64,000 nt of DNA from Chiloscyllium plagiosum (taxonomy: Eukaryota): NCBI RefSeq assembly GCF_004010195.1, contig NC_057718.1, positions 78,758,631-78,822,630 of the forward strand, written 5' to 3'. Numbering within the stretch: the stretch's first letter is position 1; every line of letters starts with the position of its first letter. Shown one piece after another: positions 1-64,000 of the stretch. The position numbers and the translations under genes are program-made. The notes under the pieces are model-generated. The model was not told the origin of the DNA. It saw nothing but the letters and a program-made list of their open reading frames with translations, and did no database searches.

Positions 1-255
1 AGCTGGGAATTTGTGTTGCAGATGTTTCGTCCCCTGTCTAGGTGACATCCTCAGTGCTTGGGAGCCTCCTGTGAAGCGCTTCTGCGATCTTTCCTCCGGC
101 ATTTGTAGTGGTTTGAATCTGCTGCTTCCGGTTGTCAGTTCCAGCTGTCCGTTGCAGTGGTCAGTATATTGGGTCCAGGTCGATGTGCTTATCAATCGAG
201 ACAGGGGACGAAACGTCTGCAACACAAATCCCCAGCTCGGCAAACAGAATCACAA
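1..255 (-). mobile_element. Penelope-like element terminal fragment with short inverted segment
   Basis: Same family as 823-1195 and 61420-62700; 199-255 is an inverted copy of the element end. Confidence 0.75.
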
Positions 256-389
256 TAAAACTGGAACTGTTGCAGTGGAATAAAAAATTGTAATTATCAT
301 GATGACTATATTCCTTTCTGCTGACCTGACCTGTGACGTCTTGTTTAATTAGATTTTCAACTGTTGTCTGTGGCAAAAGTCTTATTGTG

Positions 390-690
390 GGTACACAGCA
401 TGGTGGCTCAGTACTTAGCACTGCTGCCTCACAGCGCCAAGGACCCGGGTTCAATTACCGCCTTGGGTGACTCTCTGTGTGGAGTTTGTACATTGTCCCA
501 CCTGGTGCTCTGGTTTTCTCCCACAGTCTAAAGATGTGCAGGTCAGGAGAATTGACCATGTTAAATTGCCCATAGTGTTAGGTGCATTAGTCGGGGGAAT
601 GGGCCTGGGTGAGTTACTCTTCGGAGGGTCGGTGTGGACTTGTTGGCTGAAGGGCCTGTTTCCATACTGTAAGAAATCTAATCTAATCTA
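390..690 (+). mobile_element. tRNA-derived SINE (HE1/V-SINE-like)
   Basis: A box tggctcagt, B box gggttcaatt, core tgtgtggagtttg, (AATCT)n tail. Confidence 0.85.
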
Positions 691-822
691 AACCTCACTT
701 TTCCACATTAAATTCCATTTGCCACTTCTCAGCCCAGCTTTGCATCTTATATATGTCCCTCTGTAACCCACAACATCCTTCGGCACTATCCATAACTCTG
801 CCTACCTTAGCGTCATCTGCAA
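691..822 (-). mobile_element. CR1 LINE RT fragment
   Basis: Reverse strand encodes FADDAKVG-like segment, as in other CR1 copies in the window. Confidence 0.65.
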
Positions 823-1195
823 ATAGCCACAAAACGACACGACCAGCTATCCTTAGTAGCCACACACGCAGATGACAAGCAATATGAGTTCGACTGGGAC
901 AACACTACTATTATAGGACAAGCCAAACAGAGAACAGCCAGGGAATTCTGAGAGGCATGGCACTCATCCACAGATTCAGTCAATAAGCACATCGACCTGG
1001 ACCCAATATACCGACCACTGCAGCGGACAGCTGGAACTGACAACCGGAAACGGCAGAGACAAGCCACTATAAATGCCGGAGGAAAGATCACAGAAGCGCT
1101 TCACAGGAGGCTCCCAAGCACTGAGGATGTCACCTAGACAGGGGACGAAACGTCTGCAACACAAATTCCCAGCTCGGCGAACAGAACCACAACAT
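823..1195 (+). mobile_element. Penelope-like element 3' fragment (GIY-YIG C-terminus + terminal repeat)
   Basis: ATKRHDQLSLVATH..FDWDNTTIIGQAKQRTARE..EAWHS..INKHIDLDPIY; contains hammerhead motif. Confidence 0.85.
1118..1157 (+). ncRNA. Minimal type I hammerhead ribozyme motif (Penelope terminal repeat)
   Basis: GCA-CUGAGGA-U-GUCACCU(AGAC)AGGGGAC-GAAA-CGUC-UGC: core boxes, stems I and II, GUC site. Confidence 0.75.
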
Positions 1196-1196
1196 G

Positions 1197-1802
1197 ATTA
1201 ATATTTGATTTCCCCTTGACTTTATATACTTGGGAATTGTCAAAATGAGCACAAGGTGAAATACCTTGACAAATGTGTCTTTCTTCAGCAATACCGAGTT
1301 TCTTTTAATTTCTTTCAGGATTTGAGATTTTATTGCTTGTCTTGGTTGCTCTAAGAAGGACATTCACATTGAACCACTGTCAATTTGATACAACACAGTG
1401 GCTTAATAATCTACTTTAGTTAATAAACAAACCTGTTGGTGATCTGGAGTCATATATAGGTCAGAGGTGATAAGACCAACAGATTTCCTTCCCTAAAAAA
1501 TATTAGTGAATTGTTTGGGCTTTTGTAACTACCTGACATCTTTCAACTTAGAATTTTTTTAAAAATTGTCACAGTGTAGACCTGGAATTTCACCAAGTTA
1601 ACGTAACAGGTGAGTTACAATTCGAATATTCCCAGTACCATTCCCAGGGTTTTTGGTTTACACCAGGGCCAGTTAAGGATGTGGGATGGTTCAGTTCATG
1701 AGCATGCCACCAACATTAAGTTCAAATGGTAGTCCTTATGTCAAGGTATTTCATTTTGACAATTCCCAAGTATATAAAGTCAAGGGGAAATCAAATATTA
1801 AT
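1197..1802. repeat. Segment bounded by perfect 52-bp inverted repeats (1197-1248 / 1751-1802)
   Basis: Direct comparison of reverse complement. Confidence 0.85.
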
Positions 1803-1985
1803 AATGCATGAGGAAAGTTTTGATTGTTTAGCAAGTGAAATTTAATTGGCAGAGACACTGCCATGGAGAATGTATGGGTATGCCACCCAGCCCCATGGTG
1901 TCTTATGCAAACTTGACTCCCCCGCATGTCAGACTATGATCCAATTACCCAGCAGTGAACTGCATAAGGTAACAGTAAGGCAGTA

Positions 1986-2300
1986 AGATTAGATTAGATT
2001 ACTTACAGTGTGGAAACAGGCCCTTCGGCCCAATAAATCCACATCGACCCTCCGAAGAGCAACCCACCCAGACCCATTCCCACACATTTACCCCTTCACC
2101 TAACACTACATGCAACTTAGCATGGCCAATTCACCTAACCTGCACATTTTTGGACCGTGGGAGGAAACTGGAGCACCCAGAGGAAAGCCACGCAGACACA
2201 GGGAGAATGTGCAAACTCCACACAGACAGTTGCCTGAGGCGGGAATTGAACCCGGGCCTCTGACGCTGTGAGGCAGCAGTGCTAACCACCGTGCCGCCCA
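1986..2300 (-). mobile_element. tRNA-derived SINE (HE1/V-SINE-like)
   Basis: (AGATT)n tail at left end, reverse A/B boxes at right end. Confidence 0.85.
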
Positions 2301-2494
2301 TCTGTTAAAATGTGTTAAGTGAAAATTTAAAAGACAGGAATTAATTGATAATGTTCCACAATGTTAAAAAATGTTTAAAAAATCCCCTTGCTACTACAGA
2401 GCAACATAATGCCAATCACCCAAACTCTTTAAAGGTTCAATAACTGAAACTGCGAGTATATGAAACTTCTTAACCTTTTGCAATTAGACATTAT

Positions 2495-2920
2495 GGGGAT
2501 GGTTGTGGCATTGTAGTACTGTCTCTACCGCTGGTCTGGGAGGCCCGGGTTCAAGTCCCATCTGCTCCGGAGGTGTGTAATAACATCTCTGAACAGATTG
2601 CTTAGGAAGAGTAGGTGAAAAACCAGCGAGAAAAATTAAGCAGCCATTTGCAAACAGAAAGTAATGCCATAATGTCCAGAATTGGCCTTATTATGACATA
2701 ATGGTAATGTCTGTACCCCTGGTACAGGAGGCTCAGGTTCAAGTCCTACTGACTCCAGATATATGTAATAACATCTCTGAACACGTTGATTAAAAAAACT
2801 AGACATTATGAGGGCACCTATGGTGCTGTGGTAGTGTTTCTGCCCCTGGACTGGGAAGCCCATGTTCAACTCTCAACACTAAGGCTTCGCAATAATATCT
2901 TTCAATGGGTTGATTAAGCA
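2495..2920 (+). repeat. Three diverged copies of a ~110-bp short tRNA-like retroposon
   Basis: Consensus ggtagtgtc.ctacc.ctg..c.ggaggcc.gggttcaagtccca.ctg.tccagaggtgt.taataacatctctgaaca; further copies near 5876, 34965, 43425, 54238. Confidence 0.7.
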
Positions 2921-3729
2921 AAATAGGTAATACAAAAAAGCCATCAGTCAAATAGGCACTGACGAGTTCAGCAGAGTAATGGATGCCTCAGCTCTTAGCT
3001 AAGAATGCATAATGAGGTTTGCCTGAGACCAGACATCCATTATTCTGTTGAAGTACCAGAAATACCTGAAATTCTGTTTGATCTGTCTGACCTCTGCTGT
3101 CAAGTTCACAATGTTAATGTATGTAAAGTGAAGAAATTACAAGTGTCTGAAGTTCTATAGTTATTGAAATTTTAAAGTATCTGGATGATTGATGCTCCAT
3201 TGCCATGCTGGAGATAATAGATGGGGCATGGACAGTGTGTGGAGCTGAGAAGGTGTGAAAACTGGAGGGCTTCCCTCTTTTTAAACTAACTGGAATGAAG
3301 TGTCACTGGAATGAAGTGTCACAGCACTGAGGTGGGGATTTTAAATAGTCCACTATTGCAATCAGCTGTCTCGAAAATTTAAGAGTCAGTGGCCCCACTC
3401 CTGTTAGCACCTGCTCCAACAGAATGAGAATTCCATCATTCCTGACTCTTTCTCCTAGGGCTGACAGTCAAACCAGAAATTATTTTGACTCCTGTTAACT
3501 GCCTAATGGAAGAACAGGTTCAAGAGATGGAATGGTCTCTTCCTGTCCTTGTATTCTGGTGTTCAATACAATAACAAAATTATGAAAACTGAACTTTAAC
3601 ATTAAGACAGAGTAATTGTCTCCCTCAATTTATTAAATTGCATCTTAATCTCTCATTGATGAGGCTGATCTTCCCATTTTTTAACTTTAAACCATTCAAT
3701 TCCTTTCATCCAGCTGAATAATCACATAC

Positions 3730-3875
3730 CTGACAGTTGCCAACACTATGTTCAATATTTCCTGCACACAGTTCGCTGTTTTTCACACTTCCATCCAAAT
3801 GTTCAGGCTGATTGCAAATGTTATTTTCTATCACTGAAAAACCTGCTTCTTTTAAAACCCCATCACGTCCAGTTC
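3730..3875 (-). CDS. plg: Plasminogen-like exon 18 equivalent: TGRDGVLKEAGFSVIENNICNQPEHLDGSVKNSELCAGNIEHSVGNCQ
   Basis: Within ORF 3706..3918; tttag/gtatg; 146 bp; VGNCQ replaces TDSCQ. Confidence 0.94.
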
Positions 3876-6573
3876 CTAAAACCAAATGGGACAAATGAAA
3901 AAGAATTCCAGAAATCAACAGCTATTTGTATTCATACAACACCTTTATTGTTGTAAAACATTTCAAAATGCTTCATGGGAACATTATCAAATAAAATTGG
4001 ACACAAAAGCACATAATGCATTATTAGAATAGGTAGCCAAGCTTGGTTAATGAATTAGGCTTAAGGAAGAGAGAAACATTGTGGTGTATTAATTTCTCAA
4101 GCTTAAAATCTATACAACTGTAGGCACAGCTATCAATGTGGGATTATGAAAATTGGATTTCTGCTTCGTAAGGTCTGTTCTTATTTTCCCTCTCATGAAA
4201 ACACTCAAATTTACAAATGCAAGAAAATGCAGTGTTAATAGTTTGAGATATTCTGCTCATTCCTTGCTCCTTCTTCATTGAGAGGCCACTATATCCATTC
4301 ACCCCAAATATGTGATTCTGAGCCTAGCTGCCCTTCCAGCTTTAGCGCCATTGAATACAGGAACTCTGCAGATTCTGACCTATAGTATTGACAGGCTATT
4401 TGTGCAGAAATTCATTACAATAAACTGTTCCACAGATGTGAGATGTAAGTTTGTACCAGCTGTCTAAAATATTTATCTGTGCATTTTTAATATTTTAGAT
4501 TAAGACAACTAATGTTATAGGCAAGTGGGATATAAATTGAACAAAGTACAAGTTCATTTAATTTTGGAAAAGAAAACTCATGAGTTTATATTTGACTTTT
4601 TTAACAGTTGACATTTTTGGCACTACAGCATGCACTAATATAAATGGCATGTAGCATTTGTGTCACCCAGGTGCCAGGGTAATGACTATGCCCAACAAGA
4701 GAGACTCTAACTATTGCCCATTGATATTCAATAGAATTATAAATGCTGGAAGACCAATTATGATCATCCTGGAGGGTTACCATGATCAGAAGCTAACTGG
4801 ATTATCCAAAACAACACTGTGGATGCAGAAGCAAATCTAGGAAAAGCAAAAGCAAAAGCTAGGAATTCTGTGTTGACCAATTTATCTCTTGCCTCCTTAA
4901 CTTCTGTCCTCAGGTCAGAAGTGAAGTGGAATACTTCCCACTTTTTTGAATGAATGCAGCTTCCACAACACTGAGGAAGCTTTACACCACCTGGACAAAC
5001 CATCTCATGTAATTGGTGCCCCATCCATTACCTTCAACATTCACTTCCTTCACCACCAATGCTATATGTATCATCTGCAACGTGCACTCCAGAACCCAGC
5101 AGTTTATAAACTCACAATTTTGACCACCTAGAAGAGCAGATAAATGGGAACACCACCACCTAAAGATTTCCCACCAAACCACACACCATCCTGACTTGAA
5201 ACTAAATTGCTGTTTCTTCACTGTCACTGGGCCAAAATCCAGGAACCCCCAACAGTACTTGGGTGTCTCTACACCCCAATGACTGCTACAGTTTAGGAAG
5301 TCAGTTCATCACTAGCTTCCTGAGGGCAATTAGAATGGGCCATAAATGCTGGCCTAACAAGTGATGCTCAATAACCGACAAATAAAATTTTAAAAATACA
5401 TAGGAACATTGGCAACAGTGACAAGATAATTGGTGCCAGTGAAATTGAAATGGGGTCCTCCAATCTTCACCCAATATTTTTCTTTGAAAGCCTTGCATGT
5501 TTCTTTAACTTGCTTAGATGGATGTTCATGTGATTTTAAATCACATTGTTCATGTTTGGCCATTAGGACGCTACTCTGGCCTCCTGAGACTAGTTTCGTT
5601 TGCTCATTGGCTTGAATAAATACTCTTCAGCATTTCTTTTATCACTTCTTTAAGGGTAATGATTTTAGTTCAACCAAAAGCCTCCATTTTCTCATGCAGT
5701 TGCTGTTACCTTTGAAATGTTGCCTCAGTCTTGGTTATTACAAGATGAAACTCTTCAACCATGTGCCTCTATCTTCAACAATATTCTATCCTGTAATGCA
5801 AAGTGACTATTTGTTTAGCCTATCAAGTTCCACAATGATCAGAGCTAATACGTATCAATTAACTGCAAGCCAGCCTTGTGGTTCTGTGGTAGTGTCACTA
5901 CCTCTGAGCCAGGAGGCCTGGGTTGAAGTCCCACCCATTCCAGAGGTGTATAACAACGTAGAGTCATCAAGTCATAGAATCAGCATGGACACAGACTCTT
6001 CGCCTCAAACTGGTCCATGCCAACCAAAATGTTCTTCCACACTAACCCCATTTCCTGGAACCTGGTCCATATCCTTCTAATCCTTTCCTTTCCAAATGTA
6101 CAAATTGATTAGAGGATCTCTCTCAATGGTTGTGCATGGTCCTGATGTTCCAACTTGCAAATCAAAGAGTTTGCATTTTCTCTCTTCCAGTTTGTTTGCC
6201 ATTCATTGTGGCCAAGGATTGGATTCCATACATTTGTTGAATTCAGAATCTAAGCTCCACGCATGTGGCTATGGTAGATCAGCATTTTACAATGACAGAG
6301 GTTGTACAACTTAGGTAGTATTGAGGGTGTATAGCAGAGACCTTATCAATGAGGAGGTTGTACATTGGCAGAGAAATGGATCACTTCAAACCGATTGGAC
6401 ACAAAGGCTCAATGATATCAGCGTCCAAGGAACAATGAGCAAACTTGGAATCAACGCTTTTAGAAGAGGATGGGTGAACAAGGACACAAATTAGAGAAGA
6501 AAAAGAGGAAAGATAAAAGCAAACAATTAAGAACACGTTACTTTATTTGATCAACATTTGTGTTAATGTGTAC

Positions 6574-6680
6574 CTTGAGTTTCACCCCAGCCTGAAACAT
6601 AGCATTCAGCTCCATTTGGTAGTATATAGTCCTGTGTTGGTAAACAGATTAATGCCACTTTGTCAGTCAGGACAGCTGGC
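6574..6680 (-). CDS. plg: Plasminogen-like exon 17 equivalent: PAVLTDKVALICLPTQDYILPNGAECYVSGWGETQ
   Basis: Translated by hand; CLP...C.V.GWGETQ; ttcag/gtaca; 107 bp. Confidence 0.94.
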
Positions 6681-7424
6681 CTGAAACCAAAAGCAGTATC
6701 GCAAATCATTTTTTATTTTTATTTAATTTGCATCAGGTCATTACTTCTTAACTATCAGGTCTGTATACTTCTTTTTAAAAAAAATGATGGAAATTAGAAA
6801 CAAAAACAGAAATTGCTGGAGAAACTCAGCAGGTCTGGCAGCATCAGTGGAGAAAAAGCAGAGTTAATGTTTGAGTTCCAGTCACCTTTTTTCAGAACTG
6901 CCTCAAAACCATTGGATAGGGAATCCAGAACCTGACAACCCTCAACCCCTCCATTGATCTGAACCCGAGGAACCCACACTCCTTTCCTCTTGGCCCCTTC
7001 ATCCCCACTTACTCCTGCCAGCGCTGACATTCTCCTTGGCCACTGCTGGCCTTAATACCCTCCTCAGCTTCTTCAGGGTCCAACATTCCTCCTGACACAT
7101 CCATTCCCCCAGCCCTCCAGCAACTTTCCTGAGTACTCCATCATATACCTGACACAATGCTCACCTAGTAACATACTTACCTGGCACCCTACATGGCACC
7201 CTTGTCCCCTGCACATCTAGAAATCTAACCCCTTACCCAGCTGCCACCCTTTCACTCCAGTCGACTTAAATACAGTAGCTACCTGTCTACGCTGGTGGAC
7301 ATTCAAATCTCAGAACTCAGCACATTAACTGCTTCAAAGAGGTGTGCGGTTTGACTCACCCCCAACTATCCTCCGCTATGGAGGAACTTTGTTGATTTCA
7401 AATACGCTCCATATTTCTGAACAA

Positions 7425-7720
7425 GAACTAGAAGGCATAGGTTTAAGGTGAGAGTGGAAAGATTTAAAAAAGGACCTGAGGAGTAACTTTTCCACCCAGA
7501 GAGTGGTATGTGTATGGAATGTGCTGCCAGAGGAAGTAGATGGGTACAATTACAACATTTAAAAGGTATCTGGATGGTTATGTGAATAGGGAGGATTTAG
7601 AGAGATATGGGCCAAATGCTGGAAATAGGACGAGGTCAGATTGGGATGTCTGGTTGGTGCAGATGAGTCAAAACGAAGCATCTGTTTCTGTGTTGTATGA
7701 CTCTATGATTCTATGATTCT
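7425..7720 (+). mobile_element. CR1 LINE 3' end
   Basis: gggcataggtttaaggtgaga...tttaaaag.atctggatgg-like sequence and (ctatgatt)n tail. Confidence 0.8.
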
Positions 7721-8754
7721 AAAAAGAAGAAAACAAGGAAAATTAAGGACTAAAACTTCCAAAATATAAAATGTTCTGAATCTATAAGAATTTGCTGCAT
7801 ACTGAAATGATATTGAACAGTTGAAACTGACCCATTTCTGGGTTAGAAAGGTTGATTAGCATTGTATTAATACTGATCACATTGTTGAAATAGTAATTAT
7901 ACTCTTAATTAAGAATGCTAATTTTCTGTGATAAAGTTAATGAGCAGTTAATGTGCTAAACTAGCAAGTTCTTAAACATACAGTAACTAGAAGGCTAAGG
8001 ATCAAGATGTCATTTATGCAAAGCAATTTCTGCTGAATCTCTTAATCCCTTAACATGTTGGACAACCGGTGCAGTAACAATATTGCATGTTATTAACGCC
8101 CACTATTTTTCCAGAATGCATGACCTGTTAAATGTTAATATGAAACTATAGCCTTCACAGTTGGCTAGAATTTTATGTACCTTGAGGGCAGGATGGCATG
8201 GGTGGAGGGCAGGAAACTAAACATCAGCACCAGCATTACACCTGCCATCAACGTGGCCTGACTTTCAATTTTACCAATACGAGTGGAGGCATTAAGTAGC
8301 CACTTAAAGACCACCCTTGCCACCACTGGGATTTTACCTGTCATAGGAGAAGTCATCGGCAAGTGGAACTTGATGGATTCATGTTTGGACATTATGGGTG
8401 TGCCTTCTTTCTGTGTCCACTATGTCCATCAGAAGCCTCTCCAATGATATTAATGCCCCCTTCTGCCCACACCCTCGGCAGGGTCTGCCAGCTTGTCCCT
8501 GCTTTCCTGGACTCATCTCCCAGTTCAGGGTTCCTCACTGAACAACTTCCTAGGGGATTGTTGTACTTCCAGGTGGTCACTCTTTGAGATGGAGCTTCCA
8601 CAATCTCACACTGCTGGTTAAAAGGGCAAACTAGGGGCAGATAAAGATTGCTTGAATTCAGATCAGTATATATTAATCCTACAGTATGCAGAGGCTCTTA
8701 CGGTGCAGAAGGTAGACCTTCTCAGAAGCACTGCATCATCATGAACACAGAAGA

Positions 8755-11700
8755 CCATATAAACCCAAACAATATAGGAGTTGGATAAGGCCATTTGGCC
8801 TACTGAGTCTAATCTGCCATTCGATCATGGCTGTTATGCTTTTCAAACCCATTCTCACCCTTCTCCCCCTAACCCTTGAACCTGTTACCAATCAAGAACC
8901 CATCTCTATCTTAAAGGCACTCAATAACTTGGCCTTCGCAGTCTCCTGTGATGACGTGATCTACAGATTCAGCGCCCCTCTGGCTGAAGAAATTTCTCCT
9001 CATCTCAGTCTTAAAGGGTTGTCCCTTTACTCTGAGGCTGTGGCCTCCGGTCCTATCTCTCCTACCAGTGGAAACATCATCTCCCTGTCCACTCTATCCA
9101 AACCTCTCAGTATTCTGTAAGTTTCAGTCAGTACCCCCTCATCCTTCTAAACTCTATCAAGTACAAACTCAGAGTCCTCAATCACTCCTCATATGACCAG
9201 CCCTTCACTCCCGGGATTAATCTTGCAAACCTCCTCTTGACCACCTCCAATGGTGACTCGGGTACAGGGCCTAAAACTGCTCCCAATATTTCAATGTGGT
9301 CAAACCAAAGCCTCATGCAGCCTCAGCATACACTCTGCTCTTGTTTTCTATTCCTCTTGAAATCAATGCTAACACTCCATTCGCCTTCCTAACTGCCAAC
9401 TCAACCTACATGTTAACTTTAATAGAATACTGATCTAGAATTCCCAAATCCCTTTCTGCTTCAGTATTCTGAAGCTTTTCTCCATTTAGAAAATAGTCTA
9501 CACCTGTATTCTTCCTATCAAAGTACATAACCTCATACTTTCCCACATTATATTCCATCTGCCAAGTTTATGCCCACCCTCCCAGCCTGTTCAAATACTC
9601 TGCAACCTCCCCACTTCCCCAACACTACCTGTCCATCCAGCTGTCTTTGTGTCACCTGCAAACTTAGCACAATGACCTCAGTCCATTTTGTCCAGATGGG
9701 TAATGAACAATGTGAATAGTTGTGGTCCCAACACAGATCCCTGCAGAACTATAATAGTCACTGGCTGCCACCCTGAAAAAAGACCCTTTTATCCCCCCTG
9801 TTTACCTTCTGCTGATCAGCCAATCCTCTATCCATGACTACCTTGCCCCTAATACTGTGGGCTCTTACCTTATTTAGCAGATTCCTGTGCGGCACCTTGT
9901 CAAAGGCCTTCTGGAAATCAAAATAGATTAAGTCCACTGGCTTCTTTTGTTTAACCTGCTCATTATCTCTTCAAAGAATTCTAACAGATTTTCCAGGCAT
10001 GACCTGCCATTGATGAAGCCATGCTGATTCAGCCTTCTTTTACCATGCATTTCCAAGTACTCTGCAATTTCATCCTTAATAATGGACTCTAAAATCTTAC
10101 CAGCTGAGCTCAGGTTAAATAGCTTCCTGTCATTTGCCTTCTTAAAAAGGGGTTTTACAAAACCTAATGTCTAGTTCTCTGGCACCCTCCCTGACCCCAG
10201 TGATTCCATAAGACAATAAGACTATAAGACAGGAGCAGAAATTAGGCCATTCAGCCCATCAAGTCTGCTCCACCATTCAATCATGGCTGTTAGGTTTTCC
10301 AACTTGTTCCCTGTAATCTTTGATCCCCTTGGCAATCAAGAACTTATCTATCTCTGTTTTAAATAGATTTAATGACCTGACCTTCATAGCCTTCTGTGGC
10401 AATGAATGCCTCAGATTCACCACTCTCTGGCTAAAGAGCTTCTCCTTATCTCTATTCTAAAGGGTCTTCCCTTTATTCTAAGGCCATGTCCTTGGGTCCT
10501 CATCTCTCCTGCCAATGGAAACATCTTTCCAATATCCACTCTGTTCAGGCCATTCAGTATTCTATAACTTTCAATCAGAACCCCACCACCCACCCCATCC
10601 TTCTAAACTCAATTGAGTACAAACCCAGTCGAGTATAGTCCCAGAGTCCTCAAATTTTCCTCATATCTTAAGCATTTCATTTCTGGGATCATCCTTATGA
10701 ATCTCCTCTGGTCCTGCTCCAGTGCCAGTCCATCCTTCCTGAGGTATGAGGCCCAAAATTGCTCACAATACTGGAAATGTTGTCTGACTAGGGCTTTATA
10801 AAGCCCCAGAAATATGTTCCTGTTTTTATAATCTAGTCCTCTCAGGATGAGTGATAACATTGCATTTGCCTTCCTAATTAACGTCTCAATCTGCAAGTTT
10901 ACCTTAAGAGAAACCTGGACTCGGACTCCAGAGTCCCTTTCTACTTCAGACTTCTGAATTTTCTCCCCATTTAGAAAATAGCTCATTCCTACCAAAGTGC
11001 ATGACCTCACACATTCCCACATTGTATCTCAGCTATCACTTCTTTTCCCATCTCCTAACATGTGTAAATCTCTCTGCAGCATCCCCACCTCCTCAATACT
11101 ACCTGCCCCTCCACCTATCTTTGTATCATTTGCAAACCTAGCCAGAATGCCCACAGTTCCTTCATCTAGATCATTAATGAAAAGTTGTGGTTCCAACACC
11201 AACTTTGTGGAATACTACGAGTCACTGGCTTCCGTCCTGAGAAGGAGCCTTTTATCCCCACTCTCTGCCTTCTGCCAGACAGCCAATCTTCTATCCATGC
11301 TAGTACCTTATCTCTAATACCATGGGTTATCAAGAAGGATTACACCCGAAATGTTGACTTCTCCACCTCCTGGTGCTGCCTGGCTTGCTGTGTTCTTTCA
11401 GCCTCTTGCCTGTCTACTTTGGATTCCAGCATCGGAAGTTTTTTTTGTTTCTTATCTTACTCCGCAGCCTTTTGTGTGGTATCTTATCAAAGGCCTTCTG
11501 GAAGTCCAGATAGATAAGATCAATTGGCTCTCCTTAGTCTAACCTGCTCATTATCTCCTCAAAGAACTCTAACAGATTCATCAGGCATGACCTCCCCTTG
11601 ATGAAACATGCTAACTTTGCCCTATTTTACCATGCACTTCCAAATATTCAGAAATCTCATCCTTCCCAATGGACTCCAAAATCTTACCAACGATTCAATT

Positions 11701-12805
11701 CAGGCTAATTAGCCAATAATTTCCCATCTTTTGCCTTACTCCCTTCTTAAATGGGGGTTTACATTAGTGATTTTCCAGTCGTCTGAGACCCCACCTGACT
11801 CCAGTGACACCTGTAAGATCACTACTAAAGCCTCCACCATCTCTTCAACTATCTCCTTCAGCACTCTAGGGTGTAGCCCATCTGCTCCAGGTGATTTATC
11901 CACTTTAGATCTTTCAGTTTTTCTAGCACCTTCTCCTTAGTAATGATTACTATACTTATCTCTGCCCCCCAACTCTCTTGAATTTTTAGAATATTACTCA
12001 TATCTTCCACCTTAAAAGATCACTACCAATGCCTTCATAATCTTCCCAACTATCTCCTTCAGAACTCTAGGGTGTAGCCCATCTAGTTCAGACCTTTTAG
12101 ATTCCTCACCACCTTCTCCTTAATGACGGCCACTGCACTCACTTCTGTCCCCAATTCTCTTGAGTTCTCATATGTTACTGATGTCTTCCACTGTAAAAAC
12201 TGATGTAAAGTACCTATTCAGTTCTTTCACCATTTCTTTGTTTCTCGTTACTACTTCTTCAGCCTCATTTCCAGTGGTTCAATGTCAAATCTTGCCTCTC
12301 TTTTACCTATATCCAAAAAACTCTTACAATTTTTTGTATCACTAGATGGTTTGCTTTAATATTTCATCTTCTCTCTTGTTTTTAGTGATCCTCTGTTGGG
12401 TTTTTAAAGCTTTCCAATTCTTGTCTGCCCACTAATATTCGCCACATTGTATGTTATTTCTTTTGCTTTTATGCTGTCCCTGACTTCCCTTGTCAGGGAT
12501 GGTTGCCTCATTCTCCCCTTAGTTTGTTTCTTCTTTCTTAGGATGAGGTTCTGCTGTTCCTCCCAAATTACCCCTAAAAACCCCTGCCACTGCAACTCCA
12601 CTGTCTACCTTGTTAAGCTCCCCTTCTATTAATTCTAGCTGGCTGCTCCCTCATGTCTTTGTGGTTACCTTGACTCAATTGTAATACTGTTACATCTGAT
12701 TCCAGCTTCTCCTTCTCAAACTGCCAGCTCAATTCTATCATATGGTCACTGCCCCCTAGGGTTTCCTTCAACCTAAGCTCCCTAATGAAGTCTGCCTCAT
12801 TGCAG
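8755..12805 (-). mobile_element. Adjacent/nested decayed CR1 LINEs (second 3' end at ~10205)
   Basis: ORF 10609..11022 (YKALVRQHFQYCEQFW) is RT C-terminus; LGGSDH endonuclease remnant near 12750; many stops. Confidence 0.85.
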
Positions 12806-13000
12806 AAGAGGAGGTGCCAGTGTTGGACTGGGGTGGACAAAGTTCAAAATCACACAACACCAGGATATAGTCCAACAGGTTTTATTTGGAAGTACCAGCT
12901 TTCAGAGCGCTGCATCTTCATCGGGTAGCTAAGCCTCATTACAGAAGGAAATAAATCATTAAAACAAAAGACAAATGTAAAACAGAAATAAAAGTAATAC

Positions 13001-13141
13001 CTTTTAAGCTTTAATAAAGCAATGTCATTCCCACTGGGTTCGAGAAAAATTTTGTCAACCAAAATGATCTGTCTCGATGGTTCAGCTCCTCTTTCTCTGT
13101 ATATTCCAAGATAGACTCTGTAGGCCAAGGGGTTCAAGGAA
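13001..13141 (-). CDS. plg: Plasminogen-like exon 16 equivalent (Asp102 region): SLNPLAYRVYLGIYRERGAEPSRQIILVDKIFLEPSGNDIALLKLK
   Basis: Overlaps ORF 12850..13137; DIALLKL motif; cacag/gtatt; 141 bp. Confidence 0.94.
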
Positions 13142-13578
13142 CTGTGATGGATGCAATGAAGGAGTTAGATACTTGTACTTTTTAACAAAAATAATAGCTT
13201 GCATTGAAATAGTATCTTTACCATTATTAGCTGCTCAAAATGCTCCATGGAAATATTACCAATACCCAACAAAATGTGTCATTGAGTCATGTAAGAAGAT
13301 ATTGGGAGAGATGCCCAAATAGGTCGTCAAACTGGTAGGTCTTAAGGAACATCTTGAAGGATGAGAAATTGGTTGGGCAGTAAAGAGCTTACACTTAAGG
13401 CACCTGGAGGTGTTACTGCCAGGAGTGAAGTGACGTATCAGTTGAAGTGATGATGCCGTGGGGAAATGTAGAAGCATGACTGAGAAATTGAAATAAAAGT
13501 GTTGCCACACTAGAATTCAATGTTGGTCATTGTGAACAGGGGTCATTAGGATTACGATCTAAAGCATCAATCGCTTAC

Positions 13579-13653
13579 CGTTCTAAACACTGTTTGGCTG
13601 TTACCACCCACTTGGTATCAATAAGACTTCCTCCACAGAAGTGAGTGTCAAAA
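13579..13653 (-). CDS. plg: Plasminogen-like exon 15 equivalent (His57 region): FDTHFCGGSLIDTKWVVTAKQCLER
   Basis: Translated by hand; HFCGG.LI...WV.TA.xC; tacag/gtaagc; 75 bp; catalytic His position is CAG (Gln) at 13590-13592. Confidence 0.94.
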
Positions 13654-13787
13654 CTGTAATATACAAGACAGTTTTAATGATTTAACATCAATTGATTTAA
13701 AGGCTTTCAAAGTAAGCTTCAGCGGTTTGCAATAATACCATGCAAATAATGTTAAAAAATATAGTTCAACAGGTTTAATTGGAAGCA

Positions 13788-13822
13788 CACTAGCTTTCAG
13801 AGCGACGCTCCTTCATCAGGTG
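13788..13822 (-). ncRNA. Minimal hammerhead ribozyme motif (third Penelope-type family), sense to host pre-mRNA
   Basis: CAC-CUGAUGA-A-GGAGC(GUC)GCUCU-GAAA-GCUA-GUG; degenerate sibling at ~12895-12928. Confidence 0.7.
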
Positions 13823-15182
13823 ATAGTGGAGAGCTCGATCGTAACACAGAATTTATAGCAAAAATTTGCAGTGTGATGTAACTGAAATTATACATTGAAA
13901 AATTGATTGTCTGTTAAACCTTTCATCCGTTAGAATACAGTGATAGTTTCACTTCTTTCATTTGTAAATCACAAACCCTTTTTTTTTAAAGTTGCACTCT
14001 CGGGTTAGCTGCTAACAATGGTGATTGCTAGACAATATGTTGAAGGTGTTCTCCAAATCATGCAAATAATGCAATGTGTAAAAATCCTCATCTCCCCTGA
14101 TCTTTTCACCAACTTGTAATGCCTGTGTTTAAAAGAGTAAAAAGTGATTTGATTGAAGCATACACAACCCTGATGGATCTTGATAGTGTGGATGTGGAGA
14201 GATGTTGTCTCTTTGTGGAAGAATTTAGAACTAGGGATCACTTGTCGAGACAATCACAATTTTTATTTTATTTTTCTCATTTTCTAGCTTGGAACAATTG
14301 ACCTTGAACTTGGAACAGCAACTCTTTACAAAAGTGAAGCGAACAAAGATAACTGCTTTTCGTTGGGAATTTGCCTGGAAAAATAACACAACTTAATTAC
14401 TCGTCTATGAACATTGTAGTCGAATTAGCACTGAGGTGTTCCTATGCTCAGGGTTGGCAATTTGTTGGATGTTGAGTTGCTCCAACAAGCAACTGCTGCT
14501 AACCAGCCAACCACAAAGAATGTTGATTGAAAAGTGAAAAAAATCAAGAGAGAACCAGTTCTGACTGTTTGGCAGGAGGCACTATGAGTTTTGGAGATTT
14601 CCAGAGACAATATCGCTTGGTTCTACTCTCTCTCTCTCTAGTTTCTTTCCAATTATCAAATTGTTGAATATCCTGAGAATCCCAGTCTGTAAGAAGAAAA
14701 TAAATATTTCTAAAAGTCTGCTGAGCCTGTTTGCATTAACAGTGACTTCAGAATTTAAGCAAGATAAACAATTCTACTTGCTTGTGAACAACCCATTATC
14801 CAAGGATTTCATGAAGGTCTACTATCAATTGATGGAAACTGTTTATTGAATTGTCAAATTTTAATTCTTTAATTTTCTTTGTCAAATTATCCCTTAACAG
14901 TGTGTGTGTGAGAGAGTGGGGGTTATGATCAAAAAAGATTCGGCTTTAGATTGTAGATATTAATTACATTTACTGTGTTGTTTACCTGTGTTCTGCTAAA
15001 TTTACATTATTAATAATAATTTCTTTAACTTTTGTCTAAGTTATAAACTTGGTGACCAAAGACTGTTATTTATAAAATCTGGCTAGGGAGAATTGGGCAG
15101 TTATTGAATGCTTTTAATTTCCCTGTGCTGTGAATCCAGTGATAATGAAACGATTTGGTTTGGCTTACTATCCCTGTGTCAT

Positions 15183-15903
15183 GGATCAGTGGTGCTGGAA
15201 GAGCACAGCAATTCAGGCAGCATCCGAGGACAGGCAAAATCGATGTTTCGGGCAAAAGCCCTTCATCAGGAATAAAGGCAGAGAGACTGAAGCGTGGAGA
15301 GATAAGCTAGAGGAGGGTGGGGGTGGGGATAGAGTAGCATAGAGTACAATAGGTCAGTGGGGAAGGAGATGAAGGTGATAGGTCAGGGAGGAGAGGGTGG
15401 AGTGGATAGGTGGAAAAGGAGCTAGGCAGGTCGGACAAGTCCAGACACGTCAGGTCATCGTATTGCTGGAGGTTAGATACTAGGATGAGGTGGGGGAAGG
15501 GGAAATGAGGAAACTGTTGAAATCCACATTGATGCCCTGGGGTTGAAGTGTTCTGAGGCGGAAGATGAGGCGTTCTTCTTCCATGCGTTCCCCTGACCTG
15601 TCCGGACTTGTCCGACCTGCCCAGCTCCTTCTCCACCTATCCACTCCACCCTCTCCTCCCTGACCTATCACCTTCATCTCCTTCCCCACTGACCTATTGG
15701 ACTCTATGGTACTCTATCCCCACCCCCACCCTCCTCTAGCTTATCTCTCCACGCTTCAGGCTCTCTGCCTTTATTCCTGATGAAGGGCTTTTGCCCGAAA
15801 CGTCGATTTTGCCTGTCCTCGGATGCTGCCTGAATTGCTGTGCTCTTCCAGCACCACTGATCCAGAATCTGGTTTCCAGCCTCTGCAGTCATTGTTTTTA
15901 CCT
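15183..15903. mobile_element. Penelope-type foldback insertion with long inverted arms and 15-bp TSD
   Basis: ~15183-15450 mirrors ~15592-15863; ctatccctgtgtcat at 15168-15182 and 15904-15918; hammerhead motif on each arm. Confidence 0.85.
15773..15808 (+). ncRNA. Minimal hammerhead ribozyme motif
   Basis: CUGAUGA-A-GGGC(UUUU)GCCC-GAAA-CGUC. Confidence 0.7.
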
Positions 15904-17281
15904 CTATCCCTGTGTCATACCAATTTAAAATAGATTAGGTGAAATATTTTTCTCAGAGAGAGTCATGAGTTCTTGAACTTTCTTTCTAAATGTTGGAAGC
16001 AGAGTCCCTGAATATTTTTAAGACAGATATAGATAGATCTTGCTAAACATGGGGTTGACAGGTTCTCAGGGATAGGTAGGAATGTTGATTCTTGGTTACA
16101 GTCAGATAAGTCATAATCTTAGTGAATGGTGGAGCAGACTTGTGGGGCTGAGTGGTCTACTCCTGCTCATGATTTGTATATTCAGCTGTTCATGAGCACC
16201 TCCTCTCCTCTGAGGGAAGTAAATCTTAGTTTCTATAGTTTCTACACCTCCCTGAAGTTCCACATCCCAGGAACCATCCTTGCATATTTTCTCTGTTCCC
16301 TCTTCAAAGCCAGTCCTCCCTCTTGTATCAACTCATCTCTATCATTTCAGTGTTTTCTGAAAAGTTCATGGAATTTGGGGCTCACTTTCAAGCCCGGCAT
16401 TCATTATCCATTCTCAAACGCCCTCAAAAAAGTGGTCATGTGCAGCTTTCTGAAACCTCTTTCGCTTACATGGTGAACACTCTCCCAAAGTGAAACTATG
16501 AAGAGAGTTCCAGGTTTTAACTCAGCAACAGAAGATCCTGAAGAAGGGCTAATGCCCAAAACGTCGATTCTCCTGTTCCCTAGATGCTGCCTGACCTGCT
16601 GCGCTTCTCCAGCAACACATTTCCATCTCTGATCTCCAGCCTCTGCAGATCTCATTTTCTCAACAGAAGATATAGTTCCAAGTCAGGATGATGTGTTGCT
16701 TGATGGGGAATTTGCACATTGTAGTAGTATTCAAATTCATATTCCTTGACCCTCTAGGCAGTGGAGGTCAAGGAAGTGCTGTTGAAGAAGCCCTGATACA
16801 TTGTGTAATGCATCATGCATGATGATGCACACAATTACTACTATTCACTGGTAGTAGAGAGTCAGATATAGGCTGGTTTGTCCTGGGTGGTGCCTAGAAT
16901 TTTTTTGGAGCAGCACTCATCCAGGCAAGTGAAAAGTATCCCATCACAAAACTGAGCTGTGCCTTGTAGATGGTGAAGAAATTTTTGAGGATCAAGAAGA
17001 TGTTTCTAGCAAGTGCCCATCTGTCTAAGGGCAAATTACTGCAGATGCTGGAATCTGAACTGAAATCAAAAAAGTGTTGGAGATAACACTGGGTCAGGCA
17101 GCATCCATGGTGAGTTATCTGGACTCAAAACATTGGTTTCCATGTGTCTTGTAGCCACAGTATTTATGTGGCTGGTCAAGTTAAAGATTTTAGTGTGTAA
17201 CAGTGGTTAGTAGCATGACTTCACTTGTAACTTATCGAAGAAAAATATTCTTATCATATGTTTCTGAGGCAAATCACTTAC

Positions 17282-17402
17282 TTAATGCGAAGACTAACTT
17301 GCCAAGGCCAGGAATATGGTTTGGATATACAGCCACCAACAATACTTCCAAAACATCTCTTGGGTTCAACACTAGGCCTTCCACATTCATTAGACTGTTG
17401 TT
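17282..17402 (-). CDS. plg: Plasminogen-like exon 14 equivalent (activation loop): [39 protein letters not shown]
   Basis: Translated by hand; CG.P.VEPK.C.G.(I/V)VGGC...[10 protein letters not shown] is plasminogen-type; ctag/gtaagt; 121 bp; P1 codon AGT (Ser) at 17344-17346. Confidence 0.94.
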
Positions 17403-18599
17403 CTAGCATCACAAAAAGATAATTTAGTCGTATTATTCATTTTCTGTTCACATCCCCTTTCACCAGCATTGCCAGGATTCTATTGCTAACCTGGTCAGCT
17501 TGATGCCACATTACCTTAGGAGGAGAATGATCATCTTCAATAATCAAATGACAAATAATTCATGTCCAAAGGCATGAATTATAGCATTTCACTATTTCAT
17601 ATTAATCCAGCTTCAGCCAAAGCTGTGACTGAGTAAATTAAACTAATAACGGTAAGTGAATTCACACATCCTAGAGTATTTGAATTATAAATACAAATCC
17701 TCCAAGGATGGGTTTAGTAAACAAAGCCAAAATTTCTTGCCGTCCACCAAACTTAGCAGCTAACTAGAACATTTCACAAAACATTTAACAGATTGGTGTT
17801 GGACTGGAGTCACATATCCATTCAACTAGATAATCATAACTGGTTTGCTTCCTGAAGTTTTACAACAATCCATCAGCTTCACAGTCACTTTTTAATTTAC
17901 TATTTCTAAAGTTAAAAAAATTAAAAAGTCTCAAACTCCAGATTGGGATTTGGATTCATGTTCTCTGGATTATTAGCTAAGATTTGTGGATTGCTCCACC
18001 CAGTAACATGATATTGCTCTTGCCAAGGCAGTTCCAGTACTCATACTCCTCACATGACATGGTGCACCGCTGATGACTTATAGGTTCTAACAACTATAGG
18101 TTTACCTGGCTAACATGAAAGGCTTTCCTTACTCTTCCACCCATTGTTTGTGACAAGGTTAGATAATTACCAACTTGATTTGTTAGCCATAGGTAGCTGG
18201 GAGTACTCCAAGGTTTCCTTCTCAAATTGAGAAGGAAGGTAGAGGGGTGGAGGCAAATGTCAGAAGATGAGGTCCTTCCGTGGTAACAAGGTGGAGCACA
18301 TTCATTCCGTGTGTTGGAAATTGAGAGGGAAATCATGAAATTTTTTGGATCATGTGCAATATGTCAAAAAAACGAAACTGGTAGGAAAGACCACAGATCA
18401 GATTGTAGTTTTAAGCACAGCTAAGAGATCAAAGAGACACTGCTGACAGTGCAGAAAAGTACACAGGTAGATCAGTGACATGAAGAGTTTTTATTTAGAG
18501 GGAAGCATCTAAGTCCATAATGATATTAAAGGATATGGAGGCTACTTAAACTCTCTTGCTGGAAAAGGATTTAGTTTTCCCTCCAAAGAGTTCAAAGTA

Positions 18600-21500
18600 A
18601 GCCAAAGTGTTGGTAAATGGGATAGGTGGAGATTATATCCTGGTTCCATTGTACAAAGTCCAATTGGAGTGGAGTAATTTTGCCTGGAGTAATAGTTGGA
18701 GTAATTAGAAAATTATTTAGCAGGAGTGAAAGTCATAGCTTGACTTATAATCATGGAAAGTTCAGTTGAAGCTAAAAAAACAGAACAGTTACAGGAAAAG
18801 GTTCAAAGTATTTATCCATCGTGTGTAGTGCCAGAGCATTGGCTGAACAAAGTCCATAACCAGAGGTCTCAGTAATATCAAATACAGATGTTAGGGTAGA
18901 TGAAACTCTATTTAAGAATATGGATAGTTTAAAAGGGCATATGTCATTGATTGAGGATCAGTAAGCAGATCCAGAGTTAAGTGAGTTGGCATAGATGCCT
19001 CACAGTGAGGTTGAAGGAGTTATAGAATGTTATTATTCTGAGTTCTCATTAGGCAGTGGAGACATCCTCATACATCCCTGCAAACAAAGAACGAGTGAGT
19101 GAGTGGTACGGCTCCGATATCATAAGGGGATATTTTGAGTAGCACATGAAGTTCCTATGGCAAGGCATATAGGAATATGAAAAATGCAGGTATCAATAAA
19201 TAGATGTTTTACATGGCTGAGGCTTCATTATGATACAATGCATTTTTGTAAAGTTGTCTTAAATGTCAGGGGTAGGAAAATCTCAGCTTGTAATCAAACC
19301 AGCACCTTTAATATCCATAGCAGTTTTTAAAGAATCATTTATTCTACTGTTAGTAGATTGTGTAGGACCATTACTAAAACTGAAAGCAGGTCATCAATTC
19401 ATCTTTACAATTATAGGTGTGAATACCCATTGGCAAAAGCTATTCTATTAAGACAATTTAGAGATAGGGAGAGATTACTGAAAAAGTTAAGCCAGTTTGT
19501 TTTTGACTACCAAATGAGAAATAGTTTGATCTGGATTCTAACTTTTGGTCTAAAGCTTTCCAGGAAATCATTTAGCATAAAGCAATTGATGTTAGCTGCA
19601 TATCACCTGCAAAAACAGAGCTTTGGAGAGGTAACATCAAACTCTCAAATGATTAAGCATACTGTTATGAATATACACAGGATAGGGATAAAGGATTAAG
19701 TTTCCTATTATTTGTTACTAGCGATTCCCCAAATAAATCTACTGGAGTGAGCTCATTTTAATTGGTTTATGGTCATGAGATTAGAGGTTCATTAAAGCTG
19801 ATTAGGGAGAAGTTCTTGAATTAAAAAGATAAATCCTCAATGTTGAATTATGTGTTTATGTTTTTAAAAGGACTCACAAGAACATTAAAACATTTCACAG
19901 GCAAAATGATAGAATGGTCAAATAAGCATTCAGCATCAGAAAGTTTCCAGCAGGAGATGAAATATTGGTATTGGTTCATCGTTACAAGGTGAACCTTTGA
20001 AAGTAAATTTCAGTGGTCCATAGAAAGTAGTTAGAAAGGTTATTGAATTATTTAATAAATACTGCTGATGATAGGAAGAAGTATCGAATATATCATATAA
20101 ACATGCTGAAAATGTATTATCATAGAGAAGAGCATTTGGAGAAACAGTGTATCAAGACTAGTGAAGGATGTCAGAGATAACAAGAGTGAAGTGGAAAGAG
20201 AAGTAGACAGTTGAGTATTGGCACAGTTAGAAATTCGTCTCTTATTTATAGAAAGGACAATGAGAGGCTCTTGTCAGACTACTCAGAACGTATGAAGTAA
20301 TCTGTAGAGATACACTTAGATGTATTACATTAGATAGACGTGATGTGGATTTAATAAGTCAGGACCAATAAAACAATATACTTAACAATTGTGTCAAGCA
20401 CAAAAATCTCAGCTGGAAACAAAGATTCAAACATGCTGGAGAACCATTTGATTGAACATAGTCCAAGCAGCTGTAGTTCAATAGCATTGGTTCCTAAATT
20501 GGATGGATCAACAAGACTTTGCAAAGACTACAGAAATGTAAATGTGGCCATGAAAACAGAATCATACGCAATTCCATGCTAAGAAGGCTGCATTGATAAT
20601 GTTGACAGTGCCTCATTCCTTTCTACGATTGATGTATTGAAAGGCTATTGGTAAAGACTATTGAAATATTGACTTTGCTACACCGAATGAAGCATACCAA
20701 TGTTAGGTAATGCCAACTGGGTTAAAGAATGCCACAGCTACATTCCAGACTCTTATGAATCAAGTTGTAGCTGAAATTTGTAACTTTGTGGTGTGTTTGG
20801 TTGCTGTTGTATGTAGTAGCACTTGGGAAGAACATATGAGACAAGCTGAAGATGTGTTTGAACAATTATAGTTTAGTAATTTTGTAATTTAGTAATAAAT
20901 TTTCCCAAAAGTGATTTCTCGAACGCAAGAATAAACTAATTCTGACATATTGTTGGATAATGACAAGTATTATTAAGGACAGTGAAAGTGAAAGCTTGAA
21001 CAGAATTCCCTGTTCCTGGAACTAAATGAGAAATCATGAGGATTTTAGGAGTGTGTGAACTTTAGCAGAAATTTGGAGGGGTACACATCTTCCTGCTATA
21101 GGATCATGGAGTGGAGTATTTATCTAAGAAACTGCACATTATTCGAAGATTAGAACTGCACATTATTAGTAGAAAAAGACACTTTGAAATTGTTGTTGGG
21201 TCTTCAGCACTTTGAAGTCTATATCTGACAAGGAAACATGAAAATGTCAATTACACTAATCATAATCCACTAGCCCTCACTGAGAAGTTTAACAATCAGA
21301 AATCAAGACAATTCAGATGGAGTTTTTAATTATAACCAGTTAATGTAAAGAGTATTCATCTTCCCATAAAAGATAATGCAATTACAGAAGCATTAGTCCA
21401 AATGGAATATGCTGAGAAAGGTTAAAGGTTTAAAAAGTGCAAGACTGTAAGGCTGTTTTGTTGTTTGTGTATCACATATCTTCTACTGAAACAAACATTT

Positions 21501-22460
21501 CAAATGATGCTTCATTTCTTTAAGGATAGAGACAAGTTAGGACAATGTCTTTTTATTTTTGCATTTTGGAAGATTGTGGACCAAAATGAATCAGAGCTAT
21601 TTTAAAATGAATGCTTCAAAGGATTGCTGCATGCTTTGAAAAACAAGTAACCTGACCTTTCTGACATGCATTCTGTTTGTACAGCTATTTGACCAAGCAA
21701 TAATTGAAGCTGATGGGGTTCTGTGTAATGATGCAACTGGTGGCATCAAGAAATTGATTGGCCCATGGACCCGATGGTTGCTATCAATTATTGATGACAA
21801 AGGCCTTGTATTTGGTTTTTAGGTAACTGAACATCTTGAGGTGGAGAAGACACAGAGAAAGAATTTGATTTCCAATAAATTGGAAGTAGTGTCTCTGTTC
21901 TCTGCAGTCAAAACTTACTTTAAACGTGAAGAAAACCAATTAATCTTTTCTTCAGCAGTTGCTGTTAGTCATTACTTTTAATTGATAAATCAGAGGCAAT
22001 TTCATAAGTGAACCAGCCACCCTATGCCTTTAGCAAACCAGGGAAAACATTTGGAAAAGGAAAGCCAAGAGGAAATTTTTAGATTAGCAAAAATCATCTC
22101 AACAGAACTTTGAAACAAAGACTACTGAACTGTTTTTCCAGAGTTTCCTCTTTGTCCATGTGTTTTCTTTTCCCTTTGTGCGTGTGTGTTCAGGGAGTTA
22201 ATAAGAGAATTAGAGTTTTAATTGGTAATGTTATATGCCAATGGTTTAAAACAGTTTATCTGTAGCTAGAATCTAATATTTTATAATGAATAATACTTCT
22301 TGCTATGTACAGAAACCTACTGTGTGCTTTCTATCAACCTGGTCTGAAAATCAGATACATTGAGGAATCTTGCATACTTCCTTTAAAATCTTTAACTTTA
22401 GAGGAAAATCCAGAACTGTGGGGCTTGATTTCAAGTGCACTATCCCAGTGAGTCATGACA
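18600..22460 (+). mobile_element. Decayed Gypsy LTR retrotransposon, Gmr1-like order (integrase then RT then RNase H), probable 3' LTR ~21535-22460
   Basis: Integrase VDCVGPLLKLKAGHQF (~19350), LVYGHEIRG (~19770), GEPL..FSGP (~20000); RT LVPKLDGSTRLCKDYRNVN (20391-20582), LKGYW, GLKNATATFQ; RNase H YTNHNPL (~21260). Confidence 0.75.
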
Positions 22461-23812
22461 AAATACAGGGGCTCCCTTATTTACAAGTGGTGCTTTTCTT
22501 ATGCTATTGGCCTTTTCCTTGTAGTTAGTAGAGGTTGCAGGTTTGGAAGTTATTGTCAAAGAAACCATAGAATATAGCTGCAGTTTATCTTGCAGTTGGT
22601 ACATAATATTGCCACTGGTGGTGAAGCAAGTGAATGCTTACGTTTGTGGATAGAACACCAGTTAAAGTGGACAAATCTTTCCCTGATAGTGTTGAGCTTC
22701 TTGAGTGCTGCTGGAGTTACATTCTTCCACATAAATAGACAAAATACCATCATGCTCCTGACATACAGGTGGTCTTCTGACCTTAGGGAAGCAAAGGGAT
22801 GCAAGATGCTTTTGTAGCCACTGTATTTTTATGTTTCAGATAAGCTTCAGTTCAATGATAACCCCTCAGGATATTGATGATGGGGGAACATTCAATGATT
22901 GTACATTTATTAATCAGAGAAATGTGGAGATAGTCACTGTTGGACTTGTGTGGCATGAATGTTACTGACATAGGTGGGTAAGTTTCAAAGTTCCAAAGGC
23001 TTTGAACATATTTATTACCAATTAATGGCCATTTAAGTTCCTTAAAGACCCTATCTGTTACTGAATGCAATCTTCACTGTTTTTCCAGTAAACCCAGTCT
23101 ATGAGTGCACAGATGCCTTTTTTTTAAAAAAACTCCCTCGTGAGATGCATGCGTCTGGCTAGCATTTATTGCCCATTTCTAGTCGTCCTTGAACTGAGTG
23201 GCCTGCTAGGCCATTTCAGATGGCAGTTGAGAGTCAGCCACATTGCTGTGGTATGGAGTCACATATAGACTAGGTGTGGATGACAGATTTCCTTCCCTGA
23301 AGGCCCCAAAGAGTTTTACCAACAATCAACATTGGTTTCATGGTCACCATGATTCTTAATTCCAGTTTTCTTTTAAATTAATTCAAATTCCACCATCTGC
23401 CATGGGGAGATTGAACACAGGTCCCCAAGCACTTGCTGAGTTTCTGGATTAATAGTGATAATACCACTAGATTATTGCCTCCCCTTAAATTTCTCACCAC
23501 AATGCCAATTGAATAGCTCTTCAGTTACCTTGAAAGCAGATGTGGGGCCAGCTATCACCCTTATTTTGAATTTCAAGACAGCTGTCTCCTAATTTCACCT
23601 CCATGAACTTCTTACTCTAATTGGCAAGGCACTGGCAGCCCCCAACATGCAACAGATTCCAAAAAGGCAACTTTTGCTTCCTCAAGGTGCTCAGTGCCTC
23701 TAACTGGCTGTTGAGCTCACCTGCTGACTGATATATGACCCCATTAATTATTTGCTATTACTAAATTTAAACTAAGGCAACAGTATTATGCAGAGGTAAG
23801 TTGTCAATATTA

Positions 23813-23956
<144 letters not shown>

Positions 23957-24286
23957 TTAAAAAAGAATGCATAGAAATATTAACACCAAGATGTAACTAC
24001 ATAACGTTTTTAAGCCAGTAAAAACATCCTTTGGTGTTATACAAGGAGGTACTCAGACAATATCTGGCTCTAAGCCACATATGTGAGTCAAAGAGGTAGG
24101 TTTTTGGGTGTCTCTTAAAAGAAAAGGGAGGCAAAGACAGCTTAAAGAAAGAATAACTGAGATTAGGGCCCAAACATTTCAGTCAAGTGTAACAAATATC
24201 AAATGCTCGCCAGATGAATTAGCTATCAGTCATAGTTGAGAACATTGTTTCTGTGGTGTTGTAGCCTGAGTAAGGTATTTTATTGA

Positions 24287-25158
24287 GTGTAGGTTTGCTC
24301 GCTGAGCTGAAAGGCTCATTTCCAAACGTTTAGTTACCTTACTAGGTAACATCCTCAGTGGACCTCATGAGAAGCAATGCTGAAAATTCCTGCTTTCTAT
24401 TTATATGTTTGGGTTTCTTTGGGTTGGTGATGTCATTACCTGTGGCGACGTTATTTCCTGTGGTGAATTCACTTCCTGTTCCTTTTCTCAGGGGGTGGTA
24501 GATGGGGTCTAACTCGATGTGTTTATTGATAGAGTTCCAGTTGGAATGCCATGCTTCTAGGAATTCTCGTGCATGTCTTTGTTTGGCTTGTCCTAGGATG
24601 GATGTATTCTCCCAGTCAAAGTGGTGTCCATCCTCATCCATATGTGAGGATACTAGTGAGAGAGGGTCATGTCTTTTTGTGGCCAGTTGGTGTTCATGTA
24701 TCCTGGTGGCTAGTTTTCTGCCTGTTTGTCCGATGTAGTGTTTGTTACAGTCCTTGCACGGTATTTTGTAAATGACATTAGTTTTGCTCATTGTCTGTAC
24801 AGGATCTTTAAAGTTCATTAGCTGCTGTTTTAATGTGTTGGTGGTTTAAGGGCTACCATGATGCCAAGAGGTTTGAGAAGTTTGGCAGTCATTTCTGAGA
24901 TTTCTTTGATGTAAGGGAGAGTGGCTAGGGTTTCTGGACATGTCTTGTCTGCTTTTTTGTGTTTGTTGCTGAGAAATTGGTGGACATATAAATAGAAACA
25001 TATAAAATAGAAAGCAGGATTTTTCGGCATTGCTTCGCGTGAGGTCACTGAAGATGTTACCTAGTAAGGTAACAAAACGTCTGGAAATGAACCTTTCAGC
25101 TCAGCGAGCAAACCTACATCCAAAACCTCAACCTGAGCTACAAATCTTCTCAAAACTC
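24287..25158 (-). mobile_element. Penelope-like element (GIY-YIG endonuclease part) with inverted terminus and 13-bp TSD
   Basis: ORF 24342..24818 NVIYKIPCKDCNKHYIGQTGRKLATRIHEH; ggtattttattga at 24274-24286 and 25159-25171. Confidence 0.9.
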
Positions 25159-26702
25159 GGTATTTTATTGAATTAGCAGAACATGCTTGAGGAGCCAAAT
25201 GGCCTACTCCTACTTTGAATTCCTACGTTCATACGTTCTATTTATTCTTTTTCATGACCTTAATGGGAAGAATGAAAATCAAGTGTCACTATTCTACAAG
25301 TCGTCATAAATGTACAAATGGTCAATTTAATCTATACAATGGTTAATTTGTTGGACTTTGACCACTATCTAAGATAAAAGAAACACACGCCAGGTTTTAT
25401 CAATGAACAGAAAAATGAAACATATATATTATAACAATGTTATCTTTTAACAAGTGGCTGAACTAGTGAATTAATGATGTAATAAACTTAACCTATACCA
25501 GCTTTAAATCTCAATGCACGTGCATATTCATTCACAAATAGGCTGAACAAGACGTTCAGTTCTGCAGAAATAGTGGATGAGACCTGATGTCCTACTTGGT
25601 TTGCAGTTTGAGTAGACCTTAATGAAAGGAGATCGTTGTCTTCAGTAAGATGTTATTTGTACTCAGGTGCAAGTTATGTTACCAAGTTAGATATTGCTAC
25701 TGACCTCCCAGTGTCTGGCAGCTCTCTGAGAGAGGGCATCTTCCAGAAGCTAGATTTAAGTCTCACCTCATATTAACTGAAGGGCTATCGCCCAAAATAT
25801 GAAAGTGGATTGAATCACCCAAGCAGAAGCGGGCCTGTCCCCAACAGTTGTGCTAAGGAGTGAGATCTTACCTGCAGTGTAAAATCCAGACCTTGGAGAA
25901 ATGTATAAGAATCATACATGAGACACCAGCAACATTTTTGACTGACAGTGGAGGGGAATTTGCCAAATGACTAGTTCAGAGACACATTTGAAAATATGAA
26001 CATCATGGTCATGAACACTGCATCTGGAAATATTGTCACCAATGGACTAGTAAAACTGAATGTTATTATGCAGTGATTGATGAAATGCAGCCAGAATGTA
26101 ACTGCATGGACAGTTCATGCAAAGAACTCATGCTTAAAGCTTCCAGTCCCTTCCAATTAGTCTAAGAATGAAATCACAAATTTCCATCAATGCCATCCAA
26201 TAGTCAACGCTTTCTAATGCTATCCGATGTTCCAGAAGGTACCACAATTAGTTCCAATTTTTGTATGCATTTATGAAAGGACCCAATTTTCATTAAAGCT
26301 GAAATCTCTAAAATAATTCAAAGGACACTGTGACACCATGAAGGACAGAATTAGGTTTAAGAAATTTGATGTTTTCAAGAGAAGTTCATGAGGAATAAAA
26401 GGCTCTGATGGTAACACAGTACTTATCTAAGGAATAGGAACATTGACTCATAGAGTATTACAATATAGAAAATGGCCCTTTGGCCCATCCAGCCTATACA
26501 AATGGTTAGGGTAATTTACTGCCACCATCTGCTTTCCTTGATGGGTCCAAGGCAAAAGAAAATGTGGCAACAAACCACTAAGATTACAATTCATTGAAGT
26601 TAATTATACAATCTCAAGACTCTGAGCTGCTCGTAGAGGGTTAATGCTTATGTTTTGTGGTGAAAATTCTGACAAAACCTGCAGGTCATACAGAAAACTC
26701 AC

Positions 26703-26851
26703 ATTTCCCTCGAGTCCAGCATCAGGATGTGATTCAGGAGTGAAGATGATATGAAAGTGGGGTGACATCAGTGACCAGTGCTGGCATGTTCTTCCACTTG
26801 ATGTAGTTGATCTTGTTCCACGATATGTCACTCCATTACCTACTTGGCAAT
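26703..26851 (-). CDS. plg: Plasminogen-like exon 12 equivalent (kringle 5, first half): DCQVGNGVTYRGTRSTTSSGRTCQHWSLMSPHFHIIFTPESHPDAGLEGN
   Basis: Overlaps ORF 26604..26831; ccag/gtgagt; 149 bp; ends in phase 0 after ..GLE.N, the exon split characteristic of PLG K5. Confidence 0.93.
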
Positions 26852-27389
26852 CTGGTAAAATATAATTTTAAAAAAAAAGACACCCCTCTTTTTCATTGCA
26901 GCATTACTGAAACGAGTAAATTTAAATGTGCTGACAGCCCAACAGAATATGAAATAAACTATTTTGTATTTTCACTTTAAAAATTGTAAGTCAGAGCAGT
27001 ATGGAAGTGTTGAATTCAAATTTATACATTTTCAGATTGAGCTCATATGCTGAACTAATTTGTCATAGGGAGGAAAATTGTAAACAAAAGCAAAAATCAA
27101 AAACAATCACTGCTGTAAGGTAAGTCAAGATAGTCAATGGTAGAGGCCACATGCTTTGGAAATGAAGCATTGTTTTGGACAACCCAAAAAATGGGAGTAG
27201 ACAATAAATGAACACAATTAATGTAAGAAAAAAATGTATCAACAGATAACACAGAATTTAAGTTTAATTGTTTTCTTAAATATCCAAGTTATTAAATTTT
27301 TCCTTTACATTTACATTTGTGAACACAGTGGAATTGCTATTCAATGTACATGCATAATCTACTGGAATTTGAGGTGATGGACTCATTAT

Positions 27390-27710
27390 ATTAGATTAGA
27401 TTAGATTAGATTACTTACAGTGTGGAAACAGGCCCTTCGGCCCAACAAGTCCACACCGACCGCCGAAGCGCAACCCACCCATACCCTACATCTACCCCTT
27501 ACCTAACACTACGGGCAATTTAGCATGGCCAATTCACCTGACCTGCACATCTTTGGACTGTGGGAGGAAACCGGAGCACCCGGAGGAAACCCACGCAGAC
27601 AAGGGGAGAATGTGCAAACTCCACACAGTCAGTCGCCTGAGGCGGGAATTGAACCCGGGTCTCTGGCGCTGTGAGGCAGCAGTGCTAACCACTGTGCCAC
27701 CGTGCCGCCT
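27390..27710 (-). mobile_element. Young tRNA-derived SINE (HE1/V-SINE-like)
   Basis: (AGATT)4 tail, intact A/B boxes, retained CpGs. Confidence 0.88.
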
Positions 27711-27817
27711 CATCTGGTTCATTGCACCACCTAAATTTAGTCTAACTTTTAATTGTGATATATTTACAACAATCGATCAATATAATTTCATTCGTAGAAG
27801 AATAGGGTTCTAAAGGA

Positions 27818-27978
27818 GGCAAGGTAAAAACAATGACTGCAGATGCTGGAAACCAGATTCTGGATTAGTGGTGCTGGAAGAGCACAGCAGTTCAGGCAGC
27901 ATCCAAGGAGCTTCGAAATCGACGTTTCGGGCAAAAACCCTTCATCAGGAATAAAGGCAGTGAGTCTGAAGCGTGGAG
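27818..27978 (-). mobile_element. Short Penelope-type terminal repeat with intact hammerhead core (~27917-27950)
   Basis: Same family as 15183-15903; reverse reads CUGAUGAAGGGUUUUUGCCCGAAACGUC. Confidence 0.75.
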
Positions 27979-28505
27979 GCAGGACCAATTGATGCTTCAT
28001 ATGCAGAAGAGTTTGGAGTAGAGCTGGGGGTTTATGAGGAGGCATTAGAATGACCTTTTAAACTTATCTGTCAAGAGTTTCCAGACTCCATTAAAGGCTT
28101 CCCTCAACGTCAATAAACCAATTTACTTGGCTAGTTTCTCAGAGCCTTCAGGATCTCACCCAGCGGGAAGTTAAATTGCAAAACCAACATCACTTTCAGG
28201 GAGTCGCAGTCAGAGCTTGCTATGGCTCCTGACCCAGTGAAAACAGTAGGCAACCAGAACTATATGGGAAATTTTAAATATGCAGCCCTCAAGTCTCTCA
28301 TTTTATCTTTCCTAAGCAGGTGTGCCTCAGCACTGCAAGACAAAAAATCCTGATGCATTGTAATTAATTATTTAAGCAGATCTGTTGGTCAGTTTAAAAT
28401 GTGATCAGATTAATTCTCTTTTCTACACATGCTGCAATGCTTTATTATTGTAGCATTTTTGTGATGGCTCGGTCTATTCCTCCCAGTGAAGTTAGCTCCA
28501 GTTAC

Positions 28506-28696
28506 CTGGTTGACCATCAGTCACTTGCAAGGCCTCGCTGCTTCTTCCGTGTACAGGAATTATAGTGGGGGATTGAGATGGTGAAGCACCACACTTTGAA
28601 ATCCTACAATATTCCCATCGGACCAAAGGGTCAGTTGTGAAGCACCAAGGAGCCTTATCCTGATCAGGATTTCTACAGTAGTTACCAAATAGACCC
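28506..28696 (-). CDS. plg: Plasminogen-like exon 11 equivalent (kringle 4 second half + K4-K5 linker): [63 protein letters not shown]
   Basis: Within ORF 28492..28725; cacag acceptor, gtaac donor; 191 bp keeps frame. Confidence 0.92.
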
Positions 28697-29335
28697 CTGT
28701 GGATTGAAATTGGAAAAAAAAACACTCACAGCTATATTTCTATCAAAATCCAAATTCATTCCTATCAATCTTGTAACACTAGCATATTTAAAAACTTACA
28801 AAAAAGTACAAATTTGGAACACGAAGAGAACATTCAGTTAGCAATGACTACAAAACAGGGGATACAATTTATCAGTGTCCTTCCTTTTATGATGGAGTCC
28901 AAATCGAGAGCTGCAGTTATCAGACTGGAAGTCCTTTTTTTAAGGACAGACTGATTGATTTGCAGTTGAAGAGTTGCAGGTAGTTTCTACTCTTAAAAAG
29001 CCCATCACAAGCTTTCATGAGGAAGCTTTGTTGTAATATGACTCCTGATTTATTATTTTGGTAAAAGGAAGTTTTTACTTGGAGTGTATATAAGCTCGGG
29101 TTGGTGGCTGCTTTTTACTCCTTATTGTGGCAGAAAATATGTACATTAGGAATGTGTGTAGTCGATTCATTTCGCAAAGGTAATCGCAAGAGCCAATCAG
29201 CATTCACACGTGAATTTGGATTGCCGATACTTTTAAGTGTGATCTGATTGCACCAACTCCGACCTCTGCATACGGCCCACTGCAAATGAAGGTATCCCTC
29301 AGTGAGCCCCAAATATTATGGTCAATTTTTTTTGT

Positions 29336-30275
29336 TATAGAGTAATAGAGTCATGCAATATGTCAACTGACCCTTCAATCCAACTTGTCCAGGACAACAA
29401 AGTTTTTCAAAAAACTAGCCCTAATTGCCTGCATTTGACCCATAAATTCTCTAAACCCTTCATGTACCTATCCAAATGTCTTTTAAATGTTATAACTGTA
29501 TCTGCAACTACCATTTCCTCTGGAAGTTCATTCCGCATATAAACCACCTTGTGTGTAAAACGGTTGCTCCTCAGATCCTTTTTAAATCTTTCTCCTCGCA
29601 TCTTAAACATATGCCATCTAGTTTTGAACTCACCTATCCTAGGGAAAAGAACTTTCCTATTTACCTTATCTATGTCCCTTATGATTTTGTGAACCTCTCT
29701 AACTTCACCCTCAATCTCCTATGCTCCAGTGATAAAGTCCCAACCTATCCAGTCTCTTCCCATAATTCAAACCCTCCAATCCCAGCAACATCCTTGTAAA
29801 TATTTTCTGAACCCTCATCAATTTAATCATATCCTCCCTATAGTAGGATGACCAAAACTGAGCACCGTACTCCAAATGTGGCCTATATAACTGCAACATG
29901 ATGTCCCAGCTCCTATACTCAATGGTCTGAGCAATGAAGGCAAGCATGTTAAATGTCTTCTGAACAACCTTGTGATGCAACTTACAAAGGACTATGTACC
30001 TGAACCCCTATACCTTTCTGTTCGACAACACAACCCAAGGCCTACGATTAACTGAAGAAGTTCCCCCCTTGTTCGTCTAACCAAAATGCAACACCTCGCA
30101 TGTATCTAAATTAAACTTCATCTACCACTCCTCAGCACATTGGCTCAATTGCTCAAGATCCCTTTGTAATCTTAGATAAGCTTCTTCACTGTCCACTATA
30201 CCACCAATTTTGGTGTCATCCATAAACTTGCTAACCATGCCTCCTATGTTCTCATGCAAATTGTTTTTATAAATA
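29336..30275 (-). mobile_element. CR1 LINE 3' part
   Basis: SKFMDDTKIGG, RPHLEYGAQFWS, RNELPEEMV. Confidence 0.85.
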
Positions 30276-30515
30276 ATATCCAGCCCATCGAGTCCATGCC
30301 AATCCTCTGAACAGCATCCCACCCAAACCCATCTCTTTACCCTATCCCTGTAACCTTGCTTTTTCCCATGGCTAATCGACCTAACCTGCACATCCTTGGA
30401 AGAAACCCACCCAGGCAAGAGGACAATGTGCAAACTCTACACAGACAGTTGTCCAAGGCTGGAATTGAACCCGGGTCCGTGGCACTGTGCTAACCACTGA
30501 GCCACCATGCTGCCA
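30276..30515 (-). mobile_element. Diverged tRNA-derived SINE
   Basis: Reverse A/B boxes and central core. Confidence 0.7.
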
Positions 30516-30571
30516 ACTTGATCCCAATGGCCTATTCCTAAGATATGCCTCCTTGATCAGTGCTTCAATAT

Positions 30572-31832
30572 GCAAGGTTTGTGAAGGTTTGTAACTCAGG
30601 TTGAGGTTTAGGGTGTAGGTTTGCTCGCTGAACTGTAGGTTTGATATTTAGACGTTTCATTACCTGGCTAGGTAACATCATCAGTGGCGACCTCCAAGTG
30701 AAGCGAAGCTGTTGTCTCCTGCTTTCTAATTATATCTTTCTCCTGGATGGGGTTCCTGGGGTTTGTGGTGATGTCATTTCCTGTTTGTTCTCTGAAGGGC
30801 TGATAGATGGCATCTAGATCTATGTGTTTGTTTATGGCGTTGTGGTTGGAGTGCCAGGCCTCTAGGAATTCTCTGGCATGTCTTTACTTAGCCTGTCCCA
30901 GGCTAGATGTGTTGTCCCAGTCGAAATGGTGGGTTTTTTTCATCCATGTGTAGGGCTACGAGAGAGAGAGGGTCATGTTTTTTTGTGGCTAGCTGGTGTT
31001 CGTCCATCCTGGTGGCTAACTTTCTTCCTCTTTGCCCTACGTAGTGTTTCTGGCAGTCCTTGCATGGAATTTTGTAGATGACGTTGGTTTTGACCATGGT
31101 TGTACTGGGTCTTTTAAGTTTGTTAGTTTTTGTTTGAGAGCGTTGGTGGGTTTGTGTGCTACTAGAATTCCAAGGGGTCTTAGTAGTCTGGCTGTCATTT
31201 CTGAAACTTCTTTGATGTATGGTAAGGTGGTTAGGGTTTCTGGCTATGTTTTGTCTGCTTGTCATGGCTTGTTCTTGAGGAATCTGCGCACTGTATTTTT
31301 TGAGTATCCGTTCTTCTTGAATACATTGTATAGGTGGCTCTCCTCGGTTTTCCGAAGTTCGTCTGTGCTGCAGTGTGTGGTGGCTCGTTGGAATAGTGTT
31401 CTGATACAGCTTCGTTTGTGTGTGTTGGGATGGTTGCTGGTGTAGTTAAGTATTTGTTCAGTGTTTGTCGGTTTTCTGAATACGCAGGTTTGTAGTTCTC
31501 CGTTGTCCTTTCTTTCGACTGTGACGTCCAGGAATGCGAGTTTGTTGTCGGTTTCTTCCTCCTTGGTGAACTTTATGCCTGTGAGGGTGTTGTTGATGAT
31601 TTTAAATGTCTCTTCTATCTTGTTTTGTTTTGCGATGACAAAGGTGTCAGAAAACGAACAGGAAATGACATCACCACAAATCCCAGGAACCCCATCCAGG
31701 AGTAAAATATAAATAGAAAGCAGGAGACAACAGCTTCGCTTCACTTGGAGGTCGCCACTCATGATGTTACCTAGCCAGATAATGAAACGTCTGGATATCA
31801 AACCTACAGCTCAGTGAGCAAACCTACACCCT
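30572..31832 (-). mobile_element. Penelope-like element (RT C-terminus + GIY-YIG) with inverted terminus and 13-bp TSD
   Basis: ORFs 31262..31801 (IKFTKEEE..LAFLDV..RKPT..YTSNHP) and 30903..31265 (VIYKIPCKDC..YVGQ); agtgcttcaatat at 30559-30571 and 31833-31845. Confidence 0.9.
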
Positions 31833-31845
31833 AGTGCTTCAATAT

Positions 31846-34740
31846 CTTTAATCATCTATAGTTCCCTTCTCAGACCAGTCTCACCCTTCACTTTAACAGG
31901 AACATACTGCCTTTAAATGTTTGTTATCTCACTTTTGAAAACCTCCCACATCCCTTTACCTGCAAACAGTCGACTCCAATCAACTTTTGAAAGTTCCTGT
32001 CTCATGCTGTCAAAATTGTCCTTATTCCAGTGAAGAACTTTAATTTTTATACAAGGCCGATCCATTACATAACTATTTTAAAACTAATAGAATTATGATC
32101 ACTGGTCCCAGAGTGCTTTCCCACCAACCATGCTTTACTTCCCAAGAGAAGGTCAGGTTTTGTTCCTTCTCTAGTAGGTACATCTACATATTGATGAAGA
32201 AAATTTTCTTGAACACATTTAACAAATTCCTCTCTATCCAAACCCTTAACAGTATGGCAGTCCCAGTCAATGTTTGGAAAGTTAAAATCCTCTACTATTA
32301 TGCTATTATTCTTACAAATATCTACAATCTCTCTCCATATTTGCTCATCAGTTTCCCACTGACTATTGGGGGGAGCTATCATTCACTGCCAATCCCCCAG
32401 CAATATCCTCCTTTAGGTGCAGCAATAATGTTTATCCTGAATCAAAAACGTCATTTCCCCTCTTCTCTTGCCTCCCTTTCTATTCTTCCTATTGCCTCTA
32501 AACCCTGGAACATTGAGCTGCCAGCCCCACTCAGCCATGTTTCTCCTCAAAGCTATGATGCCCCAGTCCCACGATTCCATACATGCCCTTGAATTCATCC
32601 ATCTTACTTGTCATTCCTCTTGCATTGAAATAAATGTACTTTAATACTTCAGAGTTAACTTGCTCCTGATTTGGTCTTGTCTGCCTTGTCTAATTAACTT
32701 GTTCTCTTTAGCTTTCAAATCCCATCCTCATTTGCCTTTCTATTCTCACTACTACTTAGAATCCCCCCACCCTGCCTCCTTAATAGTTTAAAGGTTACCG
32801 AATAGCATGAGCAAATCACGCCACCAGGATATTGGTCCCCCTCTAGTTTAGGTGAAACCCGTCCCTTTTGAACAAGTCTTTCCTGCCCCAAAAAGAGATC
32901 CCAATCATAGAGTCATGGAGTCATAGAGATGTACAGCATGGAAACAGACCCTTCAGTTCAACCCATCCATGCCGACCGGATATCCCAACCCAATCTAGTC
33001 CCACCTGCCAGCACCTGGCCCATATCCCTCCAAACCCTTCCTATTCATATACCCATCCAAATGCCTCTTAAATGTTGCAATTGTACCAGCCTCCACCACT
33101 TCCTCTGGCAGCTCATTCCATACACGTACCACCCTTTGTGTGAAAAAGCTGCCCCTTAGGTCTCTTTTATATCTTTGCCTTCTCACCCTAAACCTATACC
33201 CTCTAGTTCTGGACTCCCGACCCCAAGGATAAGACTTTGCCTATTTACCCTATCCATGCCCCTCATAATTTTGTAAACCTCTAAGGTCACGTCTCAGCCT
33301 CCGACGCTCCAGGGAAAACAGCCCCAGCCTATTCAACCTCTCCACATAGCTCAAATCCTCCAACCCTGGCAACATGCTTGTAAATCTTTTCTGAACCCTT
33401 TCAAGTTTCACAACATCTTTCCGATAGGAAGGAGACCAGAATTGCACACAATATTCCAACANNNNNNNNNNNNNNNNNNNNNNNNNNNNNNNNNNNNNNN
33501 NNNNNNNNNNNNNNNNNNNNNNNNNNNNNNNNNNNNNNNNNNNNNNNNNNNNNNNNNNNNNNNNNNNNNNNNNNNNNNNNNNNNNNNNNNNNNNNNNNNN
33601 NNNNNNNNNNNNNNNNNNTGTCCACTACACCTCCAATTTTGGTGTCATCTGCAAACTTACTAACTATACCTCTTATGCTTGCAAACATATTAACTATACC
33701 TTTTATGCTTGCATCCAAATCATTTATGTAAATGACAAAAAGTAGGGGGCCCAGCAACCATCGTTGTGGCACTCCACTGGTCACAGGCCTCCAGTCTGAA
33801 AAACAACCCTCCACCTTCTACCTTTGAGCCAGTTCTGTATCCAAATGGCTAGTTCTCCCTGTATTCCATAAGATCTAACCCTGCTAATCAGTGTCCCATG
33901 GGGAACCTTGTCAAATGCCTTACTGAAGTCCATATAAATCACATCTACTGCTCTGCCGTCATCAATCCTCTTCGTTACTTCTTCAAAATCAAAAAAGTCT
34001 GAATCCTTGCCCACTCCACCAACTCCACAGCCACTGATTTATCAGCCCTATCTACTTATTCCTACTCTCACCAGCACATTGGCACCAGGAGTAACCCAGA
34101 TTATTACCTTTGAGGTTTTGGTTTTTAACCTCTTACCTAACTTCCTATATTCACTCTGCAAAGCCGCAACCCTTTCTCTAATGATGTTTTGTTTTACCAA
34201 TGTGCACAACAACCTCCAGCTTCTCATTCTCCCCTTTGACAATATGCTGCATCTGCTCTGAGACATACTTGACCCTGGTGCCAGGGAGGCAACACACCAT
34301 CCTGAATTTACACTCACAGCTGCAGAATCTCCTGTCTGTGCCCCGATAGGAGAGTCCCCTATAACAGTTATTCATATGAGCCTTGACAAATGTCACTTAA
34401 GATTAATTCTTGGTGCCCAAATTCTGCTGCCATTTGTTATTTTCCTCTGAGAGGCTATTCCCAACAACAGTACCCAAAATGGTATCTCTGTTAAGTGAAG
34501 AATAGCCACAAAAGCCTCCTGCACTACCTTTATAACTCTCCTGGCAGTCACTCATCTACCTGACTGAACATGCAGTGTGCCAACCTCTCTAAAGCTAGTA
34601 GCCATCACACCTGTGCCTCCTGTCTGCTCCTCAGTGACTCCAACTGCCTCTCCAGCTGTTCCAAAATGTCCAATATGAGATGTATTCAAACACCCCTCCC
34701 ACAGACATAGTCTCTACGGACAGTCTGCTAGTAGGGCAAA
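31846..34740 (-). mobile_element. Old CR1 sequence (endonuclease and ORF1 esterase remnants) with a younger CR1 RT/3' copy at ~32905-33990
   Basis: [54 protein letters not shown] (ORF1 SGNH esterase-like). Confidence 0.82.
33462..33618. other. Assembly gap (N run)
   Basis: 157 N. Confidence 1.
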
Positions 34741-35066
34741 TTCCTGGGCGAAAGTGAGTACTGCAGATGCTGGAGGTTAGAGCCAAGAGTGTGTTGTGTT
34801 ACTGTTATGTGTTACACTCATCAAGTATTTCTGTGACTCAGGATCAACATCCATCTGGAGATAGACTTGGCTAAGATCAATTTTACTGAAAGGTAACGTC
34901 CAGCTAGTTCAGCAATGATTAGAGATAAACAATACTGCTCAGCACACAGCACTGGACAGGGCTCTTGTAGTACACTGGTAACATCCCAATCTCTGAGCCA
35001 GAAGGCCTGAGATAAAGCCCCACCTGCACCAGAGGTGTGTAATAACACCACTGAGAAGGCTATTTT

Positions 35067-36470
35067 TTAAAAAAACAGTATTGAATTAATAAGGAGTTTA
35101 AAATCACTATAAATGCGTACCGATCCATCTTTCTTCATCATTGATACAATAGGCATAGCCCAATCACTCACATTTATGGGTTCAAGGACTCCCATCTTGA
35201 CCAGCCTCTTTAATTCGGCCTCAATCTTTGATCTGATTACATAAGGCACTGATTTAATGTTGCATTATTTTCCTTGATTCTCATCCTTGATTTTCAATTT
35301 GACGAGGATCTTTTGCATGCTTCTAGATCCTCACTGAAAACAATGATATGTTTCTTTGGAATTTGTGTTCGCTCAGTCTCAGAAGCAATATATTTCAGCC
35401 CAGTTGAGTTTGATTTTCTCCAATCGCCTTCTTTCCAATGAAGCTGGAAAATTTCCTCTGGTAACGATTAAGGACAAATCATCAGACTGACTGTATAAGT
35501 GAACTTTCACATTGATAAAACTGCTTAAAGGCACTACTTTGCCTAAGTATGTTGCTATTACAGTTCATGCGGATTACAGTGCAATGTGACTCAGCTGTTT
35601 CCTATACATCAGAATCAGTGAAACTGTCGCTCCAGTGTCTCCCCCCATTCTTACTGGTTTGCCATTTAAGACTCAGTATTGGTTGGTGTCCCCAGCAATG
35701 GCCAAAATGTTTCATTACAGCTCTATTTTGGATGGAGAGTTGGAATTTTCTCATGCACTTTTTGTGCCTCATAGATTTTCTTGCTACCTTTCAGTTTTTG
35801 TACTTTTGCTGTAAGTTGTTCATGTTTCTTCCTTAAGCACACCCATTCAATGTGCCCTTTTTTTGGCCAAAGTTTCTGCACAAATCTTCTTTATACAAGC
35901 AATTTGCTCCTTTGTGATCGGTTGTTCCACACCCAATGATAGGTTCGAGGCTGCATTGGTGCTCGTCTCTTTGCTGCCATTTCTTGAGTCTCATGCTTGA
36001 GCTTAGCTGTTGGGATTCCTTGGCTACTAATTCCATTGAGACTGCTATTTTCAGTCTAAGTCTAGATTCCTTTCTATCAGTAATCTCTTCTGGATTGCTT
36101 CACATCTTAAACCATACATCAGTCTGTCTCTGCCAGCATAGTTGAAGTTGTCTCCAAATTCACAGGATTCTGCTAACTTCTTTAAATTCACTATGAACTG
36201 GGAGATAGATACACTGGCATGGAGTTTATGGAGTCTGAACCTTAAAGCAATCACCAATAGTTTTGCTGAAAAATGGTTCTGTAGGATTCCTATTATTTCT
36301 TCATAAGTCTTGTACCCTGATTTGTCTGGCTGAACCTCAGGAGGTTCTTCCCTCTAATACTCAAGAACACAAAGGCAATTCTATCCGTTTCAAATTTGTT
36401 AGCTTCAACAAAATAATTGAATCTCTCCGTGTAGAAGTTCTAGCGCTCTGAATTTTCATCACACAGTCCT
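35067..36470 (-). mobile_element. Decayed Gypsy/Ty3 gag-pol fragment
   Basis: RT start PYVIRSKIEAELKRLVKMGVLEPI..SDWAMPIV..KKDGSVRI.SDFK; gag-like LAESCEFGD..RDRLMYGLRCEAIQKRLL. Confidence 0.8.
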
Positions 36471-39400
36471 ATGGCGCCAAAACTTATCTTTTATTTCAAA
36501 TGGGAAGGGCCTGCATCAGACAATGTATCACAAAATCACATACCTGGACTATCCCAACTGTTTTTATTCTACTGCCTCTTCCAGGTCTTCTGTTCTGGCT
36601 CTCCATACCTTTGTTTTTCTGTGAGCCAGGTAGAATTTGAACTTATTCACTTTGGCAGGTTCTAACTAGCCCTCCGTTAAGTTACTGTGGCTGCAGTCTC
36701 CCTTATGGTGCCTCTTGGGCTTACTATGACTTGATTACCTGCCAGGTTGTACCCAAAAAGGAAATCTTTCACTGCTACCAGTAGTTCAGCCCACTGTTCC
36801 CACAGTCACAGGTCTGACACCAAGTACACTGTAGGTGAACCCTGTGGAGAGGATCAGACATGCATCTTCCACTCATTCCTCTGATTTGGATTTTGACACT
36901 CAGAGCAGACTTGGAAAGAATCCTCCCTTGCATTAGGTAATCCCAGTATCGCTAAATAAAGCAATAAATTTATTTCCCTCAATATTAATTCATGTAATTC
37001 ATCAAGGATGAATAGTTATGGACCAAGCACACCAATCAAAAGCAATTTTTCTTTCACATTACAAACGCCAAATGCTCTGCATGGGTTTCTTTCCAGCATT
37101 TCTGAATCACTGGCGATATGATTCTGGAACCAACACATATGCATACAGGATGGCCACTTTGGTCGGTTCATGATCAGCAGATATTTCGGGCAGTATTAGA
37201 ATAGACATCTGGGGTCCTCCCTCTTAAACTGGCCCTAAATCAAGGGGCCCGACATTTCTTGTAGGCATTGTAATTGTCCTAACTTTTCAAAAGTAGTGAA
37301 GGAGGAATCCAGATCATCTTCTATTATAAGACATCTTGTGTACTTAAGGATTTCAAAGCTCATTTCTGGGGCAAGACGATTTTGACCTTTATCAGGCAGA
37401 GAGAAGTTTTTGCTTACAGCTTCCATCTGTTCTTAGCTCTCTCTGAGCCGGTAACTCAATTTCCAATTTTCAGAGACAGAAATTGATCTGTGCTCAGGGT
37501 AGACAATATTTCAGCAGTTAATTTATCCTGTTCCAAGAACACCTTTGAATCAAAATGGGCCACTTATTATGTTAGAAATTTTTGTTGGGGTCACTTATGT
37601 TGTTTAACAAATTACTTTACCATCCAATTTTCCCCCTTTGCTTTCTAATCAGTTTCTTTTGATTCATTGTTTATCCTTGGTAGTAGAGAACTTGAACGGT
37701 GCTACAAAAAGGACATTTTGTCAGAGCTTTTGGATTTGCACTCATTCGGAAATTTCACAGGAATATAAATTCAAAGGGAAAATTAATGTTTACACTGCAT
37801 GAGAGGAGAGTGTTGATTGGTTGGCAAATGAACTCTGATTGGTAGAGGTATTGTCATAAAGCATGCACCCATTAATGATGACTGACAGTTAACAGCCATG
37901 CTGTGTTAAATATTAAATCTGGCAAGTTGGCTGTGATTGGTCAAGGCATTACCCTGAGAAATGAATCAGCAAATGGCTGTCAATGACAAAACACAGGGCG
38001 ATCTTACAACACAAGAACACTTGCAAACATACAAAGAAATTTTGAATCAGAACAGATAGAGATTATTCAAATAGTAATGACTTAAATACAAAGTAAGCAA
38101 GGAATACTAGTTTGGAGTTAGCAGTCTAGAATTCCTTTGTCAAAGTGGATTAGATTAGATTAGATAGATTCCCTACAGTGTGGAAATAGGCCATTTCGAT
38201 GATAGGCTGTTTCTTCTCTTTCAAAAAATCTTCCAAATTGTTCTGATGATGTTTTGCTGAAAAGTGACTTCTGCTCCACCGTTTTGATGAAAGGTGGCTT
38301 TTATTGCAGAAAGCAAAAATACAGGTTGGATAGCTGCTTCTTACAGGCCAGAGGCCTTTCCTTTGTGCATTGGAGTTAGGAGTGTTCACTTTGTCAGTAG
38401 ATGGAGGGCAGCTGACCTCTTAGCTCTGTTTCAAAATTCTCAAGTTAAAAAGACAATTGAGTTCAAGTTAATGGAGTCACATGACCAAGTTTCCTTGGTG
38501 TGGGAGATAAAGGTTAGTATGGTAGCTAGGCAACCATCTATTGCCCATTCCATAGGTTCTTGTCATTTGGGTCCAATATAGAATTCTAATGTGTAAAGTT
38601 TTGGAGATGGAAGAAGGGTAATGAATATCCAAGTTATGATGATAGTTCCCTTAGAGGTGATGCTGTAACCTTTTGCACTTCGATTACTATGGCGGAGGTT
38701 GCTATCGCATTTTTGTTTTGCTTTCCTTCTCCCTTTGTTCACAGTGAATCAATGGTTAATCCCAAAACCCCAAACATATAGTGAACAATGAACAAGCATT
38801 ATAGGGAATTGTTACATTATTAGTAAGAAACTGATTTTAGAGTAAGCAATCGAGTGATAAATAATTATTGAAAAAGTCTTTGAAAAATATCTCAATGCGG
38901 ATGAAAATAATGATGACAATTGCCAGTTACACAATGAGTGCTCAATCGATGGTGCAGAAATGCAGAACCAATCTAAAATCTGGTAGCAAGTACAAGATGT
39001 AGACAATTAGTAAATGAACATCAATGAGGAGCACCAAGTCCACACCAATGAGATTCTCATTAAAATCAAGAGACTTTCAGTTGTGTATAACAGCAATTCT
39101 GGATAAAATGAAATTAAATATCAATAGACCCAGTGGCCAGAGGCACAGTTGAATCAAATATTATTAACCTATAGAATAGTACAGTGCTGTTTTTTCATAG
39201 TGTTTTCAAAATAGCTGCCACAGTTCTGAAGACAAGATCATTGTTCTTAAGTATGAACAACCATAAAAAGGGCCCCATTGTAAGTGGCTATTAGGAAATA
39301 AAAAGAAGTAAGAGAGGAAATAACAAAGAATGAAATAAAAATAAGATCAAGGAAAAGACAGTAGAAAGAGGGACACCAAAAGGGTTAGGGGATTGGAGTG

Positions 39401-39597
39401 AGGAAAAAGAAGGCAGTAATAAAAACACAAGTCAGGAGAAAATGAGGATTGAAGAATATACAAAACAGAAAGTAAGAGAAAACAAAGAGCCATTTGGTGA
39501 GAAAACAGACAGTGGAATTCCTTGATATCCTCAATATCATAAACATAGTGATGGAGTGTTACTATGCAGTCATTGATACACTAGTATTAAGTAAGCC

Positions 39598-39870
39598 ATA
39601 GAGATGTACAGCACAGAAACAGACCTTTCGGTCCAACCCATCCATGCCGACCAGATATCCCAACCCAATCTAGTCCCACCTGCCAGCACCTGGCCCATAT
39701 CCCTCTAAACCCTTCCTATTCATTTGCCCAACCAGATGCTTTTTAAATGTTGTAATTGTACCAGCCTCCACCACTTCCTCTGGCAGCCCACTCCATACAT
39801 GTACCACCCTTTGTGTGAAAAAGTTGCCCCTTATGTCCCCTTCATATCTTTCCCCTCTCATCCTAAACCT
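39598..39870 (-). mobile_element. CR1 LINE 3' end
   Basis: FFTQRVVHVWSGLPEEVVEAGTI. Confidence 0.85.
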
Positions 39871-40039
39871 ATTGGGCTGTAAGGTGGCAAATGGAGTTCA
39901 CCGCAGACAAATGTCTTAGCACAACTTTCTCATATTGCTGCATGTCCTTTGAGGAGCACTTTGGACACACCGATTCATATACAGTGCCTCTTTTACTGAT
40001 TTTGGTTCATTAATGATTGAGTACCATTAGAGACAAGTA

Positions 40040-40330
40040 AGCACATTTATCGTGTTCGTATCTCTGACATGGCAAGTCTTGAGTTCAAATCCAATTTCAG
40101 AATTTTGAGAACATAATTTGGATGAACCCTCCACTGCAATATTGAGTAAACACTGTCAGAAATACTATTTTTTGAATGAGATGCAAGAGTAAGCCTCTTC
40201 TCCCTCACAAGCAGATCTAAAATATCCCATGGCACTATTCTGAAGAAGAACAATGATGACTTCCCCAATATTTATCCCTCAACCACCAACATTACTGCAG
40301 GTTATCTCAGTATTATCTTATTGCATGTCG
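40040..40330 (+). mobile_element. Ancient DeuSINE (SacSINE1/AmnSINE1-like) relic
   Basis: atcccatggcactattctgaagaaga...caatatttatccctcaacc resembles the Deu-domain consensus from memory; related relics ~41135-41430 (+) and ~56950-57090 (-). Confidence 0.55.
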
Positions 40331-40613
40331 TCACTGAGGGAAATAAACTACTTTTTTACATGAAGGCAGTGACTATACTTCAAAAGTATTACGTTGGCAA
40401 AAAGTATTACGTTACCCCTTATCCTGCGGTCATAAATAATGTTTCCTCCAAGCTGGACAGTTGCACTGAGGGTCCACACACACACACCAACTAGCATGCA
40501 GTGGTGTGCAGTTCCAGAAGTCATTGTCATGTAGTGACAGGAAAAATTAGTGGGAATGTTGGTCATGAATGAGTCGGTGATCAGCTGCATGCAAAATCAA
40601 ACTATGTACTTAC

Positions 40614-40770
40614 GCATTCGGAAAATCCTGTGAAGTTTTCGCATGTCTGTGGGGTGTCATGGAATCCCATTCCTGACATCTTCTTCCGGACACTGTCACA
40701 GATATGGTCCCTCGATAATTATAACCATTTCCACTTAAACAATCAGTAGATCCACCTTCATTCACTGGCC
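40614..40770 (-). CDS. plg: Plasminogen-like exon 10 equivalent (kringle 4, first half): [52 protein letters not shown]
   Basis: Translated by hand; ttttcag/gtaagt; 157 bp; SMTPHRH..T...PNA typical of PLG K4. Confidence 0.93.
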
Positions 40771-43067
40771 CTGAAAATAAATAGTATACAAAGTTTTAAG
40801 GAACATATTGATGTAAAATTCTCGATGTTGATATGTACCAACACTTCTATTTAACTTGCACTATGCAATAACTATGCATTGAAGAACAGTAATTTTTGAA
40901 GATTTATTAACAGCATCAATAGCAAGCTGAATATCAGATGTAGCCTGAAGGAAGAATCTTTCAGTGGGTCTTGCATCAATTATTTTCATGTTGAGTACTT
41001 TGGAGGAGGAATAATATCAATAGCTGCACAGTCCAGAAAGTTTAAGAACTACAAGATAGACACAAGGGTTCTTGAAAACCTGAATGAAACTGGAACAAAC
41101 AAAACTCCATTGAATCATTTCAAGATGTCAAGACTTGGCTCAATGGTAGCATGCTTGCCTCAATCTGAGTTGGATGGTTTTGGATTCAAGTTCCACATGA
41201 CCCAGCCTGGCTGTGGTTCACAAATGAGGTCAGTAATAATGCTGGGAGAAAAGCATAGAAGTTCCATCTTGTGTCCCAGTTAATATTAACCAACATCACT
41301 AAGACAAATGTTCTGGTCTCTATCATATCACGTTTATAGGAACTTGCTATGATCAAATTTGCTGCTTTGTTTCCTGTGTTAATTTAATGTAAAATAATTT
41401 GGGATCTTTTGAGATGTTGACAGGTGCTGTATTCATAATAATACAACACTCTTGCCATTCTCTGATATCTAAATGTATTTACACAGAACTTAAACTGATA
41501 AAACTGTGAAGTCATTGGAATAATAGCTTTATAAATAAAAGCATACAGTACGATACCAAGGAAGTCACTGCTTAGATCGTTGCTGAAGGCTTGGGGGAGA
41601 TTTTAATTCACCTCAAAACCCACCCATTTGCACAGAACTAACATCAGGGCTCCGTGCTTCTGATACTAGGCACCATACATTGAAAAGATGTCAAGGCTGT
41701 GAAGACGAAGGAGTGGAAATTCACCAGAATAGTACTGGGGATTAGGGAATTTAGTTCTGTGAAGAGACAAGAGAAAATAGGATGGTTCTCCCAAAAGCAA
41801 AAAAGGTTCAGAGACCGCAATATTAAATTACATGGTCAAAGGCCAGAAGAGATTTAAGGAGAACTTTTTTTTTGCTGACTGATTTTTAAGAATCTGGCAT
41901 GAAAGGATGATGGATTCAACAGTAACTTTGCAAACTGAAGTAGACATGTGTGCATGAAAAACAAATGCAGGGTTCTATAGCGCTGGGGAAGACTGGGAAA
42001 GTGGGACTAATTGAAAACCTCTTTCCAAGAGATGATACAAGTGCATCTGATAAATGGCCTCCTTCTGTGCTGGAAGACTGTACAATTCTGTATTGAACAG
42101 GTGAAAATGTCCTCTGGGAGACCAGGAGCTCAGTGACTTGACTAATTCATAGTTTCTGGAGCATAAAGGAATACAATGACACACACACACAGACACTAAA
42201 GACAACAAAACATAAACACTTTGAAATAATGAAATGGACACAGATGAGAAGAATGTCACAGAAGTGTTACAGTGCAGGAGGCAATTCAGACCATCGTGTT
42301 CGCACCAGCTCTTGTTCACTTGTCATGGGATGTAAACTTGAGGGGTAATCCAAATTGAGAGTAAAGTTTTTGGTTAGATTTATTTAAAGGCCGCAATTAA
42401 TAGTGATAGTATGGGCCATGGTATAAATCAGGAGATGAGAGAGGTGCATAATATGTGCAACATAGTGATCATGGGTGACTTCAATCTGTTTAGAGAATGG
42501 GTAAACCTATCTATTTTAGATCTAGTATTCTGAAATGGAAAATGGCCAATTAATAAACTTGTTGGGAAAGAACTCTTTGGGATGAGTGACCACAATATGA
42601 TAGAATTTGACATTGAGCAGAATCTAATAGGGGTCTGAGCAATGTGGACAACTGTGAAAGTTAAGGCAGAATCAGATGAGAAGTTCAGTGAGGCCTACCT
42701 CAATGTTGGGAGCATTTCATTGGAATTTTATGATTTTGCCAAGGGATGAAAGGACAATCCAGAGGCACCAGGTGCCACGACCCTCATCAATTGTCATTGG
42801 CAACCAATACTTGCCAACTGCTCACAACCGTCACGGCCACTCTCTGATCCACTGCAGAAGCTTAGCAAGCACAGACTCCCATTGCCAGGTGCATTGACAG
42901 CTAATAATGAAAAGCTGCTGCTAAACGACTTGGTACACAGGTGCAGGAACTCTACTCACAGACTGGAACAGGCTTGCCTGCTCGCTTAGTGCTCATTCAC
43001 TTAACTGCTACCTCCAAGCTCACAGCATCTTTACCTTGCCATGACTGTTATCATATTGGTCCTTTAA

Positions 43068-43378
43068 TCGTAAAATCCCTACAGTGCAGAAAAAGGCCAA
43101 TCTGCCCAAAGCTCCTGCACAGACCCTCCAAAGAGTATCCCACAGAGATCTAACTCCAGCAGGCTACCTTATCCTCAAAACCCTGCATTTTCCTATAACC
43201 AATCCACCTAACCTTCATATCTTTGGACTGTGGGAGAAGAACCAGAGCACTCGGAGGAAACCCACACAGACACAGGGAGAATGTGCAAACTCCACATAGA
43301 CAGTTGCCCAAGACTGGAATTGAATCTATGTCTCTGGCACTGTGAGGCAGCAGTAACTACTGTGCCACCATGCCACCC
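43068..43378 (-). mobile_element. tRNA-derived SINE
   Basis: Central core and reverse A/B boxes. Confidence 0.8.
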
Positions 43379-43379
43379 C

Positions 43380-44290
43380 TTTGATATTTGTCAATGATTT
43401 GGATATGGGGACCAAGGAGTTCTTGTGGCACTGTGGAAATGTCCCTTCCTTGGCTTCAGGAGGCCTGCCTTCAAGTCTCAACTGCACCAGAAGTTTACAA
43501 CAACATCTCTGAATAGGTTGATCAGAAAATATCTAGATGCAGGGACCATATGTAATATTTCCAAAATTGTTGATGATACAATATTAATCAGGAATGTGTC
43601 TTGTAAAGAAGATATAAAGTGGTTTCAGGAGGCTTTGTATATGCTTAGTTAGTGATCAAGAATATAGGAGATGGAATATAATGTGACAAACGATCTAGTT
43701 TGGTAGAAGAACCAGATGTGCAGTGAGCTCCTTTAATGGACATAGAGTCATACAGCATGGAAACAGAGCATTCAGTCCAATTCGTCCATGCTGACAAGTC
43801 TAGCAAACTAAATTAGTCCCATTTGCCTGTGTTTGGTCCAACTGCCTCTAAACCTTTCCTACTCATGCACCTGCTCAAATGTCTTTCAGTTAGAAACTGA
43901 GGATGTACAAAGGGGCTGAAAAGTGCCCTTGTCAACAAATTATTGAAGATTAACCTGCAGGTGCAGCAAGCTGCTAGGAAGGATAATGAAAGTGGATTTG
44001 CATACAGGAGTATTGAGGTTTGAAGTATTGCATAGGAGCTTGGTTAGACAGCATCCTAGAGCATTGTGTGTAGTTTTGGTCTCCTTATCACAGGAAGGAT
44101 ATTATTGCCATAGAGGGAGTGCAGCAAAGGTTCCTGGAATGGCAGGACTGTCAATGAAGAGAGATTTCGCAAACAGGGCTTGTATCGCTTTGAAACCTAC
44201 AAAATACTTAAAAGGATAGACAGAGTGGATCAAATAAAATATTTTCCCTGTTTTGGAGTCTAGAAGCAGGGGGCACAATTTAAAGCGGTA
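43380..44290 (+). mobile_element. Old fragmented CR1 with nested short repeats
   Basis: ISKIVDDT, SLVRQH-like remnants. Confidence 0.6.
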
Positions 44291-44907
44291 AAATAAGGTA
44301 ACAATGGGGTTATGTTTAAGCTATTGATAAAGTTGGGATGGTCAGGTCGAAGAAAAGTGAGGATCAAGGATATAGGTGGTTCTGCTATAACACGTGTTTC
44401 ATCAGTGCAAATTGGCTATAATTCGACTGACGAGTTGTAGACATTGCTTGGAATATTGTGAAGTTTTTATTGAACAGGCATAGTGATTTCCTATCAGTGA
44501 TCTTCTACAGCACGATTTTCGATAGCAGTTTTCCATAGCGAGATTTTCTATGAATTGAGATTGCACAGGAACACAACTGCCACATTATAGCAGAATGACC
44601 TGTAGTTAGGGGAGATTAAATACTGAGAACATAATGGCAAAGAGCATGTTAATGTAATACAAAAGAAATAAAAACACATGCCTACCTTAGGTGTTAATAG
44701 CACAATAAAGGTCAGCCCTTTGTGCAAACAAAAACATGAAAACTAGAAACAGACTAAGGCTTGGAGAAAAGAGTCTCAAAATGGTAAATAGATTTCTGGT
44801 AATAATTACACAGAGAAATGAGCAAAGCAGAAAACAGTTTAGTGAAGGGTTAATATGAGGTCCAATAATATGAAGCTGATCGGTCTATGGAACCATGAAG
44901 ATTTCAC

Positions 44908-45029
44908 CTGGAGGTAGATGGCCACACTTTTGTACTTGGCAATATTCCCATCTTGTATTTGGATTGGTGGTGTAACACCAGGGTTCCTTTTCATTTTCTG
45001 GGTTCCTGCAGTAATTACCTTCTAGTCCT
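44908..45029 (-). CDS. plg: Plasminogen-like exon 9 equivalent (kringle 3, second half): [40 protein letters not shown]
   Basis: Translated by hand; polyT-aag acceptor; donor G|gtgaaa precedes an in-frame stop; 122 bp keeps frame. Confidence 0.9.
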
Positions 45030-45288
45030 CTTAAAAAAAAACACAGCAATTTTGTTAATCATCAGAAAGAAATATTATACTGTTTTCAGTATGCAACTGG
45101 TTTCATCTCATGATTAGCATATACAAAGGAATGGAGAGTCTAAGTCTTTTTGAAATTGCCATGGCCCCATAACTTGGAAAAAATCAACAATCTTACTGCA
45201 TGGCCCATGCAAGTAGTTTGAGTCTATCCCTGTCAAATGGGATAATGGTGAAAAGTACATTAAACAAGGGCTACTAACATTTACTTAC

Positions 45289-45451
45289 TTGCAGGGGTAG
45301 TTCTCTGGCGTTCTTGAATGCATGTGTGGAAACTGAGCATCCCATCTTTGACAAATTTTACCAGACATAGTGGTCGATATGGCTCCACGATACTTTTGAC
45401 CTGTGCCTGTGTAGCACTCTGTCTCCACTTCAATATCAGGAGGCTCTGCAC
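45289..45451 (-). CDS. plg: Plasminogen-like exon 8 equivalent (kringle 3, first half): AEPPDIEVETECYTGTGQKYRGAISTTMSGKICQRWDAQFPHMHSRTPENYPCK
   Basis: Translated by hand (absent from ORF track); C..G.G..YRG..S.T.SG..CQ.W; extra Cys in ENYPCK as in PLG K3; ag/gtaagt; 163 bp. Confidence 0.93.
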
Positions 45452-45899
45452 CTTCAACAGATACAGGACAATTATAGTATTTATCCTAAAGGGTTTCTGC
45501 AGTTGTGTTAGTGTTTGTGCAACATGGTGGTACCATGGATTAACTTGTTTCCAGTTTTCTGAAGTAAAGCACAGTGGGAACAGAACAGAACTGAGTCATA
45601 CTGGGCTACAACCTTTAAAACTTTGTTCAAGCATTCATTTAAACATGCACTGATCTTATATTTTTTACTGGAGCACCAAAACTTAATTTAGATTATTATA
45701 AATGAAAAGTGTTGGATTTAAGGATAGTGCAATGTTACAGAACATTGCAGAATACTGCAGTGCTGTCATGGGTATGGCTGTTATCATCCCACTCTCAGAT
45801 ATAGCATCAGGAAAGTTCTGGTGCTGTTCTACATCATCTACTGTTGATAATCATTATCTAAGGAAGAGATGTATATGGACAGTTAACTGAATTGATGAA

Positions 45900-46240
45900 G
45901 GGTGGCACGGTAGTTCAGTGGTTAATACTACAGCCTCAGAGTGCTTGGGACCTGGGTTCAATTCCAGCCTTGGGTGACTTTCTATGTGGAGTTTGCATGT
46001 TATCCCTGTATCTGTGTGGGTTCCTTGTGGGTGTTCCAGTTTCCTCCCACAGTCCAAAGATGTGCAAGTTAGGTGGATTGGCCTTGCTAAATTGTTCTGT
46101 AGTGTGCAGATTAGGTGGGTTAGCCATGGTAAATCCAGGCTCATGGAGATGCATTGGGGGAAGCCAGGCCAGAATGAAATTCTTTGCAGACTCGCTGGAC
46201 TGAATGGCCCCTCTTTCCATACTGTTGGAATTCTATGATT
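45900..46240 (+). mobile_element. tRNA-derived SINE
   Basis: gtggcacggtagttcagtggtt...gggttcaattcc, central core. Confidence 0.82.
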
Positions 46241-46459
46241 CATATACCCTTGGCCACACCCATTTGCATCCTATCAAGACTTATATAATAGCCAGAGATC
46301 CTCCATAAAGTTTTAAGATCCCTCAGCTGCCATAATATCATTGGTTAGAACAGGGTCTTAAGTGAAAGGGATCAGAGACAGCAGAGCACAAAAAACAGTC
46401 TTCCGGACAAGTCTGCAAAAGATCTACCCAAATGGTCTCACTAGCTTACTCTTTACTTG

Positions 46460-46990
46460 TTACGGCTGTACAGGACATTGTTGAGGCCACTCGTGAAATA
46501 TTACGTACAATTCTACAGGAAGGATGTTGTTAAATTTGAAAGGGTGCAGTAAAATTTACAAGGATGTTGCCAGGACTGAAGGGTTTCAACTATAGGGAGA
46601 GGCTGAATAGGCTGGGGCTTTTCTCCTTGGTGTGTCGGAGGCTGAAGGGTGACCTTATAGAGGTTTATAAAATCATGAGGGGCATTGAAGGATGAATAGC
46701 CAAGGTCTTTTCCTGAGCATGGGGAGTCCAAAACTAGAGGGCGTAAGTTTAAGGTGAGAGAAGAAAGATTTAAAAACGATCTGAATAGTAACTTTCTCAT
46801 GCAGTGGATGGTATGTGTGTGAAATGAGCTGCCATCGGAACTGATGGAGGCTGGTATAGTGAAAACATTTAAAAGTCATCTTGATGGGTATATGAATAGC
46901 AAAAGTTTAGAGGGATATAGATCCAATGCTGGCAAATGGGCCCAGATAGGCAGATCTGGTCATTGTGGACGAGTTAGACTTAAGGGTCCC
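46460..46990 (+). mobile_element. CR1 LINE 3' part
   Basis: Similarity to other CR1 3' copies in the window. Confidence 0.82.
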
Positions 46991-47119
46991 TGTTATATAT
47001 GTTTGACAAAGGGTCAGTTTGACTTGAAATGTCAGCTCTTTTCTCTCCTTACAGATGCTGCCAGACCTGCTGAGATTTTCCAGCATTTTCTCTTTTGGCT
47101 GTTATATAACTCTCTGACT

Positions 47120-47870
47120 CAATAGAGTTATAGAGTCAGAGAGATATGCAACACAGAAACAGATCATTTGGTCCAACTTGTTCAAGCCAAGCAGAAATCC
47201 TAAGTTAATCAAGTCCCATTTGCCAACATTTAGCCCATGTCCTTCTAAACCCTTCCCATTCATGTACCTATCCAGATGCCGTTTAAATGCTATAATTGTA
47301 CCAGCCTCCACCATTTCCTCTCGCAGCTCATTTCTTACACGCACCACCCTCTGTGTGAAAACGTTGCCCCTTAATGTCCCTTTTAAATCTTTCCTCTCTC
47401 ACCCTAAATCTGTGCCCTCTAGTTTTAGACTCCACCACCCCAGGGAAAAGACCTTGTCTATTTAACCTACTTATGCCCTTCATGATTTTATAAACCTCTA
47501 TAAGGTCACTCCTCAGCCTCTGACTCTCCAGGAAAAATGGTCCTGGACTATTTAGCCTCTCCCTATAGCTCAAATCCTGTCAATATCCTTGTAAGATTTT
47601 TTCTGAATCCTTTCAAGTTTCACAAAATTCTTCCTGTCACAAGGAGACCAGAATTGCGTGTAATATTCCAATAGTGGCCTAACCAATGTACAGCTGTAAA
47701 ATGACCTCTCAACTCCTATACTCAATGCAGAGACCAATAAAGTCAAGTATACCAAATACCTTTTTCCCTATCCTATCCACCTGTGACTCCACTTTCAAGG
47801 AACTATGAACCTGCGCACCAAGATCGCTTTGTTCAGCAACACTCCCCAGGACCTTACCATTAAGATAAGC
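47120..47870 (-). mobile_element. CR1 LINE 3' part
   Basis: LVRPLLEYYTQFWSP, RLRSDLIEVYKI. Confidence 0.85.
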
Positions 47871-48872
47871 CCTGTAAGTATCCCTGTAAATACTTTCCTT
47901 CAAATGTTTATCCAATGACGTTTCAATATTCATTAAATATGTTTCTGCCACTTTGTTAGGCAAATCACAACAATTTAACCACGTGTCTTCCATGGAAACA
48001 ATTTCTCCTTATTTACTGCTTCAAAATCTTGCATTATTCTGAAATTTTCAAAATTCCCAGCATCTCTTTTCTCTCTGCATAACTGGTGCTCTTCGTCCCT
48101 GCTACTAGTTTAATGAATCTCAGCCCTAGACAACTGATGCTAAAGTGTGGTCCAGGATTGGTCATAATACACCAGCTGATGCTTAATCGGTGAACTGGTA
48201 AACTTCTGCACTTTAATTTTTGCCTCTGTTTCTAAAAAGAACGTTGCATTAAGTTTTGCATTTTATTATTGGTAATTTCATACAGTAGTATAACTAATAG
48301 AAGAATGCCGCAGCACTTCAATTCTATCATATGCACACTGTGTGTTATGTGGAATGCCGGTCCACCTCATGTACAGACATTGTCATCAAATGGAGAAGTG
48401 TGAGCTCCCAGTTTCAGAGCTGGAACTACAACTGGCCTCACTAGAATGTGACCACAAAGCTGAGAGCTTGGTAGATTGCAGGTTTCTGGAGGTGGTCACC
48501 CTGTGGATTAGGAGTGTAGAAGCAGAGAAGGTATAGGTGACCAAGTCAACAAGGAAGAGCAGGCCAATAGCATACGTTCCCCCTCAGTGCTTCTCTTTAT
48601 CTAATTGGTGTTCAGTTCTGACTACTGGTGTGAATGATAGCTCCTTAAGGTGATACAACCAGAAATAAGTCCACAATAACGTAGGTGGATTGCCTACGTG
48701 GTTGAAGATCAGGAATCAAACAATAATAGAGGATTCTGTAGCAAGGTGAGTCAATGCCAGGGGAAGGATGGTCATTCTGTGGCTGCAGACATAATTCTTA
48801 GATGGTTTGTTGCCACCCTTGCATAAAGTCCAGGATGTCACTGAGTGGCTGAGGAAGATAATGGTGTAGTAG

Positions 48873-49321
48873 TCTGATGAAGGGCTTTTGCCCAAAACGT
48901 CGATTTTCTGGCTCTTCAGATGCTGCCTGACCTGCTGTGCTTTTCCAGCACCACTCTAATCTAGACTCTGATTTCCAGCATCTGCAGTCCTCACTTTTGC
49001 CTCGTTGACTTTAACCTTACTGCGAATCATCTTGCAAGGATGCCTACCTTGAAGAAGTTCTCCTCCTCTCTTTACAAGAATCTCTCTCTCACTGCAACCC
49101 CCAGGTCATCTCCTCTGCCCTGAAGCTACCTTCTCCCCAGCCCCACCCCTCTCCCGTTTATCTCTCCACCCCAGAGGCTCCCTGCCTTCATTCTGATGAA
49201 GGGCTTTTGTCCGAAATGTCGATTTTCCTGCTCCTCAGATGCTGCTTGATCTGCTGAGCTTTTCCAGCACCACTCTTATCTAGACTCTGATTTCCAGCAT
49301 CTGCAGTCCTCACTTTTGCCT
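48873..49321 (+). mobile_element. Penelope-type non-autonomous unit with direct terminal repeats (~48873-49001 / 49193-49321), each starting with a degenerate hammerhead
   Basis: ctgatgaagggcttttg.cc.aaa.gtcgatttt...cctcacttttgcct repeated. Confidence 0.75.
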
Positions 49322-49569
49322 TTGTGTAGTGGTCATGGACTAGTAAACTAGAAGCCAGGACTAATGCTTTGTGGATATTGGTGCAAATTCTACCTTTGCA
49401 CTACATAAACTCAATTTGTAAAATTTGGACTCAGTAATGTTGACCATGATATTAGCACAAATTTCTCATAAAACTCTATTTAGTTCTTGAAGATCCTTCA
49501 GCAAAGAAAATCTTTACCTAGGTCTGGCCAAAATGTGACTCTAGACCAAGAGCAATATAGTTGACTGTT

Positions 49570-50630
49570 TTGTTTTGATTTGATTTGCGTTATTATTGTT
49601 GCATGTATCGACATACAGTGGAAAGTATTGTATTGCGTGTTCAACAGACAAATCTTATCGTACATAAATATATTAGAGTAATAGAACAGAATACAGCATA
49701 TAGTGTTACAGTTACAGAGAAGATGCAGAGAAATACTAACTCTAATGTATGTATCATAAGTCTGATTACGGAGGGGCAGAAGCTGTTCTAAAATCTATTG
49801 GTACGTGTTTTCAAACTTTGTATCTTCTGCCTGATGGAAGAGGGTGGAAGAGAGTATAATCAGGGTGGGAGGGGTCTTTGATGATGTTAGCTGCTTTCGT
49901 GAGGCAATGGGATGTTTAGACAGTGTCAATGGAAGGAAGGCTGGTTGTTGTGATGGACTGGGCTGCATTCACAACTTACCATAATTTCTGGCTGCCTTGG
50001 GCAAAGCAGTTGCTGTACCAAGTGGTGATGCATCAGTATAGAATGCTTTCTATGGCGCATCTATAAAAATTGGTAAAAGTAATTGCAGACATGCCAACTT
50101 TCCTTAGCATTCTGAGGAAGTAAAGGCATTGATATGATTTCTTGACTGTAACGTGGATGGACCAGGATAGATTGTTGGTGATATTTACTCCTAGCAACTT
50201 GAAGCTTTCGATCACCACCACCTCAGCACCATTGATACAGACAAAGGTATGTCCTCCACTCTGCTTCGTAAAGTCGATGACCAGCTCTTTTGTATTTTTA
50301 CTAACATTGAGAGAGAGTGATTGTTGTCTTAACCATGCTACTGAGCTGTCTATTTCTTTTTTGTACTCTATCTTGTCACTGTTTGAGATCTGACCCGTTA
50401 CAATGGAGTCATCAGCAAATTTGCAAATGGAGTTAGAGCTGAATTTGGCCACATAGACATGAGTGTACAAGTACCAGTGCTGAGGATTATTGTGAAGGAA
50501 GTTGTCATCTATCCTTACTGACTGCAGTCTGCAGGTCAGGAAATCGAGGATTCATTTACAGAGGGGAAACTAGAGTCCTAGGTCTCGGAGTCTGGAGATA
50601 CGTTTTGTTGGAGTTATGGTGTTGAAAGCA
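49570..50630 (-). mobile_element. Rex1/Babar-like LINE 3' part
   Basis: ORF 50033..50470 KFADDSIVTGQISNSD..LSLNVSK.TKELVIDF..FKLLGVNITNNLSW..LYFLRML. Confidence 0.78.
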
Positions 50631-51711
50631 GATTTAGTTTCTTATTTAGTTAGTTAGTCTCTTATTTAGTTTCTGAAGTGGTCTAGTAATTCACTCAGAT
50701 AAATGGTAGTTAGAGCTAGGCAAATAACACCCACATTACATCAAAGAATGCAAAAAGATGCATCACATTCTGGTGGGAGATTCTGAAAGCCAGAGATCAT
50801 GGTCTATCTCAATATTAATGACCCAGATAGAAAGAAAGAAAATAGAGTCACTCAAAGATAGTTTTGCAGTGCAAAATTGTAAATTCATACAGTAGAGTAT
50901 ATAGTTTAGTGAATTGTAGATAATCATGTGATAATGGAGAGATGACTAATAATACAGGGAAAGATTGGATTATAAATACTCCTGGATACAAAATGTTCAG
51001 GTAAAAAAGGGGTTGTAGTGTGAAAAAAAGTCAGGAACACTGAATGAAGAGAACTTCTCAGTGTTGGGGAATGAAGAGGAACAATACTGTTGAGCATGTT
51101 GCACAATTGGTAAAATAGCCAGTTGGCAGCTCACTGAGTTTAAACGTTTATCAGTTGGAGTGGCCCTTATTAAGTTGGCAGTGGAACCTTGCAACAATTA
51201 AGAACTGGAATTCTGGTCCTCAGGAGCTGCCTGTCAATCTGACTGACTGACCATTGAGTAGTTCCAATGGCACCAAAACACAATGGTGGCCACTGTTGGA
51301 ACTACAAGGAGTTCTGAGAAGGCAGAATTTAGACGCGGGCAGGGGGGGCTGGTCAAAGACGAATCAGATGCACTAGTAATAAGAGTGATAAAGGACAAAA
51401 GGACAAAGGGGGTGGAGGGGATGAGTTACCATCTTGGGCAGTTGCCCTCAGTGATACTGGGACACACCAAAGGAGGTACCCTCTTCAATCTCAGCTTTTG
51501 TCTTATATGTGAAGCCTGTTAGGCTGACTTCTATCATTTTATCATACCCTGCTGCACACAATATTGTTGTGGTGGCAGATGAGTCCCTTAACTGGCCATT
51601 GATTGGCCAATGAAAGGCCTCAATAAGCTAAAGGGTAAATGGGCTATCTAATGCCTTATCCGCATAGCTTATTTTGATGAATAGCTCAACGGCTGGCAGG
51701 AAAGAATTGAA

Positions 51712-53655
51712 TTGGACATAGAACATCGAACATTACAGTGCAGCACCTGCCCTTTGACTCTTGATGTTGCGCCACCCTGTGGAACCAATTTGAAGCACAT
51801 CTAACCTACACCATTCCATTCTCATCCATATTCTGGATTAGTGGTGCTGGAAGAGCACAGCAATTCAGGCAGCATCCGAGGACAGGCAAAATCGACGTTT
51901 CGGGCAAAAGCCCCTCATCAGGAATAAAGGCAGAGAGCCTGAAGCATGGAGAGATAAGCTAGAGGAGGGTGGGGGTGGGGAGAGAGTAGCATAGAGTACA
52001 ATAGGTAGGTGGGGAAGGAGATGAAGGTGATAGGTGAGGTTTCACGGGATGTTCCCTGAAGTGAGAGGTCTCAGCAAAAAGTTAACTTTTGTTTGGGGTC
52101 TGTGGAGCAGAAGAGGCTAAGGGGGCAATTGATGCAGACATAATGGTGAGTGATATAGACTGGGCCGATTGTGATAAATACTTCCGCGATGTAGGCATGT
52201 CTTAGACCAATTGAATTAAGGTTAAAGTGAAAAATGAAGCATTTCGCGAGGATCTGATGGAAAAGCAAATTACCCAGGGGATGGGTCAAATATGGAACAT
52301 GTTGCCTGAGAGGGTAGCTTATCTCTCCATGCTTCAGGCTCTCTGCCTTTATTCCTGATGAAGGGCTTTTGCCCGAAACGTCGATTTTGCCTGTCCTCGG
52401 ATGCTGCCTGAATTGCTGTGCTCTTCCAGCACCACTAATCCAGAATCTGGTTTCCAGCATCTGCAGTCATTGTTTTTACCTCATTCTCATCCATATGCCT
52501 ATCCAATGATCATTTAAATGCTCTTAAAGTTGGCGAGTCTACAACTGTTGCAGGCAGCGCATTCCATATTTCTACTATTCTCTGAGTAAAGGAACTACCT
52601 CTGACATCTGTCCTATGTCTGTCACCGCTCTGTTTAAAGCTATGTCCCCTCAAAGACAGCACCATCAGAGGAAAAAGGTTCTTATTGTCCACCCAATCCA
52701 ACCCTCTGATTATCTGATATGTCTCAATTAAGTCACCTCTCAATCTTCTTCTCTCTAATGAAAACAGCCTCAAGTCTCTCAACCTTCCCTCATAAGATCT
52801 TCCCTTTACATCCTAGTAAATCTCCTCTCAATCCTCTACAAAGCTTCCATATCCTTCCTATAATGCAGTGACCAGAACTGCACGCAATACTCCAAGTGTG
52901 GCTGCACCAGAATTTTATACAGGTGCAGTATGACCTCATGGATCCAAAACTCAATCCCTCTGCTAATAAAAGCTAACACACCATATGCCTTCTTAACAGC
53001 CCTATCAACCTGGGTGGCAACTTTGAGGGATCTATGTACATGGACACCAAGATCTCTCTGTACATCTACATTATAAAGAATCGTACAAGTACTCTGCATT
53101 CCTGTTACTCCTTCCAAAGTGAATCACCTCACACTTTTCTGCATTAAACTCCATTCGCCAACTCTCAGCCCAGCTCTGTAACATGCAACATCCTTCAGCA
53201 CTATCCACAACCCCACCAACCTTGATGTCATTCACAAATTTACTAACCCATCCTTCCACGCCCTCATCAAGGTCGTTTATAAAAATGACAAACAGCAGTG
53301 GACCCAAAACAGGTCCTTTCGGTGTACCACTAGTAACTAAACACCAGGATGAACATTTCCCATCAACCACCACCCTCTGTCTTCTTTCAGCTAACCAATC
53401 TCTGATCCAAGCCACTAAATCACCCTCAATCCCATGCCTCCGTATTTTGTGCAACAACCTACCATGGGGAACCTTATCAAACACTTTACTGAAATCCATA
53501 TACACCACGTCAACCGCTTTACCCTCATCCACCTGTTGGGTCACCTTCTCAAAGAACTGAATAAGGTTTGTGAGGTACGACCTATCCTTCACAAAACTGT
53601 GTTGACAATCTCTAATCAACTTATTCCTATCAAGATGATTATAAATCCCATCTCT
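51712..53655 (-). mobile_element. CR1 LINE (RT to 3' end) interrupted by a Penelope-type insertion
   Basis: ORF 53071..53619 YMDFSKVFDKVPH..G.VLGPLLF.IFINDL; ORFs 52836..53117 and 52510..52782. Confidence 0.9.
51832..52481. mobile_element. Penelope-type foldback insertion with inverted arms, two intact hammerhead cores and 15-bp TSD
   Basis: cattctcatccatat at 51817-51831 and 52482-52496; arms ~51832-51961 vs ~52315-52445. Confidence 0.85.
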
Positions 53656-54579
53656 TGTTTATTTCACATTCTCCTCTCCACCTCCAAATATTCGGATGGC
53701 ATCTGTAAAAGGCACCCTTGTTTCTGTCAATGATGAATGAGGTACTGAAGGATTAGGCTCTGGGAAATGAAATGGATCAAGCAGAGTTAGGGGAAAAGGT
53801 AAGAACACTGATATTGTACTATAATGTTTAGGTCATCTGCAGGAAAGAACAAGGGGCCATGTTGACCAAAATCGGTTAACTGCAGGATGGCCAGTTTCAG
53901 CAGAGAGGAATAAGAATATTGCAGAGTTAAATTGGAATTACAAATTACTTAGTTGCACTTTTGCCTGTCAATGAACAACTTTTAAAGATAGTGTAGATTA
54001 TAAAGTGGTTGTAAAATTATTTTGTTAAGAGCGTGCTCAGGTTAAGAATCTGGTAAATGTGGGAATTCTCTGCAGAGTGGTAAAAGTAAATTTTAAATGT
54101 TTTTTCCTAGAGCTAATGTATAGTTTTCATTTATCTATAAGCTAGGAAACTAGCCTGTTATTGCTTTACTTAAATTACTAAATTAATAACTTAAACTAGA
54201 TAAATTAATCAATTAATAAAACTAAAATAAAGGGTCTGGGTAGTGCTGTGGTAGTTTCCCTACTTCTGGACCCAGAGTCCGAGTTCAAGTCCCACAGGCT
54301 CCAGAGGTCTGTAATAACATTGCTGGTTTGAAAACATTTAAAACTAAAATAATCAATTCAACTAAAATTAATTAACTAATTAAATAAATGAGTACATTTT
54401 GATTGAAATGGTAAGGCAGATAGGGCGATGTAATCTGAAAGATTGTGGGAAGCATTGTGATACCTTACAACCATATCTGTGCTACGTCTGTAGCTAAGAC
54501 CCGTGGTTCAGATGATTGGTGAGGGGTAGAGGGAAAATGAATAGGTTAGGGTTGCAGTAGGTAGTCATTTTGACGCTTT

Positions 54580-55218
54580 TAGAAGGCTTTAGGTATGCTT
54601 GCCTTTATTGGTTAGTGCATTGAGTTGGGAGGTCATGTTTGGCTGTACAGGACATTGGTTAAGTCACTTTTGGAATACTGCATACAGTTCTGGTCTCCCA
54701 GGTTTAGGAAGGATGTAGTGAAACTTGAAAAGGTTCAGAAAAGTTTTACAAGGATGTTGGCAGGGTTAGGGCATTTGAGCTATTTGGAGACGCTGAATCA
54801 GCTGGGGCTATTTTCCCTGGAACATTGGAGGCTGAGGAGTGACTTTATAGAGGTTTATAAAATCATGAGGGGCATGGATAGGCTGAATAGCTAAAGTCTA
54901 TTCCCTGGAGTGGGAGAGTCCAAAACTAGAGGGCATAGGTTTAAGGTGAGAGGGGTAAGATGTAAAAGGGACCTAAGGGGCAACTTTTTCACACAGAAGA
55001 TGGTGCGTGTATGAAATGAGCTGCCAGAGGAAGTGGTTGAGGTTGGTAAAATTACAACATTTAAAAGTAATCTGGATGGGTATATGAATAGGAAGGGTTT
55101 ATAAAGATATGGGCCAAATGCTGGAAAATGGAACTACATTAATTTAAGAGATCTGGTCAGCATGGACATGTTGGACCAAATGTCTCTGTGATGTAAAGCT
55201 CTACGACTCTCTGACTCT
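54580..55218 (+). mobile_element. CR1 LINE 3' part
   Basis: ORF 54625..54894 LYRTLVKSLLEYCIQFWSP. Confidence 0.85.
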
Positions 55219-55912
55219 TTGTTCCAGGATGGAGTCATGGGGTTAAACAAAGCTTAATGTTCAGTCAGCAGTCAAAAACAGGAAGGTGTGAGTCAGAGTC
55301 AGGCAATTAAAGGTTCCTACATGTGATTATATTGTGTCCAGGCTGATACAAAGTGCAGGGAGAAAGTGAGGACTGCAGATACTGGAGATCAGAGTCAAAA
55401 GGTGTGGTGCTGAAAAAGTACAGCAGTCAGATCGCATCCAAGGAGCAGGAGAGTCAATGATTCGAGCATAAGGTCCACATCAGGAATTCTCCTGCTTCTC
55501 GGATGCTGCCTGACTGGCTTGTTTTTCCAGCACCACATTTTTTGACTCTGATACAAAGTGCAGTAGTGACAAAGTTTTGCACTGTGAGATGTGCTATTTA
55601 TTTTAGAAGTAATGATAAATTTCACTGCTCTGTTAATTTTCAATCACCACCAGCAAGACAGACTAACTGAACATACACCTCACTACGGCCTTTTACCATC
55701 TTGCTGCATGCAAAATATCTGATAACTAAGAGTGCAGTTCGGGGCCATTGCAATGCTTTGGGAAATTGTAGGACAAGAAAGGCAAGATAGAATGGCTCTT
55801 TCCTTCATTCTTTACCTTAATTTCTAACTTTCTCATATGTAATTTTCCCTAACTGTGTAACAAATAATAGGGTGCCGGAGCAAAAACAGTGTGTAACACA
55901 ACTTGGACAAAC

Positions 55913-56520
55913 TGTGACGATGCTGTTCCTTTAACAAGCTTGTGTTTGTCTTTGGTTTTTATTCAGAAGTGTTGTACGAGGCAGAGTTGATCTGGCTTGA
56001 TCTACTTGAAGAAGCTTTTAAGTTTAAAAAGACATTTGTACAATGGAAGTTCTCTCAGCTCAGCTTTTCTCTGGTTTGGTTTGGTTGGGTTTTAGCAGTC
56101 TGGCCGTTCAGAGCAAGCAGTCAGTCAGTCAGTTTTGAGGCAGTTGGTCAAAGAAAGAGCTACATAGGAGAAGGTGTTCTCTGCTGAATCTTTCTGCCAT
56201 CTCTTGCTCTCATGTTTGGTTTTTCCTTTTCTACCAAGGGATGTTTATGGGATTGTTGCAAGTATTTGGAACAACATCACTCAGTTGCGATAGATTTGAT
56301 GGAGTTTTTAACTAGTTAAGCTATTCTATATTCTGTTCGCTTTTGTATGTGTTTCATTTGGTAATCTTGCAAATAAAATCTGTTTTGTTTAAAGCTAAGT
56401 GGTTGGGCCAGCTGCATCACTCCTGGAATATCCACCATACACCTGCTTAAAACAACTAGAAACATTAGGGTCTGGGCTACTTTCTTAAATGTTTTGAGGG
56501 GGTCTAGCCTGGACCATAAC
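55913..56520 (+). mobile_element. Probable solo LTR
   Basis: Begins TGTGACGA, ends ..ggaccataac, internal AATAAA (~56371); TSD not identified. Confidence 0.45.
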
Positions 56521-57239
56521 TGGGAAATTCCATGGAAAATTCCTTTTATGTATTAATTTCCCACATTTTATCCTCAGTAGTGAAAAGATAATACCCATTG
56601 TTGACTTCAAAGTTTTACTAATCATTTCATTTCTCCTAATGTTAATCTGAACCAACTTTATGTTAAGGAAATCTTGAGGCACTGAGCTACAGTGATAGCA
56701 TCAAATAGGATAAGCAGAAATTTTCACAACAGAATTCAGAAATTTTCATTGGCTTGATTTGATTGCTCATGCATCACACCAAAAAAAGTGTATCAGACAT
56801 TTAATTATCATTTCTTTTGGGACATTAAATCAGTAGTAACAAAAAATAATTTAATGGAATTGAACAACAGGTGGTTTCTGAAGAAACAGTAGAGGAATCA
56901 TTGGTTTTGACATTTATTAGAGCATGGTTTCAGAATGGAGGTGAGGAGGGCAGCGTACCCATTTTGAACTATTGTGAACTAAAGTACTACCATAGAATCT
57001 TTAATGTTCACCTGAGGGGGCCCAAAGTTCAATATCTCATTTGACAACAACATCTTCAACAATCTAGCACTTTGTTCAGTATTTCAGTAAATATGGAACA
57101 GTACAAGTCAATAGAAGGAAACTTGCACCTATTAAACTGGTTCAGATCAAATTACCATGTCCTAAAAGTAAAATAACAGTATGCTAATTCACCTTGAAGC
57201 CAAATCCTCAAGAACCCACGAAGAAAATGAAAAACTTAC

Positions 57240-57358
57240 TACAACGTGGAACATTGCAGAATGCCCATCGCTTTTGGGTATCAGTTGTAAAACACCATGG
57301 CCTGGGTTCTCCATCAGGATTACGACAGTAGTTCTCCTCGAAATATTTATCTGGAAAA
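57240..57358 (-). CDS. plg: Plasminogen-like gene, exon equivalent to PLG exon 7 (kringle 2, second half): [39 protein letters not shown]
   Basis: Kringle motif NYCRNPD..PWCFT..RW..C....C; ttcag acceptor and gtaag donor; 119 bp, phase 2->1. Confidence 0.93.
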
Positions 57359-58269
57359 CTGAAGGTCCTTACTTTTATTTCCAGTGAGAAAACCTTGCTA
57401 GTGAATAGCAATGTGTCTATGAGGCTTGCACTATGCGTTCAGGAAAATGCTGTTTACAGAAATGTATTAATTTTAAATATTGCTCACAATAACTACAGCT
57501 TGGACTTTATACAGGCCTTTTACACAAAATATCCCAAAGTGTCCGTCAGACGATTATCAGAAAATAATTGATGCCGAGTCACAAGGATAGGCAGTATTAG
57601 GACATGTGAGCAAATGCCTGGTCAAACTGTTAGCTTACAGAGTGTCTTAAGGGAGGTCAGACAGGAAAAAGCTAAAAATCTGAATAACTAAAGGTGTGAT
57701 TGTTCAGGAAATATTAGTCTCGTTTGTGCAGGAGCCAGAAATGGTTGAGAGTTGTAAGGCTGGAAGAGATAATGTAGAAACAGAAATGGAGATATTTAAA
57801 TACATGAATAAGAATTTTAAAGTAGTAGGCATGCAACCATATTGACAATGGTAGTGTAACATAATGTCCTGCATCATTTTATATACACATGACAGGCTAG
57901 TTAGCAATTGCAGCTATATTTTGAACAAAGTTCTCACACAATAATATTTCTAACCATTAAGAATTAATTAAACAAGTATTCCTGATTTCTAAGAATGCAA
58001 ATTGTGATGAGCTTTAACTCAGAAACAGTGCAGAGAGAAAAAAATAACAATTTCTTTAAAATCTCCAGGGAATCTCAAATTGTTTGTCATAACATTTTTA
58101 AAAAGACCTCTAGGAATTTGGATCAATTCTAAAGGGTTGCATTATATTTTTCTTATTATAATAAAAAAGTCTGCTCCAGCCATGACCAAGAAGCAATATC
58201 CACAGAAGGAAGATAAGAGCAGATTTCCTGTGGCTGGCAAGCACAAGGTAGAGGTGTAAGCAGGAGGGG

Positions 58270-60010
58270 ATCATCACACAGGAATGAGCTGCGAGAGCAA
58301 GTGGTAGATGTGGATACAAATGTTACAGTTAAATAGGTACATTTGGATAGGTACATGGATAAGAAAGGTTTGGAGGGATCTGGGCCAAACACAGGTATAC
58401 AGGATTAGTTCAGTATAGGAAACCTGGTCAGCATGGATGTGTTGGGCTGAACGGCCAGTTTCCATACTTTAAGACTCACAAACTTGATTGAGTTTTTTGA
58501 AGAAGTAGCAAAGAGGATTAATGAGGGCAGAGCAATGGACATGATCTACATGGAGGAGAAAGTGAGGTCTGCAGATGCTGGAGATCAAAGTTGAAACTTT
58601 ATTGCTGGAACAGCACTGAACAGCCAGTTTCCATACTTTAAGACTCACAAACTTGATTGAGGTTTTTGAAGAAGTAGCAAAGAGGATTAATGAGGGCAGA
58701 GCAATGGACATGATCTACATGGACTTCAGTATAGCACTCAACAAGATTCCTCATGGTAGACTGGTTAGCAAAGTTGGATCACACAGAATACATGGAATAT
58801 ATCCTTGGTGCTGGGGTCTGTTTGGAGGTGGCGGAAGTGATCTACATGGACTTCAGTATAGCACTCAACAAGATTCCTCATGGTAGACTGGTTAGCAAAG
58901 TTGGATCACACAGAATACATGGAGATCTAGCTATTTGGATACAGAAGTTAGGCTTTAGGGCGGTGGTGGAGGGTTGCTTTTTAGACTGGAGGCCTGTGAC
59001 CAGCAGTATGCCACAAGGATCGGTGCTGGGTCCACTGCGTTTCATCATTTATATAAATGATTTGGATGTGAGCATAGGAGATATGGTTAGTAAGTTTGCA
59101 GATGACACCAAAATTGGAGGCCTATAAGACAGCAAAGAAGGTTACCTCAGAGTACAGTGGGATCTTGATCAGATGGACCAATGGGCCTAGAAGCGGCAGA
59201 TGGCGTTTAATTTAGATAAATATGAGGTGCTGCATTTTGGAAAAGCAGCTTAGGGCAGGGCTTATACACTTAATGGTAAGGTCCTGGGGAGTGTTGCTGA
59301 ACAAAAAGATCTTGGAGTGCAGGTTCACAGTTCTTTGAAAGTGGAGTCACAGGTAGATAGGATAGTGAAGAAGGCATTTGGTATGCTTGCCTTTATTGGT
59401 CAGTGCATTGAGTTCAGGAATTGGGAAGTAATGTTGCAACCGTACTGGTTAGGCCACTTCTGGAATATTGTGTTCAATTCTGGTCTCCCTGATATAGGAA
59501 GGATGTTGTGAAAATTGAAAGGGTTCAGATAAAACTTACAAGTAGGTTGTCAGGGTTGGATGGTTTGACCTACAGGGAGAGGCAGAATAGGTTGGGGCTG
59601 TTTTCCCCAGAGACTGAGGGGTGACCTTATAGAGATTTATAAAATCATGACGGGCATGGATAGGATAAATAGACAAGGTCTTTTTCCTGGGGTTGGGGAG
59701 TCCAGAACTAGATAGCATAGGTTTAGGGTGAGAGGAGAAAGATTTAAAAGGCTCCTAAGGGGCAACTTTTTCACACAGATGGTTGTGCGTACATGGAATG
59801 AGCTGCCAGAGGAAGTGGTGGAGGTGGTACAGTTACAACATTTAAAAGGCATCTGGATGGGTATATGAATAGAAAGGGTTTAATGGGATATGGGCCAAAT
59901 ACTGGCAAATAGGTTTAGATTTATTTAGGATATCTGGTCGGCATGAACGAGTTGGACCAAAGGGTCTGTTTCTGTGCTGTATATCTCTGTGACTCTCAGA
60001 CTCTATGACT
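58270..60010 (+). mobile_element. CR1 LINE fragments with two internal direct duplications
   Basis: [23 protein letters not shown]; duplications 58454-58554/58623-58723 and 58711-58796/58838-58923. Confidence 0.87.
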
Positions 60011-60261
60011 ACACAGATGCAGATACAAAAAGGTGTTGTAGCAGGACAGAGTAAGCAACTGAATCCTAATAGGTGTGAATTCCTTAGACATGCCAAAGAA
60101 CTGAGTGTTCGAATCAGAGGATCAGATTGCATATTGAGAATGGTTATTTGTTTTTTTGAAAATCAATTCTGAAAGCTATACTATCAGGTCCGATGTGACC
60201 TTAGTGAAAGTAGGTTCATAGATGTGAGCCTTGCTGGTGATATCTGGAGGCATGGCAGTCA

Positions 60262-60520
60262 ACCTGGAACTCCATTAACAAACATGTGGAGTTAGACCCC
60301 ATATACCAACCACGAAGAAACAAAACTGGAAATAATACTACCTACCTCAGCAAACCAGGACACATAAATAGCAAACGGGATAGAACACCAATGCTTCACC
60401 AGAGGTGCACTGACGATATTACCTAGTATGGTGACAAAATGACTGCAAACAAATTTATCAGCTCAGCAACCAAGTCAACAATCTCATCCACAACCTGAGC
60501 TACAAATCTTCTCAAGAACT
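60262..60520 (+). mobile_element. Old Penelope-like terminal fragment
   Basis: WNSINKHVELDPIY..; degenerate hammerhead; ends acctgagctacaaatcttctc. Confidence 0.7.
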
Positions 60521-61419
60521 TTGACTATTAAAAGATAAATTTACATTTCCATCTGAATTATCATTTACATGGTATTGCAAATGTAATTAAAGTAAATCTG
60601 CAAAAGTGAAATATTGTTTGAAGGTCATTGAGTAAATTTAGTTGTTTTGGTTTACGGTTCCTGCATTGGGATTGCAACAAAATATTATCATTAATTCACT
60701 TCTTTATCTAATTTACAATCTTAAAATGGAAATATGATGAGGACTGTTTAAAAGTAGACTAAAGTAAATTAGATTAATGTAATTGTTGGGAATGGAGTTG
60801 GTTTGAGTTGAGTCAGTGAACAGTCAAGGATAGCACTCCCACCATCCCCTCAATAAGCTCACCCTCAAAATTTCCTGTGGTCCCATTTTGAGTTGTAATT
60901 GATACAAGCAATCTAGGATCAATCTGCATCTCTCATTCCTGCTGTTGTCCCATATCCGTCCCATTGCTGCAAAAGTCCTTCCATTACATTTCTTCCTGAT
61001 CCCTCTGCTGCAGTAGTCCAGCTCCACCACAGATGCTGTCAAAATCGTCTCTCAAACATTCCTCATCTTCACTCTTTGCTTGCGTCCAGCACAACTCTGG
61101 CAAATCCCTTGCTAAGAAACATTTTTTTTTTACAAAACAGAATGTGGACTTCACTTAAAGTCAATATTTGTTGTCCATTCCTCATTATTCCCTTGAACTG
61201 CTAGGCCACTTTGGAAGCCAGTTAAAAGTTATTTTGTGTATAAGATCATGCTTACAGATGAGGTAAAAAAAAGCAACCTTCTGTCTCTAAAGGGGAATTT
61301 GTGAACTAGCTGCCTATTTTAAAATGGGTCACTGACAGTTTCATAGTCCCCTTGCTGAGCTTAGATTTATTAATTGAATTTAAATCTCATCAACTAGTAT
61401 GGTAAGATTTGAACCTGTT

Positions 61420-62705
61420 CAAAGTTTGTGAGAAGATTTGTAGCTCGGGTGCTCGTTGCTGTGGTTCTGTTCGCCGAGCTGGAAGTTTTTGTTGCAAACG
61501 TTTCGTCCCCTGCCTAGGTGACATCCTCAGTGCTTGGGAACCTCCTGTGAAGCACTTCTGTCGTGTTTCCTCCGGCATTTATAGTGGTCTGTCCCTGCCG
61601 CTTCCGGTTGTCAGTTTCAGCTGTCCGCTGTAGTGGCCGGTATATTGGGTCCAGGTCGATGTGTTTGTTGATGGAGTTTGTGGATGAGTGCCATGCTTCT
61701 AGGAATTCCCTGGCTGTTCTTTGTTTGGCTTGCCCTATAATGGTAGTGTTGTCCCAGTCAAATTCATGTTGCTTCTCGTCTGTGTGTGTGGCTACTAAGG
61801 ATAGCTGGTCGTGGCGTTTAGTGGCTAGTTGATGTTCATGGATNNNNNNNNNNNNNNNNNNNNNNNNNNNNNNNNNNNNNNNNNNNNNNNNNNNNNNNNN
61901 NNNNNNNNNNNNNNNNNNNNNNNNNNNNNNNNNNNNNNNNNNNNNNNNNNNNNNNNNNNNNNNNNNNNNNNNNNNNNNNNNNNNNNNNNNNNNNNNNNNN
62001 NNNNNNNNNNNNNNNNNNNNNNNNNNNNNNNNNNNNNNNNNNNNNNNNNNNNNNNNNNNNNNNNNNNNNNNNNNNNNNNNNNNNNNNNNNNNNNNNNNNN
62101 NNNNNNNNNNNNNNNNNNNNNNNNNNNNNNNNNNNNNNNNNNNNNNNNNNNNNNNNNNNNNNNNNNNNNNNNNNNNNNNNNNNNNNNNNNNNNTGTGGCG
62201 TTGATGATCTGGTGTGTTTTTTCTATTTCCGTGTTTTTAATGATTACAAACGTGTCATCGACATATCTGCCCCAGAGTTTGGGTTGAATTTGTGGTAAGA
62301 GTGTTTGTTCTAACCTTTGCATTACTGCTTCTGCTATGAGTCCCGAGATTGGTGATCCCATGGGTGTTCCGTTGATTTGTTCGTATATCTGGTTGTTGAA
62401 TGTGAAGTGTGTTGTGAGGCACAAGTCCAGTAGTTTAAGTATGCCGTCTTTGTTGATGGGTTCAACGTCCTGTTGTCTGTTATGTCTGTTCAGCAGGTTG
62501 GCTATTGTTTCTCTGGCTAGGGCTTTGTCAATAGATGTGAACAGTGCCGTTACGTCGAATGAGACCATGGTTTCTTCCTTGTCTATGTGTATATTTCTGA
62601 TGGTTCAAGAATTCTTGTGTTGATTGTATAGAGTGTCTGGATCCGCTGATCAGGTGTTTCAGTTTCTGCTGTAGTTCTTTAGCCAGTTTGTGTGATGGTG
62701 TCCCT
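61420..62705 (-). mobile_element. Penelope-like element RT + GIY-YIG end (spans gap)
   Basis: ORF 61825..62568 MVSFDVTALFTSI..YEQINGTPMGSPIS..RYVDDTF; hammerhead at ~61494-61533. Confidence 0.9.
61844..62193. other. Assembly gap (N run)
   Basis: 350 N. Confidence 1.
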
Positions 62706-63677
62706 GTTTTTTGAATTGACTAAGGGCACAGTGAGCAGGCAGTACTTATTATTTTTGAAAAAGCAATTAAAAGACTTAGTTTTGGGTTGTTATGACAGCT
62801 TCATATTTGAAATTGTTATGAGGACCTGAGTTTTGAAGGATTGTGGGAAATCTGTTTTATTTCAGGTTCTATGAATACCTGAAGTTTTTAAGATCACCTT
62901 AGACATTAGAGCCTTTTTTAACAAGGCAGATCTTAGCAACAACATGGTTTCAGCTAATTTCTGGACTTGTTTGCTTGAAGTCCCTTCGTGGGTTTTATGA
63001 CTATGACAAAGTTAGATCATGTTCAAACAAAGCTTTTGATGCTGTGCGAATTGACATCTAGCCTGCTGAAGGACAGAAGCTTCCAAGCTCAACATCTCTT
63101 ACTTCTGAGAGAAGCTCTAATTGTGCATCCAATGTGATACCTGGAACATTGATCAAGGAGCTTTCAGGAAAAAAAAACATTGCAGGGAGTTTGTTCCAAT
63201 ATTTTGTGAACAACTACATATTCATAGATCCCAGGGACAACTTTACACATCTTGTACCCTGTCCACATGTGCAGAATGCCAGACTGAGAGCTACCTGAAC
63301 ATTCTACTCCTTCACCTTTTGCCGTGAGAACTATCAATTATTGGCCAACTATTAAATGAATCTCAGCAGAGAAATTTTCTTATGTGGATTTAGTTATTTA
63401 TACTTCTTTTATTTCAAATTTTCAAATGATACTTCTTTGCCAAATAAGTCGTGGTTACACAGTCAATCAATAATCTTGTTGTTTCTGAAAGATACCCTGG
63501 TTGATGGATTGTTGTAAAATTCTAACCATAATATTGATAAAATGTATAATTAGCACTATCAATATCTGGGTAAACATTTGTTGTGAATAATGAAGACGTG
63601 GGACTAGAGGAAGGCAATGGACTCCTGCCATCTTATTTCAAAGCCTATTTATAAACTTGCAGGTCATAGAGTCATAT

Positions 63678-63938
63678 TAGATTACTTACAGATTAGATTA
63701 GATTACTTACAGTGTGGAAACAGGCCCTTCAGCTCAACAAGTCCACACCGACCCTCCGAAGAGCAACCCACCCAGACCCCTACATTTACCCCTTCACCAA
63801 CACTACGGGCAATTTAGCATGGCCAATTCACCTAACCTGCACATCTTTGGATTGTGGGAGGAAACTGGAGCACCTGGAGGAAATCCACGCAGACACGGGG
63901 AGAACGTGCAAACTCCACACAGACAGTTGCCTGAGGCG
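63678..63938 (-). mobile_element. tRNA-derived SINE, head truncated
   Basis: (AGATT)n tail and central core. Confidence 0.82.
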
Positions 63939-64000
63939 ATATTGTTATACAACACAGAAACAGATCCTTTGGTCCAACTTGTCCATGCTGACCAGATATC

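Follow-up and report, generated by a model that had tools for sequence, protein, structure and literature searches.

A selected, non-catalytic tandem duplicate of plasminogen in the shark Chiloscyllium plagiosum

Introduction

A stretch of 64,000 nucleotides from the genome of the bamboo shark Chiloscyllium plagiosum (hereafter the window) carries exons with the architecture of plasminogen in which residues diagnostic of the protease have been replaced. The locus thus raises a question: is this a copy turning into a pseudogene, or a protein retained by selection for something other than proteolysis? The original prediction, made from the window, favored the latter. We use the name PLGL for this plasminogen-like tandem duplicate of the plasminogen gene in C. 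plagiosum.

Structure and transcription of the gene

Splice-site and open reading frame analysis shows that the window holds exons 5–16 of the 17-exon PLGL gene, on the minus strand (Table 1); the full gene occupies C9:78875216-78756023. The predicted arrangement – 12 exons in one stop-free frame with plasminogen-type architecture – is borne out. Splice dinucleotides (AG/GT) are found at 24 of 24 sites, the end points originally given coincide exactly with the first acceptor (57358) and the last donor (3730) of the window exons, and the exons when joined (1588 nt) form a single stop-free frame of 529 codons, the other two frames having 48 and 20 stops. Exon sizes are identical to those of the neighboring canonical plasminogen gene in 11 of the 12 cases: the sole exception is the K4b/linker exon (191 nt in PLGL vs. 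167 nt in the canonical gene). After exon 1, sizes agree in 14 of 16 shared exons, and exon 5 (K2b) is 92% identical to its counterpart in the canonical copy.

Frameshifts in exons outside the window had been named as a possible objection; these exons are likewise intact: all 17 exons (2190 nt) are free of stops and frameshifts and keep their splice sites. The translation of this coding sequence is identical to RefSeq protein P0132 ("plasminogen-like isoform X1", Chiloscyllium plagiosum). PLGL is thus already in RefSeq as 'plasminogen-like', and the automatic annotation says no more.

Table 1. Exons of PLGL in the window, together with the last exon. Positions are those of the window unless prefixed C9.
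Exon	Content	Position	Strand	Evidence
5 (of 17)	Second half of kringle 2	57240..57358	minus	AG/GT, in-frame join, within P0132 CDS
6	K2-K3 linker and first half of kringle 3; extra inter-kringle Cys	45289..45451	minus	Splice sites, CDS, cysteine alignment
7	Second half of kringle 3; Asp-x-Glu motif is Glu-Asn-Glu	44908..45029	minus	Splice sites, CDS
8	First half of kringle 4, with Lys35 of the lysine-binding site	40614..40770	minus	Splice sites, CDS
9	Second half of kringle 4 (Asp-Gln-Asp, Trp, Phe, Arg-Trp of the lysine-binding site) and K4-K5 linker	28506..28696	minus	Splice sites, CDS
10	First half of kringle 5	26703..26851	minus	Splice sites, CDS
11	Second half of kringle 5	23854..23950	minus	Splice sites, CDS
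12	Activation loop, both loop cysteines, P1 Ser	17282..17402	minus	Splice sites, alignment, transcripts
13	His57 exon, reads TAKQC	13579..13653	minus	Splice sites, alignment, transcripts
14	Asp102 exon, NDIALLKL	13001..13141	minus	Splice sites, alignment, transcripts
15	...ALICLP...SGWGETQG	6574..6680	minus	Splice sites, CDS, transcripts
16	S1-pocket segment HSVGNCQ	3730..3875	minus	Splice sites, CDS, alignment
17 (last)	GDTGGP (Ser195>Thr) and two-residue deletion	C9:78756181-78756023, outside the window	minus	CDS, alignment

Expression, a further point on which the prediction could be judged, is evident: spliced PLGL transcript contigs occur in all four runs examined (three organism labels, four studies). 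Joints 3874>6573, 6679>13000 and 13141>13579 are found in four of four runs and joint 13653>17282 in three of four; the depth of spliced contigs is 33–402 vs. 3–12 for unspliced pieces of intron in the X1 and X2 listings. For exon 9, all 16 sampled words are present in at least nine runs. These observations show that PLGL is an intact, spliced and transcribed gene.

Relation to plasminogen

The expected canonical plasminogen gene (19 exons, C9:78694580-78613228) lies 61 kb downstream of PLGL on the same strand, and reads CFGR/IIGG, TAKHC, DIALLKL, AVDSCQ and GDSGGP, with Arg, His, Asp and Ser all intact. Its protein (P0136) is 72% identical to that of PLGL (515 of 714 aligned residues), with 44 cysteines from K1 onward common to both; beyond these, the two genes have strand and neighborhood in common. 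The canonical gene differs in having the PAN exons, P1 Arg, His57, Asp189, Ser195 and Trp215/Gly216, all of which PLGL lacks.

Among solved structures (PDB), PLGL is closest to human plasminogen, where residues 19-728 of the query align with 75-790 of the chain at 946.8 bits; HGF scores 518 bits, and the plasmin catalytic domain scores 310 bits vs. 193 bits for the MSP beta chain. In the tree PLGL falls inside the 100/98* clade of orectolobiform, lamniform and carcharhiniform plasminogens. Membership of the HGF/MST1 family – an outcome that would have counted against the prediction – is thus rejected on the bit scores, the five kringles, the missing PAN domain and the position among shark plasminogens. 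PLGL is a tandem duplicate of the plasminogen gene: the kringles with a trypsin-like domain, the clade placement, the exon structure and the cysteine framework (including the activation-loop cysteines) are those of the plasminogen lineage; the N-terminal PAN/apple (activation peptide) domain of that lineage is absent.

Pfam finds Kringle in five stretches of P0132 (E 9.7e-143) plus Trypsin (E 5.2e-54) and no match to PAN_1, whereas the neighboring P0136 has one (E 2.3e-9). The predicted protein passes from a signal peptide (judged by eye) directly to kringles 1–5, one of each type, and the serine-protease-like domain. The PAN-a exon persists as a decayed relic at C9:78874927-78875028. Its 136 nt show the changes AG>AA and GT>CT, three indels of one base each, and stop codons in every frame; a PAN-b relic was looked for and not found.

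Lesions in the activation site and protease domain

Diagnostic positions were set by residue-by-residue alignment to human plasminogen (4a5t). At P1, aligned with the Arg of human CPGR/VVGG, PLGL has Ser (AGT at 17346-17344; CFGS/IVGG); the His57 position is Gln (CAG at 13592-13590; TAKQC) and the Asp189 position is Gly (GGC at 3741-3739; SVGNCQ), just as proposed. Asp102 is kept (GAC at 13026-13024). Beyond the window, Ser195 is replaced by Thr and a two-residue deletion takes out Trp215/Gly216; Gly193 and Asp194 are retained. The triad therefore reads Gln, Asp, Thr, with Gly at 189. Each of the three inactivating changes originally described stands; as a count, three is too low, given the Ser195>Thr replacement, the Trp215/Gly216 deletion and the loss of PAN. 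From the chemistry of serine proteases, PLGL is expected to escape cleavage at the usual bond by plasminogen activators and to be devoid of plasmin-like protease activity.

These diagnostic letters are not assembly errors, because spliced transcript contigs agree with them: in run X10 a spliced contig matches every letter of the pieces listed for exons 3730-3875, 6574-6680, 13001-13141 and 17282-17402, and among the transcript differences listed for four runs none falls on a diagnostic codon. The possibility of assembly error, acknowledged in the original prediction, is answered to the extent of those listed differences.

Orthologs and constraint

Comparison with orthologs indicates that the lesions arose at different times. 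Four orectolobiform species (C. plagiosum, C. punctatum, Rhincodon and Stegostoma) have Gly189 and Thr195 in common, Ser at P1 is found in both Chiloscyllium species, and Gln57, among the four, in C. plagiosum only. Rhincodon and Stegostoma retain P1 Arg; His57 is retained in Stegostoma and C. punctatum, and is Arg in Rhincodon. The Stegostoma copy, with P1 Arg, His57 and Asp102, is changed at Gly189 and Thr195. The order is thus Gly189/Thr195 first, followed by P1 Ser and the Trp215/Gly216 deletion, and then Gln57. Because Rhincodon and Stegostoma keep P1 Arg, 'non-activatable' describes the state in Chiloscyllium and is not a family trait. The Rhincodon model is without the K1b exon, and the Scyliorhinus PLGL models stop after K5, without a protease domain. 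Extra plasminogen copies also exist in lamniform and carcharhiniform sharks, where they are disabled by other changes.

Pairwise dN/dS between PLGL and the canonical copy – an average over two lineages – is 0.38. Amino-acid divergence between C. plagiosum and Stegostoma is 15.3% (kringles) and 16.7% (protease) for PLGL vs. 12.6% and 15.4% for canonical plasminogen; between Rhincodon and Stegostoma the values are 4.9% and 7.9% vs. 3.8% and 6.3%. Over the same species pairs the rate for PLGL is thus 1.1–1.3 times that of the canonical gene. All 44 cysteine positions are kept and no cysteine is added. Across 23 plasminogens, 150 kringle columns and 87 protease columns are invariant; the four orectolobiform PLGL sequences all preserve 142 and 73 of these, respectively. 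The locus also provides an internal control: the unused 136-nt PAN-a exon carries at least five disabling lesions, compared to none in the 17 used exons. PLGL is about as well conserved as canonical plasminogen and, by these measures, does not evolve at the neutral rate of a pseudogene. Given the intact exons outside the window, the transcripts, the dN/dS of 0.38 and a divergence near that of the canonical gene, PLGL is, as was suggested at the outset, a selected non-catalytic paralog and not a pseudogene.

Proposed role and alternatives

What might such a protein do? All the kringle 4 residues of the lysine-binding site (Lys35, Asp54, Asp56, Trp60, Phe62, Arg69, Trp70; as listed in PMC11555715) are present in PLGL, as are the matching residues of kringle 1. 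The most likely role, to which we assign a probability of roughly 0.45 from the sequence features, is that of a single-chain, non-activatable, lysine-binding competitor of plasminogen. PLGL would circulate as a permanently single-chain protein, probably in the open form because there is no PAN domain to keep a closed conformation, and its kringles 1 and 4 would occupy the lysine-bearing sites that plasminogen uses on fibrin and cell surfaces. Competition would then damp fibrinolysis or pericellular proteolysis, as proposed for apolipoprotein(a). The dead protease domain, being as constrained as the live one, probably adds a binding surface of its own. A kringle-only decoy, however, needs no protease domain, and yet the domain is conserved: the competitor mechanism may therefore be incomplete.

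This conservation is what speaks for an alternative, namely that PLGL is a signaling or carrier ligand in which the pseudo-protease domain and kringles bind a specific partner (a receptor, serpin or activator). HGF and MST1/MSP, like PLGL, join kringles to a protease-like domain that is dead; in HGF and MSP this domain binds MET and RON, and both proteins have Gln at the His57 position, in agreement with the residue in PLGL. The protease-like domain of PLGL, moreover, diverges as slowly as the active canonical one in both species pairs, and retains the 73 invariant columns noted above. However, HGF and MST1, which combine four kringles with a PAN domain at the N-terminus, require cleavage at a P1 Arg to become active, whereas PLGL has five kringles and no PAN/N domain and, in C. 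plagiosum, has Ser at P1 and no cleavable Arg. It also belongs inside the shark plasminogen clade, and its Gln57 is confined to one of four orectolobiform species. On balance we regard a ligand role as unlikely.

It is more improbable by far that PLGL is a transcribed gene in the process of becoming a pseudogene, with catalysis lost first and the remainder slowly decaying in a slowly evolving genome. The stepwise accumulation of active-site lesions, the decayed PAN exon, the missing K1b of the Rhincodon model and the missing protease domain of the Scyliorhinus copies are what such a process would produce, and dN/dS against the canonical copy is higher in the protease part (0.47) than in the kringles (0.31). 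Among the differences listed between runs, four of five exonic variants are non-synonymous; these are too few to tell, yet they give no sign of strong recent constraint. Set against this are the 17 lesion-free exons alongside an unused exon with its several lesions, an open frame in C. plagiosum, C. punctatum and Stegostoma alike, the near-canonical rate, the full set of cysteines and the depth of the spliced mRNA contigs.

Least credible is that PLGL is still an enzyme of altered chemistry or specificity (with Thr195 as nucleophile and Gly189 in the pocket), at least where P1 Arg and His57 are present: the Stegostoma residues and the retained Gly193 and Asp194 would allow it, but Ser195>Thr is strongly disabling in trypsin-like enzymes, the window copy is without His57, P1 Arg and Trp215/Gly216, and catalysis appears to have been already dispensable because residues were later lost in C. 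plagiosum and Rhincodon (His57>Arg).

Comparison with known systems

The proposed competitor has its closest parallel in apolipoprotein(a) of Old World monkeys, apes and humans. According to PMC11555715, apo(a) arose by duplication of PLG, which it adjoins; the Arg of its tPA site is replaced by Ser, its protease domain is inactive, with species inactivating the domain in differing ways, and it has been proposed to compete with plasminogen via lysine-binding kringles. PLGL is likewise a tandem copy with P1 Ser, a dead protease domain and lineage-specific lesions, although of independent origin, in sharks and not primates. There are further differences. Apo(a) has many KIV repeats, PLGL a single copy of each of K1–K5; apo(a) has an unpaired cysteine linking it to apoB-100, PLGL none, there being no Cys beyond the 44 shared with plasminogen. 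According to the same source, apo(a) keeps the catalytic triad, which in PLGL is itself broken, and human LPA and PLG lie head-to-head, whereas shark PLGL and PLG lie head-to-tail. The hedgehog apolipoprotein(a)-like protein described there is a plasminogen-derived kringle protein without a protease domain; the Scyliorhinus models are similar, whereas PLGL of the window keeps its protease-like domain and has no multiplied single kringle.

Bird plg-like-2 and the extra PLG-like gene of coelacanth also lie beside a canonical PLG and lack some catalytic residues (PMC6337849). These genes belong to vertebrate groups other than sharks. Among the rows listed, the same source (Chana-Munoz et al. 2019) gives one plg-like gene for Scyliorhinus canicula; Chiloscyllium and Rhincodon are absent from all nine of its supplementary files.

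PLGL joins a known kind, to which apo(a) and the plg-like-2 genes of birds and coelacanth belong. Sharks may have evolved their own counterpart of apo(a) – a tandem copy, non-activatable and dead, selected for ~100 million years to regulate fibrinolysis or to act as a ligand whose dead protease domain serves as a binding module – a proposition that we consider possible, if doubtful. If true, the transition from plasminogen to decoy would be a recurrent and predictable outcome of PLG duplication across vertebrates, because differing lesions have inactivated extra copies in at least three orders of sharks.

A plasminogen-like gene beside canonical plasminogen

The exons of PLGL, the plasminogen-like gene of the window, were located by motif scans combined with stop-to-stop open reading frames (kringle halves, activation loop and protease exons), and exon ends were chosen by scoring frame-preserving donor and acceptor sites. 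The window holds 12 exons on the minus strand, every boundary being AG/GT; the original prediction runs exactly from the first acceptor of this set to its last donor. The 12 exons sum to 1588 nt, of which one frame reads through 529 codons with zero stops (the others contain 48 and 20). For the exon encoding His57 upstream ORFs were considered and rejected, no frame fitting.

Whole-gene models, made by threading RefSeq proteins onto the window and flanking DNA, give PLGL 17 exons and a CDS of 2190 nt that translates exactly to P0132 (729 aa), the RefSeq 'plasminogen-like isoform X1' of C. plagiosum; the last exon lies 2.4 kb past the low end of the window. A Pfam kringle scan of the source assembly (3.56 Gb) identified two five-kringle runs on contig C9 (NC_057718.1), both on the minus strand; the window itself spans C9:78758631-78822630. 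The canonical plasminogen gene begins ~61 kb beyond the last PLGL exon, and its 19 exons (loci L031-L042) encode exactly the 797 aa of P0136, 'plasminogen'. It carries the motifs CFGR↓IIGG (arrow, activation bond), TAKHC, DIALLKL, AVDSCQ and GDSGGP. The N-terminal activation-peptide domain (PAN), Arg at P1 (the residue before the activation bond), His57, Asp102, Asp189 and Ser195 are all intact. The downstream gene is the canonical enzyme precursor, and PLGL is its tandem paralog.

Several further features of the assembly were recorded. In a second RefSeq model of PLGL, P0001 (isoform X3), the first ~115 residues come from reading the exons for the two halves of kringle 2 (K2a, K2b) and the first half of kringle 3 (K3a) out of frame; probably this is an artefact of modelling, or the transcript is non-productive. 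Retroelement pieces lie in PLGL introns (RVT_1, E 1.2e-18; Exo_endo_phos_2, E 9.4e-7); a weak GIY-YIG match stays under the cut-off, and another intron holds a similar ORF. Three runs of N touch no exon, one falling inside an intronic reverse-transcriptase-like ORF. Elsewhere in the assembly, a pair of four-kringle loci may be HGF and MST1; single kringle exons from them, compared with PDB, were not discriminating.

Coordinates of PLGL, its canonical neighbor and associated features
Feature	Coordinates	Strand	Remark
PLGL, whole gene	C9:78875216-78756023	minus	
Canonical plasminogen gene	C9:78694580-78613228	minus	
First PLGL exon in window (K2b)	window 57358-57240	minus	read out of frame in P0001
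Further exon read out of frame in P0001	window 45289-45451		
Activation-site Ser codon	window 17346-17344		AGT
ORFs rejected as His57 exon	window 14581-14408		
His57 exon	window 13653-13579		
Gln codon at 57	window 13592-13590		CAG
Last PLGL exon in window	window 3875-3730	minus	
Gly codon at 189	window 3741-3739		GGC
Relic of first PAN exon (L051)	C9:78874927-78875028	minus	
Retroelement piece	window 53074-53658	minus	
Retroelement piece	window 32068-32382	minus	
Retroelement piece	window 30906-31445	minus	
Retroelement piece	window 24345-24845	minus	
N run	window 61844-62193		350 bases
N run	window 33462-33618		157 bases; inside reverse-transcriptase-like ORF
N run (L048)	C9:78757140-78758630		1491 bases
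Four-kringle locus	C18:62715061-62747837	plus	
Four-kringle locus	C23:28893004-28915867	plus	

Loss of the catalytic apparatus and of the PAN domain

The three inactivating changes that had been predicted are all present: the activation site reads CFGS↓IVGG, with Ser at P1; TAKQC has Gln at position 57; and SVGNCQ has Gly at 189. Asp102 is retained. Residue-by-residue alignment with human plasminogen (4a5t) places the PLGL residues at the positions of the activation Arg, His, Asp102 and Asp189. The last exon, beyond the window, adds two lesions: GDTGGP (Ser195 to Thr) and the absence of two residues at Trp215/Gly216. Missing from the product are the activation Arg, general base, nucleophile and S1 Asp, together with a portion of the S1 wall. 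Given established serine-protease chemistry, activators therefore cannot convert PLGL at the usual bond, and PLGL is not a plasmin-like enzyme.

Pfam assigns the PLGL protein five Kringle domains and Trypsin without PAN, whereas the canonical protein carries PAN_1. Exon 1 (signal peptide) splices directly to the exon for the first half of kringle 1; the two PAN exons are skipped without loss of frame because the canonical gene has phase 1 introns on either side of them. PLGL introns 1-4 were read in small pieces, and just downstream of exon 1 the first PAN exon survives as a decayed relic with 76% identity to its canonical counterpart. Within 136 nt it shows a changed acceptor (AG to AA), a changed donor (GT to CT), three one-base indels and stops in all three frames, and both PAN cysteine codons are gone; no relic of the second PAN exon (PAN-b) was found upstream of PLGL. 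The relic is an internal control: an unused exon of PLGL has decayed, while the 17 used exons are without lesion. The N-terminal M[V/I]QIRIK found in orectolobiform and Mustelus PLGL models was rejected as a mark of common origin, since the 5' leader of the canonical gene encodes the same residues behind GTG.

Transcription

Contigs of four public sequencing runs (three organism labels, four studies) were compared with window 3700-17450. Splice joints fall at PLGL exon boundaries: 3874>6573, 6679>13000 and 13141>13579 in all four runs, and 13653>17282 in three of four. The skipped stretches begin and end in CT..AC when read on the plus strand, hence GT..AG in the sense of the gene. Depths of the spliced contigs are 274, 33, 402 and 68, those of the unspliced intron pieces listed for runs X1 and X2 being 3-12. 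Because the contigs are spliced, PLGL transcripts exist, though the run records do not say RNA.

Over the four exon pieces listed for run X10, its contig has 0 other letters. The diagnostic letters are not errors of the assembly. The exonic differences listed across the four runs (n=5; the full table has 88 further rows) are Asn to Ser, Ile to Met, one synonymous change, Glu to Ala and Ser to Ile, none of them on a diagnostic codon; four of the five are non-synonymous, a number too small to separate an omega of 0.5 from 1. Relative to the assembly, X1 and X2 carry Ile to Met at window 6623 and X1 carries Ser to Ile at window 17372, while X10, with the same organism label as X1, agrees with the assembly at both positions: these differences are probably polymorphisms.

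Constraint and possible function

From kringle 1 (K1) to the C-terminus all 44 of 44 cysteine positions are kept in the PLGL proteins of C. plagiosum, C. punctatum and Stegostoma, with no additional cysteine. Kringle 4 (K4) of PLGL holds all seven residues that PMC11555715 gives as lysine-binding in kringle IV-10 and K4, and the K1 equivalents are present too. Invariant columns were defined over 23 plasminogens, from sharks to mammals, and a column was counted as changed if any of four orectolobiform PLGL departs from it. Changes affect 14 of 87 such columns in the protease part vs 8 of 150 in the kringle part (Fisher p 0.009), and the 14 include P1 Arg, His57, Asp189, Ser195, Trp215 and Gly216: the predicted concentration of change on the catalytic machinery is borne out. 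Taken whole, the protease domain is not without constraint: divergence between C. plagiosum and Stegostoma (kringles/protease) is 15.3%/16.7% for PLGL and 12.6%/15.4% for canonical plasminogen; between Rhincodon and Stegostoma it is 4.9/7.9% vs 3.8/6.3%. Nei-Gojobori dN/dS between PLGL and the canonical gene of C. plagiosum is 0.38 overall (dS 0.46), with 0.31 for the kringles and 0.47 for the protease part.

PLGL is an intact, spliced, transcribed and conserved gene, and its reading as a selected non-catalytic plasminogen paralog is well supported. On the likeliest reading, its product would be a secreted single-chain protein which, with intact K1 and K4 lysine-binding sites and no PAN restraint, would compete with plasminogen for binding sites on fibrin and cell surfaces. 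The same competitor role has been proposed for apo(a), in which Ser stands for the activator-site Arg and the protease domain is inactive (PMC11555715). A decoy acting through its kringles alone would not explain why the dead protease domain is so strongly conserved; that conservation suggests an added binding role for the domain, making a ligand or carrier the main rival to a competitor. Less likely are a gene in slow decay and a protein with residual enzyme activity.

Origin and distribution among sharks

A protein search queried with the in-frame residues of P0001 ranked shark plasminogens and 'plasminogen-like' proteins first, and members of their clusters supplied further relatives. In each species tabulated below, extra and canonical genes lie on contigs of equal size. 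Among the best 120 matches there was no second copy for Heterodontus, Pristiophorus, rays or Callorhinchus.

Diagnostic positions in PLGL and in the extra copies of other sharks
Copy	P1	57	189	195	PAN and other features
C. plagiosum PLGL	Ser	Gln	Gly	Thr	without PAN; 2-residue deletion
C. punctatum	Ser	His	Gly	Thr	without PAN; 2-residue deletion
Stegostoma	Arg	His	Gly	Thr	without PAN
Rhincodon	Arg	Arg	Gly	Thr	without PAN; 'plasminogen-like' model without K1b exon
Mustelus	Arg (then LVHG)	His	4-residue deletion	Asn	PAN kept
Cetorhinus	Arg	His	4-residue deletion	Gly	PAN kept; Cys220 to Tyr
Scyliorhinus (two species)					'plasminogen-like' models stop after kringle 5, no protease domain

A maximum-likelihood tree was built from 31 proteins (805 columns), after splitting Stegostoma P0131 into two halves and trimming extra N-terminal stretches from Carcharodon P0126 and Hemiscyllium P0133. 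In it, PLGL of the four orectolobiform species group as one clade (100/100), which stands in a four-way unresolved split with orectolobiform plasminogens (100/100), a lamniform group that includes the Cetorhinus copy, and a carcharhiniform group that includes the Mustelus and Scyliorhinus copies. From this placement, the duplication behind PLGL predates the divergence between Chiloscyllium and the other two genera, Rhincodon and Stegostoma. Hemiscylliids branched off no later than nurse shark and whale shark diverged from each other; for the latter event, PMC9207270 quotes ~100 million years.

On the whole-protein alignment, the AU test rejects a single origin of all shark PLGL (one clade of eight extra copies; p 0.005) but does not reject an orectolobiform-only duplication (p 0.25). 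Synonymous divergence between PLGL and the canonical gene is ~0.15 in the two K2 exons (K2b and, at L049, K2a) vs 0.55-0.94 in K4-K5, the low K2 value hinting at gene conversion between the C. plagiosum tandem copies. Mustelus asterias P0004 and Cetorhinus maximus P0007 have the same 4-residue deletion at the Asp189 segment, and the tree puts each with its own order. The uneven synonymous divergence and this deletion in common point to some gene conversion; the data are as consistent with three duplications as with a single old one that conversion has obscured.

Four RefSeq models of other sharks (P0131, P0138, P0122 and P0125) have a fusion, a missing exon or an early end; the Stegostoma 'plasminogen' model P0131 (1512 aa) is the dead copy fused with the canonical gene. 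RefSeq names PLGL 'plasminogen-like', and an older C. punctatum record reads 'hypothetical protein'. As a caution for annotation, shark models named 'plasminogen-like', and even 'plasminogen', include non-enzymes as well as fused or truncated models, and plasma proteomics reporting shark 'plasminogen' may mix two proteins. Outside sharks, the teleost Conger conger P0017, 'apolipoprotein(a)-like', has Gln at P1 with His57, Asp189 and Ser195 intact, and is possibly another non-activatable copy.

Comparison with known plasminogen duplicates

Plasminogen duplicates that lost catalysis are known in primates (apo(a)), hedgehog, birds and coelacanth, and what apo(a) does physiologically is a matter of debate. 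Full-text literature searches, which reach few subscription journals, turned up no account of a shark plasminogen paralog that is catalytically dead. PMC6337849 describes extra PLG-like genes without some catalytic residues in coelacanths and birds; the rows listed from its supplement 2 include one plg-like for Scyliorhinus canicula and plg-like-2 for birds, and Chiloscyllium and Rhincodon are absent from all 9 supplementary files. PLGL is old and independently derived; as in apo(a), Ser replaces the activator-site Arg and the protease domain is inactive, and PLGL has also shed PAN and keeps its dead protease domain strongly conserved. It is therefore a naturally replicated case with which to ask what selection favors in such proteins.

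What the first reader, a model, noticed from the sequence alone, without database searches (positions are those of the whole stretch)
13590..13592. Catalytic His57 replaced by Gln (TAKQC), as in HGF and MSP (TARQC)
Seen: CAG at the triad His position while Asp102 (DIALLKL) is kept. Established: HGF and MSP carry His->Gln, and the dead protease face of HGF binds its receptor MET. Inference: catalytically dead, and the active-site face may be repurposed for binding. It could be convergent or inform how these growth factors arose from plasminogen.
Basis: partly seen in the sequence, partly recalled or inferred. Interest (0 to 1): 0.78.

Follow-up and report, generated by a model that had tools for sequence, protein, structure and literature searches.

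The report
Late histidine loss, dead shark plasminogen
A bamboo shark's second, spliced copy of the clot-dissolving gene plasminogen has swapped its catalytic histidine for glutamine, but close relatives with the same crippled copy keep the histidine and so does this shark's own growth factor HGF, so the swap is likely a late side-effect in an already disabled enzyme rather than a step toward becoming a growth factor.

Summary
CAG at 13592-13590 (minus strand) puts Gln at the His57 position, Asp102 is kept, and three other samples read the same. The gene is a tandem duplicate of plasminogen in Chiloscyllium plagiosum, 145 kb from an intact copy. It also has Ser195Thr (GDTGG, not GDYGG), Asp189Gly, an activation Arg-to-Ser change and a decayed PAN exon, so it is almost certainly inactive. 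The HGF reading is not supported. All four carpet-shark orthologues share Thr195 and Gly189, but position 57 reads Gln, His, Arg, His, so the Gln came last. This shark's own HGF keeps His (TAKHC), as do 8 of 10 readable cartilaginous-fish HGF rows, while Tyr195 is invariant (41 of 41). The copy lacks three HGF requirements: Tyr195, a cleavable site and the N domain. Most likely it works through its conserved lysine-binding kringles, apo(a)-like, and Gln57 is drift. One result is against this: Gln57 is the only protease-domain change on its terminal branch. Dead plasminogen duplicates are published for coelacanth, birds and primates; I found no paper on the shark copy. This scan already reported the same gene twice, from two other codons.

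The parts
13590..13592 (-). CAG (Gln542 of P0043) at the catalytic His57 position; the intact paralogue has CAC
   Evidence: same letters in runs X5, X15, X16
13579..13653 (-). Exon carrying the His57 position (FCGGSL...TAKQC)
   Evidence: RNA-like contig joints 13653/17282 and 13141/13579 with GT..AG ends
13000..13141 (-). Exon carrying Asp102 (codon at 13026-13024), retained
17282..17403 (-). Activation exon; AGT (Ser) at 17346-17344 replaces the P1 Arg (AGA in the intact copy): CFGS|IVGG
   Evidence: Arg kept in whale and zebra shark orthologues
6569..6679 (-). Protease-domain exon (CYVSGWGETQ)
3730..3870 (-). Protease-domain exon with the S1 pocket change Asp189Gly (GGC at 3741-3739) and Ser190Asn. 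The last exon (GDTGGP, Ser195Thr; two-residue deletion at 215-216) lies 2.4 kb left of the window at G000:C9:78756181-78756026
57238..57357 (-). Kringle 2, second exon. The signal exon, decayed PAN exon, K1 and first K2 exon lie right of the window (C9:78875216 to 78828215)
44906..45449 (-). Kringle 3, two exons (45449-45288 and 45028-44906)
28507..40768 (-). Kringle 4, two exons (40768-40613 and 28695-28507); lysine-site residues D-x-D and R-W kept
23855..26852 (-). Kringle 5, two exons (26852-26703 and 23950-23855); Arg at the cationic position where the intact copy has Gln

Best explanation
This codon belongs to a spliced tandem duplicate of plasminogen that has lost its catalytic serine, specificity aspartate, activation arginine and PAN domain, and the His-to-Gln change is likely a late, nearly neutral substitution in a protein that likely works through its lysine-binding kringles rather than through its former active site. 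Shown: the substitutions, the splicing, and that Thr195, Gly189 and PAN loss are shared by four carpet sharks while Gln57 is confined to C. plagiosum among the four reference proteins. Inferred order (parsimony): duplication; PAN loss, Ser195Thr and Asp189Gly; in Chiloscyllium, Arg-to-Ser and the 215-216 deletion; last, His57Gln. Inferred function, untested: a secreted single-chain K1-K5-plus-zymogen-like protein that binds lysine sites on fibrin, cells or microbes and competes with or modulates true plasminogen, as apo(a) is thought to.
For: Position 57 reads Q, H, R, H in C. plagiosum, C. punctatum, whale shark and zebra shark, all with GDTGG and VGNCQ. The four form a 100/100 clade in both protease and kringle trees. 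Independent dead copies lose His57 in different single-base ways (coelacanth Q, kea R) or keep it (3 of 3 lamniform and Mustelus copies). Dead HGF also varies at this site (H, Q, L among cartilaginous fish). Two hits on a freed His codon have probability 0.06-0.29 for a tree length of 0.15-0.4 dS, a range I assumed. The paralogue pair has dN/dS 0.24 (0.17-0.36) in kringle cores and 0.47 (0.33-0.68) in the protease region. The frame is intact in 17 exons while the PAN exon of the same gene has 3 indels and lost both splice sites. Anionic and cationic lysine-site residues are kept in the kringles (site definition from PMC11555715). RefSeq models of the second copy in two catsharks end after kringle 5, with no protease domain.
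Against: His57Gln is the only change in 245 protease columns on the C. plagiosum terminal branch (kringles: 7; C. punctatum protease: 8), and His57 is hit twice among 60 changes in the clade. This is what selection on the site would also give. The protease region is still under purifying selection and its interval overlaps that of the kringles. Gly189 (all four orthologues) and Arg217 (Chiloscyllium) also match HGF. Ser195Thr reduced but did not abolish activity in thrombin, so 'already dead' is safe for Chiloscyllium (uncleavable) but not certain for the carpet-shark ancestor. No binding, plasma or tissue data exist here. For Lp(a) itself the in vivo antifibrinolytic evidence is described as largely disappointing.
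Confidence: 0.6

Rival explanations
1. HGF-like ligand: the dead active-site face binds a receptor such as MET or RON, and Gln57 is part of a convergent binding surface.
For: Gln57, Gly189 and Arg217 match bony-vertebrate HGF. The protease region is retained under dN/dS below 1. PMC6337849 suggests dead PLG copies of birds and coelacanths may be a new class of growth factors.
Against: Thr, not Tyr, at 195; Tyr is invariant in 41 of 41 HGF/MST1 rows and Y673A cripples MET binding. Only cleaved HGF signals and this copy has Ser at P1. No N/PAN domain. The protease region is no closer to shark HGF (39.6%) than intact plasminogen is (40.6%), and of 33 derived sites 6 match shark HGF. Shark HGF itself has His57.
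Confidence: 0.07
2. Safety catch: Thr195 left trace activity, and selection has been removing the remaining catalytic parts (His57 twice, the activation Arg once).
For: S195T thrombin keeps some activity. His57 was lost independently in whale shark (Arg) and C. plagiosum (Gln), and in the latter it is the only protease-domain change on the branch.
Against: In Chiloscyllium the activation site was already lost, so there should be little activity to remove. C. punctatum and zebra shark keep His. Two hits are within a neutral range, and the site was chosen after the fact.
Confidence: 0.12
3. No specific function: a slowly decaying duplicate kept only by folding constraint, kringle dosage and gene conversion from its neighbour.
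For: Each lineage has lost different parts. Low dS in K1-K2 (0.28, 0.15) against K4-K5 (0.74, 0.83) hints at conversion. In the kringle tree lamniform and carcharhiniform copies group with their own order's plasminogen.
Against: Open frame in all four carpet-shark models, spliced contigs in three RNA-like runs, dN/dS well below 1 even in K4-K5 where dS is high, and a decayed PAN exon as internal control.
Confidence: 0.15
4. Assembly or sequencing error at the codon.
For: A single base separates CAG from CAC, and the sister species' reference protein has His.
Against: CAG in 3 of 4 runs laid, from 3 studies; the fourth is undetermined.
Confidence: 0.01

Closest known systems
PLG-2 (plg-like-2) dead plasminogen duplicates of coelacanths and birds (PMC6337849)
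   Same: Lineage-specific plasminogen duplicates with lost triad residues; coelacanth PLG-2 also reads His-to-Gln (TAAQC), kea reads His-to-Arg.
   Different: Separate duplication (inferred; these rows were not in my trees). Coelacanth PLG-2 has one kringle, the shark copy five. The paper lists one PLG for each of its 4 cartilaginous fishes.
Primate apolipoprotein(a), LPA
   Same: Plasminogen duplicate, inactive protease-like domain, activation Arg replaced by Ser, a deletion in the protease domain, lysine-binding kringles. Lacks PAN (domain list).
   Different: Human apo(a) keeps the triad; this copy lost two of three residues. No kringle amplification here, K1-K3 kept, and 44 cysteines with no evident spare one for apoB.
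HGF and MST1/MSP (plasminogen-related growth factors)
   Same: Kringles plus a dead trypsin-like domain; Gln at 57 in human HGF, human MST1 and this genome's MST1; Gly at 189.
   Different: They have PAN plus four kringles, Tyr195, Pro215 and an obligatory cleavage site. They are separate genes in this genome (C23, C18) and predate jawed vertebrates. Shark HGF mostly keeps His57.
Plasminogen (intact neighbour, P0047)
   Same: Same strand, same exon phases, 67% identical protease region, five kringles. Best PDB matches by sequence and fold are human plasminogen.
   Different: The neighbour keeps PAN, Arg|Ile, His-Asp-Ser, Asp189 and Trp215.

Membership tests
Active plasminogen | His57-Asp102-Ser195 triad | tested here: not met
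   Gln-Asp-Thr
Active plasminogen | Arg|Val/Ile activation bond and Asp189 pocket | tested here: not met
   Ser|Ile and Gly189
Plasminogen gene family (by descent) | Five kringles, shared exon structure, tree position among plasminogens | tested here: met
   trees held no HGF rows, identity 67% to PLG against 40% to HGF
HGF/MST1 | Tyr at position 195 (DYGGP) | tested here: not met
   GDTGGP; Tyr in 41 of 41 HGF/MST1 rows
HGF/MST1 | PAN/N domain plus four kringles | tested here: not met
   PAN exon decayed, five kringles
HGF/MST1 | Cleavable Arg|Val site needed for signalling | tested here: not met
   CFGS|IVGG; requirement
HGF/MST1 | Gln at position 57 | tested here: met
   Met, but not a defining feature: His in 8 of 10 readable cartilaginous-fish HGF rows
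HGF/MST1 | Binds and activates MET or RON | not testable with these tools
   needs a cell or binding assay; no complex prediction was sent
Apolipoprotein(a) | Amplified kringle IV array | tested here: not met
   one copy each of K1-K5
Apolipoprotein(a) | Unpaired cysteine linking to apoB | tested here: inconclusive
   even count of 44 Cys; pairing not examined residue by residue
Apolipoprotein(a) | Inactive protease domain with activation Arg-to-Ser and lysine-binding kringles | tested here: met
   met at sequence level; binding not measured
Dead plasminogen duplicates (PLG-2 kind) | Second PLG copy with lost catalytic residues beside an intact copy, frame open and transcribed | tested here: met

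The most novel reading that the evidence does not exclude
Galeomorph sharks hold one old dead plasminogen whose bamboo-shark form is independently rebuilding an HGF-like surface (Gln57, Gly189, Arg217) under selection, a living replay of how a clot-dissolving enzyme becomes a receptor ligand, with Gln57 as the latest selected step.
Probability: 0.07. Interest if true: 0.75.

Novelty: new member of a known kind. Interest (0 to 1): 0.3.

Why it matters
The Gln itself matters little. The gene adds a shark case to the list of dead plasminogen duplicates (apo(a), coelacanth and bird PLG-2), and the shark series shows the dismantling step by step in living species: zebra shark (His-Asp-Thr, cleavable), whale shark (Arg57), C. 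punctatum (uncleavable), C. plagiosum (Gln57), catsharks (protease domain absent from the models). That makes the order of pseudoenzyme formation testable. A side result corrects a common generalisation: His-to-Gln is not a hallmark of HGF, because most cartilaginous-fish HGFs sampled keep His57 while Tyr195 is invariant.

Tried and rejected
1. A degenerate DNA pattern for TA-x-QCF in the own genome gave 373 matches and was uninformative. 2. A test of whether the active-site face is more conserved than the rest: cartilaginous HGF 6 of 33 against 83 of 198 variable (p 0.011), the dead copy 8 of 33 against 43 of 198 (p 0.82), but intact plasminogen also fails (6 of 33 against 41 of 198, p 0.82). 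The test is inconclusive and not used. 3. The first kringle tree had mis-cut rows and left out the white-shark copy; it was replaced, which left out gar and mouse and held no HGF rows. 4. One origin of all galeomorph dead copies: not rejected on the protease tree (p-AU 0.45; 12 copy-shared against 5 order-shared sites), but the kringle tree needs 4 changes. Unresolved; gene conversion would explain the conflict. 5. The AlphaFold model (mean pLDDT 70, pTM 0.39) and fold search only confirm the plasminogen fold; low confidence in the activation loops is not taken as evidence. 6. Contig depths for this copy were lower than for contigs matching the intact copy in three RNA-like runs, but contigs cannot rank expression; no listed holder is on record as RNA and tissue is unknown. 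7. I recall that restoring His in human HGF leaves activity largely intact while changing Tyr673 does not; searches did not find that paper, so the first half is not used. 8. No complex prediction with MET was sent, because a fail would be no evidence and a pass could come from likeness to the solved HGF-MET structure. 9. No second copy appeared for Hemiscyllium, Heterodontus, Pristiophorus or the rays; those searches show cluster members only and do not show absence. 10. The representatives search was not run.

Full report
Observation. The minus strand at 13653-13579 is an exon reading FCGGSLIDTKWVVTAKQCLER, with CAG at 13592-13590. The next exon keeps Asp102. The letters are not an error. 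Of four runs laid on 12990-13670, X5 (DNA), X15 and X16 (spliced contigs, guessed RNA) match the codon, and X18 has one unlisted difference somewhere in the exon. The joint 13141/13579 with GT..AG ends is present in X15, X16 and X18 and absent from X5.

The gene. The window is G000:C9:78758631-78822630. The last exon matches a RefSeq plasminogen-like protein of Chiloscyllium plagiosum at 100%. The full model P0043 maps to 17 exons: a signal exon, ten kringle exons and six for the activation and protease region. An intact plasminogen (P0047, 19 exons) lies 145 kb to the left on the same strand, with Arg|Ile, TAKHC, DIALL and GDSGG. The copy also has Asp189Gly and Ser190Asn, activation Arg-to-Ser, and a two-residue deletion removing Trp215-Gly216. 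His57, Ser195, Asp189, Ser190 and the activation Arg each differ from the intact copy by one base. The first PAN exon survives as a 76% identical remnant with three indels and both splice sites lost; the second was not found. Chymotrypsin numbers are recalled convention, placed by motif. Loss of activity follows from established serine-protease chemistry; it was not assayed.

When the Gln arose. Orthologous copies exist in C. punctatum (P0045), whale shark (P0049) and zebra shark (first half of the fused model P0042). They form a 100/100 clade in protease and kringle trees. All four have Thr195, Gly189, Asn190 and models without PAN. Position 57 reads Gln, His, Arg, His, and the activation Ser and the 215-216 deletion are limited to the two Chiloscyllium. 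By parsimony Gln57 is the last step, after the protein had become uncleavable. Other galeomorph sharks have second copies disabled differently: basking and white shark (Gly195), Mustelus (Asn195), all three keeping His57 and PAN, and two catsharks whose models end after kringle 5 (not checked in DNA). Whether all share one origin is open: the protease data do not reject it (p-AU 0.45), the kringle tree groups most copies by order, and uneven dS along the gene hints at conversion.

The HGF comparison. Human HGF and MST1 read TARQC (PMC6337849 Fig. S3). But this genome's own HGF (C23; identified) reads TAKHC with codon CAT, while its MST1 (C18) has Gln. Among the 41 proteins, the 12 cartilaginous-fish HGF rows (one unnamed, assigned by likeness) give 8 His, 1 Gln, 1 Leu and 2 with the exon missing. 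The 28 bony-vertebrate rows (one unnamed) give 25 Gln and 3 missing or misaligned, and the 1 MST1 row has Gln. All 41 have Tyr195. PMC8249616 states that Y673A cripples MET binding, that only cleaved HGF activates MET, and that the N domain contacts MET (passages). The shark copy has Thr195, no cleavage site and no N domain. Its protease region is 67% identical to plasminogen and 39.6% to shark HGF, against 40.6% for intact plasminogen. Independent dead duplicates lose His57 the same few ways: coelacanth Gln, kea Arg. Gln is 2 of 8 single-base options from CAC.

How it most likely works. The paralogue pair has dS about 0.42-0.47. dN/dS is 0.24 (0.17-0.36) in kringle cores and 0.47 (0.33-0.68) in the protease region (NG86, both branches summed, a few exon-edge codons may be split). 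The kringles keep the acidic pair and the Arg of the lysine site, and K5 has Arg where the intact copy has Gln (site definition in PMC11555715). With the PAN exon decaying in the same gene, the open frame points to a protein that is still needed. I infer a secreted, single-chain lysine-binding protein that competes with or modulates plasminogen, with a zymogen-like protease domain kept for folding or stability and a His57 codon free to drift. Confidence: inactive about 0.97; Gln57 a passenger about 0.75; kringle-based function about 0.55.

Against this reading. Gln57 is the only change in 245 protease columns on the C. plagiosum terminal branch, and His57 took 2 of 60 changes in the clade. With an assumed tree length of 0.15-0.4 dS a neutral His codon is hit twice with probability 0.06-0.29, so drift is adequate but selection is not excluded. 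S195T thrombin kept some activity (bioRxiv 10.64898/2026.10.13.758922, passages), so the zebra-shark form may not be fully dead. My test of face conservation failed its positive control. Nothing here measures binding.

What is known. PMC6337849 (passages, section 6, part 1 of 3 of supplement 1, term searches of all nine supplements) reports dead PLG-2 copies in coelacanths and birds, lists one PLG for each of four cartilaginous fishes and does not mention Chiloscyllium or Rhincodon. PMC11555715 (passages) covers apo(a) and the hedgehog case. Searches found no paper on a shark dead copy; the library lacks most subscription journals and bioRxiv supplements are closed. The genes are already annotated as 'plasminogen-like' in RefSeq. 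The scan reported this gene twice before, from the activation codon and the Thr195 exon; a word search found nothing more.

Verdict. Real codon, inactive protein, new member of a known kind. The His-to-Gln match to HGF is most likely coincidental and late. Interest 0.3.

Noticed in passing
L039:1477-1560 (G000:C23:28921416 region); P0184-P0196: Cartilaginous-fish HGF mostly keeps His57 (8 of 10 readable rows) with Asn102 and Tyr195; horn shark has Gln, devil ray Leu. Either a reversion in chondrichthyans or separate His-to-Gln changes in MST1 and bony-vertebrate HGF.
   Followed up: partly
P0042, first half (zebra shark): This orthologue keeps the Arg|Ile activation site, His57, Asp102, Trp215-Gly216 with Thr195 and Gly189: a candidate weak threonine-nucleophile protease. 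The RefSeq model fuses it with the intact gene.
   Followed up: no
P0151, P0154 (catsharks): Second plasminogen copy modelled as PAN plus five kringles with no protease domain, angiostatin-like in layout.
   Followed up: partly
P0166, P0175 (elephant shark): A multi-kringle 'apolipoprotein(a)-like' model without protease domain, on a contig of the same length as the plasminogen model's.
   Followed up: no
L026:2280-2430 (minus strand): Decayed PAN exon of the duplicate, 76% identical to the intact exon, three indels, both splice sites lost.
   Followed up: yes
L048:1399-1566 (G000:C1:68.19-68.52 Mb): A cluster of granzyme-like protease exons; the one read has TAANC (His57 to Asn), another likely pseudo-protease.
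   Followed up: no
window 23855-23950: Kringle 5 of the carpet-shark, Mustelus and catshark second copies shares Pro and Arg residues absent from all nine galeomorph intact plasminogens; may mark common origin or a stronger lysine site.
   Followed up: partly
window 33462-33618 and 61844-62193: Assembly gaps (N runs) inside introns of the gene.
   Followed up: no

What the first reader, a model, noticed from the sequence alone, without database searches (positions are those of the whole stretch)
17344..17346. Activation site Arg->Ser (CFGS|IVGGC), the same substitution as human apolipoprotein(a)
Seen: codon AGT at P1 in [11 protein letters not shown], one base from AGA/AGG. Established: tPA/uPA cleave Arg561-Val562 within this disulfide loop, and human apo(a) has Ser here (CPGSIVGGC) and is not activated. 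Inference: independent loss of activatability in a distant lineage.
Basis: partly seen in the sequence, partly recalled or inferred. Interest (0 to 1): 0.8.

Follow-up and report, generated by a model that had tools for sequence, protein, structure and literature searches.

The report
Dead plasminogen twin in bamboo sharks
Bamboo sharks carry a second, transcribed copy of the clot-dissolving plasminogen gene that has lost its activation site and its catalytic serine but kept its clot-binding kringle residues, so it likely acts as a decoy that dampens clot breakdown, much as human apolipoprotein(a) is thought to.

Summary
The Ser codon is real (AGT, minus strand, 17346-17344), and human apo(a) has Ser at the same place. 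But this is not the shark's plasminogen. It is a tandem duplicate (gene A) 148 kb from an intact plasminogen (gene B: Arg-Ile, full triad). Gene A has also lost Ser195 (Thr), the S1 Asp189 (Gly), His57 (Gln), Trp215-Gly216 and its PAN domain. It keeps five kringles with lysine-binding residues and 44 Cys that all have partners, is spliced in RNA contigs, and evolves no faster than gene B. Whale and zebra shark orthologues share Thr195, Gly189 and PAN loss but keep Arg, so Arg->Ser came late, in an already crippled protease. It is one base change with a 17-33% chance of giving Ser, so the match alone is weak convergence. Broken duplicates also occur in Mustelus, Cetorhinus and Scyliorhinus. Best reading: a non-activatable, lysine-binding decoy that dampens plasmin generation (inferred, untested). 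It works like apo(a) but is not one: no kringle IV expansion, no free Cys. Dead plasminogen copies are reported in coelacanths and birds; my searches found none described for sharks.

The parts
17344..17346 (-). P1 codon AGT (Ser500 of P0127); AGA (Arg) in the intact paralogue
   Evidence: kept in spliced contigs
17282..17402 (-). Activation-loop exon of gene A; no basic residue inside the Cys-Cys loop CFGSIVGGC
   Evidence: spliced to both neighbour exons
13579..13653 (-). His57 exon; His is Gln here (CAG, 13592-13590); His in C. punctatum and Stegostoma, Arg in Rhincodon
13001..13141 (-). Asp102 exon; Asp kept (13026-13024)
6574..6680 (-). Protease exon (PAVLTDK...WGETQ)
3730..3875 (-). S1-pocket exon; Asp189 is Gly (GGC, 3741-3739). 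The last exon, with Ser195->Thr and the Trp215-Gly216 deletion, lies outside the window at G000:C9:78756181-78756026
23854..23950 (-). Kringle 5, second exon; Asp54, Asp56 and Arg70 present, His at 71
26703..26851 (-). Kringle 5, first exon
28506..28696 (-). Kringle 4, second exon and linker; full lysine-binding set
40614..40770 (-). Kringle 4, first exon
44908..45029 (-). Kringle 3, second exon
45289..45451 (-). Kringle 3, first exon
57240..57358 (-). Kringle 2, second exon. Upstream exons (signal peptide C9:78875216, K1a 78850747, K1b 78834924, K2a 78828337) and the decayed PAN exon (about C9:78875059-78874903) lie beyond the window's end

Best explanation
The Ser sits in a transcribed tandem duplicate of plasminogen that has lost its PAN domain, activation Arg, catalytic Ser and His and S1 Asp but keeps five kringles with lysine-binding residues, and it likely works as a secreted decoy that would occupy lysine sites on fibrin and cells and so slow activation of the true plasminogen. 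Shown: the duplication, the lesions, splicing, conservation, and the order of losses (PAN, Ser195 and Asp189 first in carpet sharks; P1 Arg and Trp215-Gly216 later in Chiloscyllium; His57 last, separately in two species). Inferred from human plasminogen: without PAN the protein cannot close up, so its kringles stay exposed as in Lys-plasminogen; with Ser at P1, tPA and uPA cannot cut it, so it stays single-chain. On this reading the Arg->Ser change itself is a tolerated late loss in a dead enzyme.
For: Two plasminogen genes lie in tandem on one strand; B is intact. A's lesions at P1, 57, 189 and 195 are single-base changes from B's codons, at sites that are Arg 118/120, His 118/120, Asp 116/120 and Ser 116/120 in relatives. 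The signal exon splices in frame to kringle 1; the old PAN exon remains without splice sites and with frameshifts; Pfam finds PAN in B, not A. Spliced A-type contigs occur in 3 of 4 runs laid. Constraint: dN/dS A vs B is 0.38 (0.29-0.49), kringles 0.33; Chiloscyllium vs Rhincodon differ at 91/623 sites in A and 85/617 in B (p 0.69); no Cys lost in K1-protease in 4 of 4 carpet-shark A proteins. Acidic 54/56 and Arg70 are present in all five kringles of A; K5 Arg70 is in 7 of 8 A copies and 0 of 9 B copies. Catshark A models have kringles but no protease domain, which points to the kringles as the working part. The role of PAN in the closed form and the lysine-site residues are from PMC11231438 (section 7 and passages); apo(a) competing for fibrin is from PMC7016456 (passages).
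Against: No binding, plasma or clot-lysis data exist for this protein. A-type contigs had about 4-11% of the depth of B-type contigs in the three runs; the tool says depth cannot rank genes, but a minor protein would be a weak bulk competitor. The dead protease domain is as conserved as the live one (38/249 vs 40/251 differences), more than a pure kringle decoy needs; this could reflect folding constraint or another binding role. The A-vs-B dN/dS mixes both lineages. Mustelus, Cetorhinus and Scyliorhinus copies keep PAN, so the open-form step holds only for carpet sharks. Chiloscyllium K5 has His for the aromatic residue 71 and K3 has Glu at 54. K5 Arg70 also occurs in three rays, so it may be retained rather than gained.
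Confidence: 0.5

Rival explanations
1. Arg->Ser was itself selected, as a true parallel to apo(a): a cleavable dead copy is consumed by tPA/uPA, and a non-cleavable one is a more stable inhibitor.
For: The Ser is fixed in two Chiloscyllium species and in run X18 of a third organism label. Primate apo(a) has it from macaque to human (7 of 7 named primate proteins with a readable site), and human and chimpanzee keep the triad, so there the P1 change is an early lesion.
Against: Whale and zebra shark orthologues, and the Mustelus and Cetorhinus copies, keep Arg. Ser is the likeliest single-step outcome from AGA. Other catalytic sites decay on the same branches (His57 twice, Trp215-Gly216).
Confidence: 0.2
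2. Gene A is a new plasminogen-related growth factor, a receptor ligand like HGF or MSP, as proposed for the dead copies of coelacanths and birds.
For: His57->Gln and loss of Ser195 recall HGF/MSP (recalled). The dead protease domain is strongly conserved and is predicted to fold like plasminogen's (rmsd 1.9 A to 1ddj). PMC6337849 section 11 raises this idea for other groups.
Against: HGF and MSP need the N-terminal PAN domain and cleavage at the Arg site to signal (recalled); gene A lacks both. Catshark models lack the protease domain altogether.
Confidence: 0.15
3. It is a decoy against microbes that capture host plasminogen through lysine sites: it would coat them with a protein that cannot become plasmin.
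For: Same anatomy as the best reading. Bacterial plasminogen receptors use the kringle lysine sites (PMC11231438 passage). It could work at low abundance.
Against: No sign of the fast evolution expected in a host-microbe race: A evolves at B's rate. No direct evidence.
Confidence: 0.12
4. It is a redundant copy in slow decay, kept similar to plasminogen by gene conversion, with no function.
For: Lesions accumulate stepwise. In trees, A and B tend to group by order in Lamniformes and Carcharhiniformes, as conversion would cause. C. plagiosum and C. punctatum A differ at 28/729 residues.
Against: Open reading frame and all Cys kept in 4 carpet-shark models (the Rhincodon model lacks the second K1 exon). 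A and B differ at 184/695 residues with dS 0.41, so conversion is not recent here. The dead PAN exon beside it has decayed with frameshifts while the used exons have not. It is spliced.
Confidence: 0.12

Closest known systems
Primate apolipoprotein(a) (LPA)
   Same: Linked duplicate of PLG; signal peptide joined straight to a kringle; Ser at P1 in ...GSIVGG; inactive protease domain; lysine-binding kringles (PMC7613587 and PMC7016456 passages).
   Different: Apo(a) lost K1-K3, multiplied KIV (16 kringles in P0267), has one 7-Cys kringle for apoB, and in humans keeps the triad. Gene A has K1-K5 once each, 44 Cys with none spare, and has lost Ser195, Asp189 and His57. Independent origin.
Dead plasminogen copies of coelacanths and birds (PLG-2; PMC6337849)
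   Same: Extra or altered PLG genes lacking catalytic residues; coelacanth forms also lost PAN (sections 6 and 11 read).
   Different: The coelacanth extra copy has one kringle. The paper names only coelacanths and birds; its supplements could not be searched.
Plasminogen (shark gene B; human PLG)
   Same: Same exon layout, five kringles, all disulfide Cys, same fold; next to MAP3K4.
   Different: No PAN, no activation Arg, broken triad and S1 pocket.
HGF and MSP (MST1)
   Same: Kringles plus dead protease with Gln for His57 (recalled).
   Different: They have PAN and four kringles, need cleavage, and are separate older genes; gene A nests among shark plasminogens.
Hedgehog apo(a)
   Same: A separate, convergent PLG-derived protein (title of Lawn 1997 seen only in reference lists; paper not held).
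   Different: Recalled: built of kringle 3 repeats, no protease domain, binds apoB.

Membership tests
Active plasminogen | Five kringles and a trypsin-fold domain with the conserved disulfides | tested here: met
Active plasminogen | N-terminal PAN domain | tested here: not met
   No Pfam PAN in P0127; exon remnant without splice sites
Active plasminogen | Arg at P1 of the activation loop | tested here: not met
Active plasminogen | His57-Asp102-Ser195 triad and Asp189 | tested here: not met
   Gln, Asp, Thr and Gly
Apolipoprotein(a) | Linked PLG duplicate with no PAN, inactive protease and Ser at P1 | tested here: met
Apolipoprotein(a) | Loss of K1-K3 and expansion of kringle IV | tested here: not met
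   Five single kringles; one set of exons in 410 kb, which holds 16,907 N
Apolipoprotein(a) | Unpaired Cys for the disulfide to apoB | tested here: not met
   44 Cys, none beyond the plasminogen set; human apo(a) has a 7-Cys kringle
Apolipoprotein(a) | Carried on an LDL-like particle | not testable with these tools
   needs shark plasma
Apolipoprotein(a) | Orthology with primate LPA | tested here: not met
   A groups inside galeomorph shark plasminogens, 100/99 (LPA was not in the tree); LPA arose 33-40 Mya per PMC7613587
HGF/MSP growth factors | PAN plus four kringles and a cleavable Arg site | tested here: not met
HGF/MSP growth factors | Binding and activating a receptor kinase | not testable with these tools
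   needs cell assays
Pseudogene | Broken frame, no spliced RNA, or neutral rate | tested here: not met
   729-aa frame with AG/GT ends at 12 of 12 window exons; spliced contigs; rate like gene B
Catalytically dead plasminogen duplicates (PLG-2 type) | Extra PLG-derived gene with lost catalytic residues beside an intact PLG | tested here: met

The most novel reading that the evidence does not exclude
Sharks of three orders independently evolved 'apo(a) without the lipoprotein': one old plasminogen duplicate was disarmed by a different route in each lineage and kept as a natural antifibrinolytic. In bamboo sharks it reached the same design as primate apo(a) (no PAN, Ser at P1, dead protease). 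If so, dampening plasmin, not carrying lipid, is the recurring reason vertebrates keep dead plasminogen copies.
Probability: 0.3. Interest if true: 0.72.

Novelty: new member of a known kind. Interest (0 to 1): 0.5.

Why it matters
What apo(a) was first selected for is a long-open question (recalled). A shark duplicate with the same losses but no kringle expansion and no apoB cysteine separates the fibrin-decoy role from the lipoprotein role. The sharks also give a natural series to test: cleavable but dead (whale, zebra shark), uncleavable (bamboo sharks), PAN kept (Mustelus, Cetorhinus), and protease absent (catshark models). It also corrects annotation: 'plasminogen-like' here is a pseudoprotease, and the Stegostoma 1512-aa model fuses the two genes. 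The single Arg->Ser match is the least surprising part.

Tried and rejected
Sequencing error: rejected (second species, spliced contigs of two studies). Loss of activatable plasminogen in this shark: rejected, gene B is intact. Orthology to LPA: rejected. One origin or several for the shark duplicates: unresolved; AU tests reject neither 'all A one clade' (p 0.225), 'Mustelus+Cetorhinus A' (p 0.20) nor 'carpet-shark A+B' (p 0.124). Mustelus and Cetorhinus A share a four-residue gap near the S1 loop, which favours a common origin with later conversion. Exon-versus-intron differences for organism B were inconclusive (2/218 vs 21/641 at best, p 0.086; only 16 of 23 differences were listed). No RNA holder was on record in the run search, whose stretch was repeat-rich. 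X21 gave 0 reads, no test. Contig depth was not used to rank genes. Pfam found nothing in the 41-aa exon alone. Among 143 unnamed representatives, 9 had kringles and a protease at least 50% like gene B's; the 7 whose P1 was aligned all had Arg. Six long teleost proteins (three named apo(a)-like) keep Arg and Ser195. The column labelled W215 was really residue 217; searches give the true deletion. PMC4959873 and PMC23680 were not held. Earlier findings: none near.

Full report
Observation. The codon at 17346-17344 (minus strand) is AGT and encodes Ser at P1 of a plasminogen activation loop. The protein is on record as 'plasminogen-like' of the bamboo shark Chiloscyllium plagiosum (P0001, P0127), and the window is G000:C9:78758631-78822630. 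The Ser recurs in C. punctatum (P0002, P0129). Of 120 relatives, only the two Chiloscyllium proteins lack Arg.

The gene is a duplicate. A genome search with the exon gave 2 matches. Mapping 410 kb showed two complete genes in tandem on the minus strand, with MAP3K4 about 150 kb beyond. Gene B (P0131) has PAN, five kringles, Arg-Ile, His, Asp, Ser and the S1 Asp. Gene A, in the window, differs from B by AGA->AGT (P1), CAC->CAG (His57), GAC->GGC (Asp189), AGT->ACT (Ser195) and a six-base deletion of Trp215-Gly216. Its signal exon splices in frame to kringle 1. The first PAN exon survives just behind it with both splice sites gone and three frameshifts; no trace of the second PAN exon was found, though the intron has small gaps.

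It is expressed and conserved. In runs X15 and X18, contigs cover the codon, keep the Ser base and run on into kringle 5 exon sequence; in X15 and X16 they run into the His57 exon. Those loose ends match window 23855 and 13624 exactly. All 12 window exons have AG and GT ends. dN/dS between A and B is 0.38 (95% 0.29-0.49). Between Chiloscyllium and Rhincodon, A differs at 91/623 sites and B at 85/617; in the protease domain 38/249 and 40/251. The 44 Cys are exactly the plasminogen set for K1-protease. AlphaFold2 gave mean pLDDT 78.9, low at the linkers and at the activation-domain loops (501-503, 626-632, 671-680), as expected of a zymogen-like chain; the protease domain fits plasminogen's at 1.9 A. 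pTM was 0.41, so the domain arrangement is not predicted.

Order of events. A proteins of C. plagiosum, C. punctatum, Rhincodon and Stegostoma form a clade (100/99). All four lack PAN and have Gly189 and Thr195. Rhincodon and Stegostoma keep Arg at P1 and Trp215-Gly216. His57 is kept in Stegostoma and C. punctatum, is Arg in Rhincodon and Gln in C. plagiosum; DNA run X10 also has the His codon. So Arg->Ser arose after the active site was already altered. From AGA, 2 of 6 missense neighbours are Ser (17-33%). The match to apo(a) at this residue therefore needs no special cause, although selection is not excluded.

Wider spread. Mustelus (Asn195) and Cetorhinus (Gly195) have second copies with PAN, Arg at P1 and a shared four-residue gap at the S1 loop. 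Two Scyliorhinus species have models with PAN and five kringles but no protease domain; these rest on annotation only. All A and B copies of these three orders form one clade apart from Heterodontus (100/99). One duplication with gene conversion and several duplications both fit (AU p 0.225 and 0.124).

Mechanism. Shown: secretion signal, no PAN, five kringles with acidic 54/56 and Arg70, no cleavable Arg, broken active site. K5 Arg70 is in 7 of 8 A and 0 of 9 B copies. From the literature: PAN-region basic residues dock in K4 and K5 to close plasminogen (PMC11231438, section 7), and apo(a) cannot be activated by tPA or uPA and competes for fibrin (PMC7016456 passages). Inferred: gene A's product is a permanently open, uncleavable Lys-plasminogen look-alike that takes lysine sites and yields no plasmin. 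I put this at 0.5. Against it: no functional data; A-type contigs had 4-11% of B-type depth (a weak measure); PAN is kept in other orders; and the dead domain is more conserved than a kringle decoy needs. Rivals are selection on P1 itself (0.2, compatible with the decoy role), a growth-factor-like ligand (0.15), an anti-microbial decoy (0.12) and slow decay (0.12).

Comparison and novelty. It works like apo(a) but fails membership: no kringle IV expansion, K1-K3 kept, no spare Cys, separate origin. PMC6337849 (passages, sections 6 and 11) reports dead PLG copies in coelacanths and birds and names none in sharks; its supplements could not be searched and might list one. PMC7613587 was seen as passages, PMC13701976 as passages with nothing relevant. 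Four searches for a shark duplicate found no paper describing it; subscription journals are largely not covered. Two searches for a printed statement of the apo(a) Arg->Ser change found none, so that point rests on the sequences. Verdict: a real, apparently undescribed shark member of a known kind; interest 0.5, carried by the whole gene and its natural series, not by the single codon.

Noticed in passing
P0126 (Stegostoma tigrinum, XP_048392025.2): The 1512-aa 'plasminogen' model fuses the dead duplicate (first half) and true plasminogen (second half); it shows A lies directly upstream of B on one strand there too.
   Followed up: yes
P0122, P0125 (Scyliorhinus canicula, S. torazame): Duplicate models with PAN and K1-K5 but no protease domain, like a ready-made angiostatin-type K1-5 protein; annotation only.
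   Followed up: partly
P0008 (Cetorhinus maximus): The duplicate has lost one protease Cys (GLGY) and gained another (QISLCT), so it may carry unpaired Cys, unlike the carpet-shark copies.
   Followed up: no
P0234, P0235, P0236, P0240 (teleosts): Long plasminogen-like models with 11-17 kringles, three named 'apolipoprotein(a)-like', keep Arg at P1 and the triad; P0240 has Gly at 189.
   Followed up: partly
P0001 (isoform X3 model): Its first 115 residues read kringle exons in the wrong frame; likely an annotation artefact or a mis-spliced transcript.
   Followed up: partly
G000:C9:79026165-79136639: MAP3K4 lies on the opposite strand to both plasminogen genes; in human, PLG and MAP3K4 share a strand (recalled).
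   Followed up: no
window 53071-53658 (-), 50033-50551 (-), 24342-24845 (-): Intronic retroelement remains: reverse transcriptase (E 1.2e-18), an ALKBH8_N-like match and a weak GIY-YIG match. High-copy repeats also lie at about 13700-14100, 15100-16000 and 16450-16750.
   Followed up: no
window 17366: Run X18 (organism C) has a different base here, giving Ala for Glu six residues before the loop's first Cys region (VEPK), while keeping the Ser codon.
   Followed up: partly
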